Positions 1 to 64,000 of a DNA stretch of 64,000 nt are shown piece by piece. The number at the start of each line of letters is the position of its first letter. Within the stretch, counting starts at the first letter, position 1. The notes under the pieces were generated by a model that did no database searches, was not told where the DNA came from, and was given only the letters and a program-made list of their open reading frames with translations. Source of the DNA: Promethearchaeota archaeon (lineage in GTDB: Archaea > Asgardarchaeota > Lokiarchaeia > Sigyniarchaeales > SOKP01); contig JAUVXW010000017.1 in assembly GCA_030603385.1 (NCBI GenBank), positions 1 through 64,000 of the forward strand. Reading direction: 5' to 3'. The translations under genes and the position numbers were made by a program.

Positions 1-277
1 TTCCTAGGAGATTGGTTGTGACATTCCACCCAAGTAAATTTTTTGCCGTATTAAGGGCTAATAAATAAAGATTAAGTTTAAATTTCTCCATTCGGATTGG
101 AAATACGGGAATAGAATCAGCAGCAAAAACTAGGTCTGGTAGCCCTAAAGCCACCGAAATTATTTTTTTTTTTTCATTATCTCTTTTTTTTCTTAAAAAT
201 TCATTTCCTGTGAGAAAATTGTATGCGATCTTCAACACTGAAGTAAAACTTACAACGTCGTCAGCATAGATACTCAT
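1..277 (-). CDS. 2-hydroxyacyl-CoA dehydratase family subunit, N-terminal part (runs off the window edge); paralog of 1140..2501
   Basis: Not in the ORF track. Manual translation from ATG at 277 gives MSIYADDVVSFTSVLKIAYNFLTGNEFLRKKRDNEKKKIISVALGLPDLVFAADSIPVFPIRMEKF..., colinear with MSLVADELIRFSSVLRIAYNFLTGRDYL...IPVFPIRMHNF of 1140..2501. Confidence 0.85.
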   Translation of the reverse strand, partial: MSIYADDVVSFTSVLKIAYNFLTGNEFLRKKRDNEKKKIISVALGLPDLVFAADSIPVFPIRMEKFKLNLYLLALNTAKNLLGWNVTTNLLG

Positions 278-363
278 TATTTAGAAGAACTCCGAAAGGT
301 TTAGATAATGTGTTTTTTTTTTTTTTAAGATTATTAATCATATGTTTGTATTAAAACTATTTT

Positions 364-1080
364 TTATTGAGTACAGATATTTGCAAAATTTATTATAATT
401 TCTTCTCCATATCGTTTTGCTTCTTTAATAATTTCTTCATCATCTTGATTTCTATAGGTATAATCTGCAAGGTGAGTTTCAGGATGAAATTGAACTGAAT
501 AAATTGGTCTATTTATATGACGCATATATTGGATTGTATTGTAACCATTTAGAACTTTCGTTGCTATTATTTCGAATTTCTTTTGTATTTTAAGGTCATC
601 TGGGGGTATAAAGTCTCGATGTTGAATATCTACAAATATTTTTTTATGCGGAATCAACTTATCAGTTTTGTTTAACAAAAGTGGAATGATACTTCCACCA
701 TCGTGGGGAATATTCATTCGATATACTTTTCCATTAAAAGCAAAGCCAGTTAAATGGAGACCATAACAAATTGCTAATATAGGTATGTTTTTAGCTTTTT
801 CAATTAGTTTAAGCACAGATTTGAATTTCTTTCGTAAGACTTTATTGCCATAAAAATCAGACACATTGATTTCTGATCCTGTGAGAATTATCCCCCTGAT
901 AGACTTCAAAATCTCCATATCTACTTGAGAGTAATGGATAACTTTAACACTAAACTTAGTGATCTTTTGTCTAAAAATTTCCACCAAGTTTCTTAATCGG
1001 TCGGTCTTAAAGTTAACTGAATAATTATCAATTATATAGATTAGATTATTGCTTTTGTTTTTTTTTATTTCTTTAATCAT
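364..1080 (-). CDS. Stand-alone class I glutamine amidotransferase-like protein (GMP synthase subunit A / peptidase C26-like)
   Basis: IILTGS, nucleophile elbow AICYG and VQFHPE give the Cys-His-Glu triad. Confidence 0.85.
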   Translation of the reverse strand: MIKEIKKNKSNNLIYIIDNYSVNFKTDRLRNLVEIFRQKITKFSVKVIHYSQVDMEILKSIRGIILTGSEINVSDFYGNKVLRKKFKSVLKLIEKAKNIPILAICYGLHLTGFAFNGKVYRMNIPHDGGSIIPLLLNKTDKLIPHKKIFVDIQHRDFIPPDDLKIQKKFEIIATKVLNGYNTIQYMRHINRPIYSVQFHPETHLADYTYRNQDDEEIIKEAKRYGEEIIINFANICTQ

Positions 1081-1139
1081 AATTCTCCATTTTCAAGCTT
1101 TTATTAGCATAGTTAACTAAGGTTTCTGTTGGATTATGA

Positions 1140-2501
1140 TTATTGTTTGTACATTTCCATGAATGCACCTAATCTTGTGCGAACTTGCTCTACATTTTCT
1201 CCCATTTTATTAAAATTAAGCGCTATACTTGGTATCTCTAATTCTCGACGTATCTTTTCTTTTAACATAGTATAACAATTTGATACAGAATGACATCCAA
1301 ATACTTGTACAAAAACAAGCCCATCAACCTTTAAATTCTTAGCTAATCTTACATAGGAATCTGTTAGTGTATCGTTATCACACCCAATGCCATTTGAGTT
1401 TACATTCATTAAAAATTGAGCATAAGCTTCAACAGGGTCGGTTCTGTTTGAAATCGGTATATCATCCAAAAATCGTAACAAATCCCAATCTCCATATAAG
1501 ACTCTTCCTCCAAATTCGTAGATTATATCATGAGTTTTTGGTTCCCAACCTCCAAACATAGGAGTAATTAAAATTTTGGGCATTTTTGAAACATCCATAC
1601 CAATGCCCTTATTAATTCTCCCTCTCATTTCGTTTAACAACAGAGTAATATTATCTTTAAAACGAGTAGCATTGGAATTATAATCATGAAAACTTATATT
1701 TAATAAGGAAAGAATTTCAGAAAATGTTGCTGGATTACACGGATAGAAGTCGGCGGTACTTATATCATAAATTATTTTTCTATATGATTGATGAATTTGA
1801 TTAGCCGTTTGAAAGTGATTTCTCAATACATTATCACTATAACTATAATCACTAATTTTTTCTAATTCACTTATTCCTTGAGTAATGTTATCGATAAAAA
1901 GTTCTAACGTATTCCCAATATTTCTTGGGGGAATTTCAATCCAAATTTGTTTGGAAGGGTTCCCAATTGCTTGTATTGATTCTAGATATTTATTCCAAGT
2001 GCTACATCGAATCGTATAATTTAAATTTGCTTCACAATTCTTCCCTTTTGATACATTCATTCCATAAAGTGATTTAACTCCATAACAAAAGTCAGTAGAT
2101 ATTCCACTTTCTTCTCCAATATCATACATTTCATTGTATTTGCTGTTAATTGTATCTATTACGTTTTCGATTACATCATCGACTGTCTGACTTATATCTT
2201 TAATACCTAAATCTTTTACAAAACCCAAGAAATTGGTAACTCTATTCCACCCAAAAACATTTGAAGCAGAACCTAAATAAGTAAGATATTTATGAATCTC
2301 AAAGTTGTGCATTCTTATCGGAAAAACGGGAATTAAATCAGGAAATCCATAAACTAAGTCAGAAAAAGGTAACCCAATAGAAATTAACTTCTTTTTTTCT
2401 CGAAATTTTTTCCGCTTAAGATAGTCTCTTCCTGTTAAAAAATTATAAGCAATTCTTAACACGGAAGAAAATCTAATCAATTCATCAGCAACTAAACTCA
2501 T
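1140..2501 (-). CDS. 2-hydroxyacyl-CoA dehydratase (HgdA/B-like) subunit
   Basis: DFCYGVK, C-terminal VDGLVFVQVFGCH and EQVRTRLGAFME; lies next to a dehydratase activator. Confidence 0.8.
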   Translation of the reverse strand: MSLVADELIRFSSVLRIAYNFLTGRDYLKRKKFREKKKLISIGLPFSDLVYGFPDLIPVFPIRMHNFEIHKYLTYLGSASNVFGWNRVTNFLGFVKDLGIKDISQTVDDVIENVIDTINSKYNEMYDIGEESGISTDFCYGVKSLYGMNVSKGKNCEANLNYTIRCSTWNKYLESIQAIGNPSKQIWIEIPPRNIGNTLELFIDNITQGISELEKISDYSYSDNVLRNHFQTANQIHQSYRKIIYDISTADFYPCNPATFSEILSLLNISFHDYNSNATRFKDNITLLLNEMRGRINKGIGMDVSKMPKILITPMFGGWEPKTHDIIYEFGGRVLYGDWDLLRFLDDIPISNRTDPVEAYAQFLMNVNSNGIGCDNDTLTDSYVRLAKNLKVDGLVFVQVFGCHSVSNCYTMLKEKIRRELEIPSIALNFNKMGENVEQVRTRLGAFMEMYKQ

Positions 2502-2504
2502 CTT

Positions 2505-3636
2505 TTACATCATCTCCAAAAATGCCTCTATCCTTGTTGATAATTGTCCCCTGTTAGCTCTTGAATAATCTCTTTCTAAATTCAATACATAAATGCCTTT
2601 TTCTTTTAACTGATTTTTTAAATGGGAGGACATAATTGACATGTGATCGCAAAACTTAATTATGTGGTTTATAACACCTATTTTTTTTCCCGTTTTCTTT
2701 TCATAATTTATGAAAAAGTTCTCTATATGTGATACTTTCCGTTCAAGGAAATTTGGAACTGAATGATCTCCGTAAATATTTTTCTCAAATCGATGGGTTA
2801 ATAAATCAATAGAATCTTTTGAAGCGTTTAAAACCTTATCATCAATTATTTGGTAATAATAATTAAACCCAACCCATGTATCAAAAAATACAACATTTCC
2901 ACCACCCTCTTCAATTAAATCATTTAAATAATCATCAATGAAAATTGAGCAACCTGTTAGTAAAATATCTTTTGATTCCTCTGATTTTTGGGTTTGTGAT
3001 TGCTCTAAGATTATATTGTCTAGTTCAGGGAGGATAACAGGACCATATAACATCGCTTTTTGAAAAATTTTTAACTTTTGAGAACCCTTTAAGGTTAAAT
3101 TGCTTATTTCTAATATTTTTTTTTTTTAAAATATTATATTTCTTAATACTATCCATTAAATCCTGATTATCTATTTTTGTTCCTGTGATCTCTTCAAGCT
3201 GTTTTTTTAGATCTAATAATTCTAGTTTGAAGTATTTCAAACTGTTCCCGGTTTTTGTGTAGGATACATAAAAATTCAAACGTTGTATATTAAAATATTT
3301 AGCTATAACTTCAGACGCACATATATCTGATACACAATGATTTGAGACAATAAAATAATCTATTAACTCTAAAAACCTATAAGGATCCGGTTTTACGGAA
3401 AATACGCCTATACAAGATTGAGCAAATGCACAAGTTGAGGGAGAAAGAAAATCATGACTAGCATCCATTAACTCATCATTTCCAGCAAAGATCAATCTTA
3501 GGGGAACAAATCCAGCAGCATCTATTAATTCTTCTGGGATGTTATCATGTGACATGAATGCCACAACTTTTTTACCCTCTCCCTTCTTTTCTTTAAGGAA
3601 TGTATAATATTCCGATAGAAGCTCAAAGTTGTACAT
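2505..3636 (-). pseudogene. 2-hydroxyacyl-CoA dehydratase subunit split by a +1 frameshift at an A12 run (ORFs 3025..3636 and 2505..3053); may be intact in vivo
   Basis: N-half has IPEELIDAAGFVP and STCAFAQSC; C-half has IIKFCDH and GQLSTRIEAFLEM. Removing one T from the run at 3116-3127 joins them into a 376-aa ORF. Confidence 0.8.
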
Positions 3637-3726
3637 TTTCTTAAATAAAATAATTCTGAATTAATAATCAAAAAATAGTTAATTGCTCATAAAATTTATT
3701 GATATTAAAAATAAAGACAGAATGTA

Positions 3727-4506
3727 TTATCCGCCATTATGTTCTTGAGCAATTAAAGCTGCTCCGATGGCACCAGTTAGTTGTGGTTGATCAGGAGTAA
3801 CTATTTCATATCCAAACTCTTCTTCTAAGAAGCTTTTAACTGCCACATTTTTAGCTACACCTCCACAAAAAACTAGCAAAGGCGCTACACCTATACGTTT
3901 AGCCATGCCTGCAACTCTTCTAGCAATTGATTTATGAATGCCTGCAGCAATATTTTCTTTATTAGTTCCTTTAGCAAAAAGTGAAATTACTTCGGATTCT
4001 GCAAAAACTGTACATGTAGAACTGATTGACGCGGGTTTATTTGATTTTAGAGCTAATCCTCCAATTTCATCAATGGGGACCTCAAGTGCATGAGCCATTA
4101 CCTCTAAGAAACGCCCTGTTCCCGCTGCGCACTTATCGTTCATCTGGAAGTCGATTACATTCCCTGTTTTCTTAGATATTACAATTGCTTTACTATCTTG
4201 ACCGCCTATGTCTATAACAGAGTGAGCCTCTTGGAAGAAAAATTGGACTCCCCGTGCGTGAGCAGTTATTTCAGTAATTCGATCATCAGCGAAATCAATA
4301 GTGTTCCGTCCATAACCAGTCGACATAACAAAAACATCATCTCTGTTTAAATTGTTTGCTTCTAAGATATCATTAAATAAATTGAGCCCTATTCTCTTAA
4401 AGTCGAAGGTAGATCTCTCTGTTCGAAAATCTAACAAATTTCCATTATCAAGTAAAGCAATCTTAGTTGCTAATGAGCCAATATCTATTCCTACGAATGC
4501 TTTCAA
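3727..4506 (-). CDS. hgdC: 2-hydroxyacyl-CoA dehydratase activator (HgdC/BadFG ASKHA ATPase, 4Fe-4S)
   Basis: GIDIGS, STGYGR, EITAHARG, IDIGGQDSK, MNDKCAAGTGRFLE, ISSTCTVFAESE, GGVAKN. Confidence 0.93.
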   Translation of the reverse strand: MKAFVGIDIGSLATKIALLDNGNLLDFRTERSTFDFKRIGLNLFNDILEANNLNRDDVFVMSTGYGRNTIDFADDRITEITAHARGVQFFFQEAHSVIDIGGQDSKAIVISKKTGNVIDFQMNDKCAAGTGRFLEVMAHALEVPIDEIGGLALKSNKPASISSTCTVFAESEVISLFAKGTNKENIAAGIHKSIARRVAGMAKRIGVAPLLVFCGGVAKNVAVKSFLEEEFGYEIVTPDQPQLTGAIGAALIAQEHNGG

Positions 4507-4704
4507 AATAAATCTCGACGTTATTTATTTATATCGGTAAAAATGAAACCTAAAAGATAAAATTTATTATAATAAAATAGTAAATTAATTGACCATAGAT
4601 TTGTTATTTTTAAGTATGTTTTGACTTTTTCGAACATTCTTATTAATATCTTTTCGTTTTATATTTGGAGTAAGAAATCTAAGTTATTAATATACCTTAT
4701 AATT

Positions 4705-5379
4705 TTAGATACCAAGCAATATTGATACAAGGAGAGTTACAATCCCAGCTGTAACTAAGTGCAAAGCATATCTTACACGTCCTCCTCCTGAAATCTTTCC
4801 TAAGTAGTTCCCTAAATACACAAGCAAGGCACCAAGTATAATATAAGAAGAGATAAAATGCATAAGTGTTAAAGTTCCACCAAAGAAAAATGGAAGTAAA
4901 GGCAGGGAAGATCCTAACACTGGAGCACCTCCGTCAACCAAAGAAGCAACTATAGTTGCGAAATCCTCAGCTTTTTCGAGCAAAGTCTTTTTTTTTTTAT
5001 TTTTCTTTTTATTGATATTTTTTCTTTCATGTTCCGATGGATCTCTATTTTCATCTTTTTCTTCTTCGAATATCGCCATATCTTTTTTCATATCATCTAC
5101 TTTCTTCTTTCTTTCAGCCTCTTCAGAAAGAAAAGCACCCCATAAACCACTTATACCAATAGCCAATGCTGTAGCGAAACCAGTAACAATAACGGTTTGA
5201 GGGGTAAATTGACTTGCATCTGAGCTCAGAAAAATAACGAAAATACCACTCACAATTCCAGCGCAAGTTAAAGCACCATCAAAGCAGTTATTAAAAAATT
5301 TACGTCGGGCAATTATACCCAAATCAGAAATTTTTGAATATTCTTTCCAACTCTTTAGAGTTTTACGAAATTTTCCCAA
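4705..5379 (-). CDS. VIT1/CCC1-family membrane transporter
   Basis: FDGALT, AIGISGLWGAFLSEEAE and LPLLPF; hydrophobic helices flank a charged cytoplasmic loop. Confidence 0.75.
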   Translation of the reverse strand: MGKFRKTLKSWKEYSKISDLGIIARRKFFNNCFDGALTCAGIVSGIFVIFLSSDASQFTPQTVIVTGFATALAIGISGLWGAFLSEEAERKKKVDDMKKDMAIFEEEKDENRDPSEHERKNINKKKNKKKKTLLEKAEDFATIVASLVDGGAPVLGSSLPLLPFFFGGTLTLMHFISSYIILGALLVYLGNYLGKISGGGRVRYALHLVTAGIVTLLVSILLGI

Positions 5380-5587
5380 TTCTATACGCCAAAAATCGTT
5401 GTTAAATTAAAAATTTAGTCTCTTACTTCCCAAATTATTCAAATTGTATTGAAGTACTTATTTAATATTATATTTTATCTTTATTATATTTTTTATTAGA
5501 AGGGATTTATATATACAGGACTAATTTCTGTGTAAATAAAAAAATAAGGATTATAGTTAAAAATTACATGTTAAAATTGGCGTTAAT

Positions 5588-6373
5588 TTAGTTCCCTTTA
5601 AACTTACCATCACGTTTTCCGAAAAAGGAAGCAATTCCTTCTTTTAAATCGTCTGTTTGAAGGGTTAACATTAACTGATCCATATCCATATGCATTAATG
5701 CTTGGTCTAAAGCCCCACTAATATGGTTAATCGTTTTTTTAATCATTTGGGCAGAAATGGGTGGCATTGCAGCATAATCCTTAGCGATTTCAATTGCTCG
5801 CTCTAATAATTTTTCTTTTGGTACTACTTCACTTAAGAAACCCCATTTTAAAAGTGTTTGGGCATCATTATTTTTCCCTAATATTGTCATTTCTTTTGCA
5901 AATGTAGGCCCAATTAAATGCACAACAATTGGGAGGATTGTCCAACTTAAACTCATCCCCAAACGATCTTCTGGAAATCCTGCCATACATTTTTCATTTC
6001 CAATGCGAAAATCAAGAGCAGAAGCAATACAACACCCCCCGCCAAATGCACCTCCATTAATTGCAGCAATTGTTATTTGGTCCATCATGTATAGTTTGCG
6101 AGTCATTCTTGGTCCATTCTGAATTGCTCTTTGTCTTCCAAGCACCGTTGTTGGTCCTCCTTGTTCTGTCAAATCCCTTCCAACGCAAAAATGTTTACCT
6201 GCTCCTGTAAAAATCACAACACGAGTCTCTGTATCTTTCTGAAACTCCTCTGTTAACTGTTCAATTTCAGTCATTAAATTATTAGTGAGTGTATTTAGTT
6301 GTTCTGGGCGATTTAATGTAACAATTGCGATGTGATCATCACGTTTTTCTACAATTAGATTTTTATATTCCAT
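5588..6373 (-). CDS. Enoyl-CoA hydratase/isomerase (crotonase) family protein
   Basis: VTLNRPEQLN, FCVGRDL, IAAINGGAFGGG and EGIASFFGKR. Confidence 0.92.
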   Translation of the reverse strand: MEYKNLIVEKRDDHIAIVTLNRPEQLNTLTNNLMTEIEQLTEEFQKDTETRVVIFTGAGKHFCVGRDLTEQGGPTTVLGRQRAIQNGPRMTRKLYMMDQITIAAINGGAFGGGCCIASALDFRIGNEKCMAGFPEDRLGMSLSWTILPIVVHLIGPTFAKEMTILGKNNDAQTLLKWGFLSEVVPKEKLLERAIEIAKDYAAMPPISAQMIKKTINHISGALDQALMHMDMDQLMLTLQTDDLKEGIASFFGKRDGKFKGN

Positions 6374-6576
6374 ATTAACTCACTTTAAAACAAAACTTTT
6401 GATTTCAATATGATATTTTAGATCTAAAAATCAATAATCATTGAAAAACTAATTAGAAATTTCTAATAAAAACAACTAAAAACTCTTTCTAATTTATATT
6501 CTACAAAGTCTAAATTTTTAATAGTCTAATTATTAATATTAATATCAGAAAAAAAATATATTTTAATGGAATTCTT

Positions 6577-7215
6577 ATGAATAAGATTAAAGACGAAATT
6601 ATTTCAATGTTAATTGAACATTCAAGGATCATTTATTCTGTTATTTCGGATATGGGTGTTTACTATTCAACCTGGGCTAAAGATTACGAGTCTAATAAGG
6701 ACACCTTAGAAAAGAAAAAGAGTAAGATGCAACTTCGCGAAGAAGATGCAGATGCTATTAAAATTCAATTAATCCAAAAATATTCTGAAGCTGGACCGCA
6801 AGGCTTGGGAGACTATATAGCATTAATCTTGAGAATGGATAATGTTATTAATTACCCTCTTGAGTTTGTTGACATGTTACCAAAAATAAAATTAGACGGC
6901 GGAAAGGTTGATGAAATAAATAAAAGATATGAAAAATTGATTAATAAAACTATTAATATGGCTAGTGTCTTAAAATCGACAATAAAAAGCCTAAGAGATA
7001 AACCTGAAGTTGTATTTAAAAACACTACGACAATCCATGAAATTGAAAATGAGATTGATACTATATATCGTCAGTTTCTTGAATATCTGTATTCCAATGA
7101 GGATTTAGATATTAGGAAACTTCTAAGAATTAGAGATAGTATCGTTTTACTGGAAAGTATGTGCGATAAAATCCATGATATAGCCGATATCATAAGAGTT
7201 CTGTTATACCAATAA
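6577..7215 (+). CDS. DUF47/PhoU-like helical protein (phosphate transport regulator family)
   Basis: Duplicated EEDAD and ENEID motifs, LESMCDKIHDIAD; all-helical composition. Confidence 0.75.
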   Translation: MNKIKDEIISMLIEHSRIIYSVISDMGVYYSTWAKDYESNKDTLEKKKSKMQLREEDADAIKIQLIQKYSEAGPQGLGDYIALILRMDNVINYPLEFVDMLPKIKLDGGKVDEINKRYEKLINKTINMASVLKSTIKSLRDKPEVVFKNTTTIHEIENEIDTIYRQFLEYLYSNEDLDIRKLLRIRDSIVLLESMCDKIHDIADIIRVLLYQ

Positions 7216-7410
7216 GATTTAGGACTAAAGATGAAAGATAGTGAATGAATTCACCGTTAATAAATAAAACTCTTTTTTTATTCCATTCTTGGTTATTACA
7301 AGTATTTGAGATCTCTATTTTATGTTCTTCTCATAGCAAAATTTATACGCGTAATTTAATTTATTACATTTAAAACAAGTTTTTTAAATAAAAACGAAGA
7401 TGTAAGAAAT

Positions 7411-7773
7411 ATGAATGGTAAACATAAATTTTATTTATTACTTGGAATATTTCAAGTGGTATTGATTTTCTTAGTAATTTTCACATCAAATGGAATTGTA
7501 TCTTTTGCTAGTGCTCAGGGTACTACATTTGAGTATTATGATTCAGGAACCACAGCTACTTTAGCAATAGCCGTAGCATTATCTGTAAGTTTTTCAGTAC
7601 TCGGAAGTGCTTGGGCTATGAAAACAGTGGGTACAGCAGCTATAAGTGCACTTTCAGAAAGAGAAGAAGCCTTCTTTAAAGCGTTTCTTGTTGTTGCCTT
7701 ATGCGAAGCACTAGCAGTTTACGGATTAATTGTAGGAATTTTACTATGGACAAAAATCCCTACACCTATATGA
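7411..7773 (+). CDS. atpK: A/V-type ATPase proteolipid subunit K (c), single hairpin with an N-terminal hydrophobic leader
   Basis: Ion-carrying Glu in ALCEALAVYGLIV; first gene of the ATPase operon. Confidence 0.92.
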   Translation: MNGKHKFYLLLGIFQVVLIFLVIFTSNGIVSFASAQGTTFEYYDSGTTATLAIAVALSVSFSVLGSAWAMKTVGTAAISALSEREEAFFKAFLVVALCEALAVYGLIVGILLWTKIPTPI

Positions 7774-7826
7774 GTTAATTTTTTTATTTCTATACCACAA
7801 ATAATTTTGATTTTGGTGATTTTTGA

Positions 7827-8876
7827 ACGAGTGTTATTGTCGATAGCTATGCTTTTACTCTAATCAAAATTGGTTTTTTGAAACAATTAATAATGGATGA
7901 AATAACTCTAAAAAAGTTAGAAGATATCACCAATATAGAACAGTTAATTGAGTACATTGGAAGGTTTTACCCGGGATTAACCTTTGATTCTTTTACTATT
8001 GAAGAAATTGAGAGAGCATTATTTCATACTTATATAAAATTAATTGGAAGAATAATAGTGCATTCTCCAAGAACTATGCGTTCATTTCTTAGGAATTACC
8101 TTATGAAGTATGAAATAATGAATATTAAACGTATTATTTTAGGCACTATTCTTGGAATGAGTATAAACGATAAATCAAAACTGGTTAATAAACTCGTAGA
8201 AAAATACTTAAACAATACAGATTTCATAAACGGGCTTCTAGAAATTACATCTTTAGATCAAATTCAATTTTATATGAAAAATACTAAATATAATAAAGCC
8301 ATAAGAGAAGGAATTCTTTACTTTCGAAATACTAAAGAAATTTTTGTGTTAGAAGCCTTCCTAGATAGACTCTATTATGAAACTATGGAAAATGAAATAA
8401 AATTTCTAAATCTTAAAGAAAAAGTAATGATCTCTTTCTATGTGAATTATATATCTGAGATATATAATTTGAATATAATATATAGAGGTATTAAGATCAA
8501 TATTGACAGGAATTTACTTTCACAGTTCCTTGTTAACAATTATATGTTCTTGAATCAAGGATCTCTAAATGATCTATTAAATCTAACTAGTATTAATGAT
8601 TTCATCACACTTTTATCTGAATTTTTAATTAGAAAAAAGGAAATAAGACCCAATTTACTACGTTCTCCTCTTAAAGGAGAACATTTGATTTGGGAAATTG
8701 AAAAGCTATATTTGGATTACTTTTTTAGAACATTTCAAATAAAAATAGATGATATAGCATATCAATCAATTTTCAGGATTATGGAGTTGTTAATTAGAAA
8801 AGATAATGAAATTAAAATTCATGTATTACCTAGGGTTGTAGAGATTTTACATGAAAAATATAAGGTGTTAAAATAA
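7827..8876 (+). CDS. atpC: A/V-type ATPase subunit C (d); proposed ACG start at 7827 (ORF track TTG 7878)
   Basis: KYEIMNIKRII, LEAFLDRLYY and operon position. The frame is open upstream to TGA 7824 and encodes SVIVDSYAFTLIKIGFLK, matching the family N-terminal YA-x4-I helix. Confidence 0.85.
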   Translation, partial: TSVIVDSYAFTLIKIGFLKQLIMDEITLKKLEDITNIEQLIEYIGRFYPGLTFDSFTIEEIERALFHTYIKLIGRIIVHSPRTMRSFLRNYLMKYEIMNIKRIILGTILGMSINDKSKLVNKLVEKYLNNTDFINGLLEITSLDQIQFYMKNTKYNKAIREGILYFRNTKEIFVLEAFLDRLYYETMENEIKFLNLKEKVMISFYVNYISEIYNLNIIYRGIKINIDRNLLSQFLVNNYMFLNQGSLNDLLNLTSINDFITLLSEFLIRKKEIRPNLLRSPLKGEHLIWEIEKLYLDYFFRTFQIKIDDIAYQSIFRIMELLIRKDNEIKIHVLPRVVEILHEKYKVLK

Positions 8877-9187
8877 TGGATCTTTTTGAAAATTTAAAAG
8901 ACATTGAAAAGGTTTATGAAGATCTAGTAAATAATGCTAAGAATTTAAACTTAAAAGAAATTGAGAAATATAGAGATAATGAACAAAGGACATTTGAGAG
9001 ATTTATTATCGAGAAGAATGAGCTTGTAAATGAGGTATTGGGAACACTTGCTAAAGAAGTTAATACAAAAATTAATAATTTTGAAAATAAATTTGATGGA
9101 GCAATTAAAAAGATTGAGTTACATTTTCAAAAAAGTATTAGGAATCTACAGAAAATAATTATAGAAGAGGTAGGGCTAGATTTCTAA
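8876..9187 (+). CDS. atpH: A/V-type ATPase peripheral stalk subunit H/G
   Basis: 103-aa charged coiled coil (LKDIEK..E.LVNNAK) between subunits C and F, with overlapping stop/start codons. Confidence 0.7.
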   Translation: MDLFENLKDIEKVYEDLVNNAKNLNLKEIEKYRDNEQRTFERFIIEKNELVNEVLGTLAKEVNTKINNFENKFDGAIKKIELHFQKSIRNLQKIIIEEVGLDF

Positions 9188-9513
9188 TGTTCGATAAAGA
9201 AGTTCATATTGTTGGGGATGAAGATATTGTTTTAATGTTAGGACTTCTAGGAATAGAGGGTACAATAATTGAAAACCGAGAAGAATTCCTAAAAGTATTT
9301 AATAATTTGATAAATCTACCAAAAATAGGAATGATTCTTATAGCATTAAGGTTATCTAATGATATAATTGATTTTCTGTTAGATTTTAAACTAAATAACA
9401 AAGAACCATTTATATTTATTCTTCCTGATGTTTTTCAGCCAAATGTAGAAAGGTTAGATGTCCTTTTAAATAAAATCTCCAATGCAATTAGCGATATAGA
9501 GTTGTTAAAATGA
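9187..9513 (+). CDS. atpF: A/V-type ATPase subunit F
   Basis: HIVGDEDIVLMLGLLGI and PFIFILPD. Confidence 0.88.
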   Translation: MFDKEVHIVGDEDIVLMLGLLGIEGTIIENREEFLKVFNNLINLPKIGMILIALRLSNDIIDFLLDFKLNNKEPFIFILPDVFQPNVERLDVLLNKISNAISDIELLK

Positions 9514-9524
9514 GTTGAGTAAAA

Positions 9525-10253
9525 ATTTCTGAAGAAAAAGAGTTTAAAAAACAGCTAGGTAATTTAGGCCGTTATTTAATTGAGAAAGCCCAAAATGAAA
9601 TAAAGGAATTAAATCAAAAAACCCTTTTTCAAAAAGCTGAAATAAAAAAAAGGTTTTTAGAAAGGAGTGATGATAGAGAGATCAAATTGAAGCAACATTT
9701 TATAGATAGTTACTATCAATTTTTAAATCAGTCATTGTCTTTAACTCTACTGAATGGTAAAGAAAAATTTTTAAATATAAAAAATAATTTAATTAAAAAA
9801 TTAAATGCATCGTTATTTAAGCTCATAAGAGAAAAAATGGATAATAATTATGCTTCATATATAGACTATCTTTTAGATTCAATAAAAAATGTAAAGAAAA
9901 CCATAGACAGGCCCCAGGAGATAGAATTAATTTTTAACCATAAAGATTATAACTATTTTATTAAGAATTTTGATAAAATTGTAGATTTATTTAAGAATCC
10001 AATAGAAATTAATGAAGATAAAAGAGACTTCATAGGTGGATTTAAAGTTTCTCTAGTGGGGGGGGTAATATCTTACGATTATACAATTGACAATCTAATT
10101 AATAAAAATTCCTCCTTTATTCAGATGGAAATATCCAAAATCATAAATGACTCTGAAATTAAGGAGATTGAAATAGAATTTGAAGAATTTATTAAAAATC
10201 ATAAAAAATTAATTACAGAATACCTAACTCAGTATGATCAAATCCAAAACTAA
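9525..10253 (+). CDS. atpE: A/V-type ATPase subunit E; proposed ATT start at 9525 (ORF track TTG 9687)
   Basis: C-terminal DFIGGFKV...SYDYTIDNL. The frame is open from 9519 and encodes the N-terminal stalk helix SEEKEFKKQLGNLGRYLIEKAQNEIKEL. Confidence 0.82.
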   Translation: MSEEKEFKKQLGNLGRYLIEKAQNEIKELNQKTLFQKAEIKKRFLERSDDREIKLKQHFIDSYYQFLNQSLSLTLLNGKEKFLNIKNNLIKKLNASLFKLIREKMDNNYASYIDYLLDSIKNVKKTIDRPQEIELIFNHKDYNYFIKNFDKIVDLFKNPIEINEDKRDFIGGFKVSLVGGVISYDYTIDNLINKNSSFIQMEISKIINDSEIKEIEIEFEEFIKNHKKLITEYLTQYDQIQN

Positions 10254-12072
10254 CAACAATTCTCAGAAGGGGCATATTTCTGCAATAGTTGGTTCTTTAA
10301 TTAGAGTAAAAGGATTAGAGAATCAAATACGATTGCATGATTTGATTAAAGTTAGAAATATGTTGGGAGAAGTTATACAAATTTATTCAGATTATATTGT
10401 GGTACAATGCTTTGAAAATACTACTAATTTACGAATTAATGAAAAAGTTATAAATTTAAATGAACCCTTATCAATGGAGTTAGCACCAGGATTATTAGGA
10501 ACTATTTTTGATGGAATACAAAGACCGCTTCAAAAAGCTTTCGAAAAACATAAAAGTGGGCAATTAACAAGAGGATTAGAAATACCATCGCTGTCAAGAA
10601 CAAAAAAATGGCATTTTATTCCATTAGAAAGAACTAAAGGTAATGTAACAGGAGGAGATGTAATTGGGACTGTCCAAGAAACACAGGCTATACAACATAA
10701 AATAATGATTCCACCAAATATTAGTGGTAGGTTAACCTATCTTGCAAATGAAGGAGATTATACGATAGAACAAGAATTATACAGATTAGAGATAGGACAG
10801 GAAGTAAAATCTTTTTCAATGATGCAAAAATGGCCTATAACAACATCTAGACCATTTAAAGAAAGAATGCTACCTGGTGAACCGTTAATTACAGGGATAC
10901 GCGTTATAGATTTATTGTTTCCAATCACTAAAGGGGGCACTATTGGTGTTCCAGGAGGATTTGGAACTGGTAAGACAGTTATTCAACAGTCATTAGCTAA
11001 ATGGTGTGATGCAGATGTCTGCATTTTTGTGGCATGTGGTGAAAGAGGAAATGAGGTTGCTGATGTTTTAAAACAGTTTTCTGAAATTATTGATCCTAAA
11101 AGTGGTCAACCCTTATTAAATAGAATCGTTCTTATTGCTAATACTTCAAATATGCCCGTATCAGCACGAGAGGCAAGTATCTTTTCTGGAGTCACTATTG
11201 CTGAATATTATAGAGATATGGGGTATGATGTTGCTGTTCTCGCTGATAGTACTTCAAGATGGGCGGAATCTTTAAGAGAAATATCCGGACTATTGGAGGA
11301 AATGCCTGCTGAAGAAGGATACCCTGCGTATTTGCCTTCAAAACTTTCTGGTTTTTATGAACGAGCTGGTATTGTTAAACTTCTTGGGAATGAAGAGATA
11401 GGAAAAGAAAGAGTAGGATCTATAGCTATTATTGGTTCAATTAGTCCACCTGCTGGTGATTTTAGTGAACCTGTAACAGCAACCACCAAAAATTTTGTAC
11501 AAGGGATATGGGCTTTGGATGCGGGATTAGCATATTCAAAACATTATCCCGCTATAAACTGGTTAGATTCATATTCAAACTACCCTGATTATATCTCTGA
11601 ATGGTGGTACGAGAGAGATATAAACTGGTCAGAAATTGATGTTGACTGGTTTGATTGTCGTAATCAAGTCAATGAAATTTTATCTCAAGACAATGAATTA
11701 AAATATATTACCCAACTAATTGGTGAAGAAAATTTACCAGATGACCAACAATTAACTTTATTTATTGCCAAACTAATTAAAAATGGATTTTTAATTCAAA
11801 ATGCCTATGATGATATTGATAATTTTACAGATGTCCGAAAACTCTTAGGTATGATTAAAGTTATTCTTTTATTGTTTAAAGAAAGTAAAGAATTATTAAA
11901 ACAAGGATTTCTAATCGAAGATATAAAATCACTCTTAGTTATTAATGATATTTTAAGAATAAATAGAACAATTTCTAATGATGATTTTGATAAAATTGAG
12001 GGTATTAAAAGAAAATTACTCAGTGATATAGAGTCTTTAAAACTAACCCAAGGAGTATTAAAAAAAAGATGA
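10234..12072 (+). CDS. atpA: A/V-type ATPase catalytic subunit A (copy 1)
   Basis: P-loop [49 protein letters not shown]. Confidence 0.97.
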
Positions 12073-13460
12073 GCGTTATTTACAGAAAAATTCAACAAAT
12101 AATTGGACCACTTATATTTCTTAAAAACGAGCATAATGCCCAATTTGGCGAGATAGTTATAATTAGAACAGATGATGAAAAAATTCGCATGGGGCAAATT
12201 ATAAAAATGAGTGAAGAAATTATAGTGGTAGAAGTATTTGAAGATACTGCTGGATTATCTACCGAGAATGCTGAAATTATTTTCACAGAAGATACATTCA
12301 AAGTAAAAATATCAAAAGATATGTTCGGTCAAACATTTAATTCTTTAGGAAAACCAATTGATATTAAAACAAAAGCAGTATTAGATTCAGATCTTTTATC
12401 AGATGTTCAAAGAGATATAAGTGGAGTTCCTATTAATCCATTTGCAAGAGAATATCCTGTAGACATAATTCAAACTGGAATATCAGTAATTGATGGATTA
12501 TTTACATTAATTAGGGGTCAAAAACTCCCGATATTTAGTGGACAAGGATTACCTCACAATAAATTAGCTGCCCAAATTGCTACACAAGCAAAAGTATTAG
12601 GAGAGGAACCATTCGTAATAATCTTTTGTGGTATAGGCATCATTCATGACGAGGCAATTTATTTTTTAAATCGTTTTCAAGAAAGTGGATCTATTCAAAA
12701 TATAATTTCTTTTATAAATTTTGCAGATGACCCGATAATCGAAAGGTTAATTATCCCAAGAGTTGCTTTAACAACAGCAGAATATTTTGCGTTTGAAAAA
12801 GATATGCACGTTCTTGTCATATTGATAGACATGACTAACTATGCTGAAGCTTTAAGAGAACTCAGTTCAGCAAAAGAAGAAATCCCTAGTAGAAAAGGAT
12901 ATCCGGGATATATTTATTCCGATTTTGCTTCAATTTATGAGAGGACAGGAAAAATTAAAGGAAAAAAGGGCACAATAACTCAAATCCCGATTCTTACTAT
13001 GCCATCAGATGATATATCACACCCAATTAGCGACACTACCGGTTATATAACTGAGGGGCAATTAGTACTTAGCCGTGGTCTACATAAAAAAGGCATTTAT
13101 CCTCCATTTGAAGTATTAGCCTCCATTTCACGATTAATGAAAGATGCTATAGGTAAAGAAAAAACAAGAGAAGATCATGCTGATGTTAGCTCACAATTAT
13201 TATCAGCATATTCAAATTATCTCGAAGTTAAAGATCTTATTTCAATCGTTGGAGAAGATGGCTTAAGTTATGAACAGAAGAATTTTTTAAAATTTGGAGT
13301 AGACTTTGAACAAAAATTTTTAAATCAAAAAGTAAATGAAAATCGTGATTTTGAAACTACACTTAATTTAGCTTGGGAAGTGCTTTCAAATTTAAATACA
13401 GATCAATTATTTAGAATTCATCAAAGATTTTTAGATAAATATTATAAAACCAAGGTGTAA
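12069..13460 (+). CDS. atpB: A/V-type ATPase subunit B
   Basis: [34 protein letters not shown] and the Arg finger SISRLM. Confidence 0.96.
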
Positions 13461-13463
13461 GTT

Positions 13464-14111
13464 ATCAGTTTTCGTGCTATAAAACCCACAAAATCAAATT
13501 TGATAGGATTACAAAAGAGATTAGTTTTTGCTGTTAGAGGAGAAACTTTTTTAGAATATAGACGAGAACAATTAGTCTTTCAAATTAAACGATTATGGAA
13601 AGAATATTTAGAAATAAGAAGCAATTTTATTGCTTTATTTAAACAATCACTTATAAAATTAAATCAAACTTATGAAGAAATGGGTAAAAACGGGGTTATT
13701 TTAATTAGTAAATTAAGCAGAATTCAATATAGACCTATGGTAGACATACAATATCAAAAGAAAGCAGGAATTGTTGTTCCCCGCATTAATTTTGAATTAT
13801 TTCAAGAGGAAAAACTGCCTGCTTATACATTTGAGGGTACAAGTCATTTTCTTGATGATTTAATTATCTTATTGAAAGGATTTTTTAAAGCAACGATTGA
13901 ATTTTCTGAAATTGAAGATTTAATATTGAAACATGCTATTAGCTTTAAAAAGGTAAATCGTAGGATAAATGGACTAAAAAATATGATTATTCCAAAATTA
14001 AGGATGAATATAAAACAAATTAGAGAAATTTTGGAAGAAATTGAGAGAGAAAACTATGTAAGACTGAAAAAAACTAAAGATTTAATTTTAAGTAAAGAAA
14101 AAACCATATGA
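13464..14111 (+). CDS. atpD: A/V-type ATPase subunit D; proposed ATC start at 13464 (ORF track TTG 13500)
   Basis: RRINGLKNMIIP and LEEIERENYVRLK. The conserved N-terminal KPTK..L lies upstream of the TTG. Confidence 0.9.
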   Translation: MSFRAIKPTKSNLIGLQKRLVFAVRGETFLEYRREQLVFQIKRLWKEYLEIRSNFIALFKQSLIKLNQTYEEMGKNGVILISKLSRIQYRPMVDIQYQKKAGIVVPRINFELFQEEKLPAYTFEGTSHFLDDLIILLKGFFKATIEFSEIEDLILKHAISFKKVNRRINGLKNMIIPKLRMNIKQIREILEEIERENYVRLKKTKDLILSKEKTI

Positions 14112-14123
14112 GCATGATAAAAA

Positions 14124-16418
14124 ATGGTCAAAAGAAATGAATTTAGTTTAATAAAAGCAGAAATAAACCACAATTATAAAGATCAATTCCTAATTGAACT
14201 CTCAAATCTAAATGTAGTCCATATAAAACCAAGAGAAGAAAGCAAAATTAAGGAAGAATTAGAAGAGAAACATCCTCTAAAGGAAAAAATTAAAGATTTA
14301 AGGAAAAATTTAAACAATTTATATAGAAAGCTCGAAATAAGTGAGCTTGATGTTTTAGAGTTAAAAATTGCTAAGGATGATAGAATAGAGTTTACTGCTA
14401 GAGATTTACCAGAATTAATTACCCATATTGTAGAAGAAATCGATTTTTATACAAATCGAGTAGCTGAGTTAAATAGTTATATTGCTAAAGGTATAATAGA
14501 ATTAGAAAATCTAAAGTTAATCAAAATTTGCTATAGGCGTATAGAAAAATTAAATCTGAATGCAGAAAAAATAGATAATTTGAAGCAATTTAAATTTCGA
14601 ATCTTAACAACTTTTAGTAAAAACTTAACTAATTTAAAAAATCTATTTGAACCCTCAGAATTTCCTAGTTTTTATGAAACCTTTGAGATTTCTGATGATC
14701 GAATTGGCTTCTATATTATTTATCCAAAAGATAAGGAGAATGAGTTTAATGCGAGGATTCGATTAATACATTCTGAGGAAGTTCTAGTACTTAAAAGATA
14801 TTTGACAAAAGAAGGAATAAATTTTCTAAGAATAATTAAAGAAATAAATTTTATTGAAAATCTGGTTTCACGATATAAAAAAGAACAAACTCGAATAGCA
14901 AAAGATAATATGGGAAGGTTCGCAGGGATTAATGAGGTTGTGCAAAATATTGAGGAATATAATTGGGCGGAGCATCAATTTGAAAGCACAGTATCTAATC
15001 GTTTAAGTTTTAAGTTCTTTCTTCCCTCACGGAAAAAAGAGGAGGTTGTTCAAAGTTTATTTACAATTTTTAAAGACAATATTACAATTCAATCAATCGA
15101 TATCTCAAAAAAACACACCATTAAAGAGTCTTTTACCTCAAAAAAAGGAAAAATAAAAAAATACAAACAAGAACCAACACTAAAAGAAGATTATCTCAAA
15201 CAAAATGAAACTAGTGAAATGCATAAAGAAGAAGATTTAAGAGAATCTTCTCCAACAATAATGAAAAACTTCTTTTTGATACGTCCATTCGAAGCAATCA
15301 CCAGATTATATGGCACACCAACTTATTCTGAAATTGATCCTACTCCGGTTATTGCTTTTACTTTTCCAATATTATTTGGTTTAATGTTTGGTGATATAGG
15401 TCATGGGATAATTTTAATAATCGCGGGATTAATAGGAGGATTAGTGTTTAGGAAACGGGGAGGAGACACTGCCAATTTTTCATGGATTATCTTTTTCTGT
15501 GGATGGGCTGCATTTTTTACCGGATTTTTATACGGAGAATTTTTGGGACATCATGAGATAGAAATATTTGGAAATGTATTATGGGATTTTGAAGAAAATC
15601 CAATCATAATTCCGATTATAGGATCTTTAAATAATCCATTGGAAAATATAATGAGTGTATTTACTTTTGCGATATATATTGGTGTGTTTCATATTAATTT
15701 GGGATGGTTTATTCAATTTCTGAATTATTGGAAACAAAAAAGAAAATATTTGGGATTTAGTGATTCTTTGATGAAAATTCTATTGTTGATTGGAGGAACT
15801 ATTTTAATTTTTGGATTTGGATTCGATATTTATGGATGGTTATCCCCCCCTTATCCAATTTTGTTAACTTTAATTCCAGGTGTTTTATTATTACTACTTA
15901 AACCTCTCGGAAAAATCTTTAAAATTTCATATCTACAAGAAGAATCTTTTGGAGGTTTATTGGGTGAAGGTTCAATTGAAGCCTTTGATACTGTTTTATC
16001 AGTTGTGACTAATGTAGCCTCATATACTAGGTTATTAGCTTTAGCACTCGCTCATATCGCACTTCTCACATCTATCAATGCAATGACAGGATTAATTGAA
16101 GGGGAAGGTATAGGAGTAGATATTATAAATTTAATTGGTGTGATTTTCGGTAATATGATTGTTATTTTACTCGAAGGCTTATTAGTGTTCATTAACACTA
16201 TCAGATTACATTTTTATGAGTTTTTCTTTAAATTCTACCAGGGTTCAGGAATTGATTATTTTCCATTTTATTTAGACAATGATTACTCTATACTAAAATT
16301 TAGGGCTGAAGCTGAGAAAGACATCATTTCAGAGGAAATTGAGAAAGAGATTGATACACAATTAGTAAAAGAAGAAATAGATAAAGCTATAAGTTATATC
16401 TCAAAGAAATTTGCATAA
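14124..16418 (+). CDS. atpI: A/V-type ATPase subunit I (a)
   Basis: YGTPTYSEIDPT, FGLMFGDIGHG, essential Arg in SYTRLLAL, RLHFYEFF. Confidence 0.95.
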   Translation: MVKRNEFSLIKAEINHNYKDQFLIELSNLNVVHIKPREESKIKEELEEKHPLKEKIKDLRKNLNNLYRKLEISELDVLELKIAKDDRIEFTARDLPELITHIVEEIDFYTNRVAELNSYIAKGIIELENLKLIKICYRRIEKLNLNAEKIDNLKQFKFRILTTFSKNLTNLKNLFEPSEFPSFYETFEISDDRIGFYIIYPKDKENEFNARIRLIHSEEVLVLKRYLTKEGINFLRIIKEINFIENLVSRYKKEQTRIAKDNMGRFAGINEVVQNIEEYNWAEHQFESTVSNRLSFKFFLPSRKKEEVVQSLFTIFKDNITIQSIDISKKHTIKESFTSKKGKIKKYKQEPTLKEDYLKQNETSEMHKEEDLRESSPTIMKNFFLIRPFEAITRLYGTPTYSEIDPTPVIAFTFPILFGLMFGDIGHGIILIIAGLIGGLVFRKRGGDTANFSWIIFFCGWAAFFTGFLYGEFLGHHEIEIFGNVLWDFEENPIIIPIIGSLNNPLENIMSVFTFAIYIGVFHINLGWFIQFLNYWKQKRKYLGFSDSLMKILLLIGGTILIFGFGFDIYGWLSPPYPILLTLIPGVLLLLLKPLGKIFKISYLQEESFGGLLGEGSIEAFDTVLSVVTNVASYTRLLALALAHIALLTSINAMTGLIEGEGIGVDIINLIGVIFGNMIVILLEGLLVFINTIRLHFYEFFFKFYQGSGIDYFPFYLDNDYSILKFRAEAEKDIISEEIEKEIDTQLVKEEIDKAISYISKKFA

Positions 16419-16455
16419 ATTAATGATTAATTAATTAACCGAATTATGATAAATT

Positions 16456-16893
16456 GTGCCGGAAACTAAAGAAAAAGTATTAAATCGCAAGGTAATTATT
16501 GTTCGGTTTCTATTATTAGTCGGTTATTTACTTATTTTACTATATTTTTTTTATCTTTTAACTAAATTTGGTGCTAATCCTTTTATAACTTTCATTTTAC
16601 TTCTATTCACATTTTTAATAACTATAGGTCCATTTTTTAGTCGAAGTAAGAGATCTCTTTATTCTAGAATGTTTCCTGATAGAAAAAGAAGATCGTCGTT
16701 TGAAAATGAACAAAAAGAAAAGGTTTTTAAAAATAAGAGAAAATTTGAGCAAGCTGAACCAAAAATCTTTAAAAAAATTAATCTTGAATTTAATTATCGT
16801 AAGCCAATTATATTTAAATGTGAAAATTGTGGTAATACTATACCCAATTTTGTGAAAAAATGTCCATTTTGTAATAAACATATAGCTTATTAA
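16456..16893 (+). CDS. Two-TM membrane protein with a C-terminal zinc ribbon
   Basis: Two hydrophobic segments, a basic linker and CENC...CPFC. Confidence 0.7.
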   Translation: MPETKEKVLNRKVIIVRFLLLVGYLLILLYFFYLLTKFGANPFITFILLLFTFLITIGPFFSRSKRSLYSRMFPDRKRRSSFENEQKEKVFKNKRKFEQAEPKIFKKINLEFNYRKPIIFKCENCGNTIPNFVKKCPFCNKHIAY

Positions 16894-16917
16894 TATCAAT
16901 TGAGGATTTTATAAAAC

Positions 16918-18720
16918 ATGAAAGAATTGAGCCAAGGATATATTTCAGCCATTATAGGTTCTTTAATAAAAGTAAAGGGATTAGAAAATAATGTACGACT
17001 TAATGATATGATTAAAATCTCTAAATATAATATTCTAGCAGAAGTTATTCAAATTTATGCAGATTACGTCGTCGCTCAGTGTTTCGAAAATACTATGAAG
17101 GTAAAATTATATGAAAAAGTTGAAAATCTAAATGAACCGCTTTCGATGGAATTGGCCCCTGGTCTAATTGCTAGTGTTTTTGATGGAATTCAAAGGCCTC
17201 TGGAAAGAATTTTTGAAAATTTAGATTCCGGAGAATTAGAAAGAGGCATAAAATATCCTGCTATATCAAGAAAAAAAAAATGGCATTTTATACCTTTGAG
17301 GAAATTAGGTGATGAAGTTAAAGGAGGAGATGTAATAGGATCGGTTAAAGAAACAGAATACATTGATCATAAAATAATGGTTCCTCCTAATTCTACTGGA
17401 ATAATTTCGTTCATGGCTAATGAAGGCGATTATACCATAACAGAAGAAATTTATAAAATAAAAGATAATAATAATGAAATTTCTTTCCCAATGTTACAAA
17501 AATGGCCAATCACTAAAAATAGACCTTACACAAAGAAAGAAAATCCGAATGAACCGTTAATAACAGGAATACGTGTTATAGATTTATTATTTCCAATCGT
17601 GAAAGGTGGTACAACAGCTATTCCTGGAGGATTTGGAACTGGTAAGACAGTTATTCAACAATCATTAGCTAAATGGTGTAATGCTGATGTGATAGTATTT
17701 ATTGCATGCGGTGAACCCGGGAATGAGGTTGCAAATGTCTTAAAGCAATTCTCAGAAATTAAAGACCCTGAAAGAGGTACTCCTTTATTAGATCATATAA
17801 TAGTTATTGCTAATACCTCCAATATGCCTGTATCAGCACGAGAAGCCAGCTTATTTTCTGGAGTGACTATAGCTGAATATTATCGAGATATGGGATATGA
17901 TGTTGTTGTGTTAGCAGATAGTATATCAAGATGGGCAGAGTCTCTGAGAGAAATCTCTGGATTATTGGAAGAAATGCCCGCTGAGGAAGGCTATCCGGCA
18001 TATTTACCCTCTAAACTTTCGAGTTTTTATGAGAGAGCTGGATCGGTTAAAACATTAGGTGTGGATCATTTAGGTGCGGAGAATAAAGGTTCTTTAACTA
18101 TTATTGGAACTGTTTCACCACCAGCAGGTGATTTCAGTGAACCAGTTACCTCAACAACTAAAAGATTAGTACAAGTTTTTTGGGCTTTGGATCCAAAATT
18201 AGCTTATTTAAAACACTTTCCTGCTATAGATTGGCTTAATTCGTATTCAAACTATCCTGCATATATCGCTGATTGGTGGTACGAAAGAGACATTGATTGG
18301 CCTGAAATTAACATTGATTGGGTCCAATGTCGAAAACAAGTGAATGATATCTTATCGAAAGAACGGGACTTGAAATATTTAATTCAATTAATAGGGGAAA
18401 AGAACTTACCAGAAGATCAACAGTTAATAATCTTTATTACAAAATTAATTAAAAACGGGTTTTTAATCCAAAGTGCTTTTGATGAAATTGATAGTTTTAC
18501 CGATGTTGAAAAACTATTAGGTTTAATTAAATTGATCTTATTAATCTACAATAATGGGAAAGATCTTGTTAATCAAGGAATATTACTTGAAGATTTTTTA
18601 GATTCTGAGCTTATCAACAAAATCCTGCGAATTAGCCAAACAGTTCCTAATAATAAATTCAAACAAATTGAAAGAATAAAGAATGAATTGATAAAGAAAT
18701 TTAGATTGTTGAGTGTGTAG
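16918..18720 (+). CDS. atpA: A/V-type ATPase subunit A, second copy with an altered catalytic motif (GEPGNE)
   Basis: Colinear with 10234..12072; GGFGTGKT is intact but CGEPGNE replaces CGERGNE. Confidence 0.93.
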
Positions 18721-18746
18721 AATACTTTATATATTTTTCAATAAAT

Positions 18747-19343
18747 TTATGGCTTAAACCACTCAAAGAAATAATATGATTTGGTTAATGGGTTTGCAAT
18801 AACAAATTTTTTCCTTACAGATGTTGCCAATCTCCCGGCACGAACCATATCTACTGCTGTAATCTCAGCATCATGAGGTAAAACATGCACCATGAAAAGT
18901 GAATGTTCCAGACCGGGTCCAAGGCGGTAAGTTACAAAGTCCGCCCCGAATTTTAATCCAGGTCTCGGAATGTATCCTTTTTCCCTTAAATCTTTATAAA
19001 TTATGTACTTTTCCTCAAATTTATGATGTATATTCTTCGCTAGCTTATAAAATTCCTTTGGGCTTAAATCTTTGTTCTCTTTTACATCAAAAATTATAAT
19101 TTCATCTTTTTCTAAAAGGTAATATGCCTCTATTAACGATAATTCGCTTGGCTTAGAAAAATATTCTAATCGTGGTTTATTAATTCCAAGTGGGGAACCA
19201 AAAAAACCTTTCTTTACATATAAATAAGAAGCGTATAAAGGATTAAATACAATAACTCTGTTATTAATGAACTTGGTTGGAATTCTTTCTGGTACTTCAA
19301 TGTCATCAAGATTTATTTGATTATCCTTTGCTTGATTCATCAT
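18747..19343 (-). CDS. endA: tRNA-intron endonuclease, catalytic subunit
   Basis: ELSLIEAYYL, YKDLREKGY, PGLKFGADFVTY, GPGLEHS, RLATSVRK (Tyr/His/Lys triad). Confidence 0.93.
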   Translation of the reverse strand: MMNQAKDNQINLDDIEVPERIPTKFINNRVIVFNPLYASYLYVKKGFFGSPLGINKPRLEYFSKPSELSLIEAYYLLEKDEIIIFDVKENKDLSPKEFYKLAKNIHHKFEEKYIIYKDLREKGYIPRPGLKFGADFVTYRLGPGLEHSLFMVHVLPHDAEITAVDMVRAGRLATSVRKKFVIANPLTKSYYFFEWFKP

Positions 19344-19462
19344 AAAAGATTATTAAAGATAACTTAATAATTCTTACAATTTCTTATCGATTGGATTAAA
19401 TTAATTAAGCTTTAAAAATAATAATTTTAATATTGAAACATTAATGATTGGTGATTGGTAAA

Positions 19463-20347
19463 ATGGTCCTTAGAAGAGCAACTCATGCCGGCAGTTGGTA
19501 TCCTGGATCCAAGAAAGCCTTACAAGAAGCGATACGGGGGTATTTTACAGATGAAAAATTTGGTCCCGGTGAAGAACCTTTAACATTGAACAAAGATGAG
19601 AGAACTATTATAGGGGGGGTTTCTCCACATGCAGGTATGACATATTCAGGGCCTTGTGCCGCTTTCACATACTTAAATTTATTTAAGGAGAGAATTCCTG
19701 ATACCGTTGTAGTTTTAGGTACAGATCATATTGGGTATCATAAAATAGCATTAATGAGGGAAGGAGAATGGGAAACTCCATTAGGAAATTTGGAGATAGA
19801 TGAAGAAGTATCGAAAAAGATATTAGATAATAGCAAAATAATTGAAGCAGATAATTCTCTTTTTACGGGTCGTGCTGAACAAGAACATAATATAGAAATT
19901 CAATTACCGTTTATAAAATATTGTTCTCATGATAAAGAAGTGAAAATTGTACCAATTAAAATAGCTGGTACTAGAGAATTTAAAACTATGAATGTAATCG
20001 CCATTGATATAGCCAAAGCAATAAAGTCAATTAAGAAAGATATTGTTATTGTAGCGTCTTCAGATATGTCCCATAAGCAAGTAATGGATTCAAACCAATT
20101 AAAAATATTTAAAGAGATTGATTTTGTTGCGATTGAAGAATTCAAAAAATTAAATCCTGAAAAAACTCTTGAAGCTGCTTTAAAAACCTCCATATGTGGT
20201 CCACAAACGATTACTACTATGATGTTAATTTGTCAAAATCTAAGTGCAACGAAAGGTGAAATGATGCAATATTATACAAGTTCTGAAAGAACTGGAAGCA
20301 TTGGGGGCTATTGTGTAGGATATTTTTCGGGAATTATATTGAAATAG
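19463..20347 (+). CDS. amrB: MEMO1 family / AmmeMemoRadiSam system protein B
   Basis: HAGSWYP, SPHAGMTYSG, EHNIEIQLPF, ASSDMSH, SICG, VGY. ATG 19463 follows the SD GGTGAT; the track GTG at 19448-19451 is SD sequence. Confidence 0.92.
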   Translation: MVLRRATHAGSWYPGSKKALQEAIRGYFTDEKFGPGEEPLTLNKDERTIIGGVSPHAGMTYSGPCAAFTYLNLFKERIPDTVVVLGTDHIGYHKIALMREGEWETPLGNLEIDEEVSKKILDNSKIIEADNSLFTGRAEQEHNIEIQLPFIKYCSHDKEVKIVPIKIAGTREFKTMNVIAIDIAKAIKSIKKDIVIVASSDMSHKQVMDSNQLKIFKEIDFVAIEEFKKLNPEKTLEAALKTSICGPQTITTMMLICQNLSATKGEMMQYYTSSERTGSIGGYCVGYFSGIILK

Positions 20348-20395
20348 TAATAATTTGTAGATTAAAAATAAAAATGATAAAAAAACCAAAAAAAA

Positions 20396-21523
20396 ATGCC
20401 AGAAGATAAGGAAAAAGTTGAAGATTTTATTAGTTTATGGAAGAAGAAGATGATAAACGAACCTGACAACCCAAGTGCAATTGGGGAAACCTTAAAACGA
20501 ATTCAAGAAGTTGAACAAGAAAATGAACAACTAAGAAACAAAATTCAGGCAAATATAGATTTAATTACTAGAACGGAAGAAGTTGTAAGTAATACCATTG
20601 CTGAAAATGAGAGATTAAAAGAAGAGGTAAGGAAATCAGGATCAATTGGGGGAAGAGATGTTAGTGTTATCCAGCAGGAAAATCTCGATCTGACTAATAA
20701 AGTTAAAAATTTAACCATGAGTTTAACAGAAAGAGATAATGTATTAAGTTTAAAAGACAATGAAATAGCTGAATTAAAAGTTGAATTAAATGAAGCAACA
20801 ACAGCTGTACAATTTATGGCAGATACTGCTTCTGAAGACACTCCTGAAGTATCTAAAGCTTTAATTGAAGATTTACAATCAGAATTATCAAAGAAGAAAA
20901 CTCAAGTTTCTGTATTGGAACAAAAGATTGCAGAACTAAATAAAGAAATATTAACTCTAAATGAACAGTTAATTGAAAAGGAGAAAAAATCACCAGTTGA
21001 TTACGTTATACCCGTTGATACATCCAAATCAACTATTATAAAGCCACAACCCTCTCAAACTTCTTCAGCCACATTAGAAATTCTATGTCAAGACCTTCAA
21101 GCAGATTTAAATAAGTATAAAAAAATTGTTGAGAAATTAAATCAAGATAAATCTGAACTCCAACAAAATATTGAAAAAGGAGGCTTCAAACTTGAACCGG
21201 GAGAGATAAAGGAGTTAAAAAAAGAAAATGAAGATTTAAAAACTGAGCTTTCTCAAGTACAAGAAATTCTTAAAGAGAAATCAAAAGCAACTGCTGAAAC
21301 TCTATCTCTTGTAGAATCTAAGAGATTAATTGAAGATCTCCAAACACAGTTAAAACTAAAAGATCAGACAATAACAGAATTAAAATCATCAAGCCAACCT
21401 CAAATTATTACACCACAAGGCCCAATGTCTAGTTTAGTAAAAGATTTGCAGAAAACAATAAATAAATTAAAAATAACGGTAGAAGAAAAGAATAAAATTA
21501 TTGAAGAATTAAAATCATCATAG
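20396..21523 (+). CDS. Long coiled-coil protein with four internal DLQ repeats
   Basis: E/K/L/Q heptads; LIEDLQSEL, LCQDLQADL, LIEDLQTQL and LVKDLQKTI. Confidence 0.8.
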   Translation: MPEDKEKVEDFISLWKKKMINEPDNPSAIGETLKRIQEVEQENEQLRNKIQANIDLITRTEEVVSNTIAENERLKEEVRKSGSIGGRDVSVIQQENLDLTNKVKNLTMSLTERDNVLSLKDNEIAELKVELNEATTAVQFMADTASEDTPEVSKALIEDLQSELSKKKTQVSVLEQKIAELNKEILTLNEQLIEKEKKSPVDYVIPVDTSKSTIIKPQPSQTSSATLEILCQDLQADLNKYKKIVEKLNQDKSELQQNIEKGGFKLEPGEIKELKKENEDLKTELSQVQEILKEKSKATAETLSLVESKRLIEDLQTQLKLKDQTITELKSSSQPQIITPQGPMSSLVKDLQKTINKLKITVEEKNKIIEELKSS

Positions 21524-22507
21524 ATGAGTAATCAAAATAAAAACAACACTTCTATTTTTTTTGCTGGACATTTTGCTGTAGATAATGTTATTAGATTTAA
21601 ACGCTTAAGCAAGGCTACATTGGGAGGGGGTGTGTGCTACTGTTCTTTAGCCCTAAGAACCTATGTTCAAGATGTTAAAATAAGTATTATTTCTCATATA
21701 GGTAAAAAAAATTTTGATAACTCTTTGTTGGACGTTGTAAAGAATAAAAATATTGACTTAAGAGGGATAAAATATTCTAAGGTAGAAAATACTAATTTTG
21801 TTTTAGACTATTTCGATCATGCTAGAACCCTAACTCTCAAATCAAGAAGTCCAAATCTTGAATTTAAAGACATCCCACAAGAATATCTAACTAATCCACC
21901 TGACGTTATTGTTTTAGTTCCGTTATGCAATGAAATATCATTTGAATATGTTTCACAAATATCAAAGAAATTTCCAAATGTATATATGGGAATTGATTTG
22001 CAGGGATTTATCAGAAATGTTGATGAAAACGGAAAAGTTTCATATATTTATAATAATCAAATTATTTCAAATCTTAATAAAATAATAGATTTGATTGGAG
22101 ATAGATTGATTCTTAAAGGATCAGAAGAAGAAATGAAACTATTGGCAAATGAATATAATGATCTTCACAACGTAATGGATTACTTTGAGAATTATGATAC
22201 AAATGGAATATTCATTATGACATTAGGAGAAAAAGGGTCAATGATTTATAAGAAAGGAAATCCAATATTAAGAATCCCAGCTTTTAAACCGAAAAAAGTC
22301 AATGACGAAACTGGTGCAGGAGATGTCTATTTTTCAATATTTCTATATGAAATTTCCCACTCTGATAAATCTTGGGATTTAATTAAAGAAGTAGCTTTTT
22401 TAGCATCTGCAGCTGCTTCGTTTCTAGTAGAAAAAAAGGGACCTTCAGGATTTGTAATAAAAAAGAAAGTATTAAAAAGAGTAAGAAGAAAAGATTATAT
22501 CAAATAG
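21524..22507 (+). CDS. PfkB/ribokinase family carbohydrate kinase
   Basis: GHFAVD, LGGG, MTLGEKGS and the anion hole DETGAGD. Confidence 0.88.
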   Translation: MSNQNKNNTSIFFAGHFAVDNVIRFKRLSKATLGGGVCYCSLALRTYVQDVKISIISHIGKKNFDNSLLDVVKNKNIDLRGIKYSKVENTNFVLDYFDHARTLTLKSRSPNLEFKDIPQEYLTNPPDVIVLVPLCNEISFEYVSQISKKFPNVYMGIDLQGFIRNVDENGKVSYIYNNQIISNLNKIIDLIGDRLILKGSEEEMKLLANEYNDLHNVMDYFENYDTNGIFIMTLGEKGSMIYKKGNPILRIPAFKPKKVNDETGAGDVYFSIFLYEISHSDKSWDLIKEVAFLASAAASFLVEKKGPSGFVIKKKVLKRVRRKDYIK

Positions 22508-22522
22508 AATAGGTGGATTTTC

Positions 22523-23113
22523 ATACATATAAACTTGCATTTTGGTATTGGAATAATTATTGCTTCTATTTCTAAATACTTTTTGGATCTGAACTTTATG
22601 GAATTTTTCATAATAGTATTATTTGCATTTGTGTGTGATTTTGACATATTTTTATGTAAGTTCGCATTAGACAACAATCATAGAATGTTGATTACTCATT
22701 CAATTATCCCTGGAATAATTATCACAATTTTAGGATTAATCTTTAATTGGACTGTTCTGATAATTAGTGGTCTTACTTACTCAATTCATATTATCATTGA
22801 CACTTTTGACTGGGGTACCAACTTCTTTTATTTTCAAAAAAAACAAGTAGGTCTTAAATTATTAATTACAAAAGACGAGTTTAACAATATTTCTAAATAT
22901 CTATCTCAATTTAAGAGACCAGAATCCTTTTTTGATAAAAAATATTATGGTAATGTCACTTGTTTAATAACAGAAGTACTGATTTTCATTCTAATGATAT
23001 TACTCATTACACTTTTTGCGTTAAAGTACTTCTTAATTATTACAATTTATTTCATCTTTCTTGTGTTCCATTTACAACGTCATTTCATTTTGAAAAAAAT
23101 TGAATCAAACTAA
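22523..23113 (+). CDS. Membrane-bound metal-dependent hydrolase (YdjM-like); proposed ATA start at 22523 (ORF track TTG 22535)
   Basis: N-terminal H, DFD, HRMLITHS and HIIID motifs in a multi-TM protein. Confidence 0.7.
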   Translation: MHINLHFGIGIIIASISKYFLDLNFMEFFIIVLFAFVCDFDIFLCKFALDNNHRMLITHSIIPGIIITILGLIFNWTVLIISGLTYSIHIIIDTFDWGTNFFYFQKKQVGLKLLITKDEFNNISKYLSQFKRPESFFDKKYYGNVTCLITEVLIFILMILLITLFALKYFLIITIYFIFLVFHLQRHFILKKIESN

Positions 23114-23209
23114 TTGGAAATTTATTAAATTCTTATTATATAATAAAAAATAAACATTAATTTTTTCTATTGCAATTTATTCATTTCTAGCTAAATGTAG
23201 GTGATTATT

Positions 23210-23677
23210 ATTTCAAATGATATTAAAACAAAAGTTGGGATTAAATTGGACGAATCCGAATCTCAGATGATATTTAAATGCGATTTAGGGAATTTGAAGG
23301 TTAAGGATTGTTATATTGATGAAGAACATCGTGAAGAAGTTGACATGCTTGGTCCTAATCCCTCACGATTATTAGCTTTAGGTGTTTTAGGATGCTTAAG
23401 TGCAAGCTTTATCTTTTGCATAAAAAAGAGGAATTTTAAAGTGGATGATTTTACAGCTGAAGCGGAGGTTGTTATCACTCGAAATGAGAAAGGTTTTTGG
23501 AGAATTAAAAAGATTGATGTTAATATACTGCCAAAAATAACAGATCCTGACACTCTCAAAAGGGCAAAACAATGCTTAAAATCTGCAAAAGATGGTGTAA
23601 GTTTTTTCGAACAATATTGTATTGTTACACAATCAGTAAGATCTGGAATTGAAGTAAATGTAAATCTTGATCTATAA
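23210..23677 (+). CDS. OsmC/Ohr-like protein (paralog 1); proposed ATT start at 23210 (ORF track GTG 23201)
   Basis: GPNPSRLLALGVLGCL...YCIVTQS, with two conserved Cys. Confidence 0.85.
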   Translation: MSNDIKTKVGIKLDESESQMIFKCDLGNLKVKDCYIDEEHREEVDMLGPNPSRLLALGVLGCLSASFIFCIKKRNFKVDDFTAEAEVVITRNEKGFWRIKKIDVNILPKITDPDTLKRAKQCLKSAKDGVSFFEQYCIVTQSVRSGIEVNVNLDL

Positions 23678-23724
23678 TTATAATTTATTTTTAGAAAAAA
23701 AATCCATAGAAACGATGATTTTAT

Positions 23725-24162
23725 ATGTCAAACGTGTTAAAGACTAAAGTTGGTTTAAAACAAGAAGAAGAAATGATTTTTAGATGTGATCTTGGAAACC
23801 TTAAAATGGATAATCTATATATTGATGAAAAAAATATAAAAGAAAATGAAAAAATAGGGACTTCCCCTACTAAATTATTAGCATTATCTGTTCTAGGTTG
23901 TTTAGCTGCAAGTTTTTCATTTTGTCTTCAAAAGAAAAATTTTTCATTATCGGGATTAGAAGGAAAAGCTGAAGTTACAATCGCTAGAAATGACAAAGGA
24001 TTCTGGAGAGTTAAGAAGATTGATGTAGAAATGAACCCTAAAATTGATACTCCTGAAATGCGTAAAAGAGCAGATCAATGTAGAAAGTTTTTCGAGCAAT
24101 ATTGTATTATCTCAGAATCTTTAAGAACTGGATTCGAAGTGAGTGTCAATCTAAATTATTGA
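23725..24162 (+). CDS. OsmC/Ohr-like protein (paralog 2)
   Basis: GTSPTKLLALSVLGCL...YCIISESL; tandem duplicate of the previous gene. Confidence 0.87.
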   Translation: MSNVLKTKVGLKQEEEMIFRCDLGNLKMDNLYIDEKNIKENEKIGTSPTKLLALSVLGCLAASFSFCLQKKNFSLSGLEGKAEVTIARNDKGFWRVKKIDVEMNPKIDTPEMRKRADQCRKFFEQYCIISESLRTGFEVSVNLNY

Positions 24163-24210
24163 TTCTATTCTATAAGTGAAATCCCCGAGAAGTAGTAAAA
24201 CTTCTCGTTT

Positions 24211-25209
24211 TTAATCTTTTATACCTTCTTCAGTAATAGTAAAAACGGTATCGCTCTCAGGTATATTTGGAGCATCAACAACCTTTGCAATTCGTTGTTC
24301 TCCTTTTCCTTTTCTTAGAAACACGCGAATTGTTGCCCCATGAGCTACAATATGGCCGCCTGTATGTATTAAGGGATTTCCATAAAAAACATCTGGTCTA
24401 GCAGATACTTGATTAGTAAAAAGTACAGCTAACTCATCATATACCTCAGATAATCTTAAAAGATCATGTAGATGAGTATTTATAATCTGTTGACGTGATG
24501 CTAAAGTCCCTCTTCCTACATATTCACTTCGAAAGTGTCCTATCAAGGAATCTACAATGATTAATTTGATGTTTTTTTCTTCGATTATCCTAGAAGCTTC
24601 TTTAATCAATAAGATTTGATGATCACTATTATAGGCTCTTCCAATAGTGATGTTCTTTAAAATTTCATTATAGTCTAAATCTAAAGCAGCTGACATCTGT
24701 ATTATTCTTTCGGGTCTGAAAGTGCCTTCAGTATCCACGTATAAGGGGTTTCCTTCAAGACCTCCTCTTTCATATTGTAGTTGTACATTTACACAAAGTT
24801 GATGAGCTAATTGAGTTTTTCCAGTGCGATATTCACCAAAAAGCTCAGTTAAAGCTCCTGGTTCAATACCCCCTCCTAATAGTTCATCAAAATTTTGACT
24901 TCCTGTGGTTAGTCTATTTAATAATTTACGTTTCTCCCAAATGAGATCAGCTGATTTAAATCCCATTTTCTCTACATCTTGAGCTGTTTTAACTAATTTT
25001 TCAGCTGTTTTTATGCCTAAACCCACTTCATCAGTTAATTTATTTAAGGGATACATCGCAAGTGTTCTAACTGATAAGATCCCTGCATCTTTTAACTTTT
25101 TTAGAGTTGCATCTCCAACTCCAGGCAGATCATTTAAACTATAAGAAGATTTTGATAAAGATTCTTTATCCTGACTGTCCTTATCTATACTACCTTTTTT
25201 TTTTGCCAT
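24211..25209 (-). CDS. radA: DNA repair/recombination protein RadA (Rad51-like)
   Basis: N-terminal HhH (DLPGVG), FxxA motif MGFKSA, Walker A GEYRTGKT, IIVDS, HFRSEYVGRG. Likely start is ATG 25209 (track 25248). Confidence 0.95.
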   Translation of the reverse strand: MAKKKGSIDKDSQDKESLSKSSYSLNDLPGVGDATLKKLKDAGILSVRTLAMYPLNKLTDEVGLGIKTAEKLVKTAQDVEKMGFKSADLIWEKRKLLNRLTTGSQNFDELLGGGIEPGALTELFGEYRTGKTQLAHQLCVNVQLQYERGGLEGNPLYVDTEGTFRPERIIQMSAALDLDYNEILKNITIGRAYNSDHQILLIKEASRIIEEKNIKLIIVDSLIGHFRSEYVGRGTLASRQQIINTHLHDLLRLSEVYDELAVLFTNQVSARPDVFYGNPLIHTGGHIVAHGATIRVFLRKGKGEQRIAKVVDAPNIPESDTVFTITEEGIKD

Positions 25210-25306
25210 TATTGAATATAAAGAATTATTACTATTTGAATTCCTCATAAAGTATTATTATATTATGAAATAAATATAAAAAATAATAATAAAAAGTATA
25301 TAGAAA

Positions 25307-25975
25307 TTATTTTATTTCCTTACCTGACCTCGTAATAAGCAATAAAACGATAAAAAGAATCACTGAAAATAGAAATGTCAATAAACCTACAGGGGTGTCA
25401 GTACCCCCAATCCATATAAAATCTAAATAGAGGAAAGGTAAGATAAATACAGCAACAAGCACGAATAATATTGGTAGTGGTGCCTCCTCATCTTTAATAT
25501 CAAGAATTAACGGTACAATAATAAGGATTATCATTAATGTAGCTACAATTTGGAACCCTAATACAACACCCTCTCTAAAAATTGCTGAATGAACATTTGG
25601 TAACCAAAAATATCCAACCTTTTCAGTGAAATCTTTCAAATCAGAATTGATGTCTGGTAAAATTGCACTGGCAATTAGTTGAATAAGGATCCCTAGAGTA
25701 AGATATAATAGAATCTCATTAATTTCTTTATCCTTTTTTAGATAAACTGCAATAGTATCACGCAATAAAGTAACAATCCATAAAGCAAAAAGAATTATAT
25801 ATGCGAAGAGAACATCGTATCCTAACCCCCAATAGATATTTACAGGAATGACCGCAACAATATAAGCTAAATAGGAAGCCTTCTCATTCCTACCGAATAA
25901 ATCAAATAAAAGAAAAATTGCAAATATGATAAAAAAAGTTACCAAAACTACATAAACACTAATATCAACTGCCAT
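25307..25975 (-). CDS. Hypothetical polytopic membrane protein
   Basis: 222 aa with about 7 hydrophobic segments; no recognised motif. Confidence 0.7.
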   Translation of the reverse strand: MAVDISVYVVLVTFFIIFAIFLLFDLFGRNEKASYLAYIVAVIPVNIYWGLGYDVLFAYIILFALWIVTLLRDTIAVYLKKDKEINEILLYLTLGILIQLIASAILPDINSDLKDFTEKVGYFWLPNVHSAIFREGVVLGFQIVATLMIILIIVPLILDIKDEEAPLPILFVLVAVFILPFLYLDFIWIGGTDTPVGLLTFLFSVILFIVLLLITRSGKEIK

Positions 25976-26129
25976 GATTTTATCATTTTTTTTTTGATCT
26001 TAAGTTATTATTATATTATTATATAATTAGTTCTATTTTTTTTAAATTTTTAATTCTATTTGTAGAAAAATTATCAGAAAAATCAATGAATAAATTGAAT
26101 TAGCTCCATATTATATTCTCAATTAAAAA

Positions 26130-27518
26130 TTAGAGTTTTGAAATTATCTTTTCTAACTTGTTTATCATTTTCTGTGCTTCATTTTTATCTTCAGATTCAG
26201 CAGATAAAAGTATCGCGTCCCTATGTAATGCGACTTTAATCAAAGCATAACCCTTATTATCAAAAATTTTTAATTCATTTATTATATCATGGTATCTATA
26301 CCCTGTTTCCTCTGCTACTTCCCTTAATCGATTATGTATGTTTTCAATAACATCTTGCGAGACTGCAATTGTTTTATTTATCTTAGTACCCTTTGGAAAT
26401 CCTCTTGTTAGTGAGCTTAGAAGGTCATCTTGAGCAGTCATTATCTCAAGAATTTTCAATAAGATAAAATTACCATCACTGAAAGGAGCAAATTCTGTGA
26501 AATAGAATTTTAATGTATCAGCAGCGGCAAAACAAGCCCTTTCTTCTCTAATTTGTCTAGAAATTTCTCCCGGATAATTCTCAACTTGCTTAATTGGAAA
26601 TCCGCTATCTTCAATAAATTTTTTCACCACAAGTGGGATTGAGGGGGTTGTTATAATTGTATTTGCTTTAGAATTCTGTATTCGTTTATCAAATGTCACA
26701 AATAACATTAGTAAATCTTCATAACTAATTTCCAAACCATTCTCATCAACAACTAATATTCTTGAGCCATCAACATCAAAACATACACCAAGATGACTAT
26801 TGGAAGCTTTGACAATATCCGCAGTGTTCCTAATGGTATTGATACTTGGTACTGGACTTGAAGATCTTTCACGATAATGGGTATTCAGTGCAATCACTTC
26901 AACACCAATATCATTTATTAAAAGAGGTGTAATCTTACCTGTAGGACCATATGAACAGTCTACAACAATTTTTAAATTTGCTTTCTTTATTTTCTTTTTA
27001 TCTACAAATTGCTGTAAAGATTTAATATATATGTCACTTGTTTGAGGAATTGCAGTTATTTGCCCTATTTCGTTCGGATTAACCCTTCTTACGTCTTTCG
27101 GATAGGTATTATAAGAATCAATTATCCGTTGGATTTCATTTTGCGAAAGCTCAATTCCTCCAGCATCTAAAAACCTAATACCAACATCTTCGCTATATAA
27201 ATGGCCTCCTGAAACATATACTCCTCCGCTTGCTCCAAATCGTCTAATTGTAAATTGTAGTAGAGGAAAAGTACAATCTGATAAGTTTAGAAGATTTATT
27301 CCAGTAGACATCAAACCCGATGTATATGCTCTTTTCAACATTATACTATCATTATGATAATCTCTTCCCATAACAATTGATTCATTTTGATTATTTATGC
27401 TACCATGAATAGACCCTATTGAACTTGATATTTCTGGTGTAAAAATATAATTTGCTCTACCTATAATTCTCCCGTTCTTATTTAATTCGTTGAGATTCTT
27501 TACTGGAATATTAGACAT
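26130..27518 (-). CDS. Alpha-D-phosphohexomutase (PGM/PMM)-fold protein with a degenerate active site
   Basis: GRDYH, IVVDCSYG and overall layout fit the family, but SHNP reads GHLY and DGDGDR reads DVDGSR. Confidence 0.85.
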   Translation of the reverse strand: MSNIPVKNLNELNKNGRIIGRANYIFTPEISSSIGSIHGSINNQNESIVMGRDYHNDSIMLKRAYTSGLMSTGINLLNLSDCTFPLLQFTIRRFGASGGVYVSGGHLYSEDVGIRFLDAGGIELSQNEIQRIIDSYNTYPKDVRRVNPNEIGQITAIPQTSDIYIKSLQQFVDKKKIKKANLKIVVDCSYGPTGKITPLLINDIGVEVIALNTHYRERSSSPVPSINTIRNTADIVKASNSHLGVCFDVDGSRILVVDENGLEISYEDLLMLFVTFDKRIQNSKANTIITTPSIPLVVKKFIEDSGFPIKQVENYPGEISRQIREERACFAAADTLKFYFTEFAPFSDGNFILLKILEIMTAQDDLLSSLTRGFPKGTKINKTIAVSQDVIENIHNRLREVAEETGYRYHDIINELKIFDNKGYALIKVALHRDAILLSAESEDKNEAQKMINKLEKIISKL

Positions 27519-27710
27519 TTAAAATTACTTCTTTGAATTTACGATTAACTTTCAATTGGAAATTGTATATTATACCTTACTTGACAAGAATATATAACTT
27601 TACCGATTTTTAAAAATTATCGTTTTCTTTTTAGTATATAAGATATGAAAAATTATAGACAAACAACAAATTCTCGGTAATTAAATTAAAACTAGGAAAA
27701 ATAAGGAATT

Positions 27711-29429
27711 ATGACTGAAATTTTGGGATCTTTCTGTTTTGTTTTGCACTCACATCTCCCGTGGGTTATAGGACATGGTGTATGGCCTCATGGAATGGAT
27801 TGGGTGAATGAAGCGGCTGCAGAAACATATATTCCACTTTTAATAGAATTATATAAACTTATAGATGATGGATATCATCCAAAACTTACTATTGGTATCA
27901 CACCAGTATTATGTGAAATGCTTCGTAATCCTAGATTTATAGATGGATTTCAAGGTTATCTAGAGGAAAAATATAATGCAGCCTTAAATGATTATGACTA
28001 TTTTACAGAAAATAAATATATTGATGGAAGAATCAAATTAACAAAGTGGTGGCAGGAGTTCTATGACCGAGTCAGAGACAATTTCTTAAATAGATTCAAT
28101 AAAGATATTTTGGGAGCATATAAAAAGCTGCAAGATATGGGACTTGTTGATATCATCACTTGTGGGGCAACTCATGGATACGCTCCATTACTTTCTAAAG
28201 ATTCATCAATTGATGCACAATATAAAACAGCAGTCGATAATTACAAACGTCATTTTGGGAGAGCTCCTACGGGTGCATGGTTACCTGAATGTGCCTATCG
28301 TCCAGGTTACCGATGGAAAAACCCTATAACAGGTGAAGAATATGATCGTCCTGGTGTGGAATATTTTCTTGCTAAAAATGGCTTGAAATACTTCTTTATA
28401 GATACTGCTTTACTGCTAGGTGGTAAATCACAGGGAGTTTATGCTGCTCGATTTCCTTTACTTGCTGAACTTTGGAAGCAATTTGAATCCCAATATGAAG
28501 AAATTCCAACTTCTTTTGAAAAATCTCAATATGAGCCATATTTAGTGTCTACTGATCCCAGCACTCCTGGTCCTGTTGGGTTTTTTACAAGAGATGAAAA
28601 AACAGGAATTGTGGTATGGAGTGGAGAACACGGATATCCTGGTTGCGCAGAGTACTTGGACTTCCATAAGAAGCATTTTCCTGGAGGGATGAAATACTGG
28701 AAAGTTACCAGCCCAAAGCTCGATCTGGGCAAGAAGATGCTATATTGGCCTGATGATGTTCCAGCTAAACTAGATGAGAATGCTAGCCATTATGTTAATT
28801 TAACTAAGGATATATTACGCGATTTTAAAGGTAAATCTGGGAGACCTGGTATCGTTGTTGCTCCCTATGACGCTGAACTCTTCGGACACTGGTGGTTTGA
28901 GGGAAATTGGTGGATTGCTCGCGTTCTTCGATGGATGGAAGATGACCCAGAAATTGACTTGACAAATACAAGAATTTATTTAGAAAATAATCCCCCAAAT
29001 AAGGTAGTGAGTTTGATTGAAGGGTCATGGGGTCAAGCCTCTTCTCACTGGGTCTGGCTTAACGAATGGTGTGAATGGTGTTGGAAACTCATCTATGAAT
29101 GTGAAGCCAAGAGCGAAGATATTATAGCAAAATACAAAGACTCGCACGATCCGAACCTCATAAAGATTTTAAAACAAATGGCAAGAGAACTCCTACTTTT
29201 ACAAAGCTCCGATTGGGAATTCCTAATTACAACTTGGTCAGCTAGAGATTATGCAGAAAACCGAGTTTCATTACATTACGAAAATTTTAGTCGACTATAC
29301 GACATGGCCTCAAGGTATGGCGCGGGACAAAATATAGATGAAGGGGAGTGGCACTTTCTTGGTTCTATAGAAGCTAATGACGACTTATTTGAAGCGTTAG
29401 ACCTCGAACCTTTTGCAAAAAAATCCTAA
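27711..29429 (+). CDS. GH57 1,4-alpha-glucan branching enzyme (DUF1957 type)
   Basis: HSHLP, ETYIPL, WLPECAY (nucleophile), PYDAELFGHWWFEG (acid/base), QSSDWEF. Confidence 0.93.
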   Translation: MTEILGSFCFVLHSHLPWVIGHGVWPHGMDWVNEAAAETYIPLLIELYKLIDDGYHPKLTIGITPVLCEMLRNPRFIDGFQGYLEEKYNAALNDYDYFTENKYIDGRIKLTKWWQEFYDRVRDNFLNRFNKDILGAYKKLQDMGLVDIITCGATHGYAPLLSKDSSIDAQYKTAVDNYKRHFGRAPTGAWLPECAYRPGYRWKNPITGEEYDRPGVEYFLAKNGLKYFFIDTALLLGGKSQGVYAARFPLLAELWKQFESQYEEIPTSFEKSQYEPYLVSTDPSTPGPVGFFTRDEKTGIVVWSGEHGYPGCAEYLDFHKKHFPGGMKYWKVTSPKLDLGKKMLYWPDDVPAKLDENASHYVNLTKDILRDFKGKSGRPGIVVAPYDAELFGHWWFEGNWWIARVLRWMEDDPEIDLTNTRIYLENNPPNKVVSLIEGSWGQASSHWVWLNEWCEWCWKLIYECEAKSEDIIAKYKDSHDPNLIKILKQMARELLLLQSSDWEFLITTWSARDYAENRVSLHYENFSRLYDMASRYGAGQNIDEGEWHFLGSIEANDDLFEALDLEPFAKKS

Positions 29430-29450
29430 GAATTCTCATATTTTAAGATA

Positions 29451-31046
29451 TCAGGGTTCCTTTTTTCTGAAATAATCTATGTTGATCTCTTGAAAACATG
29501 AGTCAATTGATTCAATTTCTTCTAACTCTCTCAATGCGATTCTATTTTTATCATCAAAGTCTTTTGCAGCCCATATCAACTTAAGAAATCTTTGGTGATG
29601 ATGATGAAATCTCTGATTGGCATACTCTTTTGCTTGTTCAGTATAAAGAAGGAATGGCCAATCGCTACCTTCCATTAATAGTAATTCTCTAGCAATCTGG
29701 TTTAATATTCTTTTTTCCCAATTATTTGGATTCGGAATAATGTCCAAAACATCTTCAAATTCTTTAATTGAGCCACTTATATATGGCCATATCCAGCCAT
29801 GTTCTGGATTTTTCCACACTTCGAAGTGCCCTCCCATTCCCCAACTACTTTCCTTCAATTTAATTATCGAAAATTTGTCTTTATATCGAGATACGTAATC
29901 TGAAATAGAAGTCAATTCCACTTCTTCATTAATATTAATCAACTCAATAACTCTATTCAACCAATCAATACCCTCCGCGAACCAATGACCGAACAATTCA
30001 AAATCAAATGGGGAAATTACTATTCCTTTTTCATGATACTTCTCTGAAAAAGCTTGAACCTCAGTTTCTAAAATATTCACAAAATTGTTTACTTGAGATT
30101 CAACTACTTCTTTTGCCTTAACAATATTATAGAGTTGCTTATTATTTCCTTCAATGTTTTTACCAGTAATCCTCCAATAATGCAAACCAGATTCAAAATC
30201 TTTTATATGAAATTCTCTATAATATTCATTACCAGGATATCCAATTTTAGCATCCCAAATTTGTCTACTTGTGTTTTTGTTTCGTCCGAAAACTGAAACA
30301 CCAGTTTCTAAATTATAACCAAATTTTGTAGTTAAGCCTAAATCATTTTTTTGCCCAATAATTTCTGCATCAAGGATTCCATGGGAATCCACAAAAAAAT
30401 ATTCTATACCAGAATTATTTAACCAGTAATCAATACTCTCTCTAAATTTACCTTTCTTGTATTCTTTGGGCCGGTAAGCGCATTCGGGAAGCCAAATACC
30501 TTTAGGTTCACTACTAAAATGTTTTTTATGAGTATCTACAGCTAATTGAATTTGAGAAAATATTCCGGAATCACTTTCAAAAAGTGGTAAAAAACCGTGT
30601 GTTGCTCCGCATGTTATTAATTCAATCATTCCTTCATCTTGGAGCCATTTGAAGCTTCCTAAAATATCTGAATAGAAATTGTGATAAAAGGTATCTAATA
30701 CGTATTCAAAATTTTTTAAGTGAAAGGCAGCTATTGCTCTTCTTTGGGGGTGGTTTTCAAACCGTTTAATATCTTTTTGTGCTCGTGAAATTAGATTTTC
30801 CATATATTCTGAAAATTGTTGTTTCATATACTCATCTGCTAATTGTTCAGCCAATATTGGAGTCATATCTATAGTTATAGCTGTTTTTATTCCTTTTTCT
30901 TTAAGATCTCTCAAAACATTCAATAAAGGGATATAAGTCTCATTCATAGCTTCAAATAGCCATTCTTCTCCTGCAGGCCATCTTCCCGATCTTTTACACC
31001 ATGGAATATGCCCATGTAGAATTAAACCAAAATATCCAAGAGTCAT
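29451..31046 (-). CDS. GH57 branching-enzyme-like protein, second paralog
   Basis: HGHIP, ETYIPL, WLPECAY, PFDFELFGHWFAEG, EGSDWPF. Confidence 0.9.
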   Translation of the reverse strand: MTLGYFGLILHGHIPWCKRSGRWPAGEEWLFEAMNETYIPLLNVLRDLKEKGIKTAITIDMTPILAEQLADEYMKQQFSEYMENLISRAQKDIKRFENHPQRRAIAAFHLKNFEYVLDTFYHNFYSDILGSFKWLQDEGMIELITCGATHGFLPLFESDSGIFSQIQLAVDTHKKHFSSEPKGIWLPECAYRPKEYKKGKFRESIDYWLNNSGIEYFFVDSHGILDAEIIGQKNDLGLTTKFGYNLETGVSVFGRNKNTSRQIWDAKIGYPGNEYYREFHIKDFESGLHYWRITGKNIEGNNKQLYNIVKAKEVVESQVNNFVNILETEVQAFSEKYHEKGIVISPFDFELFGHWFAEGIDWLNRVIELININEEVELTSISDYVSRYKDKFSIIKLKESSWGMGGHFEVWKNPEHGWIWPYISGSIKEFEDVLDIIPNPNNWEKRILNQIARELLLMEGSDWPFLLYTEQAKEYANQRFHHHHQRFLKLIWAAKDFDDKNRIALRELEEIESIDSCFQEINIDYFRKKEP

Positions 31047-31129
31047 GGTTAAGAAATAATTATTATTAGAACTTTTTTATTATATTTGTAGTGTATTATT
31101 TTCGAGTTTTTAAAATTAATAGTTTATAT

Positions 31130-31807
31130 CTACTTTTTCTTCTTATTAGTCCTTCTTTCTAATATTCTATGTGAAAAATTCTCGAATTTTAAAAGAAAGT
31201 TATCTAAATCATTTTTTTTCATTCGTTCTCTTATAGTACAAAAACCAGAGCACAACCCCCAGTTGAACGGAGTTTCACATTTATAGCAAGAGCCTAGAAT
31301 ACCATAGGCATGATATATATTTAATACTATTATTATAACATAAAAAGTAATAAATGCTGTTCCTATATTTACACTTTTAGAGTAAGAGCGTCCCATTATC
31401 CAATTAAATAATAAGGCTGCTCCTAAACCTATAAGAAATTTTTGAATAATTTTCACTGCTTTATTTTTAGTAAGATTTAATGGGCTAAAGAAAAAAGTCC
31501 CTAAAAAGATCATGCTTAAAACAAAAAAAAAATCAGAATTGAAGAGTTCATTTTTATTAAAAATTCTAAGAAGGAGAAGTGTAATAATAGCTGTCGGATA
31601 ACCAATGAAACATCCTATACATAACTTTATTTTCCCACATTTTAGTGTATGCCCTTTGAAATTTTCACATTCTGGATGATGACTTAGAAAAAAAGGGATG
31701 AAACTTTTTCCATATAGTAAAGATTTTCTCAATCTGCTCTGCTTTTTCTTAGTACTACTAATTGAACTTATATTCTCTATTGGTTTATCATTATGGTTAT
31801 GGCTTAT
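31130..31807 (-). CDS. Membrane protein with His/Cys motifs (DUF2085-like); proposed ATA start at 31807 (ORF track TTG 31732)
   Basis: SHHPEC...GH...LCIGC, four TM segments, CYKC...CSGFC. Confidence 0.65.
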   Translation of the reverse strand: MSHNHNDKPIENISSISSTKKKQSRLRKSLLYGKSFIPFFLSHHPECENFKGHTLKCGKIKLCIGCFIGYPTAIITLLLLRIFNKNELFNSDFFFVLSMIFLGTFFFSPLNLTKNKAVKIIQKFLIGLGAALLFNWIMGRSYSKSVNIGTAFITFYVIIIVLNIYHAYGILGSCYKCETPFNWGLCSGFCTIRERMKKNDLDNFLLKFENFSHRILERRTNKKKK

Positions 31808-31918
31808 TTATTTCACCCTCAATTCTACACTTTTTAAAAAGAAATAATGTATTTCATAAACCTTAGAAAAAATATTTCATTGTCTTTGAGTATCTAATAA
31901 TTCTTGAAATTAAATATC

Positions 31919-32326
31919 CTACCAATAAGGGGTCCACGCAAACCATGATACAACCCAGAACATCATCATGAAGAAGCAAACAAAGTCTATAACACCTAAA
32001 ACTAACCCTAACACTGCCATTCCAGTATTTTCGTCTTTACTTAATCCAAGCGCTCCCAATATTATTGCTACTATTCCAAAAATAATTCCACCACAAAATA
32101 AACCAAGAATTCCACATACCAAAGCTGCTGTACCATAATTTTTTTCTCCCCCCCTAGAGTACGACCTTTGATAAAGACGTGTTTGATATTGTGGTGGTGG
32201 TGGTTGCGGTTGTGCCACCGGTCGAGGCTGAGGCACATTTACTTCTTTACGAACTTTGCCACATTTAGGACATGCATTCCAAGATTCTTCAATTTCCCCT
32301 CCGCATTCCATACAGTATGGTGACAT
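31919..32326 (-). CDS. Zinc-ribbon + Pro/Gln linker + DUF4190-like membrane protein
   Basis: CMEC...CPKC, PQPRPVAQPQPPPPQY, AALVCGILG...GMAVLGLVLG; start ATG 32326. Confidence 0.75.
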   Translation of the reverse strand: MSPYCMECGGEIEESWNACPKCGKVRKEVNVPQPRPVAQPQPPPPQYQTRLYQRSYSRGGEKNYGTAALVCGILGLFCGGIIFGIVAIILGALGLSKDENTGMAVLGLVLGVIDFVCFFMMMFWVVSWFAWTPYW

Positions 32327-32463
32327 GATATTATTTAATAATCTCAATAATATAAGTATTTCATTTTTCTATAATTTAAAGAGAAATATTTGTACGCAAT
32401 CTTTTAATGCTCTTGTAATAGATTAATAGTATTTAAACTCGCTTTGAAACAAAACAAGGAATA

Positions 32464-33615
32464 TTATATATTTGTACCCAGCTCTAAAGTTTGGTCTCTA
32501 ATTTGGGAGTTATTGCTAATTTTACAATTTGGAGCAACTATAGCCCTTTCTAAAACGACATTGTCACCAATTTCACAATCATTACAGATTATACTTTCTG
32601 TAATAATACAACCTGCTCCAATCTTTATATTATCCCATATGACGCTTTTTTCAATCATAGTATCTTCCCCAATAATGACATTTTGTCCTATAGAGGAGAG
32701 TTCCTTTATTTTCACCCGATTTTCTAATTGAACAAATTCTCCAAAACAAGCTGGTTTATCGATTATTATATTTTGTCCAGCATTAATAACACCCATTACA
32801 TAAACTCCGTCATATTCTACACCATTAGGCAAAATCGGCCATGCATGTTTTCGAAGCAAGTCCCAATTTAACCATAGATATGTAGTAGAATTTCCAGCGT
32901 CCATCCAGTAATAATTTCTGACAAATCCATATAAATCATACTGGTTTTCAAGGAGATAAGGAAAAACTTCACTCCCAAAATCCATTAACTCTGTTTCCTG
33001 AAGAATATTACCTATATCCTTATTAAAACAATAAATTCCTGTATTTATTATATTAGTGTGAAGAAAGAGATCAGCCCTTTGGGCCATACTTGACACATAT
33101 AATTCCATAGGTGCGGGTTTTTCTAAAAAGAGATAAATTTTACGATTCTTATCTAAGAGTACTACTCCATATTGAGAAGTGTGACTTTCAACTGTTTTCA
33201 TTGAAATTGTGGCTAATCCTTTTTTTTCTGAGTGAAAAGTCATAAAATCTTTCATTGGAAGGTTTGTGACAATATCTGCCATACTGACAACAACTTTTTC
33301 AGAATCAATACGATCTGTTAATAATCGATACGCCTCAGCTGTACCTTTGCTATCTTGTATTTCACATTCTAATTCGACATCTCCTAATTTATCAGGAGTC
33401 CAGGTTTTTTCTATATACTTCTTTAGAGTTTCTCCTTGATATGCTAAAGCAAGTACGATATGCTTTATATCTGCATATACTAAATGTGCAATAGCATAAT
33501 CAACCATAGGAACATTAGTAACTTTTACCAAAGGTTTTGGAATTAGAGAGGTCAAAGGCATTAATCTTTTACCCTTACCGCCAGCCAGGATTATTGCAGA
33601 CCATTCACGTGTCAT
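32464..33615 (-). CDS. NDP-sugar pyrophosphorylase (sugar-1-phosphate nucleotidyltransferase with a left-handed beta-helix)
   Basis: ILAGGKGKRLMPLT..IPKPL, FLEKP, YWMDAG and C-terminal hexapeptide repeats. Confidence 0.9.
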   Translation of the reverse strand: MTREWSAIILAGGKGKRLMPLTSLIPKPLVKVTNVPMVDYAIAHLVYADIKHIVLALAYQGETLKKYIEKTWTPDKLGDVELECEIQDSKGTAEAYRLLTDRIDSEKVVVSMADIVTNLPMKDFMTFHSEKKGLATISMKTVESHTSQYGVVLLDKNRKIYLFLEKPAPMELYVSSMAQRADLFLHTNIINTGIYCFNKDIGNILQETELMDFGSEVFPYLLENQYDLYGFVRNYYWMDAGNSTTYLWLNWDLLRKHAWPILPNGVEYDGVYVMGVINAGQNIIIDKPACFGEFVQLENRVKIKELSSIGQNVIIGEDTMIEKSVIWDNIKIGAGCIITESIICNDCEIGDNVVLERAIVAPNCKISNNSQIRDQTLELGTNI

Positions 33616-33906
33616 TTTAAGCTAATTTTTAACTTGAGAAAGAAAAAACATGAATTCATCAAGAAAACACATTATATATAACATATTCAATAGATATAAA
33701 TCTAATTTTATTTGATATAAAAAAGTTATTAATTCGTCAATTTATATTGAATTACTACTATAATATATGAAAGATTTCAGGTTTAAATCTGTGATAATTT
33801 CTTTATTAATATAAAGACTAATATTAAGACTTTGTTATTCGACACCTTTTAAACTTAAAATTAGGTAAAATTAAAATAAATTTTAGAAATAATTTTCTAT
33901 AAAATT

Positions 33907-35085
33907 TCAAGAAATATTCTCATCTGGAAGTCTTGCACCAAATCTGCGTTTTAGCAAAAAAATCGTGATCCCTATGGCAACAACAGAAATTATGATAACA
34001 CTTGATATAATGAGAATAAAATTGTCTTGACGATCTTTTACTATGGTAACGGTTATTCCATCTGATCCTCCAATTAAATCAGTATAAGAATATCCTGGGG
34101 ATGCATGAGGAAAGGTAGACCCTGAAACAAATCCCCTAGCATTAATCGATATGAAACCTTGGGTATCTAGCGTTTTAGCAACTATTCGCCATTGAACTGT
34201 TTCAGTATCTCCACTTTGTAATTCTCCAATAGGTAGACTTTTTGAAGGGTTTTCTTCCGGGGAAAGTGAAAACCCCGGGGGTAATTGTATGGTTGCATTA
34301 CATGTTGAAGCGGTGTAATAATTATAATCGAAATAAGTTGGACACACATATTCAACGTTAGCGGATAGTGTGAATGTTGAGTTAACCACAACAGAGGAAG
34401 GAGAAGTGATTGAGATATCCCATGGGTGGATAAACAATCCCCAATTTCCAGAATATGCCCATAAATCCATAAAAGTAGCATAATTTATTCTATTATATCC
34501 TTGAATCAGAGGATCGCGTGTAATTAAATTATTAATAATACTACCATCCCTGTTATATCCTATAACAACTCTAAAGTGCCCACCTGAATGACTTTCATCA
34601 TACCATTGTAAAACAATAATTGGATAACCAGCATCTATTAAATTTATTAAGCCTGTAGCTGATGTGAAGTAATTCTCGAATGTACCATATCCAATTTTTC
34701 TATTAATATAACCTGTTATATTGCTAACCATTTCATCGCCTACAGATGTACTTAAATTGCTGAAATGAGTTGCACGCCGCATATCATCAGTAAAAGTCGA
34801 TTTACTTATAAAATCAGTTCTAGCAGCATCTGCAATCTCATATTGCGAAATATCAGGTCCGAAATAATCGAAAACCATCTCTAAACAAGCTGGACCGCAA
34901 TAATAGTTTTTAATTTGAGAATAGTAGGGAACCGATGGGATTATTACATCATTTGCTGCTAACCTTAAATCTGAGTTAATATCATCAAATACACAAGATC
35001 CAGTTTCTGTTCGACTTTTGTTATGAATAAAAGGTCCTATTATTATTATTACTATGAAGACACTAATTTTTAATCTCTTTTTCAT
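33907..35085 (-). CDS. Secreted, membrane-anchored C39-like cysteine peptidase
   Basis: N-terminal signal, VPYYSQ...YCGPAC, GHFRVVIGY, RDP, an Ig-like region, and a C-terminal TM followed by KRR. Confidence 0.8.
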   Translation of the reverse strand: MKKRLKISVFIVIIIIGPFIHNKSRTETGSCVFDDINSDLRLAANDVIIPSVPYYSQIKNYYCGPACLEMVFDYFGPDISQYEIADAARTDFISKSTFTDDMRRATHFSNLSTSVGDEMVSNITGYINRKIGYGTFENYFTSATGLINLIDAGYPIIVLQWYDESHSGGHFRVVIGYNRDGSIINNLITRDPLIQGYNRINYATFMDLWAYSGNWGLFIHPWDISITSPSSVVVNSTFTLSANVEYVCPTYFDYNYYTASTCNATIQLPPGFSLSPEENPSKSLPIGELQSGDTETVQWRIVAKTLDTQGFISINARGFVSGSTFPHASPGYSYTDLIGGSDGITVTIVKDRQDNFILIISSVIIISVVAIGITIFLLKRRFGARLPDENIS

Positions 35086-35253
35086 TTGGATTTACTTCTC
35101 TCTAATTAATAACTTTCAATCATTAAAACTCCAACTTTAACATTGAGGTAGAGATAAATAAGAAATTTCATTATTTAATAATTTATTTTTTATGAATAAT
35201 TTTTACAGCAATAATCACAAAATTCAATCAATGAAGGTATTGTATAATTATTT

Positions 35254-36531
35254 TTATTGAAGATACTTTTTTAATGTTTCTCTTATTTCTTTTGCTGCGA
35301 TATGAGGTAATTTTCTTGCTACACGCATATCATCTGCCATTTCAGCACCACCAATTGTCTCATGGGGAATAATATCCGCAAACAAATGAAAATTAGCATC
35401 ATAACCATATGGACAACAATTAAATAAGATATTTCGGTTTTTATCAATTTCTATATCATCTAATGCTTGAAAAATTACTTTCAAAGAATATGCTAATTCT
35501 TCAATTTGATTAATCTTCAACTGGGAAAATCGTCTTAGGTGCTCATTTGGATGGAATCTAATATGGTAATTCCTTACTGGACTACCAGTGTTATAAAAGG
35601 TCCAGAATTCAGATTTCAGAATTATTCTATCTGTATCTCCGTGTGTTGTTTGGCAAAGATGGCAATTATCCCCCATTTCCTTGAATGCTTCAAGATATCC
35701 TTCTAATCGACTACCATGACCGTCCATATTTAAATCTATATAAGTCTGACTATGAATACGAGGTTGAGAACCACCGGCCTTCCTTCCTATGTTAAAAAAT
35801 GGCATTACTGGGATATCATAATAGTCCTTATCAATAGCTTCTTCAATACAATAAAGGATAGCAGCTTTCATAGAAAGGAAAATTCCGGATAAAGCCTCCT
35901 CAGGGATTAAATTAAAACATAAAGAAGGGTAAAAATGTCTTGAGATTGTTACTAAATTGATTCCTCTGGAAAGCTTCAAATGAGAAGGTAAATTATCTTT
36001 TACATACTTTTCGATATCGGGATCTACTATTCGTGCCATTGAAGGATACCTGTTAATTAAAGTGAGCGCTTTATTAGCCTCTGGTATCCTTTCAATCCGA
36101 TGTGGTTTCTCTGAAAAAGGCTTGTCTCTCCTAATTTCATCCTGAGTAATTATCATCGTATATACATCACCAATTGGTATTCCCCCATCGTCATATACTT
36201 GTTTTCCTTCTATAACAGAAGAAAATACGTCCTTATGTTTTTTTAAAATTTCCTTTGAACAATCAAAGAATTCTTTTTCTTCTTCTATTGTCTTGAAACC
36301 TTTAGGTCTTTCACCCCGAATTGGAGATATATAAGAATAATGACCATAATATCTTGTTCGCCCACTTCGAACACCAAAATCCTCTGAAGTAATCTTTACT
36401 GTAGAAAGTGGATCCCATCGTTTAATTGGAACTTCATAAATATCCTTAAAATTCTCTGTGTTGATTATACCCCACTCCATGAATTTTGGTTTGTATTCTT
36501 CACTATCAGAGCCTTCTTTTTTATCAGAAAT
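35254..36531 (-). CDS. GalT/HIT-superfamily nucleotidyltransferase-like protein; proposed ATT start at 36531 (ORF track ATG 36480)
   Basis: RWDPL, RGERP, NRYPS, FFNIGRKAGGSQPRIHSQ, CHLC, GGAE. Confidence 0.78.
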   Translation of the reverse strand: MSDKKEGSDSEEYKPKFMEWGIINTENFKDIYEVPIKRWDPLSTVKITSEDFGVRSGRTRYYGHYSYISPIRGERPKGFKTIEEEKEFFDCSKEILKKHKDVFSSVIEGKQVYDDGGIPIGDVYTMIITQDEIRRDKPFSEKPHRIERIPEANKALTLINRYPSMARIVDPDIEKYVKDNLPSHLKLSRGINLVTISRHFYPSLCFNLIPEEALSGIFLSMKAAILYCIEEAIDKDYYDIPVMPFFNIGRKAGGSQPRIHSQTYIDLNMDGHGSRLEGYLEAFKEMGDNCHLCQTTHGDTDRIILKSEFWTFYNTGSPVRNYHIRFHPNEHLRRFSQLKINQIEELAYSLKVIFQALDDIEIDKNRNILFNCCPYGYDANFHLFADIIPHETIGGAEMADDMRVARKLPHIAAKEIRETLKKYLQ

Positions 36532-36789
36532 GAAAATTACCTCCTTTTTTGATTCAAATTGAATTTTTTCTTAGAGATCAATAATATTATGTAATTTATT
36601 TCATACTTAAATAACTAATTACTCATGGTAACAATTATTTTCTCATAACTATATCTTGCTTTCGCAATATTAAAAAGCTAGGCAGAGAAGTTTCAAACTT
36701 AAACTGAACTGTTATATTAATGAAGTAAAACTAAAAAAAAGAAAATGAGGAAAGGTTGGTTCCTTCTAACCTAAAAATCCATTTAAATA

Positions 36790-37080
36790 TTAGTACTCGA
36801 GCCTCTTAACTATCTTGTAAGTTTTAAATTCTCGAACAGGTTCATTATTTTCATCCATTTTTTCAAAAGGTACACGTACATAGTTCTTATCGTCGATTTT
36901 CTCAACCTCGACTTCTTTATATTTTATTATTTCATTCGCTCTTTTTAATTCTTTTATTAGGAAATCCCTAACGGCACAACGGATTAATTCAGAGCGCGAC
37001 GGATATAAACCATCCTCTCCTATCAACCTCTTAATACTCTCTAGATAAGTTTCAGGTATATTAACAGTAACAATTTTCAT
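36790..37080 (-). CDS. Ribbon-helix-helix (CopG/Arc/MetJ) transcriptional regulator
   Basis: MKIVTVNIPETYL...YPSRSELIRCAVRDFL; SD GAGGAG precedes ATG 37080. Confidence 0.88.
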   Translation of the reverse strand: MKIVTVNIPETYLESIKRLIGEDGLYPSRSELIRCAVRDFLIKELKRANEIIKYKEVEVEKIDDKNYVRVPFEKMDENNEPVREFKTYKIVKRLEY

Positions 37081-37510
37081 ACAATTTCTCCTCATTCAAA
37101 ATCGAAATTCGGCATACTGACTAAAGCCTTTTTTAAATCAATCGCCTTAAACCACAATTTTTTTTATAATATCAAAGATGATAAGATAATATATAAACAT
37201 TTTTTTTTACCGCATTAATATATTTAAAGCAATACTATTTTGTCATGTTTTTACTATTCCAAAATGTTTATTAACACATTAATTTTTAAAACATTGCTGT
37301 ACTCCTCAAATTTAAGGATGTTTTTGGGGTTTATATTCTAGATAAAAAATGTTTAATTTCCTTTATTGTTTTTTTGAAAAATTTTAATTAAGATTTGAAC
37401 TTAAATTAAAATCTTTAATTTATTTAAATAATCCTAAACAAAATCTCAATTAAAATAGCCATTTATTTAAGTAAAAAATATTAAATAAGACTCTACCCTT
37501 TCAAATAATT

Positions 37511-38710
37511 ATGAAGAAGAAAGGTATAGTAATTCTTATAATATCTGTTATAGTTATCGGTATATCGGGATATTTCATCATCCCCAAACTTTTAGAAGAA
37601 GACTTATTTGGTGATGAATTCTTTGATCCAGGTATTAGATATGATTGGGATCGTTTAGATTATATGGACGTGATTTTTGAGAATGAATCAGATATATATA
37701 CTGTGAATGGTGCATGGTCTACTACAAATAGTTGCCCTTGGGTAATGGCTCATCTTGGATTTGATTTTGCTTTAGTTAACAACTCAAAAGTTCTTGCTGC
37801 TGCTCTAGGGCAAGTTAGCCACATTCGACTAATGGATTGGGGCAATGAAACAGAAAATAGGTATATGATAGGAGTGAATATTAGATTTAATGACAGCGTT
37901 TATGTAAACTATGGATTCGAACCTTGGACTATTGATATCAATGATCACGAACATCAACAAAGATTAATTAATGTAAGCATAGGAGATTGGGTTGAGATTG
38001 GTCAAGAAATAGGTAGGTTCTTACAGATTGGTCATGGTGCACACATTCACTTTGATGTTATAGAAGATGATGTAAGAACTCGACTTGATAGATATTATTC
38101 TTCAGAGGGTTATAATCGAATGATGGATTTAGTGCATATTTGGCATCCTGAATGGCCATACCTGTGCTATGATGAAAATACACCATTAGATTATGTGAAT
38201 ACAACTTTTAGTTCAATATTAAATATAAACGATGTTCAAAAAGGTTATTCAAATACAACTGAGTGTCCATGGGGTTCTATACACTTAGGATTTGATTTTT
38301 ATTTTAAGAACAACAGTAGGATATACTCAGCAGCGCCTGGACTCGTAAAATCAATCAACCTAATAGATCGTGGATCTGGTAGTAATCAATATGCGATTAA
38401 TATAACAATACAATTTAACGATGAAATTCAATGTGAATATATATTTGAGCTATGGACAAGTAATATTAATCATGTAAATACTCAAATGTTAAAATTATTT
38501 ATTACTGAAGGGGAATGGATAATGTTAGGATGGGGTATAGGTGATTTTCATCAAGTTAACATAACCTACTCTCATGTCCATTTTGCTATACGGGAAAACG
38601 GTGAATACTTTCCCCTCACCAATTATTTCTCTACAACAGCGTCTAATATTATGTTAAATTTAGTAAAAACACATAATTCTTCCTGGAATTATTGGTGTTA
38701 TACTGGTTAA
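37511..38710 (+). CDS. Membrane-anchored protein with two tandem M23-like metallopeptidase domains
   Basis: N-terminal TM; HLGFD...AAALG...AHIHF, then HLGFD...SAAPG...SHVHF. Confidence 0.78.
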   Translation: MKKKGIVILIISVIVIGISGYFIIPKLLEEDLFGDEFFDPGIRYDWDRLDYMDVIFENESDIYTVNGAWSTTNSCPWVMAHLGFDFALVNNSKVLAAALGQVSHIRLMDWGNETENRYMIGVNIRFNDSVYVNYGFEPWTIDINDHEHQQRLINVSIGDWVEIGQEIGRFLQIGHGAHIHFDVIEDDVRTRLDRYYSSEGYNRMMDLVHIWHPEWPYLCYDENTPLDYVNTTFSSILNINDVQKGYSNTTECPWGSIHLGFDFYFKNNSRIYSAAPGLVKSINLIDRGSGSNQYAINITIQFNDEIQCEYIFELWTSNINHVNTQMLKLFITEGEWIMLGWGIGDFHQVNITYSHVHFAIRENGEYFPLTNYFSTTASNIMLNLVKTHNSSWNYWCYTG

Positions 38711-38748
38711 CCATGGCCCTAAATAATTAAAAATTATTTTTGGTGTTT

Positions 38749-39801
38749 TTAATATTCTTCATCTAGATTTACAACATTAAGAAAATCATTTCGTCCTTGA
38801 GCCATCCGCTTTATATTTTCGATTACCTCATCCCATCTTAATAAATCATTGAAAGGAGAATATCCCCTATGAGGGGAGAGTACTATGTTATCAAGAGAAT
38901 GAAAGGGAAAGTGAAAGGGAAATTTTTTACCTTTTTCATCACTCTTAGGTGTATAATCATACCATACGTCAATGGCAGCGCCAGTTATAATTTTATCCTT
39001 TAAGGAAATGTAGAGGCTTTCCTCATCTATAATGTCTCCACGAGCAATATTTATTACTAATCCTTCCTTTCCTAGAAGCTCCAATTCTTTTTTCTTAATT
39101 AATTTCCTCGTCACTGACGTCAATGGAACCCCAATAATTAAAATTTCAATATCCTTTAGAAATTCATGAAGTTGAGAAAACTCATATTTATTTGCTTTTG
39201 TTGGTAAAGGGGATGTTTGCTTCTTCCAGTGTTTTCTTAATATTGAAAATTCAATGTCAAATCCACTTAAAAATCGATGAATTTTCTGATTAATTGCTCC
39301 ATATCCAAGAAATCCTACTCTTTTGAATCGCATTGGAATAGATCTTGTATCACTATCTCCAGTTCTCCATTTTCCCTCACACATCCATTCATGGTGGGGG
39401 ATAGTTTTATTCATTAGAGTTAATAAAAGAGCCACAGCATGTTGAGCAACAAAATAGGAATTTCCATGTCCATTGATAAGCAAAATTTCTCTTTCTTCAT
39501 TTACTTCTCTAAACAAGTCTAATAAATGTTGAACTCCTGCTCCTGGGTTTATAAATAATTTCGTTTTAACAGCATTAGACAATATTTCTTTTGATGGGCG
39601 CCACCCTATTAAGATATCAGCATTTGAGATTAGATCTGATAGATTTTTATCTGAGGTTTTAGTTCGAAACATAAGATTTACATTCTTAAAATCTTGTAAT
39701 TTTTCTGAGATGTATATTCTTGCTGGATCTGGTATGGATGATATAAAGCAAACAGAAACATTCTTTACTTGCTGATTTAAAAGATTATTTGATTTCTTCA
39801 T
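38749..39801 (-). CDS. D-isomer-specific 2-hydroxyacid dehydrogenase family protein
   Basis: GFLGYGAI, INIARG, AAIDVW, LSPHRG. Confidence 0.9.
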   Translation of the reverse strand: MKKSNNLLNQQVKNVSVCFISSIPDPARIYISEKLQDFKNVNLMFRTKTSDKNLSDLISNADILIGWRPSKEILSNAVKTKLFINPGAGVQHLLDLFREVNEEREILLINGHGNSYFVAQHAVALLLTLMNKTIPHHEWMCEGKWRTGDSDTRSIPMRFKRVGFLGYGAINQKIHRFLSGFDIEFSILRKHWKKQTSPLPTKANKYEFSQLHEFLKDIEILIIGVPLTSVTRKLIKKKELELLGKEGLVINIARGDIIDEESLYISLKDKIITGAAIDVWYDYTPKSDEKGKKFPFHFPFHSLDNIVLSPHRGYSPFNDLLRWDEVIENIKRMAQGRNDFLNVVNLDEEY

Positions 39802-39954
39802 AATTTTATGCCTAATTAATTAAGTTTTTAGGAGAGAAAAATAATTTTTTCTTAATTTTCGATAAATAAGGGATTCAAATAAATTTTTATATGCATTCCG
39901 TTGCTATATTTATAAATACCTATTATACAAAATTAGATAATAAAGGTAAAAGAA

Positions 39955-41391
39955 GTGTCAGAACAGAAACTTTTTCAAGTGTTCCAAAATATGCTGGAAT
40001 TTGATCCCGCGGATTACTTAGTATCTAGTGAAGAACATGAACTTACAGATTTTCAGAAAAAAGTTATTGAAAATGCAACTGCGATAATGAAAGACAATAT
40101 TATTGGCGAAGTTAAATCATTCGGGGGTAACTTAAAGGTCAATGAGGAAAAATTTAAAGAACTTGAAAATAGAGCAAATGAAGAATTAGAGAACGAGCAA
40201 TACGACGATTTAAAGAAGGAATTGAAGAGTTACGTTAAAAAGTTACGAGAACTAATTGAAAAGACATGTGTCGCGATAATACCTGTAAAAGAAATGCCTT
40301 GGGTAGATGTTTTATTTCGAACAGTCCCTCGTATAGTTTTTGATAAGAAAGTAGAGTTTTTAGATAATACTATTGCATATTACGGGGAAATTAAGTGTGT
40401 TATCTCACGTTCCACTATCTTTGGTAAAATGAAGGATGAAAAACCCTTATTTGCTCCAATAATGGGGACTATTGATTTAGGAGGTTATAAACTCGATGAG
40501 GCTCAAAAAGGTTCTAAGTCTAAAGTTTATTCTTATGTAAGTGCCATAATTGATTCCTTTGATTCCACATTAACAAGAAATCATCTTGCGAAATATCATG
40601 AAGCTTATCAAAGACATGGGGATCCTATTTGTGATTTTTTAATGAAGGATAATGAACTAATGAATTCAATGGAAAGAATCACTTCCGGTATTGAGTCAAA
40701 TCGACTTTCTTCGGATATTGCAGTCTTTAGTATAGCAATACCTCAAAATGCTGATAAAACTACTTTATTAGTAGTTGTTGACGAAGGGAAAGATTCAAAC
40801 CAATTTTCAAGATGTTTTGAAGCTTTATTAAGATTTTCTGCTGAAGGTTGTAATGTCCCTTCTACTGGCACACCTACTCAACAACCACAAGCACCAGGAC
40901 AACCTCAACCCCAACAACCTGGCACCGTGAGAACTCCCGGAGGTCAGGAACTTAAAGTGTGGTCTGCTGAAGAACTTGCATCAGAGGCTCAAAAGAGAAT
41001 GCAATCTCAACCAGATGTACCTGTATGGACAGAAGAGGAATTAAATAAATTTTCTAGCGAACGTGGAACTGGTTTACCTGAAGGTATGGAAGTTTGGACT
41101 GAGGAAGATTTACAAGAATTAGCTCAAAAACGGCAGGGAGGTTTAGATATTCCTGAATGGAAACCTGATAAAAATATGAAAGAATGTGTAAAATGCGGAT
41201 ATGCATTAAGACCTGGATGGAGTAAATGTCCTCATTGTGAAACACCTGTGGGTACTAAAATTGAATCTGAATCAAGTGAGACGCCGAGTTCAGACCAAAG
41301 TGAAGAATCAGAGGATGAATCTGACGAGATCAAAGAAGAAATACCTGAAGAAATATCTGAAGAAGAACCTGAAGAAAAAAAGGAAGAGTAA
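39955..41391 (+). CDS. Hypothetical protein: unknown N-terminal domain, Pro/Gln linker, three VW(S/T)xE(E/D)L repeats, zinc ribbon and acidic tail
   Basis: Read from the translation; CVKC...CPHC. Confidence 0.8.
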   Translation: MSEQKLFQVFQNMLEFDPADYLVSSEEHELTDFQKKVIENATAIMKDNIIGEVKSFGGNLKVNEEKFKELENRANEELENEQYDDLKKELKSYVKKLRELIEKTCVAIIPVKEMPWVDVLFRTVPRIVFDKKVEFLDNTIAYYGEIKCVISRSTIFGKMKDEKPLFAPIMGTIDLGGYKLDEAQKGSKSKVYSYVSAIIDSFDSTLTRNHLAKYHEAYQRHGDPICDFLMKDNELMNSMERITSGIESNRLSSDIAVFSIAIPQNADKTTLLVVVDEGKDSNQFSRCFEALLRFSAEGCNVPSTGTPTQQPQAPGQPQPQQPGTVRTPGGQELKVWSAEELASEAQKRMQSQPDVPVWTEEELNKFSSERGTGLPEGMEVWTEEDLQELAQKRQGGLDIPEWKPDKNMKECVKCGYALRPGWSKCPHCETPVGTKIESESSETPSSDQSEESEDESDEIKEEIPEEISEEEPEEKKEE

Positions 41392-41572
41392 TCACTATTA
41401 TTTTTTTCTCGAATTTTTATAATTTTGTTCATTTATAAATAACAAAAGAGTTATTATCTTTTATAAGTTAAACCGAAAACTTTAAAAGTGTACAAAGTCT
41501 GCAAGATTCCAAACTTTTTTTAAATAGCCTTTATTTTCAACCTTATAGGAATTAAGAATTTCGGAAATTTAA

Positions 41573-42604
41573 TTGCTACATAATATCTTTTTATTTAAGG
41601 GAAAGAAAGATCTGGAGGATCTTAATATTTATTGTTACCCTAAAGAAATTATTAATGTAAACAATAAACTACTTGTTAATAATATCATAAAAGGGCATGA
41701 TCAAGGAAAAATAAATGATAGAAAAGAATTACTTTCAAGCTGTAATAATTTAAATCATTATAAAATTGATAAACCAGTTGCCCTATATATTAATGATTAC
41801 AATATCTACACTTCTTGTATTGATGAGGATATTATCATAGGTTTAATCTTTGAAGATGATGATAACCCTTACGATTATAAAGATATTTTTGAAGAATTAT
41901 TGTGTGAATTGCTGAACAACGGCAATGGATATTCGTTCGAGGAAGAGATGGAAATAGATAATTTATTAATCTCAATGTTCATTGATCTTCGAAGATATGG
42001 AGATGAAGTTGTAGAAAAAACTCCAGAAATAGAATTTTATTACCAGAGAGAGGCATTTTTTAAGGTATTCCTATTTGGAATTGATGAAGTTGGAAAAACA
42101 AGTTTTGTACGAAGGTTAAAAACTGGAGAATTCAATGAAAATTATTTCACTCCAACAAGAAAGTTTAATATAGAATACATTCAAGAAGAAGAACGAGGAT
42201 TACTGGCTGTATGGGACATGCCAGGGCAAGAACTTTTCAGATCAAAATGGCTTAAAGGGTTACAAGATTCTAATATTATTGTATATATGATAGATATCGC
42301 AAATCAGAGAAGATTTAAAGAATCAAAGAAAGAATTATGGAAAATCTTGAATAATAATGAATTGAATGGCATTCCATTATTGATCTTGGGAAATAAAAGT
42401 GATATAATCAAATATTCAGATGAAAATTATGAGACCCAACTTCAGAATTTAAAGGAAGAAGTTATTGATTATTTTGACTTTGAAAAAGTGGAGAATAGGA
42501 ATTGGAAATTCATTTTTACCTCAGTAAAAACCAATCACAACATTGAGAAAACAGTTCAAACGATCTTCGATTTGATATCAAATTATGAGCATATCCAAAA
42601 ATAA
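41573..42604 (+). CDS. Arf/Rab-like small GTPase with an N-terminal extension (possible longin-like domain)
   Basis: G1 GIDEVGKTS, G2 PT, G3 WDMPGQ, G4 NKSD, G5 TSVK; about 160-aa alpha/beta N-terminal domain. Confidence 0.88.
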   Translation: MLHNIFLFKGKKDLEDLNIYCYPKEIINVNNKLLVNNIIKGHDQGKINDRKELLSSCNNLNHYKIDKPVALYINDYNIYTSCIDEDIIIGLIFEDDDNPYDYKDIFEELLCELLNNGNGYSFEEEMEIDNLLISMFIDLRRYGDEVVEKTPEIEFYYQREAFFKVFLFGIDEVGKTSFVRRLKTGEFNENYFTPTRKFNIEYIQEEERGLLAVWDMPGQELFRSKWLKGLQDSNIIVYMIDIANQRRFKESKKELWKILNNNELNGIPLLILGNKSDIIKYSDENYETQLQNLKEEVIDYFDFEKVENRNWKFIFTSVKTNHNIEKTVQTIFDLISNYEHIQK

Positions 42605-42746
42605 AGCGCTCTATTCTGGTAAATTTTGAAAAAAATTGATTTAATCATTAAATTTAAATATCTAGGCATTTAAATTTCTATTATACGAAATAACAACTTT
42701 AGAAAGAATTATTAAACCTCCGTGAATATTGAAATAGGGGAAATGT

Positions 42747-43340
42747 ATGTCGAAAAGACTGAAAAAAGCGCTCCAAATAATGATAGATGAAAAAGAGGGG
42801 CACTTGTTTTTTGGAGATAAAAAGAAGGATTTAAAATTATTAATGCTACGACCTATTGATTTAATTGAATTCTCTGAATTTGCTGGCACAAATGCTGATG
42901 ATATACTTATCTGGGTTGGTAAGTCATTAGGAAGAACTTTTATGGAAAAGTTTTTCTACAGTAAAGACTGGGGGAGTGAGACTATGCCAACTAGAAAAGG
43001 TGTATTTCTAGGATCACTTGAAGCCTTAGAACTTATGGGATATGGACAAATAATAGGCAAATTTAGAAAAGATCATATCTTAATCGAAGTGGAAGATTCG
43101 ATTGCATGTGAGGAAACTGACAACATTATGGCCAAAAATCTGTGCCTATTATACCTAGGAATCTTCAGTGGATTATTTGATATCTTACAAATGGATGTAG
43201 ATGGAGAAGAAATCGGATGCGCCTTATTAGAAGAAGAAAAATGTACATTTAAATTTGATTTTATTGGTGGAGAACTGGAAACTGGTTTAATTGATGAAGA
43301 ATCTGAAGAAAATGTTTCTGAGTTTTTATCTACTCTTTAA
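42747..43340 (+). CDS. V4R-domain (BET3/TRAPP-related fold) protein
   Basis: VGKSLG, MGYG, CLLYLGIFSG, EIGC...CTFKF. Confidence 0.7.
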   Translation: MSKRLKKALQIMIDEKEGHLFFGDKKKDLKLLMLRPIDLIEFSEFAGTNADDILIWVGKSLGRTFMEKFFYSKDWGSETMPTRKGVFLGSLEALELMGYGQIIGKFRKDHILIEVEDSIACEETDNIMAKNLCLLYLGIFSGLFDILQMDVDGEEIGCALLEEEKCTFKFDFIGGELETGLIDEESEENVSEFLSTL

Positions 43341-43616
43341 GCATATATAGTGTTTCTAAATTTATTTCTCTTGAAACCCATTCTATTATTTTAACTAATG
43401 ATTTATAGGCATCTAATTTAGTTAAAGTTATTTGTTGAAAGGTTTGGAAAAGAACCAGGATGTTCTATTGAAATATCGTTATTATAAGATTGAGTAAAAT
43501 ATGTGAGAACCAAAAGATTCATAACTAGCCCTGTAATCCACAAGAATTTAAATCATAATACATAAAATAACCTATTAATATAGAATAAAAAAATAACAAT
43601 TCGGAGAAAATAGAAA

Positions 43617-43907
43617 ATGGGAAAAAAAGAAGACGGTCAAGAGAACTCAGTCTTCGTAGGCCGTCGTCCTACGATGAATTATGTAATGGCAGTGATGATG
43701 ATCTTGAATAAAGAAGAAGATTGTACTGTAAAGGCTCGCGGCAGAGCGATTTCTCACGCCGTCGATATTTGTGAGATTTTAAAAAATCGCTTTTTGAAAG
43801 GAACGGAATATAAAGAGATTCGCATTTCTACGGAGCAACTTAAGAGCGAGGATGGTCGTGAAAATAATGTAAGCTCAATAGAGATCGTTCTCTCACCTCC
43901 GGGATAA
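43617..43907 (+). CDS. albA: DNA/RNA-binding protein Alba
   Basis: VFVGRRPTMNYV, VKARGRAISHAVD, VSSIEIVL. Confidence 0.95.
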   Translation: MGKKEDGQENSVFVGRRPTMNYVMAVMMILNKEEDCTVKARGRAISHAVDICEILKNRFLKGTEYKEIRISTEQLKSEDGRENNVSSIEIVLSPPG

Positions 43908-44296
43908 AAAGAATTCGAATTTTTTTTAGGATTAAATGATTCAATTAAGTTGACATTCACTTTCAACCTTTTTTTTTGTACTAATCTTTTACCTCGTCAA
44001 GTTCTAGGGTTATAGGAGTGTGTCTTTTATGATTTACTTTAAAAAGTTTTATAAGATTTTGATTCGAGAGTATTAATTTTTGTCGGAAGAGGTTGAATAA
44101 ACTAAATTTTCTAAACTAAGTTTTTATTTCTTATTTAATTGTTACATTATTGAGGACATTTCTGAAAAGTAGCCTTACATCACACTAGTAAACTTTCCGA
44201 TGTTCTTGAATTGCTATATTTATCGAGGATAGTAGTTCTTAAAGCAAATTACAGTGTGTAAAAGTTTTATGATACCCTATTGTTTATAGAAATGAA

Positions 44297-44314
44297 AGTG
44301 TGAAGTTTCACACT
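44297..44314. promoter_or_regulatory. Perfect inverted repeat AGTGTGAA-GT-TTCACACT, candidate operator upstream of cdhA
   Basis: 8-bp arms with a 2-nt spacer, 140 nt upstream of the cdhA ATG in a ~550-bp intergenic region. Confidence 0.5.
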
Positions 44315-44454
44315 AAATCTAAATAACTTGATTGCTGATAATCTTTTTAAAAGTTAATCAATAGCTTTTATTTTCATGGATTAATTATTACAAATATACT
44401 ATAAATTATGATTAAAAAAATCAGATTAAAAAAATTAGAAAAAATGATGCAAAA

Positions 44455-46803
44455 ATGAGTAGAAAAGCTGCAAAAATTAAAATTGATGAATATAAAGGGC
44501 CACTCGGAACTATAAAAGGATTTGAACTAACAACCGGTAAAATATCATATGGTGATGAAACTGAATGGGAACCACTTGGACCGACAGCCTCACCTCATAT
44601 ACCTACACTGCGATCATGGTTTTTTAAGATGATGGAAAGGTACAAACCGTTTTATATGCCAATCTGTGATATGTGCTGTTTATGCACTTACGGTAAATGT
44701 AACCTTTCTAAAGGCCGAACAGGTGCGTGTGGTATTAATATAGAAGGTGCATGCGCAAAAATAGTGGAGATTGCCTGTTGTATAGGTGCAGCGTGCCACT
44801 CGGCTCATGGTGATCATCTACTACATTGGCTAAAACAGAAATATGGAAATGTGCCAATTAATTTTGGAAACAATATCGCTGTAGAGATGCCACATACTCG
44901 ATTAGTAGTTGGGATGAAACCTGAGACGCTTGAGGATTTAGAGACTGCGATGGAGTGGGTACAAAGCACTATCACGCATCTCTTAGCCGCGGGTCACACG
45001 GGTCAAGAGTCAAATTATTTAGATTATGAGGCTAAAAGCTTTTTAGCAGGACTAGCAGATTCTGTAGGCATGGAAATTTCCGACGCAGTGCAGATTGCGG
45101 CGTATGGGTTTCCACTGGGTGATCCAGATGTCCCAATCGTAGAATTAGGAATGGGCACTATGGATAGTGAAAATAAAGCGACAATTTTAATGATAGGTCA
45201 TAATGTTGCCCCTGGTGTAGAACTTGTTGATTACATGAGAGAAAATAACTTGGATAGTAAAGTAGATGTAGGTGCAATTTGTTGTACTGCATTAGATTTA
45301 ACTAGATACTATTCTGGTGCTAAAATCGTTGGTTCTCTCTCCCGTCAGATGTTTTACATTCGCTCTGGTCTAGCCGATGTCGTAATGGTTGATGAACAAT
45401 GCGTTAATCTTCGCAGTCACGAGCAAGCAGCATTAGTAAATGCTCCGTTTATTGCGACAAATGAAAAAAATATGGGCGGATTACCTGATCGAACTAATGA
45501 TCCTGCTGAAGAAATAATAGATGATTTAGTTAGTGGCAAAATGGATGGAGTATTAATCCTAGATCCAGTAAAGGCAGGAAAAGTTGCTGTTGAAACGGCT
45601 ATTAAAGTAAGACCTATAAGAAAGTCTAAAAGTGCCATCCCTGATGAGCAAGGCTGTATTGATATGGCAATGAATTGTAATGGTTGTGGCAATTGTCAGA
45701 GAAATTGTCCAAACGATTTACCTATTGTTGAAGGTGTTGTAATGGTAAAAGATGGTGATTTCTCATTATTAGAAGAAGTATATGATTCTTGTCTGGATTG
45801 TGGTAGGTGTGAAGCCGAATGTATGAAAGAAGTATCTCCTTTAACTTTAATCATGTATGCGGGAAGGGAAAAAATTCGAAATGAAAAATATAATTGTAGA
45901 TCTGGTCGCGGACCAATTATGGACACAGAAATCCGTAATGTCGGTGCTCCTATTGTGTTAGGAGAAATACCCGGTATTATCGCAATTATAGGATGTGCTA
46001 ATTATGCTAAAGATATCCAAGAATTATACTTGTTGGCAGAAGAATTCTTAATTAGAAATTATATAGTCTGTGTTAGTGGGTGTGCTGCTATGGATATTGG
46101 ATTAGTCAAGGATGAAGAGGGTAAAACACTTTACGATCGATTCCCTGGAGATTTTGACCGTGGAGGCTTAGTAAACGTTGGCTCATGTGTTTCGAATCCA
46201 CACATAACTGGAGCAGCACTAAAAGTCGCTAATATCTTCGCGAGACGCCCTCTAAGGGGTAATTTTGAAGAGATTGCCGATTATGTTCTTAATCGTGTAG
46301 GTGCAGTCGGTGTTGCGTGGGGTGCGATGTCCCAGAAAGCCGCGAGTATCGCGAGTATGGCTAATGGAGTAGGAGTTCCTGCAGTATGCGGGCCACATTC
46401 AGCAGAATATCGACGTATGTATATTGGGCGTTCTGATGATGAAGACACTTGGAAGGTTTTTAATGCAAGAGATGGAACAGAAGGTCATCTAGTAGGACCC
46501 GGACCAGAACACTTATTAACAACTGCAGAAAGTATTGAACAAGCGATCTGCCTTGTTGCTAAATTATGCCTGAGGCCAGCAGATAACTCTAAAGGGAGAA
46601 TGATTAAACTTTCTCACTGGATTGATTTAGAGAGAAAATACAAAGGAGTTCAATTTCCTAATGACTTAGAGAGATTTATACGTGTTGAAGCAGATATACC
46701 AATTGCTATAAAAGATGAAGTAAAGGCATTTCTCGAAGAGAGAGGTTGGGAACCAAAAGAAATCATCGATCCAACCTTATTAAAAAGGCTCTGCCGAACA
46801 TAA
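44455..46803 (+). CDS. cdhA: CO dehydrogenase/acetyl-CoA synthase complex, alpha subunit
   Basis: CDMCCLCTYGKC, GAACHSAH, IGHN, ICCT, DEQC, two ferredoxin-type motifs (CNGCGNC, CLDCGRC), GCANY, GSCVSNPH. Confidence 0.96.
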   Translation: MSRKAAKIKIDEYKGPLGTIKGFELTTGKISYGDETEWEPLGPTASPHIPTLRSWFFKMMERYKPFYMPICDMCCLCTYGKCNLSKGRTGACGINIEGACAKIVEIACCIGAACHSAHGDHLLHWLKQKYGNVPINFGNNIAVEMPHTRLVVGMKPETLEDLETAMEWVQSTITHLLAAGHTGQESNYLDYEAKSFLAGLADSVGMEISDAVQIAAYGFPLGDPDVPIVELGMGTMDSENKATILMIGHNVAPGVELVDYMRENNLDSKVDVGAICCTALDLTRYYSGAKIVGSLSRQMFYIRSGLADVVMVDEQCVNLRSHEQAALVNAPFIATNEKNMGGLPDRTNDPAEEIIDDLVSGKMDGVLILDPVKAGKVAVETAIKVRPIRKSKSAIPDEQGCIDMAMNCNGCGNCQRNCPNDLPIVEGVVMVKDGDFSLLEEVYDSCLDCGRCEAECMKEVSPLTLIMYAGREKIRNEKYNCRSGRGPIMDTEIRNVGAPIVLGEIPGIIAIIGCANYAKDIQELYLLAEEFLIRNYIVCVSGCAAMDIGLVKDEEGKTLYDRFPGDFDRGGLVNVGSCVSNPHITGAALKVANIFARRPLRGNFEEIADYVLNRVGAVGVAWGAMSQKAASIASMANGVGVPAVCGPHSAEYRRMYIGRSDDEDTWKVFNARDGTEGHLVGPGPEHLLTTAESIEQAICLVAKLCLRPADNSKGRMIKLSHWIDLERKYKGVQFPNDLERFIRVEADIPIAIKDEVKAFLEERGWEPKEIIDPTLLKRLCRT

Positions 46804-46853
46804 TTTAATTTTCTTTATTATTTTTCTTTTTTATTTTTTAGATTTTATTTTTT
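46804..46853 (+). terminator. T-rich archaeal terminator candidate after cdhA
   Basis: Several oligo-T tracts directly after the stop codon. Confidence 0.4.
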
Positions 46854-46988
46854 ATGAATTAGATTATTCTATCAAATATTCTTATGCTTCTTCCATTTAG
46901 GAATCTATTCATAAGGAAAAAGTAAAATTAAAGGATAATACAAAATTATTCTATTTAATGTTCCTTAAACTTTAATGAGTGAGAAATA

Positions 46989-47207
46989 TTGGATAAAAAT
47001 GATAAGGATTTATTAAAATTGTCGAAATATTGTAAACACTGGGCAGATCACAACAACTCCCATAAAGAGAGTTACTTAAAATGGCTAAATATTGCCAAGG
47101 AAAAAGGATTAGCTTCTATTGTTGAAAACTTAAATAAAGCAATTGAAATGTTAGATAAATGTAATGAGTATTTACTTTCTGCTTATCAAGAGTTAGAAAG
47201 AGACTAG
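46989..47207 (+). CDS. Small helical His-motif protein (HWxxHNxxH), candidate metal (Ni/Co) binder
   Basis: KHWADHNNSHKESY..W; 72 aa; directly downstream of cdhA. Confidence 0.7.
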   Translation: MDKNDKDLLKLSKYCKHWADHNNSHKESYLKWLNIAKEKGLASIVENLNKAIEMLDKCNEYLLSAYQELERD

Positions 47208-47239
47208 TAGAGTTAATTTCTTACAGTAAAAAAAGGGAA

Positions 47240-48448
47240 TTATAGGAATAGATTAATTAATGGTAATAATTGTTCTTTAAAATACCCTATTTTACCTTCC
47301 AATTTTTCAGGTTCTTCAGAAAGAGCCCAAAGATATACAGGAATTTGTAGATCTGAGTATTCAAATAGTTTTTCTCCTCGGATTGTAAACCCATTAAGAG
47401 GCAAATCAAGTCTTATTGATTTCTCACGAATCAAACCAATAGAGTTATAGAAGTTGGAAAGGGTCTGTAGAAGTAGCGCGGTATTATTTATTAACATCTC
47501 ATCTGTATCTGTACTGGTATAACTACCAAAAATTAACCCATCCATAGATACTAAACTTGAGGCTTTTGCTTCTACTTGAGAGCAGAAATCTTCAAGGATA
47601 TTTTCGATTATTTCAGAAGTATCAGAGACTTTCTTCAACGCAATACTAAACATTTGCATTATGGTTTCTCTTTGAAATACAGTTGTATCACAGAAATCAA
47701 CTGAAAACTGCTCAAACTCATCTGAGACTTTAATAAATTTATTTTTTATTGTAGTTACATTTTGTTGCCATTGAAGTGTTTTTCGAATATCCTGATCACT
47801 TTTGCTTATAACAATGAGAAGAGCAGGTTTTTCTTCTAAATCTACTAAAACCTTCAGAACCTCTCTGAAATAGTTTGCAGATTCCGGAAATCTATCAGGA
47901 TCCTGACTGTCAATAACATAAAGTATGATGTCTGCTTCTGTGAAAAATAATTCTGGTCTATTAAAGTAAAGCTTCTCTCTGTATTGGACTTGCCCGCCAA
48001 GGTCCCATGAAACTATCGGGTAACCGAAAAAGTCTAGCTTTTCTCTTTTTACACCCCTTGTTGGAAGTAGAGATTTAATTATTGAAAATTTATCTTGAAC
48101 TACTGCTAAAATAGAAGTTTTACCGCCGTTGTCGAGTCCGATCATAAGTAATTTCTTATGTCTCCTTAATTGTTCTTGAACATTTTTCTTGATAACTTGA
48201 GTTATTTTAACCCATTTTTGTAACATCGATGGTAATACATCTTTTATTTCAGGAAGATTAGCAACAGATATGTTTGCTAAATCTCCAATAGATTTTATAC
48301 CATTTGCAAGTAATTGATCAGAGCTAACTTTATCGACACCTATTAATGTTTCTGGTTTAAATCTCAAAATTTCTTCAAGTTCACTGATCAAAACATTACG
48401 TTTAAAGAAATCCTTTAATACAACTTTTTTACTGGTTTGATCTGACAT
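47240..48448 (-). CDS. Small GTPase with an N-terminal helix-hairpin-helix and a C-terminal roadblock/longin-like domain (Rag-like architecture)
   Basis: LIGVDKVSSDQLLANGIKSIGDLA; GLDNGGKTS, PTRG, WDLGGQ, SKSD; C-terminal SLVSMDGLIFGS. Confidence 0.85.
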   Translation of the reverse strand: MSDQTSKKVVLKDFFKRNVLISELEEILRFKPETLIGVDKVSSDQLLANGIKSIGDLANISVANLPEIKDVLPSMLQKWVKITQVIKKNVQEQLRRHKKLLMIGLDNGGKTSILAVVQDKFSIIKSLLPTRGVKREKLDFFGYPIVSWDLGGQVQYREKLYFNRPELFFTEADIILYVIDSQDPDRFPESANYFREVLKVLVDLEEKPALLIVISKSDQDIRKTLQWQQNVTTIKNKFIKVSDEFEQFSVDFCDTTVFQRETIMQMFSIALKKVSDTSEIIENILEDFCSQVEAKASSLVSMDGLIFGSYTSTDTDEMLINNTALLLQTLSNFYNSIGLIREKSIRLDLPLNGFTIRGEKLFEYSDLQIPVYLWALSEEPEKLEGKIGYFKEQLLPLINLFL

Positions 48449-48622
48449 TCTACATCAGAATATTTTACATTTTTCTTTATACTTTATACTTAATAAGATA
48501 TTATTAAATTTTAGTAATTTTACTAATTATTTAATAATTAATTACTATTTAAAAAATAGATTAATTGGAAAAGCACTGTAGTTGAATTCTTATAAATATG
48601 TCCTAAAGATAGTAATAATAAA

Positions 48623-49828
48623 ATGACTGAGCAAAGAATACCTGAAAATATTGTAGTGTGCTTGGATACTTCAAGATCGATGTATAAGAAGGATTTTCCT
48701 CCTAATCGATTAACTTGTTGCACCAATGCCATTAAAATACTCATAAGTAAAAGGTTTGATTTAGATAGTTTAAGTACCTTTGCTATAATCAAATTTTCTG
48801 ACAAAGCAGAAAAAATAATTGATTTTACCACCTCAACATATATCAATAACCTTAATAAGGCGTTAGATTCTCTTAAATGTGGAGGATATTCTGCATTAGG
48901 TGATGGATTAGCTTTAGGAATCAAAACTGTTATTGCAGAATTGCGGAAAATTGGTGCTAAACCTCCAAGAATCCTCTTAATCTCTGACGGAAAAATTATG
49001 AATACTGCTGTTGATCCTTTAAAAATGGCACGATTGGCACAAGGATTAAATATTAAAATTGATACATTTTTAGTAGGAGAGATTGGCCAAGTAAATATGT
49101 TAAAAAGATTAAGTGATATTACAAAAGGCAGGTATTTTTATAATAGTGATTCTGAGAGTTTAATAAGATCGGCTCAAGAAATTGCTGATGATAATTATAA
49201 AAGGTATGGATCTAACAAGGAGGTAATAAGTGAAAATCCTGCTTTTCTGAGAAAAATTGCGGCAGATTTATTGAGAGTTCAAGATTTAACTAAAGATCAA
49301 AAACAACGGGCAAAACAAATAAGAGGAGAGGTTGATTTTAAGAAATGTTCAATCTGCTTTTCTGATAAAAATCCTTATACTAAGGGATCCTTTTATATTA
49401 CAGGTCGTTATTGTCCTAATTGTACTACTCCATTCCATATACATTGTTTAGCGGGTTGGGCAGATTCTCAAAAAGATCATATAGTGAAAAGATCAGGAAC
49501 AGCACGATGCCCACATTGTTTTTATTTATTAAGAATTCCAACTGAGGTTACTCAAATACAAAAATTACGCATTCTTTCTCGTGGCAATAAGGAAGAACCC
49601 GCAAAAAGACCTGAAATCCTCCCAGCAAAATATATCGAAGATGTTGCCTTACTTGGAGAGGATGCTCTGTTTAGTGCATGTCCCGTATGTCATTTAATAT
49701 TTGAGAAAGGACAGCGGGCAGTTCAATGTGGTAATCTTGAATGTAATGCACTTTATCATGAGGATTGCTTTAAAAAACTAAAAGATGGTCATTGTAGAAA
49801 TTGTGATGTTAAACTCCATCTATATTAA
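48623..49828 (+). CDS. VWA-domain protein with two C-terminal C4HC3 RING/PHD-like zinc fingers (Ssl1/p44-like VWA)
   Basis: MIDAS DTSRS, DFPPNRL, LISDG; CSIC..CPNC..FHIHC..W..CPHC and CPVC..CGNLEC..YHEDC..CRNC. Confidence 0.85.
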   Translation: MTEQRIPENIVVCLDTSRSMYKKDFPPNRLTCCTNAIKILISKRFDLDSLSTFAIIKFSDKAEKIIDFTTSTYINNLNKALDSLKCGGYSALGDGLALGIKTVIAELRKIGAKPPRILLISDGKIMNTAVDPLKMARLAQGLNIKIDTFLVGEIGQVNMLKRLSDITKGRYFYNSDSESLIRSAQEIADDNYKRYGSNKEVISENPAFLRKIAADLLRVQDLTKDQKQRAKQIRGEVDFKKCSICFSDKNPYTKGSFYITGRYCPNCTTPFHIHCLAGWADSQKDHIVKRSGTARCPHCFYLLRIPTEVTQIQKLRILSRGNKEEPAKRPEILPAKYIEDVALLGEDALFSACPVCHLIFEKGQRAVQCGNLECNALYHEDCFKKLKDGHCRNCDVKLHLY

Positions 49829-49850
49829 TTAAAATTTGTATTCGATCAAT

Positions 49851-50129
49851 ATGAATGATATGAATAATAATGTACGGAATCAGATAGGTGTTGCTGCCTA
49901 TTATCTTGCTCAAAGGAATTATTCTTATGATGTAGTCTGTTGGATGCTTGCCGAGAGACAATTGTTTGCTCAGAAAGATCCGAGATATGCAGAAAAGCAA
50001 AGAATTAGAGAAAAAGCGGCAGAAATCTTTTTTTCAAAACAACCCTATGATATTATCTGTTGGTATATCGCGGAACTTGATATTTTATTAAAGATTAAAA
50101 AATCGAGAAAACCTAAAGTTTCCTTTTAG
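49851..50129 (+). CDS. Small protein with a duplicated DUF2934-like helical motif
   Basis: IGVAAYYLAQR..SYDVVCWMLAE and IREKAAEIFFS..PYDIICWYIAE. Confidence 0.7.
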   Translation: MNDMNNNVRNQIGVAAYYLAQRNYSYDVVCWMLAERQLFAQKDPRYAEKQRIREKAAEIFFSKQPYDIICWYIAELDILLKIKKSRKPKVSF

Positions 50130-50182
50130 CTGTTAAGTCTTATTTTAAAATAATTTGGACAAAAGATTTATACGAAAGAACT

Positions 50183-51061
50183 ATGAGCGAACTTAAATTT
50201 TATAATTATGGAGATATTAAAGTAGGAAGAGGAGATTTTGAACTACCTCCCCTATTAATAGGAACTCTTTTTTATCAAGGTCAGTCTTTTGTTAATAGAA
50301 AAAATAGTGAAATATTCGATGAGAGGAAGGCACTTAAGCGAATAAACACACAAGTAGCCTTATCAAAACAATATAAAATTCCTAATCTAATTGAAATTTC
50401 AGCAACTACACCCAAAGCTATGGTCAAATATTTAGAATTTTATTTAGGTAATTTTGATCCTCCTTTTGTTTTAGGAGGGAATTTTGAATCTAGAGTTGCT
50501 GGGATCGAATACTTATCAGAACATGGGATTAAACCTGATCAATACATATATAATACTATTTCAAATCTCAAAAATAAACAAGAATTAGAGATTCTGCAAA
50601 AATATAAAATTCAATCTACTGTTGTTTTGATACTTGGCTCAGAAAATATGACATCTACTCAGAGATATGAATACATAACTGGAAAAAACCAACCTAATAA
50701 TGTAAGCATATTAGAGGGATTAAAACGTTTAGGAATTGAAAAAGTTTGGATTGATGGCGGTGTAATTAATTTAGAAAGCTTAACTCATGTATTAGAAACG
50801 CAGCAATTAGTTAGTACAGCATTACAGCTTCCGGTAGGCACAGCTCCGAATCTTTTTCTTTTTCAGTATTCCTCACCACGTTTGAATATTAAATTCCATA
50901 CACGTTATAGACGGGCTAGTATTATGTTTATTGCCACATGGTACTCTAATTTTATTTTTTATGGGGCAATTGAAGATGCAGAAGAATCATTCTCTTCAGC
51001 ATATCAATCACTAGAATTTAAAAAAATTGTTAGATGTCGAAATATGAAATTTTTTACTTAA
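50183..51061 (+). CDS. MtrH-like pterin-binding methyltransferase (divergent)
   Basis: GDIKVG...PPLLIGTLFYQG, IYNTI, LPVGTAPN, FIFYGAIEDA. Confidence 0.75.
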   Translation: MSELKFYNYGDIKVGRGDFELPPLLIGTLFYQGQSFVNRKNSEIFDERKALKRINTQVALSKQYKIPNLIEISATTPKAMVKYLEFYLGNFDPPFVLGGNFESRVAGIEYLSEHGIKPDQYIYNTISNLKNKQELEILQKYKIQSTVVLILGSENMTSTQRYEYITGKNQPNNVSILEGLKRLGIEKVWIDGGVINLESLTHVLETQQLVSTALQLPVGTAPNLFLFQYSSPRLNIKFHTRYRRASIMFIATWYSNFIFYGAIEDAEESFSSAYQSLEFKKIVRCRNMKFFT

Positions 51062-51214
51062 TATATTACTCTTTTCTTGCCGGATTTATCAGTAATGAAG
51101 GAAAAAATGTAAAAAATATAATAAAAAGCTATTAATACTAAGGTTTTAATATTTTAATTAAGTCTATACAATTTGGATATTAAAATTCTTTTATACTTTA
51201 TTTGGAGAGAAATT

Positions 51215-52351
51215 ATGATCGGAGAAGATAGAGAAGGTAAAGAAATTGAAGCGATACAATTAATAGATATGGCTGAAAACTTAGTTGATAAAAATGAAGG
51301 AGAAGAAGCTATTAATTTTTATGAAAAAGCGGCTCAAATTTATATAGATCTCGGGAGTTACATAAAAATAGATGAACTATATGTAAGAATTACCCAAATA
51401 ATCGCACAATTTAAAAGTAATATTCAAGCTACCTATAGATTGAAATCTATTATTAGAAAGACTGAAGAATTAAAACTATATGAAGTTTCAGCAAAACTAT
51501 TAATCCAATTGGGAAATATATCCTATAAAATGCGAGATTGGGAGACTGCTGGAGAATGTTGGAGGAAAACCTCAGAATATTTATATGAGGATGATCCTGA
51601 AGAATTCAACAGTTTAAGCTCAATCTTCTTATTAAAAGCTGGTCAAGCTTTTGAACGTTCAAGGATAAAAAAGAACGTGGGTAAAAATTTAATCTTAAAA
51701 GCAGTAATGAAAATAAATAAATTTGATGAACTATACGAACAGGAGGAAAAAGAAGCATTAAATCTCTTATCAAGAAAAGATTTTGAATCTTCTGCCACAA
51801 AATTCAACGACATAGCTAATTATTTTAAAAAAGCATTGGAAAATTTAGGAGATTTTATAGATGAGGAAAAATCGAAGGATACAATGCTTAACGCAAAAGC
51901 TCGAGTTATCCATTTTATTGCTGAATATCAAACTATTGCTGCATTATGTTTAAGGGCATCTGAAAACCGTGATTATAATGAAAAAATTAAAGAACTTGGA
52001 ACGGATTCTCTTCAACGGTTCAAAGAATCTATTTCTCTTCTTAAATCTTATCTACATCCTCAAGTTTCGGATTTTGATCATGAAATAATATTAAGAATAA
52101 CATTTGATACAATGTTTATAGCAATTATCCAAGGAATGTTAGGAGCTTATCAACTAAATCCAACTGAATTTTTATTGGAAAACATTGAAGAGAACAAAAA
52201 ATTAGCTAAAGAACTAAAGAATTCCCCTTATTTTAAAATTACGAAACGAATTGAAAAAGTGGGTATTATAGAAGTTTTTGATGACCTCTTAAAGCTCAAT
52301 TTAGGGCATTTTGAAAATATAAAAAACACATTAATTACGTATTTTAAATAA
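51215..52351 (+). CDS. Alpha-helical TPR/SNAP-like repeat protein
   Basis: EAINFYEKAAQIY, WETAGECWRK, FESSATKF helical repeats; SD GGAGAG precedes ATG 51215 (track TTG 51173). Confidence 0.65.
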   Translation: MIGEDREGKEIEAIQLIDMAENLVDKNEGEEAINFYEKAAQIYIDLGSYIKIDELYVRITQIIAQFKSNIQATYRLKSIIRKTEELKLYEVSAKLLIQLGNISYKMRDWETAGECWRKTSEYLYEDDPEEFNSLSSIFLLKAGQAFERSRIKKNVGKNLILKAVMKINKFDELYEQEEKEALNLLSRKDFESSATKFNDIANYFKKALENLGDFIDEEKSKDTMLNAKARVIHFIAEYQTIAALCLRASENRDYNEKIKELGTDSLQRFKESISLLKSYLHPQVSDFDHEIILRITFDTMFIAIIQGMLGAYQLNPTEFLLENIEENKKLAKELKNSPYFKITKRIEKVGIIEVFDDLLKLNLGHFENIKNTLITYFK

Positions 52352-52603
52352 CATGATATTTTTCTAAATTATCATGTAATTACTCAGACTCTCATCCTCT
52401 AAAGAAGTTTTTTTGAGCTATGTAGAAACAACAAAGTTTAAAAATCCTCATCTATATAATTTATTTAATTAAATAGAAAGAGAATTTAAAAAAAAATTTC
52501 TCAAAGCTTTTTCTGTTCTATTAGTTGTATTTGGTTCAAATATCAGATAGAGGGGATTAGGCTAACTATAATAAAATACAACTATGTTTAGGGGATATAA
52601 ACT

Positions 52604-54187
52604 TTGAAAATTCTATATGTAAATCCTGCAAGGCTTACTTCTGGACTTGATGCAATAATTAAAGGGCCTCCTATGAATCTTATATCGATTGCAGCAATGG
52701 TTCCAGAGCATGATGCAAAATTATTTGATTTTAAGGTTCAAAAATATAAAGAAAACAGATTTCGTTCATTATTGAATAAATCAGATATTGTTGCTATTAC
52801 TTCCATGACGCCACAAATCTCTCACGCTTTTGAAGTAGCTGAGATGGCTAAAAAGCAAGGGTGTACCACAATTGTGGGGGGATACCATCCAACCTTAGCA
52901 CCTGATTATGTAGCAAAGCATCCTGCAGTTGATTATATAATACGAGGCGAAGGGGAATATTCATTTCAAGAGTTAGTACAATATCTTGAAAGTAATGAAA
53001 ATCGAAATCTACTAAAAAATATCGATGGAGTTTCATACAAAAATAAGGAAGGAAAAGTAATACATAATAAAGATCGAAGGCTAGAACTCAATTTAGATAA
53101 CTTTCCTATGCCTCGTAGAGATCTTTTAGATGATAAAAAATATGTTTATTTAGGAGCGCAAGTTGCCCAACTGGAAACTTCACGCGGGTGTCCTCATAAT
53201 TGTAAGTTCTGTTGTATCATAAAAATGTGGAGGAATTCAGATGGTCGTGTTACTTATCGAACAAAATCAACAAAAAGAATTCTGAGGGAAATCTATGATA
53301 TCGATTGGAAAAACGATTTCATCTTTTTCTGTGAAGATAATTTTACAATTAAGATAAAACGTACAAAAGAAATTCTTGAAACGATAATTCGCTCGGGAGT
53401 TCCAAACAAGATTCATTTTACTTGCCAATCTCGAGTTGATTCGTTATACCGAAACCCATGGTTAATTGATTTAATGCATAAAGCAGGTATGAGACAAGTT
53501 TTCCTTGGTATTGAATCAGTTCATCAACAAAGTCTGGATGCGATGAACAAACAAAATACCACACCAGAAATGGCACGAAAAGTGGTATCTATGCTACAAG
53601 ATCGTGGAATCTCGATTTTTGGGGGGGTAATCATTGGTTTTCCTGGAGAAACTAAAACGATGGTAAGACAAACCATTCAATTTGCACGATCGCTTAATAT
53701 GACATTTGTGCAATTCACCCCTATAACAGCATTTCCCGGAACCGATTTTTATAATGAAATGAAAGAAAAAAATATGATTACCAGTAATAATTATAAACAT
53801 TATGATTTATTTCATCCAATGATGAGGACTGAGCAACTATCTAGTAGAGACATGTATCGATTAGTCGCAGAAGCATATTCTGCTTATTACCTTAGTAAAG
53901 GTTGGTTTCAAACACTTATAAAAAGATATACTAATCCTTTTGGAGAATTCAATTGGATGATAGGAAATATACCTCGATTCGCTAAAACCGTGATTGTAAG
54001 CGGATTAGATATGCTTCATTCAATGGGAATGACGAAATCAATAATTTCTGATGAAATGAGAGAATTCATGGCACAAGGAGAGGCAATCAAACCTTTGACT
54101 ATAAATAAGCCTGAAAAAATTGGAGAGGAAAAAGAGACTACTATAATAGTTAAAAAGTCAATAAAATCAGTAAAAATTTCCAATTAA
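52604..54187 (+). CDS. B12-binding-domain radical SAM protein
   Basis: IVGGYHPT, RGEGE, SRGCPHNCKFC, EDNF, GIES, IIGFPGET. Confidence 0.92.
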   Translation: MKILYVNPARLTSGLDAIIKGPPMNLISIAAMVPEHDAKLFDFKVQKYKENRFRSLLNKSDIVAITSMTPQISHAFEVAEMAKKQGCTTIVGGYHPTLAPDYVAKHPAVDYIIRGEGEYSFQELVQYLESNENRNLLKNIDGVSYKNKEGKVIHNKDRRLELNLDNFPMPRRDLLDDKKYVYLGAQVAQLETSRGCPHNCKFCCIIKMWRNSDGRVTYRTKSTKRILREIYDIDWKNDFIFFCEDNFTIKIKRTKEILETIIRSGVPNKIHFTCQSRVDSLYRNPWLIDLMHKAGMRQVFLGIESVHQQSLDAMNKQNTTPEMARKVVSMLQDRGISIFGGVIIGFPGETKTMVRQTIQFARSLNMTFVQFTPITAFPGTDFYNEMKEKNMITSNNYKHYDLFHPMMRTEQLSSRDMYRLVAEAYSAYYLSKGWFQTLIKRYTNPFGEFNWMIGNIPRFAKTVIVSGLDMLHSMGMTKSIISDEMREFMAQGEAIKPLTINKPEKIGEEKETTIIVKKSIKSVKISN

Positions 54188-54374
54188 TTTCTATAGTTTT
54201 TCTTGAATAAGGTTTATTTTGTTTGAATGCCTCATCCTGAATGGCTTCAAATACAATATCACCAGCACTATGATATTTACGTTTTTGTCTTTATAATTGA
54301 TAATTTATTATCTATTATTTTAAATTTAAGAATTTCTAATTAAAACTAAATTAAATAATGGAAAAAAATAGAAC

Positions 54375-55595
54375 ATGAATATAAAACTGACTAAGAAATC
54401 TAAACCTCTAATACTAACCGTTGTTTCAATTTCACTTTTATTTTCACTAACAGTATGGTTTTCTCCTAATGCTATCACACCTCAATTAATTAATCTTTGG
54501 AATCTTAACAATTTAGATCTTGCGATTTTAAGCATGATTTTAATAATCGGTTTTGTATTGGGAGGAATTGTTTATTCTGTATTCAATTTACCTGATTTAA
54601 TAAAGACACCCACTTTTTTTAGTTTAAATGCATTCTTGGCAGCATTAGGGAACTTTTTTGCAGCTCTCTCTCCAAATTTCCTCACTTTTATCGTTTTTCG
54701 ATTTTTAACAGGCTTCTTTTTGGCAGGAGTATATCCAACCTCAATGAAATTAATTTCTTCATGGTATAAAAGGAATCGAGGTTTAGCGATCGGAATATTA
54801 TTAGGAGCTTTAACTGCGGGTTCGGGATTACCTTATTTATTTAATTTAACTGGACTTCCAAATTGGCGCATGGTATTAAGCTTATCATCTCTTTTAGCAT
54901 TAATTGGTTCTGTTTCAATATATCTTTTTATTCAAGAAGGACCTCATATATCACGTGGAGCTAAATTTCAATTTTCAAACTTAAAAGAGATTTTAGGGAA
55001 AAAATCAACGCGGCTAGCCAACTTTTCATATTTTGGACATATGTGGGAACTTTATGCTTTTTGGGTCTGGATACCTAAATTTTTGCAAGAAGTACATTCT
55101 CACACCAGTCCTGGTATAGATGTGAACTTATATTTTTCTCTTGGAACTTTCTTAATATTTTTTAGTGGAGCTCTAGGGAACGTGATTGGAGGTAAAATTG
55201 CTGACCTTATTGGAAGGACTAAATTTAATATTATTATGCTTATCATTAGTGGTTCAAGCTCGTTAATAATTGGTTTTTTCTTAAATAATGCAATTTTAGC
55301 ATTAGTTATAGCGATCATTTGGGGGCTTACTATAGTTCCAGATTCACCTCAATATTCTGCTATGATATCGGAATTATCAGACCCCGCATATATAGGAACT
55401 GCTTTAACAATTCAAACAACATTTGGTTTTGCCATAACAAATATAACAATTTGGTTGTTACCCGTAATAGTTGATTCAACCAGCTGGATCTTTGGATTTG
55501 GATTTCTAGTTTTAGGCCCACTAATTGGAATTCTTTCACTAATTAAATTGAGAAAAGAACCTGATTCTGTACAAATTGCTCAAGGAAAAAAATGA
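54375..55595 (+). CDS. MFS transporter
   Basis: About 12 TM segments, FRFLTGFFLAGVYP, GGKIADLIGRTK. Confidence 0.9.
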   Translation: MNIKLTKKSKPLILTVVSISLLFSLTVWFSPNAITPQLINLWNLNNLDLAILSMILIIGFVLGGIVYSVFNLPDLIKTPTFFSLNAFLAALGNFFAALSPNFLTFIVFRFLTGFFLAGVYPTSMKLISSWYKRNRGLAIGILLGALTAGSGLPYLFNLTGLPNWRMVLSLSSLLALIGSVSIYLFIQEGPHISRGAKFQFSNLKEILGKKSTRLANFSYFGHMWELYAFWVWIPKFLQEVHSHTSPGIDVNLYFSLGTFLIFFSGALGNVIGGKIADLIGRTKFNIIMLIISGSSSLIIGFFLNNAILALVIAIIWGLTIVPDSPQYSAMISELSDPAYIGTALTIQTTFGFAITNITIWLLPVIVDSTSWIFGFGFLVLGPLIGILSLIKLRKEPDSVQIAQGKK

Positions 55596-55613
55596 AATAT
55601 GACAAATACCTTT

Positions 55614-56132
55614 TTATAAATCATTTAAAATTTTATCTATAATTTTTTTTAGCTTATTTGCTAACCTTGGATTTGTCCTTCCACAAGTTTCTAAAATAAT
55701 TAAGCCTTGTTTAGCATAGTTCCTTTGTTTTTCAACATTCCACTCAGGTAATTTCATATCCATAAGATTATCTATCCGATCAGCCATTTTTATCAATTTA
55801 GCTTCTTTTGAAGAAGTGTCAAATGCTCTCAACCATTCTTCTTTACTAATATTTTCTGGTTTTGATAATTCCTTCACAATTGAAGCTACATCAGTTCCAA
55901 ATTCTGTTTTTAATTCTTCAAATGTTAAATCAGTATCTTCTAAGAGATCGTGAAACAATGCTGCTATTATCAAACCTTTATCCTTGGATTCAGAAAAACC
56001 AGCAGCTCGTAAAATCATAGCAACTCGAATTGGATGAACTACAAAAGGTACATCTGCGGATTTCCGTTTTAAACTACCATATTTTAGAAAAGCAAAATTT
56101 ATTGCTTCCCACAATTTTTCAAATTCTCTCAT
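55614..56132 (-). CDS. HD-domain hydrolase (Mesh1/SpoT-hydrolase-like)
   Basis: RKS..PFVVHP, AALFHDLLEDT, IKMADRIDNL. Confidence 0.88.
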   Translation of the reverse strand: MREFEKLWEAINFAFLKYGSLKRKSADVPFVVHPIRVAMILRAAGFSESKDKGLIIAALFHDLLEDTDLTFEELKTEFGTDVASIVKELSKPENISKEEWLRAFDTSSKEAKLIKMADRIDNLMDMKLPEWNVEKQRNYAKQGLIILETCGRTNPRLANKLKKIIDKILNDL

Positions 56133-56248
56133 TTCTTATCAATACAGTGAATATATGGAATAATATCACTAAGATTGCTTAAAAACATTAAATTTAAAAA
56201 ATGTTACCTAATTAACGCTCCAAAAAAAGAGTAATACAAAATAAATTT

Positions 56249-56572
56249 TTAGAACTTAATCGTTAACTTATGAAACTTTAACTTACTCAATTTGCGAACT
56301 CCATGAGCTCCAGATGTGTAATCACATGTAATTAAGTCAGCTTCTTCAAGTTTCTTAATTTGAGCTGATATGTTTGCCTCGGTCATATTTAAATTAGAAG
56401 CGATACTTGATACATCCATTGGTTCTTCTTGAATATAATGGAGTATCTTTCTCCTTGTTCGTGAGGACAAGGCTTTAACAATCTTTTCAATCTGATCATC
56501 TGATTCTATAAAGACAGATTCTGACTTATTTTGTAAATTTACTTGTAAAAAACCCGATTGCGAAATCTCCAT
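56249..56572 (-). CDS. ArsR-family winged-helix regulator
   Basis: KALSSRTRRKIL, IASNLNMTEANISAQIKKLEEADLI. Confidence 0.85.
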   Translation of the reverse strand: MEISQSGFLQVNLQNKSESVFIESDDQIEKIVKALSSRTRRKILHYIQEEPMDVSSIASNLNMTEANISAQIKKLEEADLITCDYTSGAHGVRKLSKLKFHKLTIKF

Positions 56573-57393
56573 AACTTTTTATTCAACCCTTAATAAATTT
56601 TTTGCTTTCGATTACAAGAACATTATGTTTTTTTTAACTTTTAAGCATTTCTGAGTTAGGTTTCAAAAATTTTGTTATTTTGTAAGAATTCATTTGTAAT
56701 AGTTTGAATTAAATGATTATATAAGTTACATTTGATATAAGAAAAAGTTGAAAATTTAATTTTCATTAAATAAATGATATTTTTAATAGATCTTCATTTA
56801 ATATAACTGAGGCTCTGAAAAAGATTAAATCTGAATTGATATTGCTCAAAATGACAAAAATCTAACTTTTAAGTTAAGTTTAATATTGATTGGTTCTAAA
56901 ATTTGAACAAAAATGATTAAAATTAAATTATATTAAATATGACGAAATACGACAAAAATTTTATGAAAATTTAACTATTTATTTAATAAAACGCAGGTTT
57001 TACCTTTAACATATGTATTTGGTTGTTTTTGTGAATTTTTGATTGTAATGTAAAACTTCTACGGAAATCTGAGATAGTAAGTTGGTTTATCTAATAATTC
57101 ACATCTCATTTGAGAATTTCTCTATTTAGATCAAATTTCTTAATAAATTTTAAGAGAATAAGAAATGTGTTATATATTTAAATGAATCAAATTCCTGTTA
57201 TCATAATTTTAATTATTATTCTTATAGTTTCTTTCGTATAAGTCTAAATTATTATTCTAATTCTACATACTGTAAATAAAAGATTTCATAAAAAGGTAAA
57301 ATCACAATCATTAAAATACTAAAGTTACTTAATATACATTAGATATCAATTAATTACAAATATTACAAACAAAAATCTATGAGATTGTTATAA

Positions 57394-58053
57394 ATGAGCC
57401 CGAATCCAACACAGAAATCCGCAATTTCTGCAAAATTGCGTTCAGATGATCGAAGAAAATCAAAAGATTCAACAGTAGTTATAACTGTTAGAATTGATGA
57501 AGATTTGAATGACAATATCGAGGAAATTCGGCAGGAATTGGGCATTTCCAAAGCTGATTTCATACGAAATTACTTGGAAATGTCTAAATCTATTATTAAG
57601 CAAAAGGGTTCAATAAAATCATTAAATAAAAGAGATCTATTGATTGTTAAAAGAAGTTATTTAAGAAAACTAATAGAAAGTTCAGTCGAAGGTGAACAAA
57701 TAAAATTAGGAGACAAATTGGGACGATTTATAAACGACACTGCAAGAACTAATGGGAAAGTAGATGATATTGAGTATAAATTAGATTTATGCGATAGTTT
57801 AGGTTTTTTCCTTCGGGATGTTGATAAGGAAGGATATGTAAACATTTTAAAAAAATTTGGTCCAAAGAAATTTGTAGAGGCATTTATATGGCGGTTGTTT
57901 AAGCAAGATGAATTTAATTCGAAATATACTGAAGAAGAATTAAAGGGTAGTAAAAGTTTAACCCAACAATATGAAAAAGAGATTCAGTCTGTTAATAGAT
58001 CCTCATCTCATTACTCGTTTGAATTTGCAAAAATACCTGAAAAAGAGAAATAG
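57394..58053 (+). CDS. Ribbon-helix-helix protein with a C-terminal domain of unknown function
   Basis: VITVRIDEDL...GISKADFIRNYL. Confidence 0.75.
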   Translation: MSPNPTQKSAISAKLRSDDRRKSKDSTVVITVRIDEDLNDNIEEIRQELGISKADFIRNYLEMSKSIIKQKGSIKSLNKRDLLIVKRSYLRKLIESSVEGEQIKLGDKLGRFINDTARTNGKVDDIEYKLDLCDSLGFFLRDVDKEGYVNILKKFGPKKFVEAFIWRLFKQDEFNSKYTEEELKGSKSLTQQYEKEIQSVNRSSSHYSFEFAKIPEKEK

Positions 58054-58062
58054 GATAAAAAT

Positions 58063-59784
58063 TTAACTTTTATCTATAATTTCTTTTAATCCTAAAACGG
58101 GAACAATTATTTTATTAGGACGAAAAAGGATTTCATAGCTTAATTCGTAGAGAGCCCTCTCAATATAAAAATATGTAATTAGTATGTAACTTAGGTTTAG
58201 GTTCTTTAAAATCTTGCTCATTAGCTTAGATTCCCATATATTTAGTACATTTAAAACTATATCTAGGATTTTGTTTAAAGGTCTAGCTGCTCTTCTAAAG
58301 TAAAGATTGTAAAGTATTTCTTCAGGTACTTCATACTTATCTCTTCGTACAATCTTATTCTCGATAAACCTCAGTAAAGTGTTAAATTTTATATAACTTA
58401 AAGCTCTAAGGAATGATGCTAAATCTTTTTCGACAGGAAATTTACCTTTTTTTTCTTCTAAAAGAAGTTGTGGGTCACCTTCAAAATCAATAAAATAGAA
58501 TATATACTTGTCATTGACTTTATTATATAATATTTGGTCCATATGCAAATCTTGATGTACATGTTGAATATCGATTTTTGGTGCTTCAAATTCAGCACGA
58601 AATCTTTCGATAATGTCTTTGATATCTATTAAAATTGAACTAATTTTAGGTAAATTGAAAAAAGCGCTTTCAGGTTGTTGAGTCATATGGGTAAGCAATT
58701 CGGAGATCATTGAATTCAATCTTTCGGTATACTTTTTAAGATAAGTAGTGCTCTCTACTGACTCTAAACTATAGTCTTCTTGGCTTGGTAAAATTAATGA
58801 CTGATGTAAATTGGTAATATAATGCCCAATATCAGAAGATACTTTTATGGTTTCCATACAGTGTTCTTTAATTAGAATTGAAGCATTTGATTTTTCAGTA
58901 TATTTAGAATAATCGTTATTTACTTTTTTAAACACATTATTGATCATATTATTGAGTTCATTCCAATAGATATCACCTAAATTTCCTAAATTCGGAACGC
59001 TTTCAATTATTCCAATAATTTCTTTATTCTGTATTTTAATTGTTCCGTATATTTTTGGAGAGTTTGGAAATTTATTTTTAACCAAAACAAATAAAGTAAA
59101 AGGTTCTAAACTCACTGAATAATCTTTATATGACTTTAAAACATAAGAAACAGAAGGTTGGTCAGGATTCCTTTTATTAGAAATATTTAGCAAAAATAGA
59201 ATGTTAGTTGTATTTCCCCCCCCCAGTTGATCTAAAGAAAGTTCATATCTATCAGGATACAAACCAGCTTCTATTAGATTTTGTACTTTTTTCATATTTA
59301 TGTCATCCTCAAACTGTTTAGTATAAAGAGTTAATTCCATGGTCATTGATGGAAAATTTTCAGAAATAGTTGTATCAAATAACATCTTCCTCCAAAAAAA
59401 TAAGCAGAATTCTGCTTCCATTAAATTCAGAGTAATAATTTTTTGTTCATTTTCGATTGTTATCGCTAATTTCTTGCTAAAGGTATTTTCAGTAAGATTG
59501 ACAATAATCTCTCTAGTTTTTTCTATAGGTTCTAAAATATCTTCTATTTTCTCATAATAGATTAAAGGAAGAAAGTATGTTTTGGAATAATCAGAAGTTT
59601 TAACTTCGAGTATGGTTAATAGAATTCTCTCAGCAATTATTTCAAAATAATTGATCCCGATACTGAACTCTAAATTTGAGAGTGTTGATTTGTCTCCAAA
59701 CCACCTTTTTGAAAGGAGCCATCCTTTAAATTCATTTGAATTACAGACATCTTGAATTAAATTTTTATCAAGGTACTTAATCAT
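58063..59784 (-). CDS. mak: Maltokinase (Mak/Pep2)-like protein
   Basis: WLLSKRWFGDK cap, HQDLHMDQIL, IDFEGDP, KDLASFLRALSY, ERALYELSYE...RP. Confidence 0.8.
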   Translation of the reverse strand: MIKYLDKNLIQDVCNSNEFKGWLLSKRWFGDKSTLSNLEFSIGINYFEIIAERILLTILEVKTSDYSKTYFLPLIYYEKIEDILEPIEKTREIIVNLTENTFSKKLAITIENEQKIITLNLMEAEFCLFFWRKMLFDTTISENFPSMTMELTLYTKQFEDDINMKKVQNLIEAGLYPDRYELSLDQLGGGNTTNILFLLNISNKRNPDQPSVSYVLKSYKDYSVSLEPFTLFVLVKNKFPNSPKIYGTIKIQNKEIIGIIESVPNLGNLGDIYWNELNNMINNVFKKVNNDYSKYTEKSNASILIKEHCMETIKVSSDIGHYITNLHQSLILPSQEDYSLESVESTTYLKKYTERLNSMISELLTHMTQQPESAFFNLPKISSILIDIKDIIERFRAEFEAPKIDIQHVHQDLHMDQILYNKVNDKYIFYFIDFEGDPQLLLEEKKGKFPVEKDLASFLRALSYIKFNTLLRFIENKIVRRDKYEVPEEILYNLYFRRAARPLNKILDIVLNVLNIWESKLMSKILKNLNLSYILITYFYIERALYELSYEILFRPNKIIVPVLGLKEIIDKS

Positions 59785-59857
59785 AAGATTAGTTATCTTT
59801 TATAAGTAAAAATCTTTTACTTATATTTAACTACTATAAAAATGTGAGTTCATAAAT

Positions 59858-62041
59858 ATGAGTGAAAAAAGTATTCATTTACCCATTATCTTTCACTTTC
59901 ACCAACCTGTTGACAATTCCCCTTGGGTTTTAGAGAATGCCTATAAAAAATCATATGACCCCCTAATTGATAATATTTTCAAATTCCCAGACGTTAAAAT
60001 AACATTACATTTTTCAGGTTATTTGTTAGAATGGCTTTTAGATAATAAGCATGAATTCATAGAAAAATTAAAAACCATGATAAAAAGGGGACAAATCGAG
60101 ATAATAGGTGGGGGGTATTATGAACCAATTTTTGCTATGATACCTTATAGAGACAGAATTGCTCAGATTAAAAAATTATCTGATTTAATTAAAAGCGAGT
60201 TCGATCTAGATGTTAAAGCTGCCTGGTTACCGGAAAGAGTTTGGGAACCCAATTATCCATCCTTTTTATATGATGCTGGATTAAAATATGTGATTGTTGA
60301 TGATAATCATTTTAGATCGGCAGGAATAACAGAAGAAGAGACTCTATACTCGTATGTAACGGAAGATGAAGGGAAGACATTACGTGTCTTTGCAATTAAT
60401 GAGGAGCTAAGATATTTAACACCTTGGAAACCAACCTATTACTCTATTGATTATTTAAAAAAATTGGCTGATGAAAATGTTGATAGAATTGTTCTGTTAA
60501 TGTCGGATGCTGAAAAGGTTGGCGTGTGGGGAACTACTCACCAAATATGCTATGTAGAGGGACAGGGTCATGATGAGGGGGATAATGGAAAACCGTTTAT
60601 TCCCGCGTTTTTAGAACAAATTAGAAGTAATTCTTGGATAAAATCCATAACACTAACGGAATATATGGAAAAGTTCCCAGCAAGAGGTTTGATGTATCTT
60701 CCGACCGCAAGTTATGACCGTATGGAGGTGTGGAGCTTACAAACACAAATTCGCAAGAATTTCAAAAAGATTAAAAAAACTATGAAGGCCGATGAGACCA
60801 AAAAGGAGACATATCAATTTTTAAAGGGAGGATTTTGGAGATATTTCTTTGTGAAGTATCCTGAATCAAATAATATGCATAAAAAAATGCTTTATGTTAG
60901 AAATAAACTCATTTACACTGAAGAAAACTTACTAAAAATTCAAGATGATAATATCATTTCCATCATTTTAAATAAAATAAATAACGCATGGGATGAAATC
61001 TATAAAGCCCAGAGTAATGACAGCTATTGGCATGGTCTATTTGGGGGTGTTTATTTACAATTCTTAAGGTTTTCTGTTTACACGCATTTAATAAACGCTG
61101 AAAAGTTAATTGATACAATAAATGCCCTTATTAATCCAAATTTAACATCATATATTTACATAACACCCATTGATTTCAATAAAAACAGTAAAACTGAATA
61201 TATTATTGAATCAGATATTTATAATCTATATATTGATCCTAATGATGGTGGCACTCTTTTTGAACTAGATTATAAGCCAAAATCATATAATTTATTGAAT
61301 ACTATGACAAGATGGCCTGAGGCTTATCATGAAAGTAAAAAATTAGAAATTTACGAAGTATTAGTTGATAGATTTAGAAGAAGTATGTTCCGTCTGAGAT
61401 TTTTACAAGACGATGTGACAATCGAACAGTTTCAATCGGATAAATACTATGAATTCGGAAATTTTGTAAATGGAGATTTTAAAGTCACTAGTAGCGAAAA
61501 AGAAGGAAAAATAGCAATATTAGAGATGGAAAAGGTTGGGAGTGTAAAAGACACCGATACTGATAACAGAATTCCAGTCAGAATTACAAAAGATATCTAT
61601 GTAGAAGATAATGAAATTGAGATTATTGTGAGAATTAATTTCGAAGAAATTTCTGGTCAAGAAGAAATTCTTAAACGGATTATCAAATATTTAAACATTG
61701 CGATAGATATTCCCTTTTTCTTCAATGGAGACACAATAAATTACAATAAATTCCAATGGGAAAGCAACCAATTAGAATTGAATGGTGATGAAGGGAGGGA
61801 TCTTTTAGAGCCTTTTCAATATGAAGGAACACATTTTAAAGCGTATGATGAATCTTACGATATAAGTGTAGAATTTGATATTTCTAGCGACTTAGATTCA
61901 GTTAAAATTTATAAATTCCCAATTATCGCCTATGTATATACAGATGAGGGTTATAGAAAGATATATCAAGGAATAAATGTAAGTCCTCTTTTTAAATTTG
62001 AAAAGAGTTTTGAATTTCACCTCAAACTAAAGACTTTTTAG
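59858..62041 (+). CDS. GH57 alpha-amylase / 4-alpha-glucanotransferase
   Basis: HFHQP, GGGYYEPI, WLPERVWEP, SDAEKVG, AQSNDSYWHGLFGGVY. Confidence 0.92.
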   Translation: MSEKSIHLPIIFHFHQPVDNSPWVLENAYKKSYDPLIDNIFKFPDVKITLHFSGYLLEWLLDNKHEFIEKLKTMIKRGQIEIIGGGYYEPIFAMIPYRDRIAQIKKLSDLIKSEFDLDVKAAWLPERVWEPNYPSFLYDAGLKYVIVDDNHFRSAGITEEETLYSYVTEDEGKTLRVFAINEELRYLTPWKPTYYSIDYLKKLADENVDRIVLLMSDAEKVGVWGTTHQICYVEGQGHDEGDNGKPFIPAFLEQIRSNSWIKSITLTEYMEKFPARGLMYLPTASYDRMEVWSLQTQIRKNFKKIKKTMKADETKKETYQFLKGGFWRYFFVKYPESNNMHKKMLYVRNKLIYTEENLLKIQDDNIISIILNKINNAWDEIYKAQSNDSYWHGLFGGVYLQFLRFSVYTHLINAEKLIDTINALINPNLTSYIYITPIDFNKNSKTEYIIESDIYNLYIDPNDGGTLFELDYKPKSYNLLNTMTRWPEAYHESKKLEIYEVLVDRFRRSMFRLRFLQDDVTIEQFQSDKYYEFGNFVNGDFKVTSSEKEGKIAILEMEKVGSVKDTDTDNRIPVRITKDIYVEDNEIEIIVRINFEEISGQEEILKRIIKYLNIAIDIPFFFNGDTINYNKFQWESNQLELNGDEGRDLLEPFQYEGTHFKAYDESYDISVEFDISSDLDSVKIYKFPIIAYVYTDEGYRKIYQGINVSPLFKFEKSFEFHLKLKTF

Positions 62042-62171
62042 TATTTATACTTTCCTAAAAATTACAAATTTATTGATATTAGGAAGAATTTCGTCGGTTT
62101 AGCTATATTTTAAATGTATTAAGGTACTAATAACAAATAGGAGTATATAAAAATTAGAGGTTTCATGGACT

Positions 62172-62315
62172 ATGGGAACTAATCATGATGGAAAACGCAA
62201 TGGCTGGAGATATAAAAGCAATTCTGTAAAAAATAATATTGAAAATAATGAATATATCAAAAATGTCCGAAAGAAACTGATTGAAGAAAAACTTAAAAAA
62301 AAATTTGAGAAATAG
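62172..62315 (+). CDS. Putative small basic protein (47 aa)
   Basis: MGTNHDGKRNGWRYKSNSVKNNIENNEYIKNVRKKLIEEKLKKKFEK; below the track cutoff; GAGGT lies upstream. Confidence 0.4.
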   Translation: MGTNHDGKRNGWRYKSNSVKNNIENNEYIKNVRKKLIEEKLKKKFEK

Positions 62316-62497
62316 CCTATTTCTTATATTTATTTCTGATAGTTTAGTAAATATAACTCTAAAATATTAGGAGATTATAAATAGTAATTAATTTCTTCCT
62401 AATTTCTGTTATTTAATAAATCGAACATTCTTATAGCTTAATTTTTTAGATCTTATTGAATGTAGCACAAACCTTTCCTAAATCAGGTTTATAAATT

Positions 62498-62665
62498 ATG
62501 ATAAAAGATGATAGGTCTGCATATGACTGCTTGAGCTGGAATTGCTGTGATGATCATTTAAAATCTTGTATTGAAAGATCAAAGTATGTAAGCCAAATTC
62601 GAACTTGTTTAAAGAAAAGAAAGTTAACTAACAAGCAAAAAAGATGTTTAAACAAGAAGTATTAA
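62498..62665 (+). CDS. Putative small Cys-rich basic protein (55 aa)
   Basis: [55 protein letters not shown]; its stop overlaps the pcm stop (TTAA). Confidence 0.4.
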
Positions 62666-63345
62666 GATTCAAATCCATATTTTCCTATTAATGGCACAAA
62701 TCGAACCCCAGTAATCCTTTTTGTATTATAATCTTCCCCATGCTTTTTAATGATATACAAATCTTGACCAAAACCCTTAGATCCTGCAGGAATACAAAGA
62801 ATGCCTCCGTCTTTTAGTTGTTTTCGTAACGGTGGTGGTATTTTTTTAGGTGAAGCTGCAGTTACTAAAATTTTATCATAAGGAGCTTCTTCGGGATATC
62901 CTAAGGAACCATCACCAAGTATTACTGTAACTCTGTTATCGTAACCTGTTTCTTTAAGATTAACCTTTGCTTTTTTAACTAAATCTTCATGGCGCTCAAT
63001 TGTATACACATGACCAGGATTAGTTGAGTTTTTTGGAGCAACCAGCTCAGCACATAGTGCAGCATGATATCCTGAACCAGTTCCGACCTCTAAAACTTTA
63101 TCTCCAACCTCCAATTTAAGATATTCACACATCATAGCATTCATGTGAGGGGCACTAATCGTCTGACCTGATCCAATCGATAAAGGTGAATCTATGTAAG
63201 CAGAAGATTCAGCATCTTTGGGAACAAAAACGTGTCTGGGGACTTTCAGCATTGCTCTAATTACTTCTGGTTTAGTCAATACAGGATAATCGCGATTTTT
63301 TAAGTTATTGACTAACTTCTTCCTTTTTTCTTCGAAATTCATCAA
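62662..63345 (-). CDS. pcm: Protein-L-isoaspartate O-methyltransferase
   Basis: [49 protein letters not shown]. Confidence 0.96.
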
Positions 63346-63348
63346 AGA

Positions 63349-63999
63349 TCACACTTTAGAATTCTTAGATAAAATATAAATTTTATCGTTTATTTTTACT
63401 TCATTATTCAAGCGTAAATTAATCCTAACTGGAGTACCATACCTTTTTCTTGTTATACTTTTAACTTTTTCACCTTTATAGATCATCTTCTTTATTGTCT
63501 CAATCATATATGTAGTGGGACCTATAATAATAATTTCATTCCCTAACATTAAAGGATCATCTAAGCTTTCTAGTAAAACATTAGCAGATTTACTGTTTTC
63601 ATCGTAAGAAAGAATTTTTCCTAGATATGATTTCTTATAGGCAGAAATGTTACCTCTCTTTTCTAATTCAATTTCTTTTACAGTTGGTCTATGAAAATAA
63701 AATCCCGTATGAAAACCACGATTAAATACCTTTGAAAGTCTTTCGAGCCAACTTCTTACTTTTTCCTCAGAATAGGTATTCTCATAAAAACAATCTAAGG
63801 CTTCTTTATAGCACTGAGCTACAGTCTTTATATAGACGGGATCCTTCATTCTCCCCTCTATCTTGAAGGCATCAATATTCGCATCAATTAATTCAGGAAT
63901 GTATTCTATCATACACAAATCTTTCGCATTTAAGAACAATTGACCGTCATAAATAAATTCATTACTCTCATCATCGAATACTCTCCATGCTCTTCTACA
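63349..63999 (-). CDS. U32 family protein (RNA-hydroxylation / 'collagenase-like'), C-terminal part; starts beyond the window
   Basis: Frame is open to the window end: CRRAW...NAKDLCMI, FKIEGRMK, FNRGFHTGFY. Confidence 0.88.
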   Translation of the reverse strand, partial: CRRAWRVFDDESNEFIYDGQLFLNAKDLCMIEYIPELIDANIDAFKIEGRMKDPVYIKTVAQCYKEALDCFYENTYSEEKVRSWLERLSKVFNRGFHTGFYFHRPTVKEIELEKRGNISAYKKSYLGKILSYDENSKSANVLLESLDDPLMLGNEIIIIGPTTYMIETIKKMIYKGEKVKSITRKRYGTPVRINLRLNNEVKINDKIYILSKNSKV

Positions 64000-64000
64000 A

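Follow-up and report, generated by a model that had tools for sequence, protein, structure and literature searches.

Archaea are described as initiating translation at AUG, GUG, or UUG (PMC7531240, PMC4705826), and in Lokiarchaea Shine–Dalgarno (SD) motifs are described as rare (PMC12993045). The stretch of lokiarchaeial DNA analyzed here (the window; 64,000 nt) raises the question of whether some genes of this lineage start at other codons, positioned by an SD. Comparative sequence data make it very probable that, throughout the host's family, a small percentage of ordinary genes (those of three ATP synthase subunits among them) start with ATT, ATA, ATC, or ACG behind a strong SD.

Candidate near-cognate start sites in the window

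A sequence-only reading had proposed seven such sites, and every motif, spacer, and codon is present where it was placed. Three belong to ATP synthase genes on the plus strand. The gene of A/V-type ATP synthase subunit C (atpC, 7827–8876; 349 amino acids from ACG; PF01992, TIGR02923) carries the SD core GGTG (7815–7818) with an 8-nt spacer to ACG 7827. The gene of subunit E (atpE, 9525–10253; 242 amino acids from ATT) follows an imperfect SD, GAGTTGA (9512–9518), that overlaps the atpF stop codon (GAGTTG-7-ATT), and the gene of subunit D (atpD, 13464–14111; 215 amino acids from ATC; PF01813) follows AGGTG at the end of atpB (13453–13457; AGGTG-6-ATC). On the same strand, AGGTG (22511–22515) stands 7 nt before the ATA of a membrane protein gene (22523–23113; the 22523 gene), and another AGGTG (23199–23203), which contains an in-frame GTG at 23201, stands 6 nt before the ATT of an OsmC-like gene (osmC-1, 23210–23677; PF02566). 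The two minus-strand sites are that of an uncharacterized membrane protein (31130–31807; the 31807 gene), where GAGGGTG (31814–31820) is followed after 6 nt by ATA with a stop codon directly before it, and that of a conserved uncharacterized protein (35254–36531; 425 amino acids from ATT; the 36531 gene), with GGAGGT (36539–36544) and a 7-nt spacer. The spacing is like that of a canonical start, as had been claimed: the subunit H/G gene (8876–9187, plus strand) begins with AGGTG-8-ATG. The names first given to subunits C, D, and E and to OsmC are borne out by profile matches (weakly for E; NF003049, E-value 8e-4), whereas the label "YdjM-like" for the 22523 gene is not, its only match being DUF6122 (E-value 0.016).

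In the above order, an in-frame stop codon lies 0, 2, 1, 5, 3, 0, and 13 codons upstream of the sites, that of atpC being a TGA immediately 5′ of the ACG. With osmC-1 set apart, the first canonical start downstream lies 17, 54, 12, 4, 25, and 17 codons away; in osmC-1, the GTG within the SD is 3 codons upstream of the ATT. Serine is the second codon at six of the seven sites, as had been noted.

Conservation of the sites among orthologues

If these codons are starts, ATG should exchange with ATT, ATA, ATC, or ACG at one orthologous position, and orthologue columns drawn from the host's Lokiarchaeia family contain this exchange. The near-cognate codon occupies the position of the orthologues' ATG at six of the seven sites, with weak correspondence for the 31807 gene. 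At the atpC site, 37 of 42 orthologues have ACG (36 of these 37 with an SD) and four have ATG. All 37 threonine codons there are ACG, although ACG makes up 8.5 per cent of threonine codons; the preceding codon takes 17 values, and the serine codon that follows alternates between AGT and AGC. Seventeen of 120 database homologues of atpC begin with Met-Ser at the ACG position. The 39 atpE orthologues include 29 with ATT, three with ATA, and one each with ATC, TTG, and ATG. The atpD column is the most mixed (54 orthologues: ATT 20, ATA 16, ATG 7, ATC 4, GCG 3, TTA 2, ACG 1), and an SD precedes 40 of its 41 near-cognate codons; from residue 6 onward, the atpD protein can be aligned to the N-terminal end of V-ATPase D subunits of solved structure.

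The SD coupling is sharpest in the 22523 column, where none of the 22 orthologues with ATG and all 12 with ATA, ATC, or ATT have an SD, one further orthologue having TTG (Fisher's exact test for 12/12 vs 0/22; P = 2e-9, which is overstated, as kin are not independent). In the OsmC column, ATT (11), ATA (1), and ATC (1) are all accompanied by an SD, one orthologue has ATG, and six gave no codon call. Counted by eye, about 23 of 29 orthologues of the 36531 gene have ATT, ATC, or ATA behind GAGGT, GGTG, or GTGG, and two or three have ATG. Homologues of the 31807 gene, the weakest case of the seven, have variable N-termini, and one shares the SD-stop-ATT-Ser layout. On these comparisons, the assignment of six sites as starts is well supported, and that of the 31807 site is only likely.

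Genome-wide enrichment and share of genes

The predicted enrichment of near-cognate codons behind SD motifs is found genome-wide. An SD of at least 5 nt at 6–8-nt spacing (strong SD) precedes ATT, ATA, or ATC (ATH) in 126 of 4786 cases, 2.4 times the background (P = 3e-15). The ATH excess is about 69 in this class and about 0 in the 4-nt SD class, which still shows an excess of ATG (256) and TTG (52), and genome-wide controls with wrong spacing or a reversed motif showed no enrichment. The near-cognate state thus goes with a strong SD, which supports the proposal that start-codon selection is relaxed and compensated by SD pairing. The serine excess also extends genome-wide (24 per cent after SD-led ATH and 23 per cent after SD-led ATG, vs 7 per cent after internal ATH codons). 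Two relatives show matching ATH enrichment (3.2 and 2.8 times), and it is absent (0.8 times in both) from ribosomal-protein regions of other Asgard archaea and from non-Asgard ATPase loci (retrieved by a related-locus search with atpA), control sets whose base composition differs from that of the host genome.

Near-cognate starts would account for at least 2.5 per cent of all genes (lower bound 2.5–3 per cent) and probably for 3–10 per cent, about 10 per cent being a noisy upper bound. An expectation–maximization (EM) model over 61 codons assigned about 12 per cent to ATH, CTG, and ACG together, a share to be read only as an upper bound because AAA (3.6 per cent) and TTT (2.1 per cent) also scored; the model missed atpC and atpD. 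Unfiltered pairwise tests were set aside as contaminated by antisense shadow ORFs. In a manual count of ribosomal-protein genes that leaves out several anchor artefacts and frameshifts, about 15 of 331 copies in the family, and 0 of 35 in the sister family (a small sample), are without a canonical start.

The expectation that gene callers truncate a sizeable share of proteins holds for the kind of error but not for its extent: N-termini are truncated or misplaced (61 of 120 database homologues of atpC are shorter than 340 amino acids, and many of the remainder begin within the SD, some public atpC calls using its GTG), and the share is only a few per cent. ATH leads about a quarter of strong-SD genes; with roughly that fraction of strong-SD starts missed by standard callers, SD use is undercounted and database N-termini are wrong.

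Alternative explanations

The best-surviving alternative, which we consider improbable, is that the true starts are canonical, at a downstream TTG or ATG or at the GTG inside GGTG, and that the upstream isoleucine and threonine codons are untranslated or internal. The GTG at 23201, the TTG four codons into the 22523 gene, the poorly conserved N-terminus of the 31807 gene, and the public atpC calls would all fit; in the first three genes, a canonical codon is nearby, so their N-termini are not strictly out of its reach. However, in atpC, atpD, and atpE, where a stop codon lies 0–2 codons upstream, the N-terminal segment that had been said to separate it from the first ATG, GTG, or TTG is present and conserved over 12–54 residues, and no canonical start reaches it. 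Moreover, the frame of the GTG differs among orthologues, that of the near-cognate codon being constant (in several OsmC orthologues, a stop codon separates the two), and ATG-bearing orthologues begin exactly at the near-cognate position.

RNA editing that restores AUG (C-to-U at ACG, A-to-I at AUA), leaving initiation canonical, is slightly less probable still. C-to-U editing at ACG occurs in plant organelles, and the invariant ACG of atpC is what editing would require. Yet deamination cannot turn ATT or ATC, which form the commonest class, into AUG; the single atpD column mixes ATT, ATA, ATC, ACG, and ATG; and dependence on a strong SD would not be expected from editing.

Stop-codon read-through or frameshifting from an upstream gene or mini-ORF is very improbable. 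In the host genome, the TAA of atpB shares the reading frame of atpD and precedes the ATC by 3 nt, and the imperfect SD of atpE can also be read as part of an in-frame ATG-AGT-TGA from 9510. But in 15 of 49 orthologue pairs atpD does not share the frame of atpB, and the gap between them varies; the ATG before atpE is absent from most orthologues; double stops occur; and a TGA that belongs to the SD will fall in frame wherever it stands 6 nt upstream. Errors of sequencing or assembly, or gene decay, are conceivable in a metagenome assembly with 7 per cent contamination but are effectively refuted by orthologue conservation: dozens of assemblies obtained independently carry identical codons in genes that are essential and intact.

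Initiation machinery and proposed mechanism

Genes for aIF1, aIF2-beta, 16S rRNA, and the initiator tRNA were not found in the host assembly, nor did ARAGORN find any tRNA-Met in the host genome, and the machinery was therefore read from relatives. There, aIF1, aIF2-beta, and 16S lie close together, and the absence of all three from the host points to an assembly gap. The 16S tail of relatives (GAUCACCUCCU) is normal and complementary to the SD, the 16S motifs at 790, 926, 966, 1338, 1400, and 1492 are ordinary, and the exact initiator anticodon arm (GGGCTCATAACCC; the arm alone was read) is present in 10 family genomes. An altered initiator tRNA or decoding centre was accordingly rejected as a cause. 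So was loss of aIF1, which is present in 15 of 18 genus mates and 47 of 55 family genomes with its loop 1 (RKWGR) intact.

The aIF1 gene has no in-frame ATG, GTG, or TTG start in any of 78 family loci (ATT in 75, ATC in three), which recalls IF3 autoregulation. In vitro, the aIF1 of Sulfolobus selects against AUU (PMC4705826). Against a contribution of substitutions in the family's aIF1, the sister family, with none of its 35 sampled ribosomal-protein starts non-canonical, has them too, and in a study of P. abyssi an aIF1 with C62S, a swap also seen here, served as a working reporter.

We consider it very likely that the ordinary machinery initiates these genes at near-cognate codons behind strong SDs and that this tolerance is a family-wide trait; that initiation occurs at these codons, with Met as first residue, is marginally more secure. 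A strong SD (GGTGA or GAGGTG) would pair with the intact 16S tail and position the 30S subunit, placing the codon 6–8 nt past GGTG in the P site, where the normal initiator tRNA (CAU) would tolerate one mismatch (AUU, AUA, AUC, ACG, or CUG); the protein would begin with Met, often followed by Ser. As a counterpoint, the GCG and TTA of five atpD orthologues are two mismatches from ATG and fall outside this one-mismatch model.

Because inspection of the machinery revealed no fidelity-breaking change in the 16S motifs or initiator arm, the cause of the relaxation and any tuning of expression can only be inferred. The tolerance may stem from a low aIF1 set-point maintained by the AUU start of the factor's gene, which follows an imperfect SD, possibly aided by substitutions in aIF1, a cause to which we give somewhat less than an even chance. 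With similar reserve, weak codons may set low output, for example of C, D, and E, the ATP synthase subunits present in one or two copies; ATG is retained by subunits A and B and by the ring subunit. More doubtful is an extended start-codon code, in which aIF1 would hold itself low via AUU and graded codons (AUG, UUG, GUG, AUH, ACG, perhaps UUA and GCG) behind strong SDs would represent selected, gene-specific output. If it were true, ACG, for instance, would be fixed in atpC as an output setting, and eIF1-controlled near-cognate initiation would have an archaeal equivalent within the group nearest to eukaryotes.

Comparison with known systems

We found no report of such near-cognate starts in Asgard archaea in the literature searched, mainly open-access papers. 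SD-led AUU starts are known from bacterial infC, in IF3 autoregulation, and from Enterococcus ebpA (PMC4705826; PMC4447247). As in infC, the fidelity factor's own gene starts at AUU here, although the factor is aIF1, a homologue of eIF1, and not IF3. Bacterial AUU starts are also confined to single genes, whereas the number of genes with AUU, AUA, AUC, ACG, or CUG starts here ranges from tens to a few hundred per genome. Across 36 prokaryote groups, one AUG-to-AUU switch was counted among 61,358 ancestral AUG starts (PMC5622118). In prokaryotic GUG and UUG starts, as here, the weaker codon goes with the stronger SD (PMC5622118); here, however, codon position 2 or 3 rather than 1 carries the mismatch, and dependence on the SD is stricter, the 4-nt SD class showing no ATH excess.

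Eukaryotic near-cognate initiation shares ACG, AUU, AUA, and CUG with the starts described here, and the autoregulation of eIF1, in which the homologous factor restrains its own production by way of a poor start, parallels what we propose for aIF1 (PMC4705826, PMC3105428). Eukaryotes, however, position the codon by scanning and Kozak context and not by an SD, and the eIF1 start is an AUG in poor context, whereas near-cognate codons here would be the main starts of housekeeping genes. Animal mitochondria likewise use AUA, AUU, and AUC routinely to start core genes (PMC11775629), but their mRNAs are leaderless and their system is reduced, whereas the genome here is archaeal, 3.9 Mb in size, and has a normal anti-SD and non-AUG starts that require an SD. 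Among the prokaryotes nearest to eukaryotes, the family is a natural system in which the setting of start-codon stringency by aIF1/eIF1 can be tested.

Probable start codons at the seven sites

The host assembly G000 spans 3.89 Mb (30.8 per cent GC, 94 per cent complete), and the nearest relatives of its ATP synthase region are Promethearchaeota/Lokiarchaeia assemblies. The sequence-only reading had proposed Shine-Dalgarno (SD)-guided initiation at ACG, ATT, ATC, or ATA in at least seven genes of the window. The motif-spacer-codon layout that it described for these sites, and for a control at 8876, matches the sequence exactly, and the second codon is Ser at six of the seven. Profile searches back the names subunit C, subunit D, and OsmC, agree weakly with subunit E, and lend no support to the name YdjM for the gene at 22523. 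The ATP synthase operon reads ring subunit (ATG), C (ACG, 7827), H/G (ATG), F (ATG), E (ATT, 9525), A (ATG), B (ATG), D (ATC, 13464), and I (ATG).

In the atpC start column, ACG occupies 37 of 42 orthologues and ATG four. ACG is the sole Thr codon there, though it makes up 8.5 per cent of Thr codons, and the adjoining codons vary. An M-S N-terminus begins at this site in 17 of 120 database homologues, and 61 of the 120 are shortened, bearing out the predicted truncation by gene callers. The atpE column holds ATT (29), ATA (3), ATC (1), TTG (1), and ATG (1), mostly behind a mismatched SD of the form GAGxTGA. The interchange expected for atpD is also present (ATT 20, ATA 16, ATG 7, ATC 4, GCG 3, TTA 2, ACG 1), and 40 of the 41 near-cognate orthologues have an SD; the N-terminal segment of subunit D, which a TTG start would remove, aligns to solved D subunits. 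Five atpD orthologues (L137-L139, L163, and L175) carry GCG or TTA after GGTG, two mismatches from ATG, and may start at that column or at a nearby ATT, ATA, or TTG. It is very improbable that canonical codons, downstream or alternative, are the true starts, as these fail for subunits C, D, and E and do not keep their place from one orthologue to the next. RNA editing to AUG, a shade less probable still, leaves the ATT and ATC starts beyond explanation, a ground that does not extend to ACG. Read-through from the upstream gene is less credible again: in 15 of 49 orthologue pairs, atpB and atpD do not share a reading frame. Sequence error is excluded by orthologue conservation.

The gene at 22523 is, by sequence comparison, the cleanest test of coupling between start codon and SD: 22 orthologues have ATG, none with an SD (0/22), and 12 have ATA, ATC, or ATT, all with one (12/12), these kin not being independent. 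For OsmC-1 (23210), all 13 near-cognate orthologues that could be resolved pair ATT, ATA, or ATC with an SD, ATG occurs once, and a stop separates the in-frame GTG from the start in some. This gene (23210-23677, plus strand; ATT, strong SD) and its tandem OsmC-like paralogue (23725-24162, plus strand; ATG) are 58 per cent identical, and most genus mates have the pair. On the minus strand, about 23 of 29 orthologues of the gene starting at 36531 carry ATT, ATA, or ATC behind a GAGGT, GGTG, or GTGG motif. Its 425-aa product (35254-36531) is found in 58 of 70 genomes, with 63-84 per cent identity over most of the family and about 51 per cent in one genus; Pfam and NCBIfam searches were blank except for a faint HIT match (residues 302-385, E = 0.12). 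N-termini differ among homologues of the minus-strand gene at 31807, for which a near-cognate start is likely.

Genome-wide association with SD motifs

In every long reading frame, we scored each in-frame codon, as far as the first ATG, for an SD in front of it, either strong (at least five contiguous matches, 6-8 nt spacing) or weaker (4 nt). In the host genome, strong SDs are enriched before ATG (7.5-fold), TTG (7.7-fold), GTG (3.0-fold), and CTG (4.3-fold). As the sequence-only reading would predict, ATT/ATA/ATC are also enriched, 2.4-fold (126/4786; P = 3e-15); AAG/AGG stand at 1.0-fold. The ATT/ATA/ATC signal is absent at the wrong spacing and with a reversed motif. The excess counts are 183 ATG, 62 TTG, 8 GTG, 74 ATT/ATA/ATC, 5 CTG, and 2 ACG, and therefore about 24 per cent of strong-SD starts are non-canonical. 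With the 4-nt SD, the excess is still large for ATG (256) and TTG (52) and zero for ATT/ATA/ATC, indicating that the non-canonical class requires a strong SD. Ser is the next codon in 24 per cent of SD-preceded ATT/ATA/ATC, 23 per cent of SD-preceded ATG, and 7 per cent of internal Ile codons. The same SD test gives a signal in two relatives and across pooled family regions; it gives none in loci from other Asgard groups or from outside Asgard, controls that differ in base composition.

About 70 further strong-SD ATT/ATA/ATC candidates occur in G000, including an L7Ae-like N-terminus on contig C24. TTG starts (~10 per cent) are far commoner than GTG starts (~2 per cent). ARAGORN returned a total of only 22 tRNAs, with two tRNA-SeC candidates and one intron-containing CUA 'tRNA-Pyl' candidate (contigs C34, C41, and C27) among its calls.

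Prevalence

The SD excess places the non-canonical share at no less than 2.5 per cent of genes, and a filtered pairwise test gave 7-9 clear cases among ~297 genes outside the window (~3 per cent). An unconstrained EM model allows up to ~12 per cent, with visible noise. By our count, about 15 of 331 ribosomal-protein copies in the clusters of 19 family genomes have non-canonical starts (uS14, uL22, uS8, uL6, uL15, eS4, and uL14). The corresponding figures are 0 of 35 for the sister family and 2-3 of ~310 for the remaining Asgard families. The uS14 gene of the C51 cluster in G000 reads GGTG-7-ATT-CCA, and six other family genomes have ATT or ATA. We take the share to be 3-10 per cent of genes and the trait to lie at family level. 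Judged from sequence, the family-wide habit of near-cognate starts is real and strongly supported.

Initiation machinery and aIF1

The fidelity factor aIF1 was not found in the host assembly, nor were the 16S gene and aIF2-beta; 15 of 18 genus mates have aIF1. Since the 16S gene lies 10-15 kb from aIF1 in relatives, an assembly gap is the likely cause. In relatives, the 16S tail, P-site motifs, and initiator anticodon arm (exact) show no change.

No ATG, GTG, or TTG occurs upstream of the zinc knuckle in any of 78 family aIF1 loci; the putative start, six codons before the first Cys, is ATT in 75 and ATC in three. A nearly invariant AGGTTGTGA lies 9-17 nt upstream of the ATT (loci L458-L537) and is possibly part of an aIF1 control element. 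Its two T's are unpaired with the 16S tail, yet fixed in 78/78 and 76/78, and it can also be read as an in-frame UUG-UGA start-stop. The protein keeps loop 1 and differs from solved archaeal aIF1 by Leu-to-Ala, Cys-to-Ser, and Gly-to-Phe. Other archaeal aIF1 genes sampled mostly start with ATG, some with TTG (sister family, Methanomethylicales), and in a few Asgard groups with an apparent ATA or CTG after an SD (Baldrarchaeia L359, L361, L363, and L370; other Asgard L109 and L432); weak aIF1 starts may thus extend beyond the family. Given that AUU is rejected in vitro by Sulfolobus aIF1, and that poor starts serve IF3 and eIF1 to curb their own production (PMC4705826), an aIF1 feedback loop in the family would be a reasonable inference.

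Mechanism and comparison with known systems

In the best model, the SD would anchor the ribosome at a near-cognate codon, the normal initiator tRNA would be used with one P-site mismatch, and aIF1 discrimination would be lowered. Such initiation would resemble the infC type, which works in the same way at AUU, and the family habit would extend the known SD compensation of GUG and UUG starts (PMC5622118). AUG-to-AUU switches among prokaryotes number 1 in 61,358 (PMC5622118), reviews list only AUG, GUG, and UUG as archaeal starts (PMC7531240, PMC4705826), and SDs are described as rare in Lokiarchaea (PMC12993045). Our literature search, which covered mainly open-access papers, returned no report of a near-cognate start trait in Asgard archaea. 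New elements of this analysis are a threshold in SD strength, the coupling of SD and start codon at 22523 (22 versus 12), the controls from other lineages, and the count over 78 aIF1 loci.

Follow-up and report, generated by a model that had tools for sequence, protein, structure and literature searches.

A single A/V-type rotary ATPase operon in the window (the whole stretch of Lokiarchaeia DNA analyzed here, 64,000 nucleotides) carries two genes for subunit A. The second of them, A2 (16918-18720, + strand, 600 aa), encodes a proline in place of the arginine of the GER loop. Our data demonstrate that A2 is an intact paralog under purifying selection, and that it is real, conserved and restricted to one Lokiarchaeia family. 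We assign a probability of about 0.5 to the reading that A2 is a nearly inactive, nucleotide-binding subunit A, which assembles with subunit B and stalls the rotary head.

The canonical catalytic subunit A1 (10234-12072, + strand, 612 aa) contains the motifs CGERGNE and DSTSRW. A2 is 67% identical to A1 over 595 aa, and a Trp-rich WYERDI.W.EI..DW segment is common to both proteins. The codon after the catalytic Glu is AGA in A1 (Arg271, 11044-11046) and CCC in A2 (Pro267, 17716-17718, + strand). Alignment to solved structures placed Pro267, without gaps, on residue 262 of E. hirae subunit A and residue 258 of T. thermophilus, a position that corresponds to E. coli beta-R182; the E. hirae residue 262 is chain index 269 less a 7-residue tag. 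In the E. hirae enzyme, R262 binds ATP at the tight site (bioRxiv 10.1101/2021.12.07.471682). Residue 267 is Pro in all 69 full-length A2 proteins and Arg in all 188 canonical subunits A, comprising 100/100 A1 of the family and 88/88 outgroup sequences.

The original prediction described A2 as a full-length, uninterrupted paralog with an intact P-loop, held that the change from AGA to CCC is unlikely to be a read error, and regarded the lost Arg as near-invariant and in contact with phosphate. These claims are borne out: the 600-aa frame has no stops and contains the Walker A motif GGFGTGKT, Pro is found in 79 related genomes with all four Pro codons in use, and the Arg is equivalent to E. hirae R262 and T. 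thermophilus R258 and constant in canonical subunit A. The accompanying change from DSTSRW to DSISRW is present in the A2 of the window, but it is neither a second impairment nor a feature of the A2 class, since the position is polymorphic. Thr occurs in 36/69 and Ile in 33/69 A2 proteins, and the canonical A of one genome (G060) also has Ile; DSISRW was thus rejected as a second lesion.

A2 contains the Pfam domains PF02874, PF16886, PF00006 and PF22919, with a beta-barrel, a non-homologous region, a nucleotide domain and a C-terminal domain, and scores 740 against NCBIfam NF003220 (cut-off 470), whereas the equivalog cut-off of TIGR01043 (972) is missed by A1 and A2 alike (733 and 734). A2 belongs to the A/V-ATPase subunit A sequence family. 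Of the features of a competent catalytic subunit A, it has the Walker A motif, the catalytic Glu and the Mg ligands, and lacks the phosphate-binding Arg. The Walker A motif (17626-17649, + strand) retains its Lys243 in 69/69 A2 proteins, and its last Thr is Ser in 2/69. The catalytic Glu266 (17713-17715, + strand) and the Mg ligands Glu270 and Asp334 are each present in 69/69; Arg308 is also invariant, and the Walker B region DSISRW (17917-17934, + strand) keeps Asp334 and Arg338 invariant around the Thr/Ile polymorphism at residue 336. Among 144 columns that are near-invariant in A1 and the outgroups, A2 retains 126 at a frequency of at least 90%, and only R267 is replaced in all A2 copies.

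Besides Pro267, the changes diagnostic of A2 are D273N, I312L, S431L and E495K/R (all on the + strand). Asn273 (17734-17736) is found in 60/69 A2 proteins, replacing an Asp present in 99/100 A1, and lies at the modelled interface with B. Leu312 (17851-17853) is constant in A2 (69/69), as is Ile in A1 (100/100). Leu431 (18208-18210), near the aromatic residue 434 of the adenine pocket, occurs in 67/69 A2 proteins and is mostly Ser in A1. Lys495 (18400-18402) occupies the first acidic position of the rotor-contact loop equivalent to DELSEED, where 60/69 A2 proteins have Lys or Arg and 98/100 A1 have Glu. The adenine pocket and the B-contact loops are kept, and no new Arg or Lys is fixed in A2 close to the active site. 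Both A1 and A2 depart family-wide from near-universal residues (ISGRLEE to ISGLLEE, that is R349L; R432K; M271I/V; and the Trp-rich insert), and the whole enzyme is divergent in the A2-bearing family. A further difference concerns A1 residue 420 (11491-11493), a near-universal Arg that A2 keeps as R416 in 69/69. This residue is Asn in 25/63 A1 from A2-bearing genomes, the window genome included, and Arg without exception in the 29 A1 from genomes that were scored as having no operon A2; the Asn probably arose in a single event and possibly marks a division of roles.

Selection on A2 was evident at both the gene and the codon level. Pairwise dN/dS is 0.10-0.20 for A2 versus 0.08-0.15 for A1, A2 evolves about 1.3 times faster than A1, and none of the listed A2 matches contains an internal stop. 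On an A2 tree of 11 substitutions per site, the Pro codon takes all four forms through at least 24 synonymous changes and no amino-acid change, whereas the mean A2 site needs 8.3 amino-acid changes. This synonymous-only pattern argues that Pro is positively required, rather than a mere tolerated loss of Arg. It had been considered beforehand that the Pro might be private to this genome and under relaxed selection; its presence in 79 genomes, the synonymous changes and the dN/dS values contradict this.

The Pro substitution is confined to the A2 clade. We scanned DNA with the pattern GE-x-GNE followed by NTSNMP, which with x left free matched 72 of 73 outgroup A genes. With x as Pro, 73 matches were obtained in 185,579 species, all of them inside the A2 clade; no match had a codon with A or T at the second position, nor Ser (TCN), Thr, Ala, Gly, Cys or Trp, in the same species, the scan covering A-type subunits that carry this motif, and Ser only through its TCN codons. 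Metagenomes gave 76 matches without Arg, of which 73 are the Pro of the A2 clade and the other three are single-base singletons. Two single metagenome subunits A (L430 and L433, the latter at a normal operon position) have Met or Gln for Arg, each one base away from an Arg codon, and these are probably errors. The 120 nearest proteins comprise 112 with Pro and 8 with Arg. Across 301 genomes of the phylum, the short pattern GEPG gave only scattered matches outside the A2 family, as in the reversed control, and the ten that were checked are not ATPase genes. The search of Asgard genomes for a subunit A with GEPGNE, proposed with the original prediction, thus found it in 79 genomes of one Lokiarchaeia family.

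The relatives are Promethearchaeota (Lokiarchaeia) MAGs. Operons and loci were read across the 135 genomes of the family, where A2 is present in seven genera and has Pro every time; independent assemblies agree on it. On every contig that extends far enough, A2 lies directly 3' of I-ZR, apart from two genomes with a stand-alone A2, so that the proposed check of synteny and dN/dS found it nearly always last in the operon and constrained. The two exceptions belong to genus g23, in which A2 sits alone among unrelated genes (L448:10072-11925 in G096 and L449:1154-3031 in G095). Both copies have GGFGTGKS and REISSRLEEM and nest within the A2 clade, and the G096 copy must have its own promoter, as its upstream gene is divergent. 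In the closed chromosome of G006 (CP070831; L119, L120), A1-B-D is located at ~2.19 Mb and I-ZR-A2 at ~3.05 Mb, and no K, C, G, F or E gene was seen next to A1.

Twenty-seven genomes have an intact operon end without A2 and a single subunit A. A2 presence requires at least five state changes on the B-D-I tree, a count that scored G095, G096 and G130 as lacking A2 while all three have it, and well-supported sister pairs differ. A2 is therefore accessory, since these 27 genomes have only A1 and two others keep A2 away from the operon. In the subunit A tree, A2 forms one clade (support 100/97) with a short stem, nested among the family's A subunits, which agrees with the in-lineage duplication originally proposed, and its subclades largely mirror those of A1. 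Judged from the trees, the simplest reading would be that A2 arose by a single early duplication within the family, placed only approximately, and was then lost several times. Ongoing gene conversion between A1 and A2 was rejected, as identity within genomes equals identity across genomes; genus g18 is an exception, with a probable conversion event, a 76-nt identical tract and an A1 that groups with A2. Among the 135 genomes, none with an intact operon relies on A2 as its sole A. In three genomes where A2 is the only A found, B is missing too, and in a fourth B is truncated by the contig end, which points to assembly gaps. None of B, D, F, E, C, K, I, ZR and G co-varied convincingly with the presence of A2, and no link of A2 presence with membrane PPase or antiporter-type pumps was visible by eye.

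The operon of the window runs on the + strand in the order K(c)-C-G-F-E-A1-B-D-I, followed by ZR and A2. It begins with subunit K (c; 7411-7773), a single hairpin with the carboxylate motif EALAVYG, and continues with subunit C (d; 7878-8876), subunit G/H (8876-9187, a weak Pfam match with E 6.5e-4, under the cut-off), subunit F (9187-9513) and a probable subunit E (9687-10253), assigned by position without a Pfam hit. Downstream of A1 lie the single subunit B (12069-13460), whose arginine finger R355 is encoded at 13131-13133, the rotor subunit D (13500-14111), subunit I (a; 14124-16418), with the conserved Arg motif SYTRLLAL, and ZR (16456-16893). A convergent tRNA intron endonuclease gene (18747-19343, - strand) 3' of A2 closes the operon. 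Moreover, tblastn of the whole assembly, which is 94% complete, found two A, one B and one I, in accordance with the single B gene originally reported. With one B, one I and no second set of genes at the A2 loci, we rejected A2 as part of a second independent complex.

The N-terminal half of the 145-aa ZR is hydrophobic, and a zinc ribbon lies at its C terminus. This membrane zinc-ribbon protein belongs to no named family and stands at the end of the operon in nearly every genome of the family. The Atlas cluster closest to it is unnamed and has 147 Promethearchaeota members, and ZR could be an accessory subunit that has gone unrecognised. ZR was rejected as a dedicated partner of A2, because it is present in almost all operons that lack A2 and missing beside both stand-alone A2 genes. 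The gap between ZR and A2 is mostly 19-60 nt. No separate promoter signal was found before ZR or A2: TATA-like words in the I-ZR gap reach 0.40 versus 0.36 +/- 0.06 in shuffles, none is enriched before A2, and a sigma-70 scan, with a model that does not suit archaea, was at chance (64 vs 75). From the short gap and the lack of a promoter signal, we infer that A2 is transcribed together with the rest of the only rotary ATPase operon, in which it comes last.

An AlphaFold single-chain model of A2 was used only for the fold and for placing Pro267. This moderate model (pLDDT 70, with segments 336-368 and 399-454 below 50) matches 7VAI and 3VR6. In it, strand 258-265 and helix 270-280 flank a loop that contains Pro267, and Pro may fix this loop ahead of the helix. 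The A2-B model, which covers the catalytic interface of one A-B pair, scored 0.62 versus 0.00 for the best control, a score that shows likeness rather than binding, since A3B3 heads are already solved and the score may reflect those known structures. The mark for such scores was reached by 58/80 solved complexes and 2/110 mismatched pairs; the runs agree in at least 77% of contacts, and the partner pLDDT is at least 84. The modelled interface is the catalytic one, with A2 residues 267-273 and 298-305 facing B residues 325-331 and 350-356, including the finger R355. The A2 residues at this interface have accumulated 4.3 changes per site versus 7.7 in the rest of A2 (0.95 in the nucleotide domain), and such conserved B-contact surfaces would fit the entry of A2 into the head. 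A2 as a substitute for B was rejected. It cannot take that role because it lacks an arginine finger, the corresponding position 445, hand-aligned from the PxIxxLxSxS motif, being Asn in 66, Thr in 2 and His in 1; A2 also scores only 133 against the B model (cut-off 349).

Loop 343-362, part of the lining at the centre of the head, has changed only 10 times across 61 genomes. The C-terminal domain changes 1.45 times faster in A2 than in A1, with no acceleration in the non-homologous region, and the rotor loop changes 2.85 times faster and has lost a negative charge; its residues Q490, L491, G493 and L497 stay conserved. Alignment by motif pairs residue 495 with E. hirae D480, which opens the DSLSDND loop in contact with rotor subunit D (PMC3879392). 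Since Ala substitutions in the DELSEED loop barely alter F1 torque (PMC3879392), Lys495 may matter little.

By analogy with E. coli mutants, we infer that A2 is catalytically impaired. The beta-R182Q enzyme has an ATPase activity of 0.020 vs 42 umol/min/mg, shows no Pi binding and no transition state, and binds MgADP unaffected (PMC3268026), and one dead site of three blocks F1 (PMC4415626). We propose that A2 would fold like A and take an A position beside B in the A3B3 head. It would still bind Mg-nucleotide, probably ADP better than ATP, and would bind Pi and form the transition state poorly. Because a rotary head fires its three sites one after another, a head with one A2 would stall or crawl, and the A2:A1 ratio would determine the number of turning heads and thereby throttle proton pumping driven by ATP. 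A brake on ATP consumption would make sense here, as antiporter-type redox ion pumps are not seen in most of the family's genomes: PF00361, which covers the antiporter-type modules of complex I, Mrp and membrane hydrogenases, is found in 6/135 family genomes vs 13/14 controls. Membrane PPase is found in 112/135, and Rnf and NuoH gave no match in the five genomes tested. A more specific form, in which A2 acts as a natural dominant-negative subunit in heads of three kinds of subunit (A1, A2 and B), with an ADP-selective, Pro-locked site tying the motor to energy charge, can be put forward only tentatively.

Several observations weigh against a stalled head. A dead enzyme need not keep Glu266, Glu270, Asp334, Arg338 and Lys243, which are invariant in A2. 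If A2 made up half of all A and mixed freely, the share of turning heads would be only (1-0.5)^3 = 12.5%, a high price to pay at all times, and A2 is missing from the 27 operons with intact ends, whose B, D, F, E and ZR show no clear change that tracks its absence. The invariant catalytic Glu and the cost of a co-transcribed dominant-negative subunit are the reasons why our estimate stays at even odds. The same facts would suit a slow but working catalytic isoform, in which the Pro loop together with N273, L312 and L431 retunes phosphate handling and provides a low-gear pump or synthase under energy limitation. Every other catalytic and Mg-binding residue is invariant, including Glu266 as the general base; P267 and N273 are at the modelled catalytic interface, with L431 adjoining; E. 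coli R182 mutants retain trace activity; and constitutive co-transcription would be cheaper if A2 turned over. We nevertheless regard this isoform as doubtful, as no new Arg or Lys has been fixed near the site, no genome was found with A2 as its sole A, and no other replacement residue appeared in the 185,579 species (with Ser by AGY outside the scan).

A role outside the turning motor, either as an assembly placeholder or storage partner for B or detached heads, or as a nucleotide sensor with another partner, would account for the faster C-terminal domain and rotor loop, the mostly Lys residue at the rotor-loop acid, and the A2 of genus g23 that lives away from the operon and ZR. We consider such a role unlikely, given the near-constant loop 343-362 and the conserved Q490, L491, G493 and L497; additionally, repeated absence of A2 without visible change in the other subunits fits a required assembly factor poorly. 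The dispensability of A2 and its rate relative to A1 could also suggest a decaying or neutral duplicate, or an assembly artefact. This is highly improbable, because decay is refuted by the codon evidence, the Pro having survived its synonymous changes in an open, constrained frame on which independent assemblies agree.

The reading of A2 as an impaired subunit A that stalls the head can be compared with several known systems. The subunits A of P. horikoshii (1VDZ/3M4Y), T. thermophilus (7VAI/3A5C) and E. hirae (3VR2-3VR6), all NF003220, have the same four domains and fold; A2 differs from them in having Pro for the phosphate Arg and mostly Lys for the rotor-loop acid, and in coexisting with A1 and a single B. 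[quoted passage not shown] However, B has a degenerate Walker A (SGxGLPHN) and supplies the arginine finger (SRL), whereas A2 keeps GGFGTGKT and the Glu and has Asn at the finger position. Engineered F1 enzymes (E. coli beta-R182Q/K and TF1 hybrids with one beta-E190Q) also show that a single dead site is dominant, and beta-R182 is the very residue lost in A2; those are laboratory F-type mutants with Gln or Lys, while A2 is natural, has Pro and is under selection. Mycoplasma extra F1-like ATPases and second complete A/N-type operons likewise place additional head-subunit paralogs in one genome, and the MMOB1670 and MSC_0618 models match A2 weakly. These systems bring their own non-catalytic partner and rotor-like parts; A2, in contrast, comes alone and must share B.

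Restraint of ATP hydrolysis in archaeal A-type enzymes is poorly known. Elsewhere, the purpose of hydrolysis inhibitors is to stop wasteful ATP hydrolysis at low energy, and the hydrolysis-limiting devices listed are MgADP, epsilon, zeta, IF1, AtpTheta, the chloroplast disulfide and V1 detachment, with no crippled catalytic paralog (bioRxiv 10.64898/2026.10.01.756066). The proposed purpose of A2 would be the same as that of epsilon, zeta, IF1, AtpTheta, MgADP inhibition and V1 detachment. These known inhibitors are small inserted proteins, ligand states or disassembly, and mostly quickly reversible, whereas A2 is a full 600-aa A subunit, and a dead A2 site would block synthesis as well as hydrolysis. 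Searches of mainly open-access literature found no description of GEPGNE, a duplicated Asgard subunit A or such pseudo-enzyme paralogs; the motif GEPGNE returned only an unrelated paper, and the passages searched in an ATP synthase phylogeny make no mention of an A2-like paralog. The A2 system is thus apparently undescribed in the literature searched.

Rotary heads are taken to consist of three catalytic and three non-catalytic subunits, and A2 is a conserved natural exception at the GER-loop Arg. With A2, one can ask directly whether the admixture of a crippled catalytic subunit is able to regulate a head. If the dominant-negative reading is true, a rotary ATPase would be regulated by subunit composition; if A2 turns over instead, rotary catalysis would proceed without a residue thought essential. 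Since databases label A2 as plain subunit A, metabolic reconstructions of abundant sediment Asgard archaea miss the difference. The present analysis adds the Pro-only result across species, the synonymous-change count, the charge reversal in the rotor loop and the stand-alone copies.

Additional observations concern other genomes of the family and the surroundings of the operon. In G099 (L349), the P-loop of the only subunit A reads GAVGTGKT, which is unusual, and no ZR was found behind I. Subunit A ORFs of 1131-1155 aa in G063 (L331) and G046 (L169) are interrupted at the P-loop, probably by inteins. A fructose-1,6-bisphosphatase gene occupies the usual place of A2, on the opposite strand, in G012 (L356:2332-3336) and G063 (L331:6323-7324). 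No subunit A match was obtained in G018 (98% complete) or G076 (93%), and G018 also had no B match. Upstream of K, several genera have an ORF of ~490-500 aa (L280:14990-16468, L316:15742-17214, L274:1085-2584), with no Pfam hit over the cut-off in the two that were scanned. A PhoU-like (DUF47) gene, which often lies directly upstream of the operon, is located at 6577-7215 (+ strand) in the window. It occurs 5' of K in many of the family's genomes as well as in other Lokiarchaeia (G044, G050, G054), and may connect the operon with phosphate regulation. Farther upstream, at 2505-3636 (- strand), two overlapping ORFs of 203 and 182 aa lie between a BadF-type activator gene and a 453-aa ORF, and look like one dehydratase-type subunit gene with a frameshift near an A-run.
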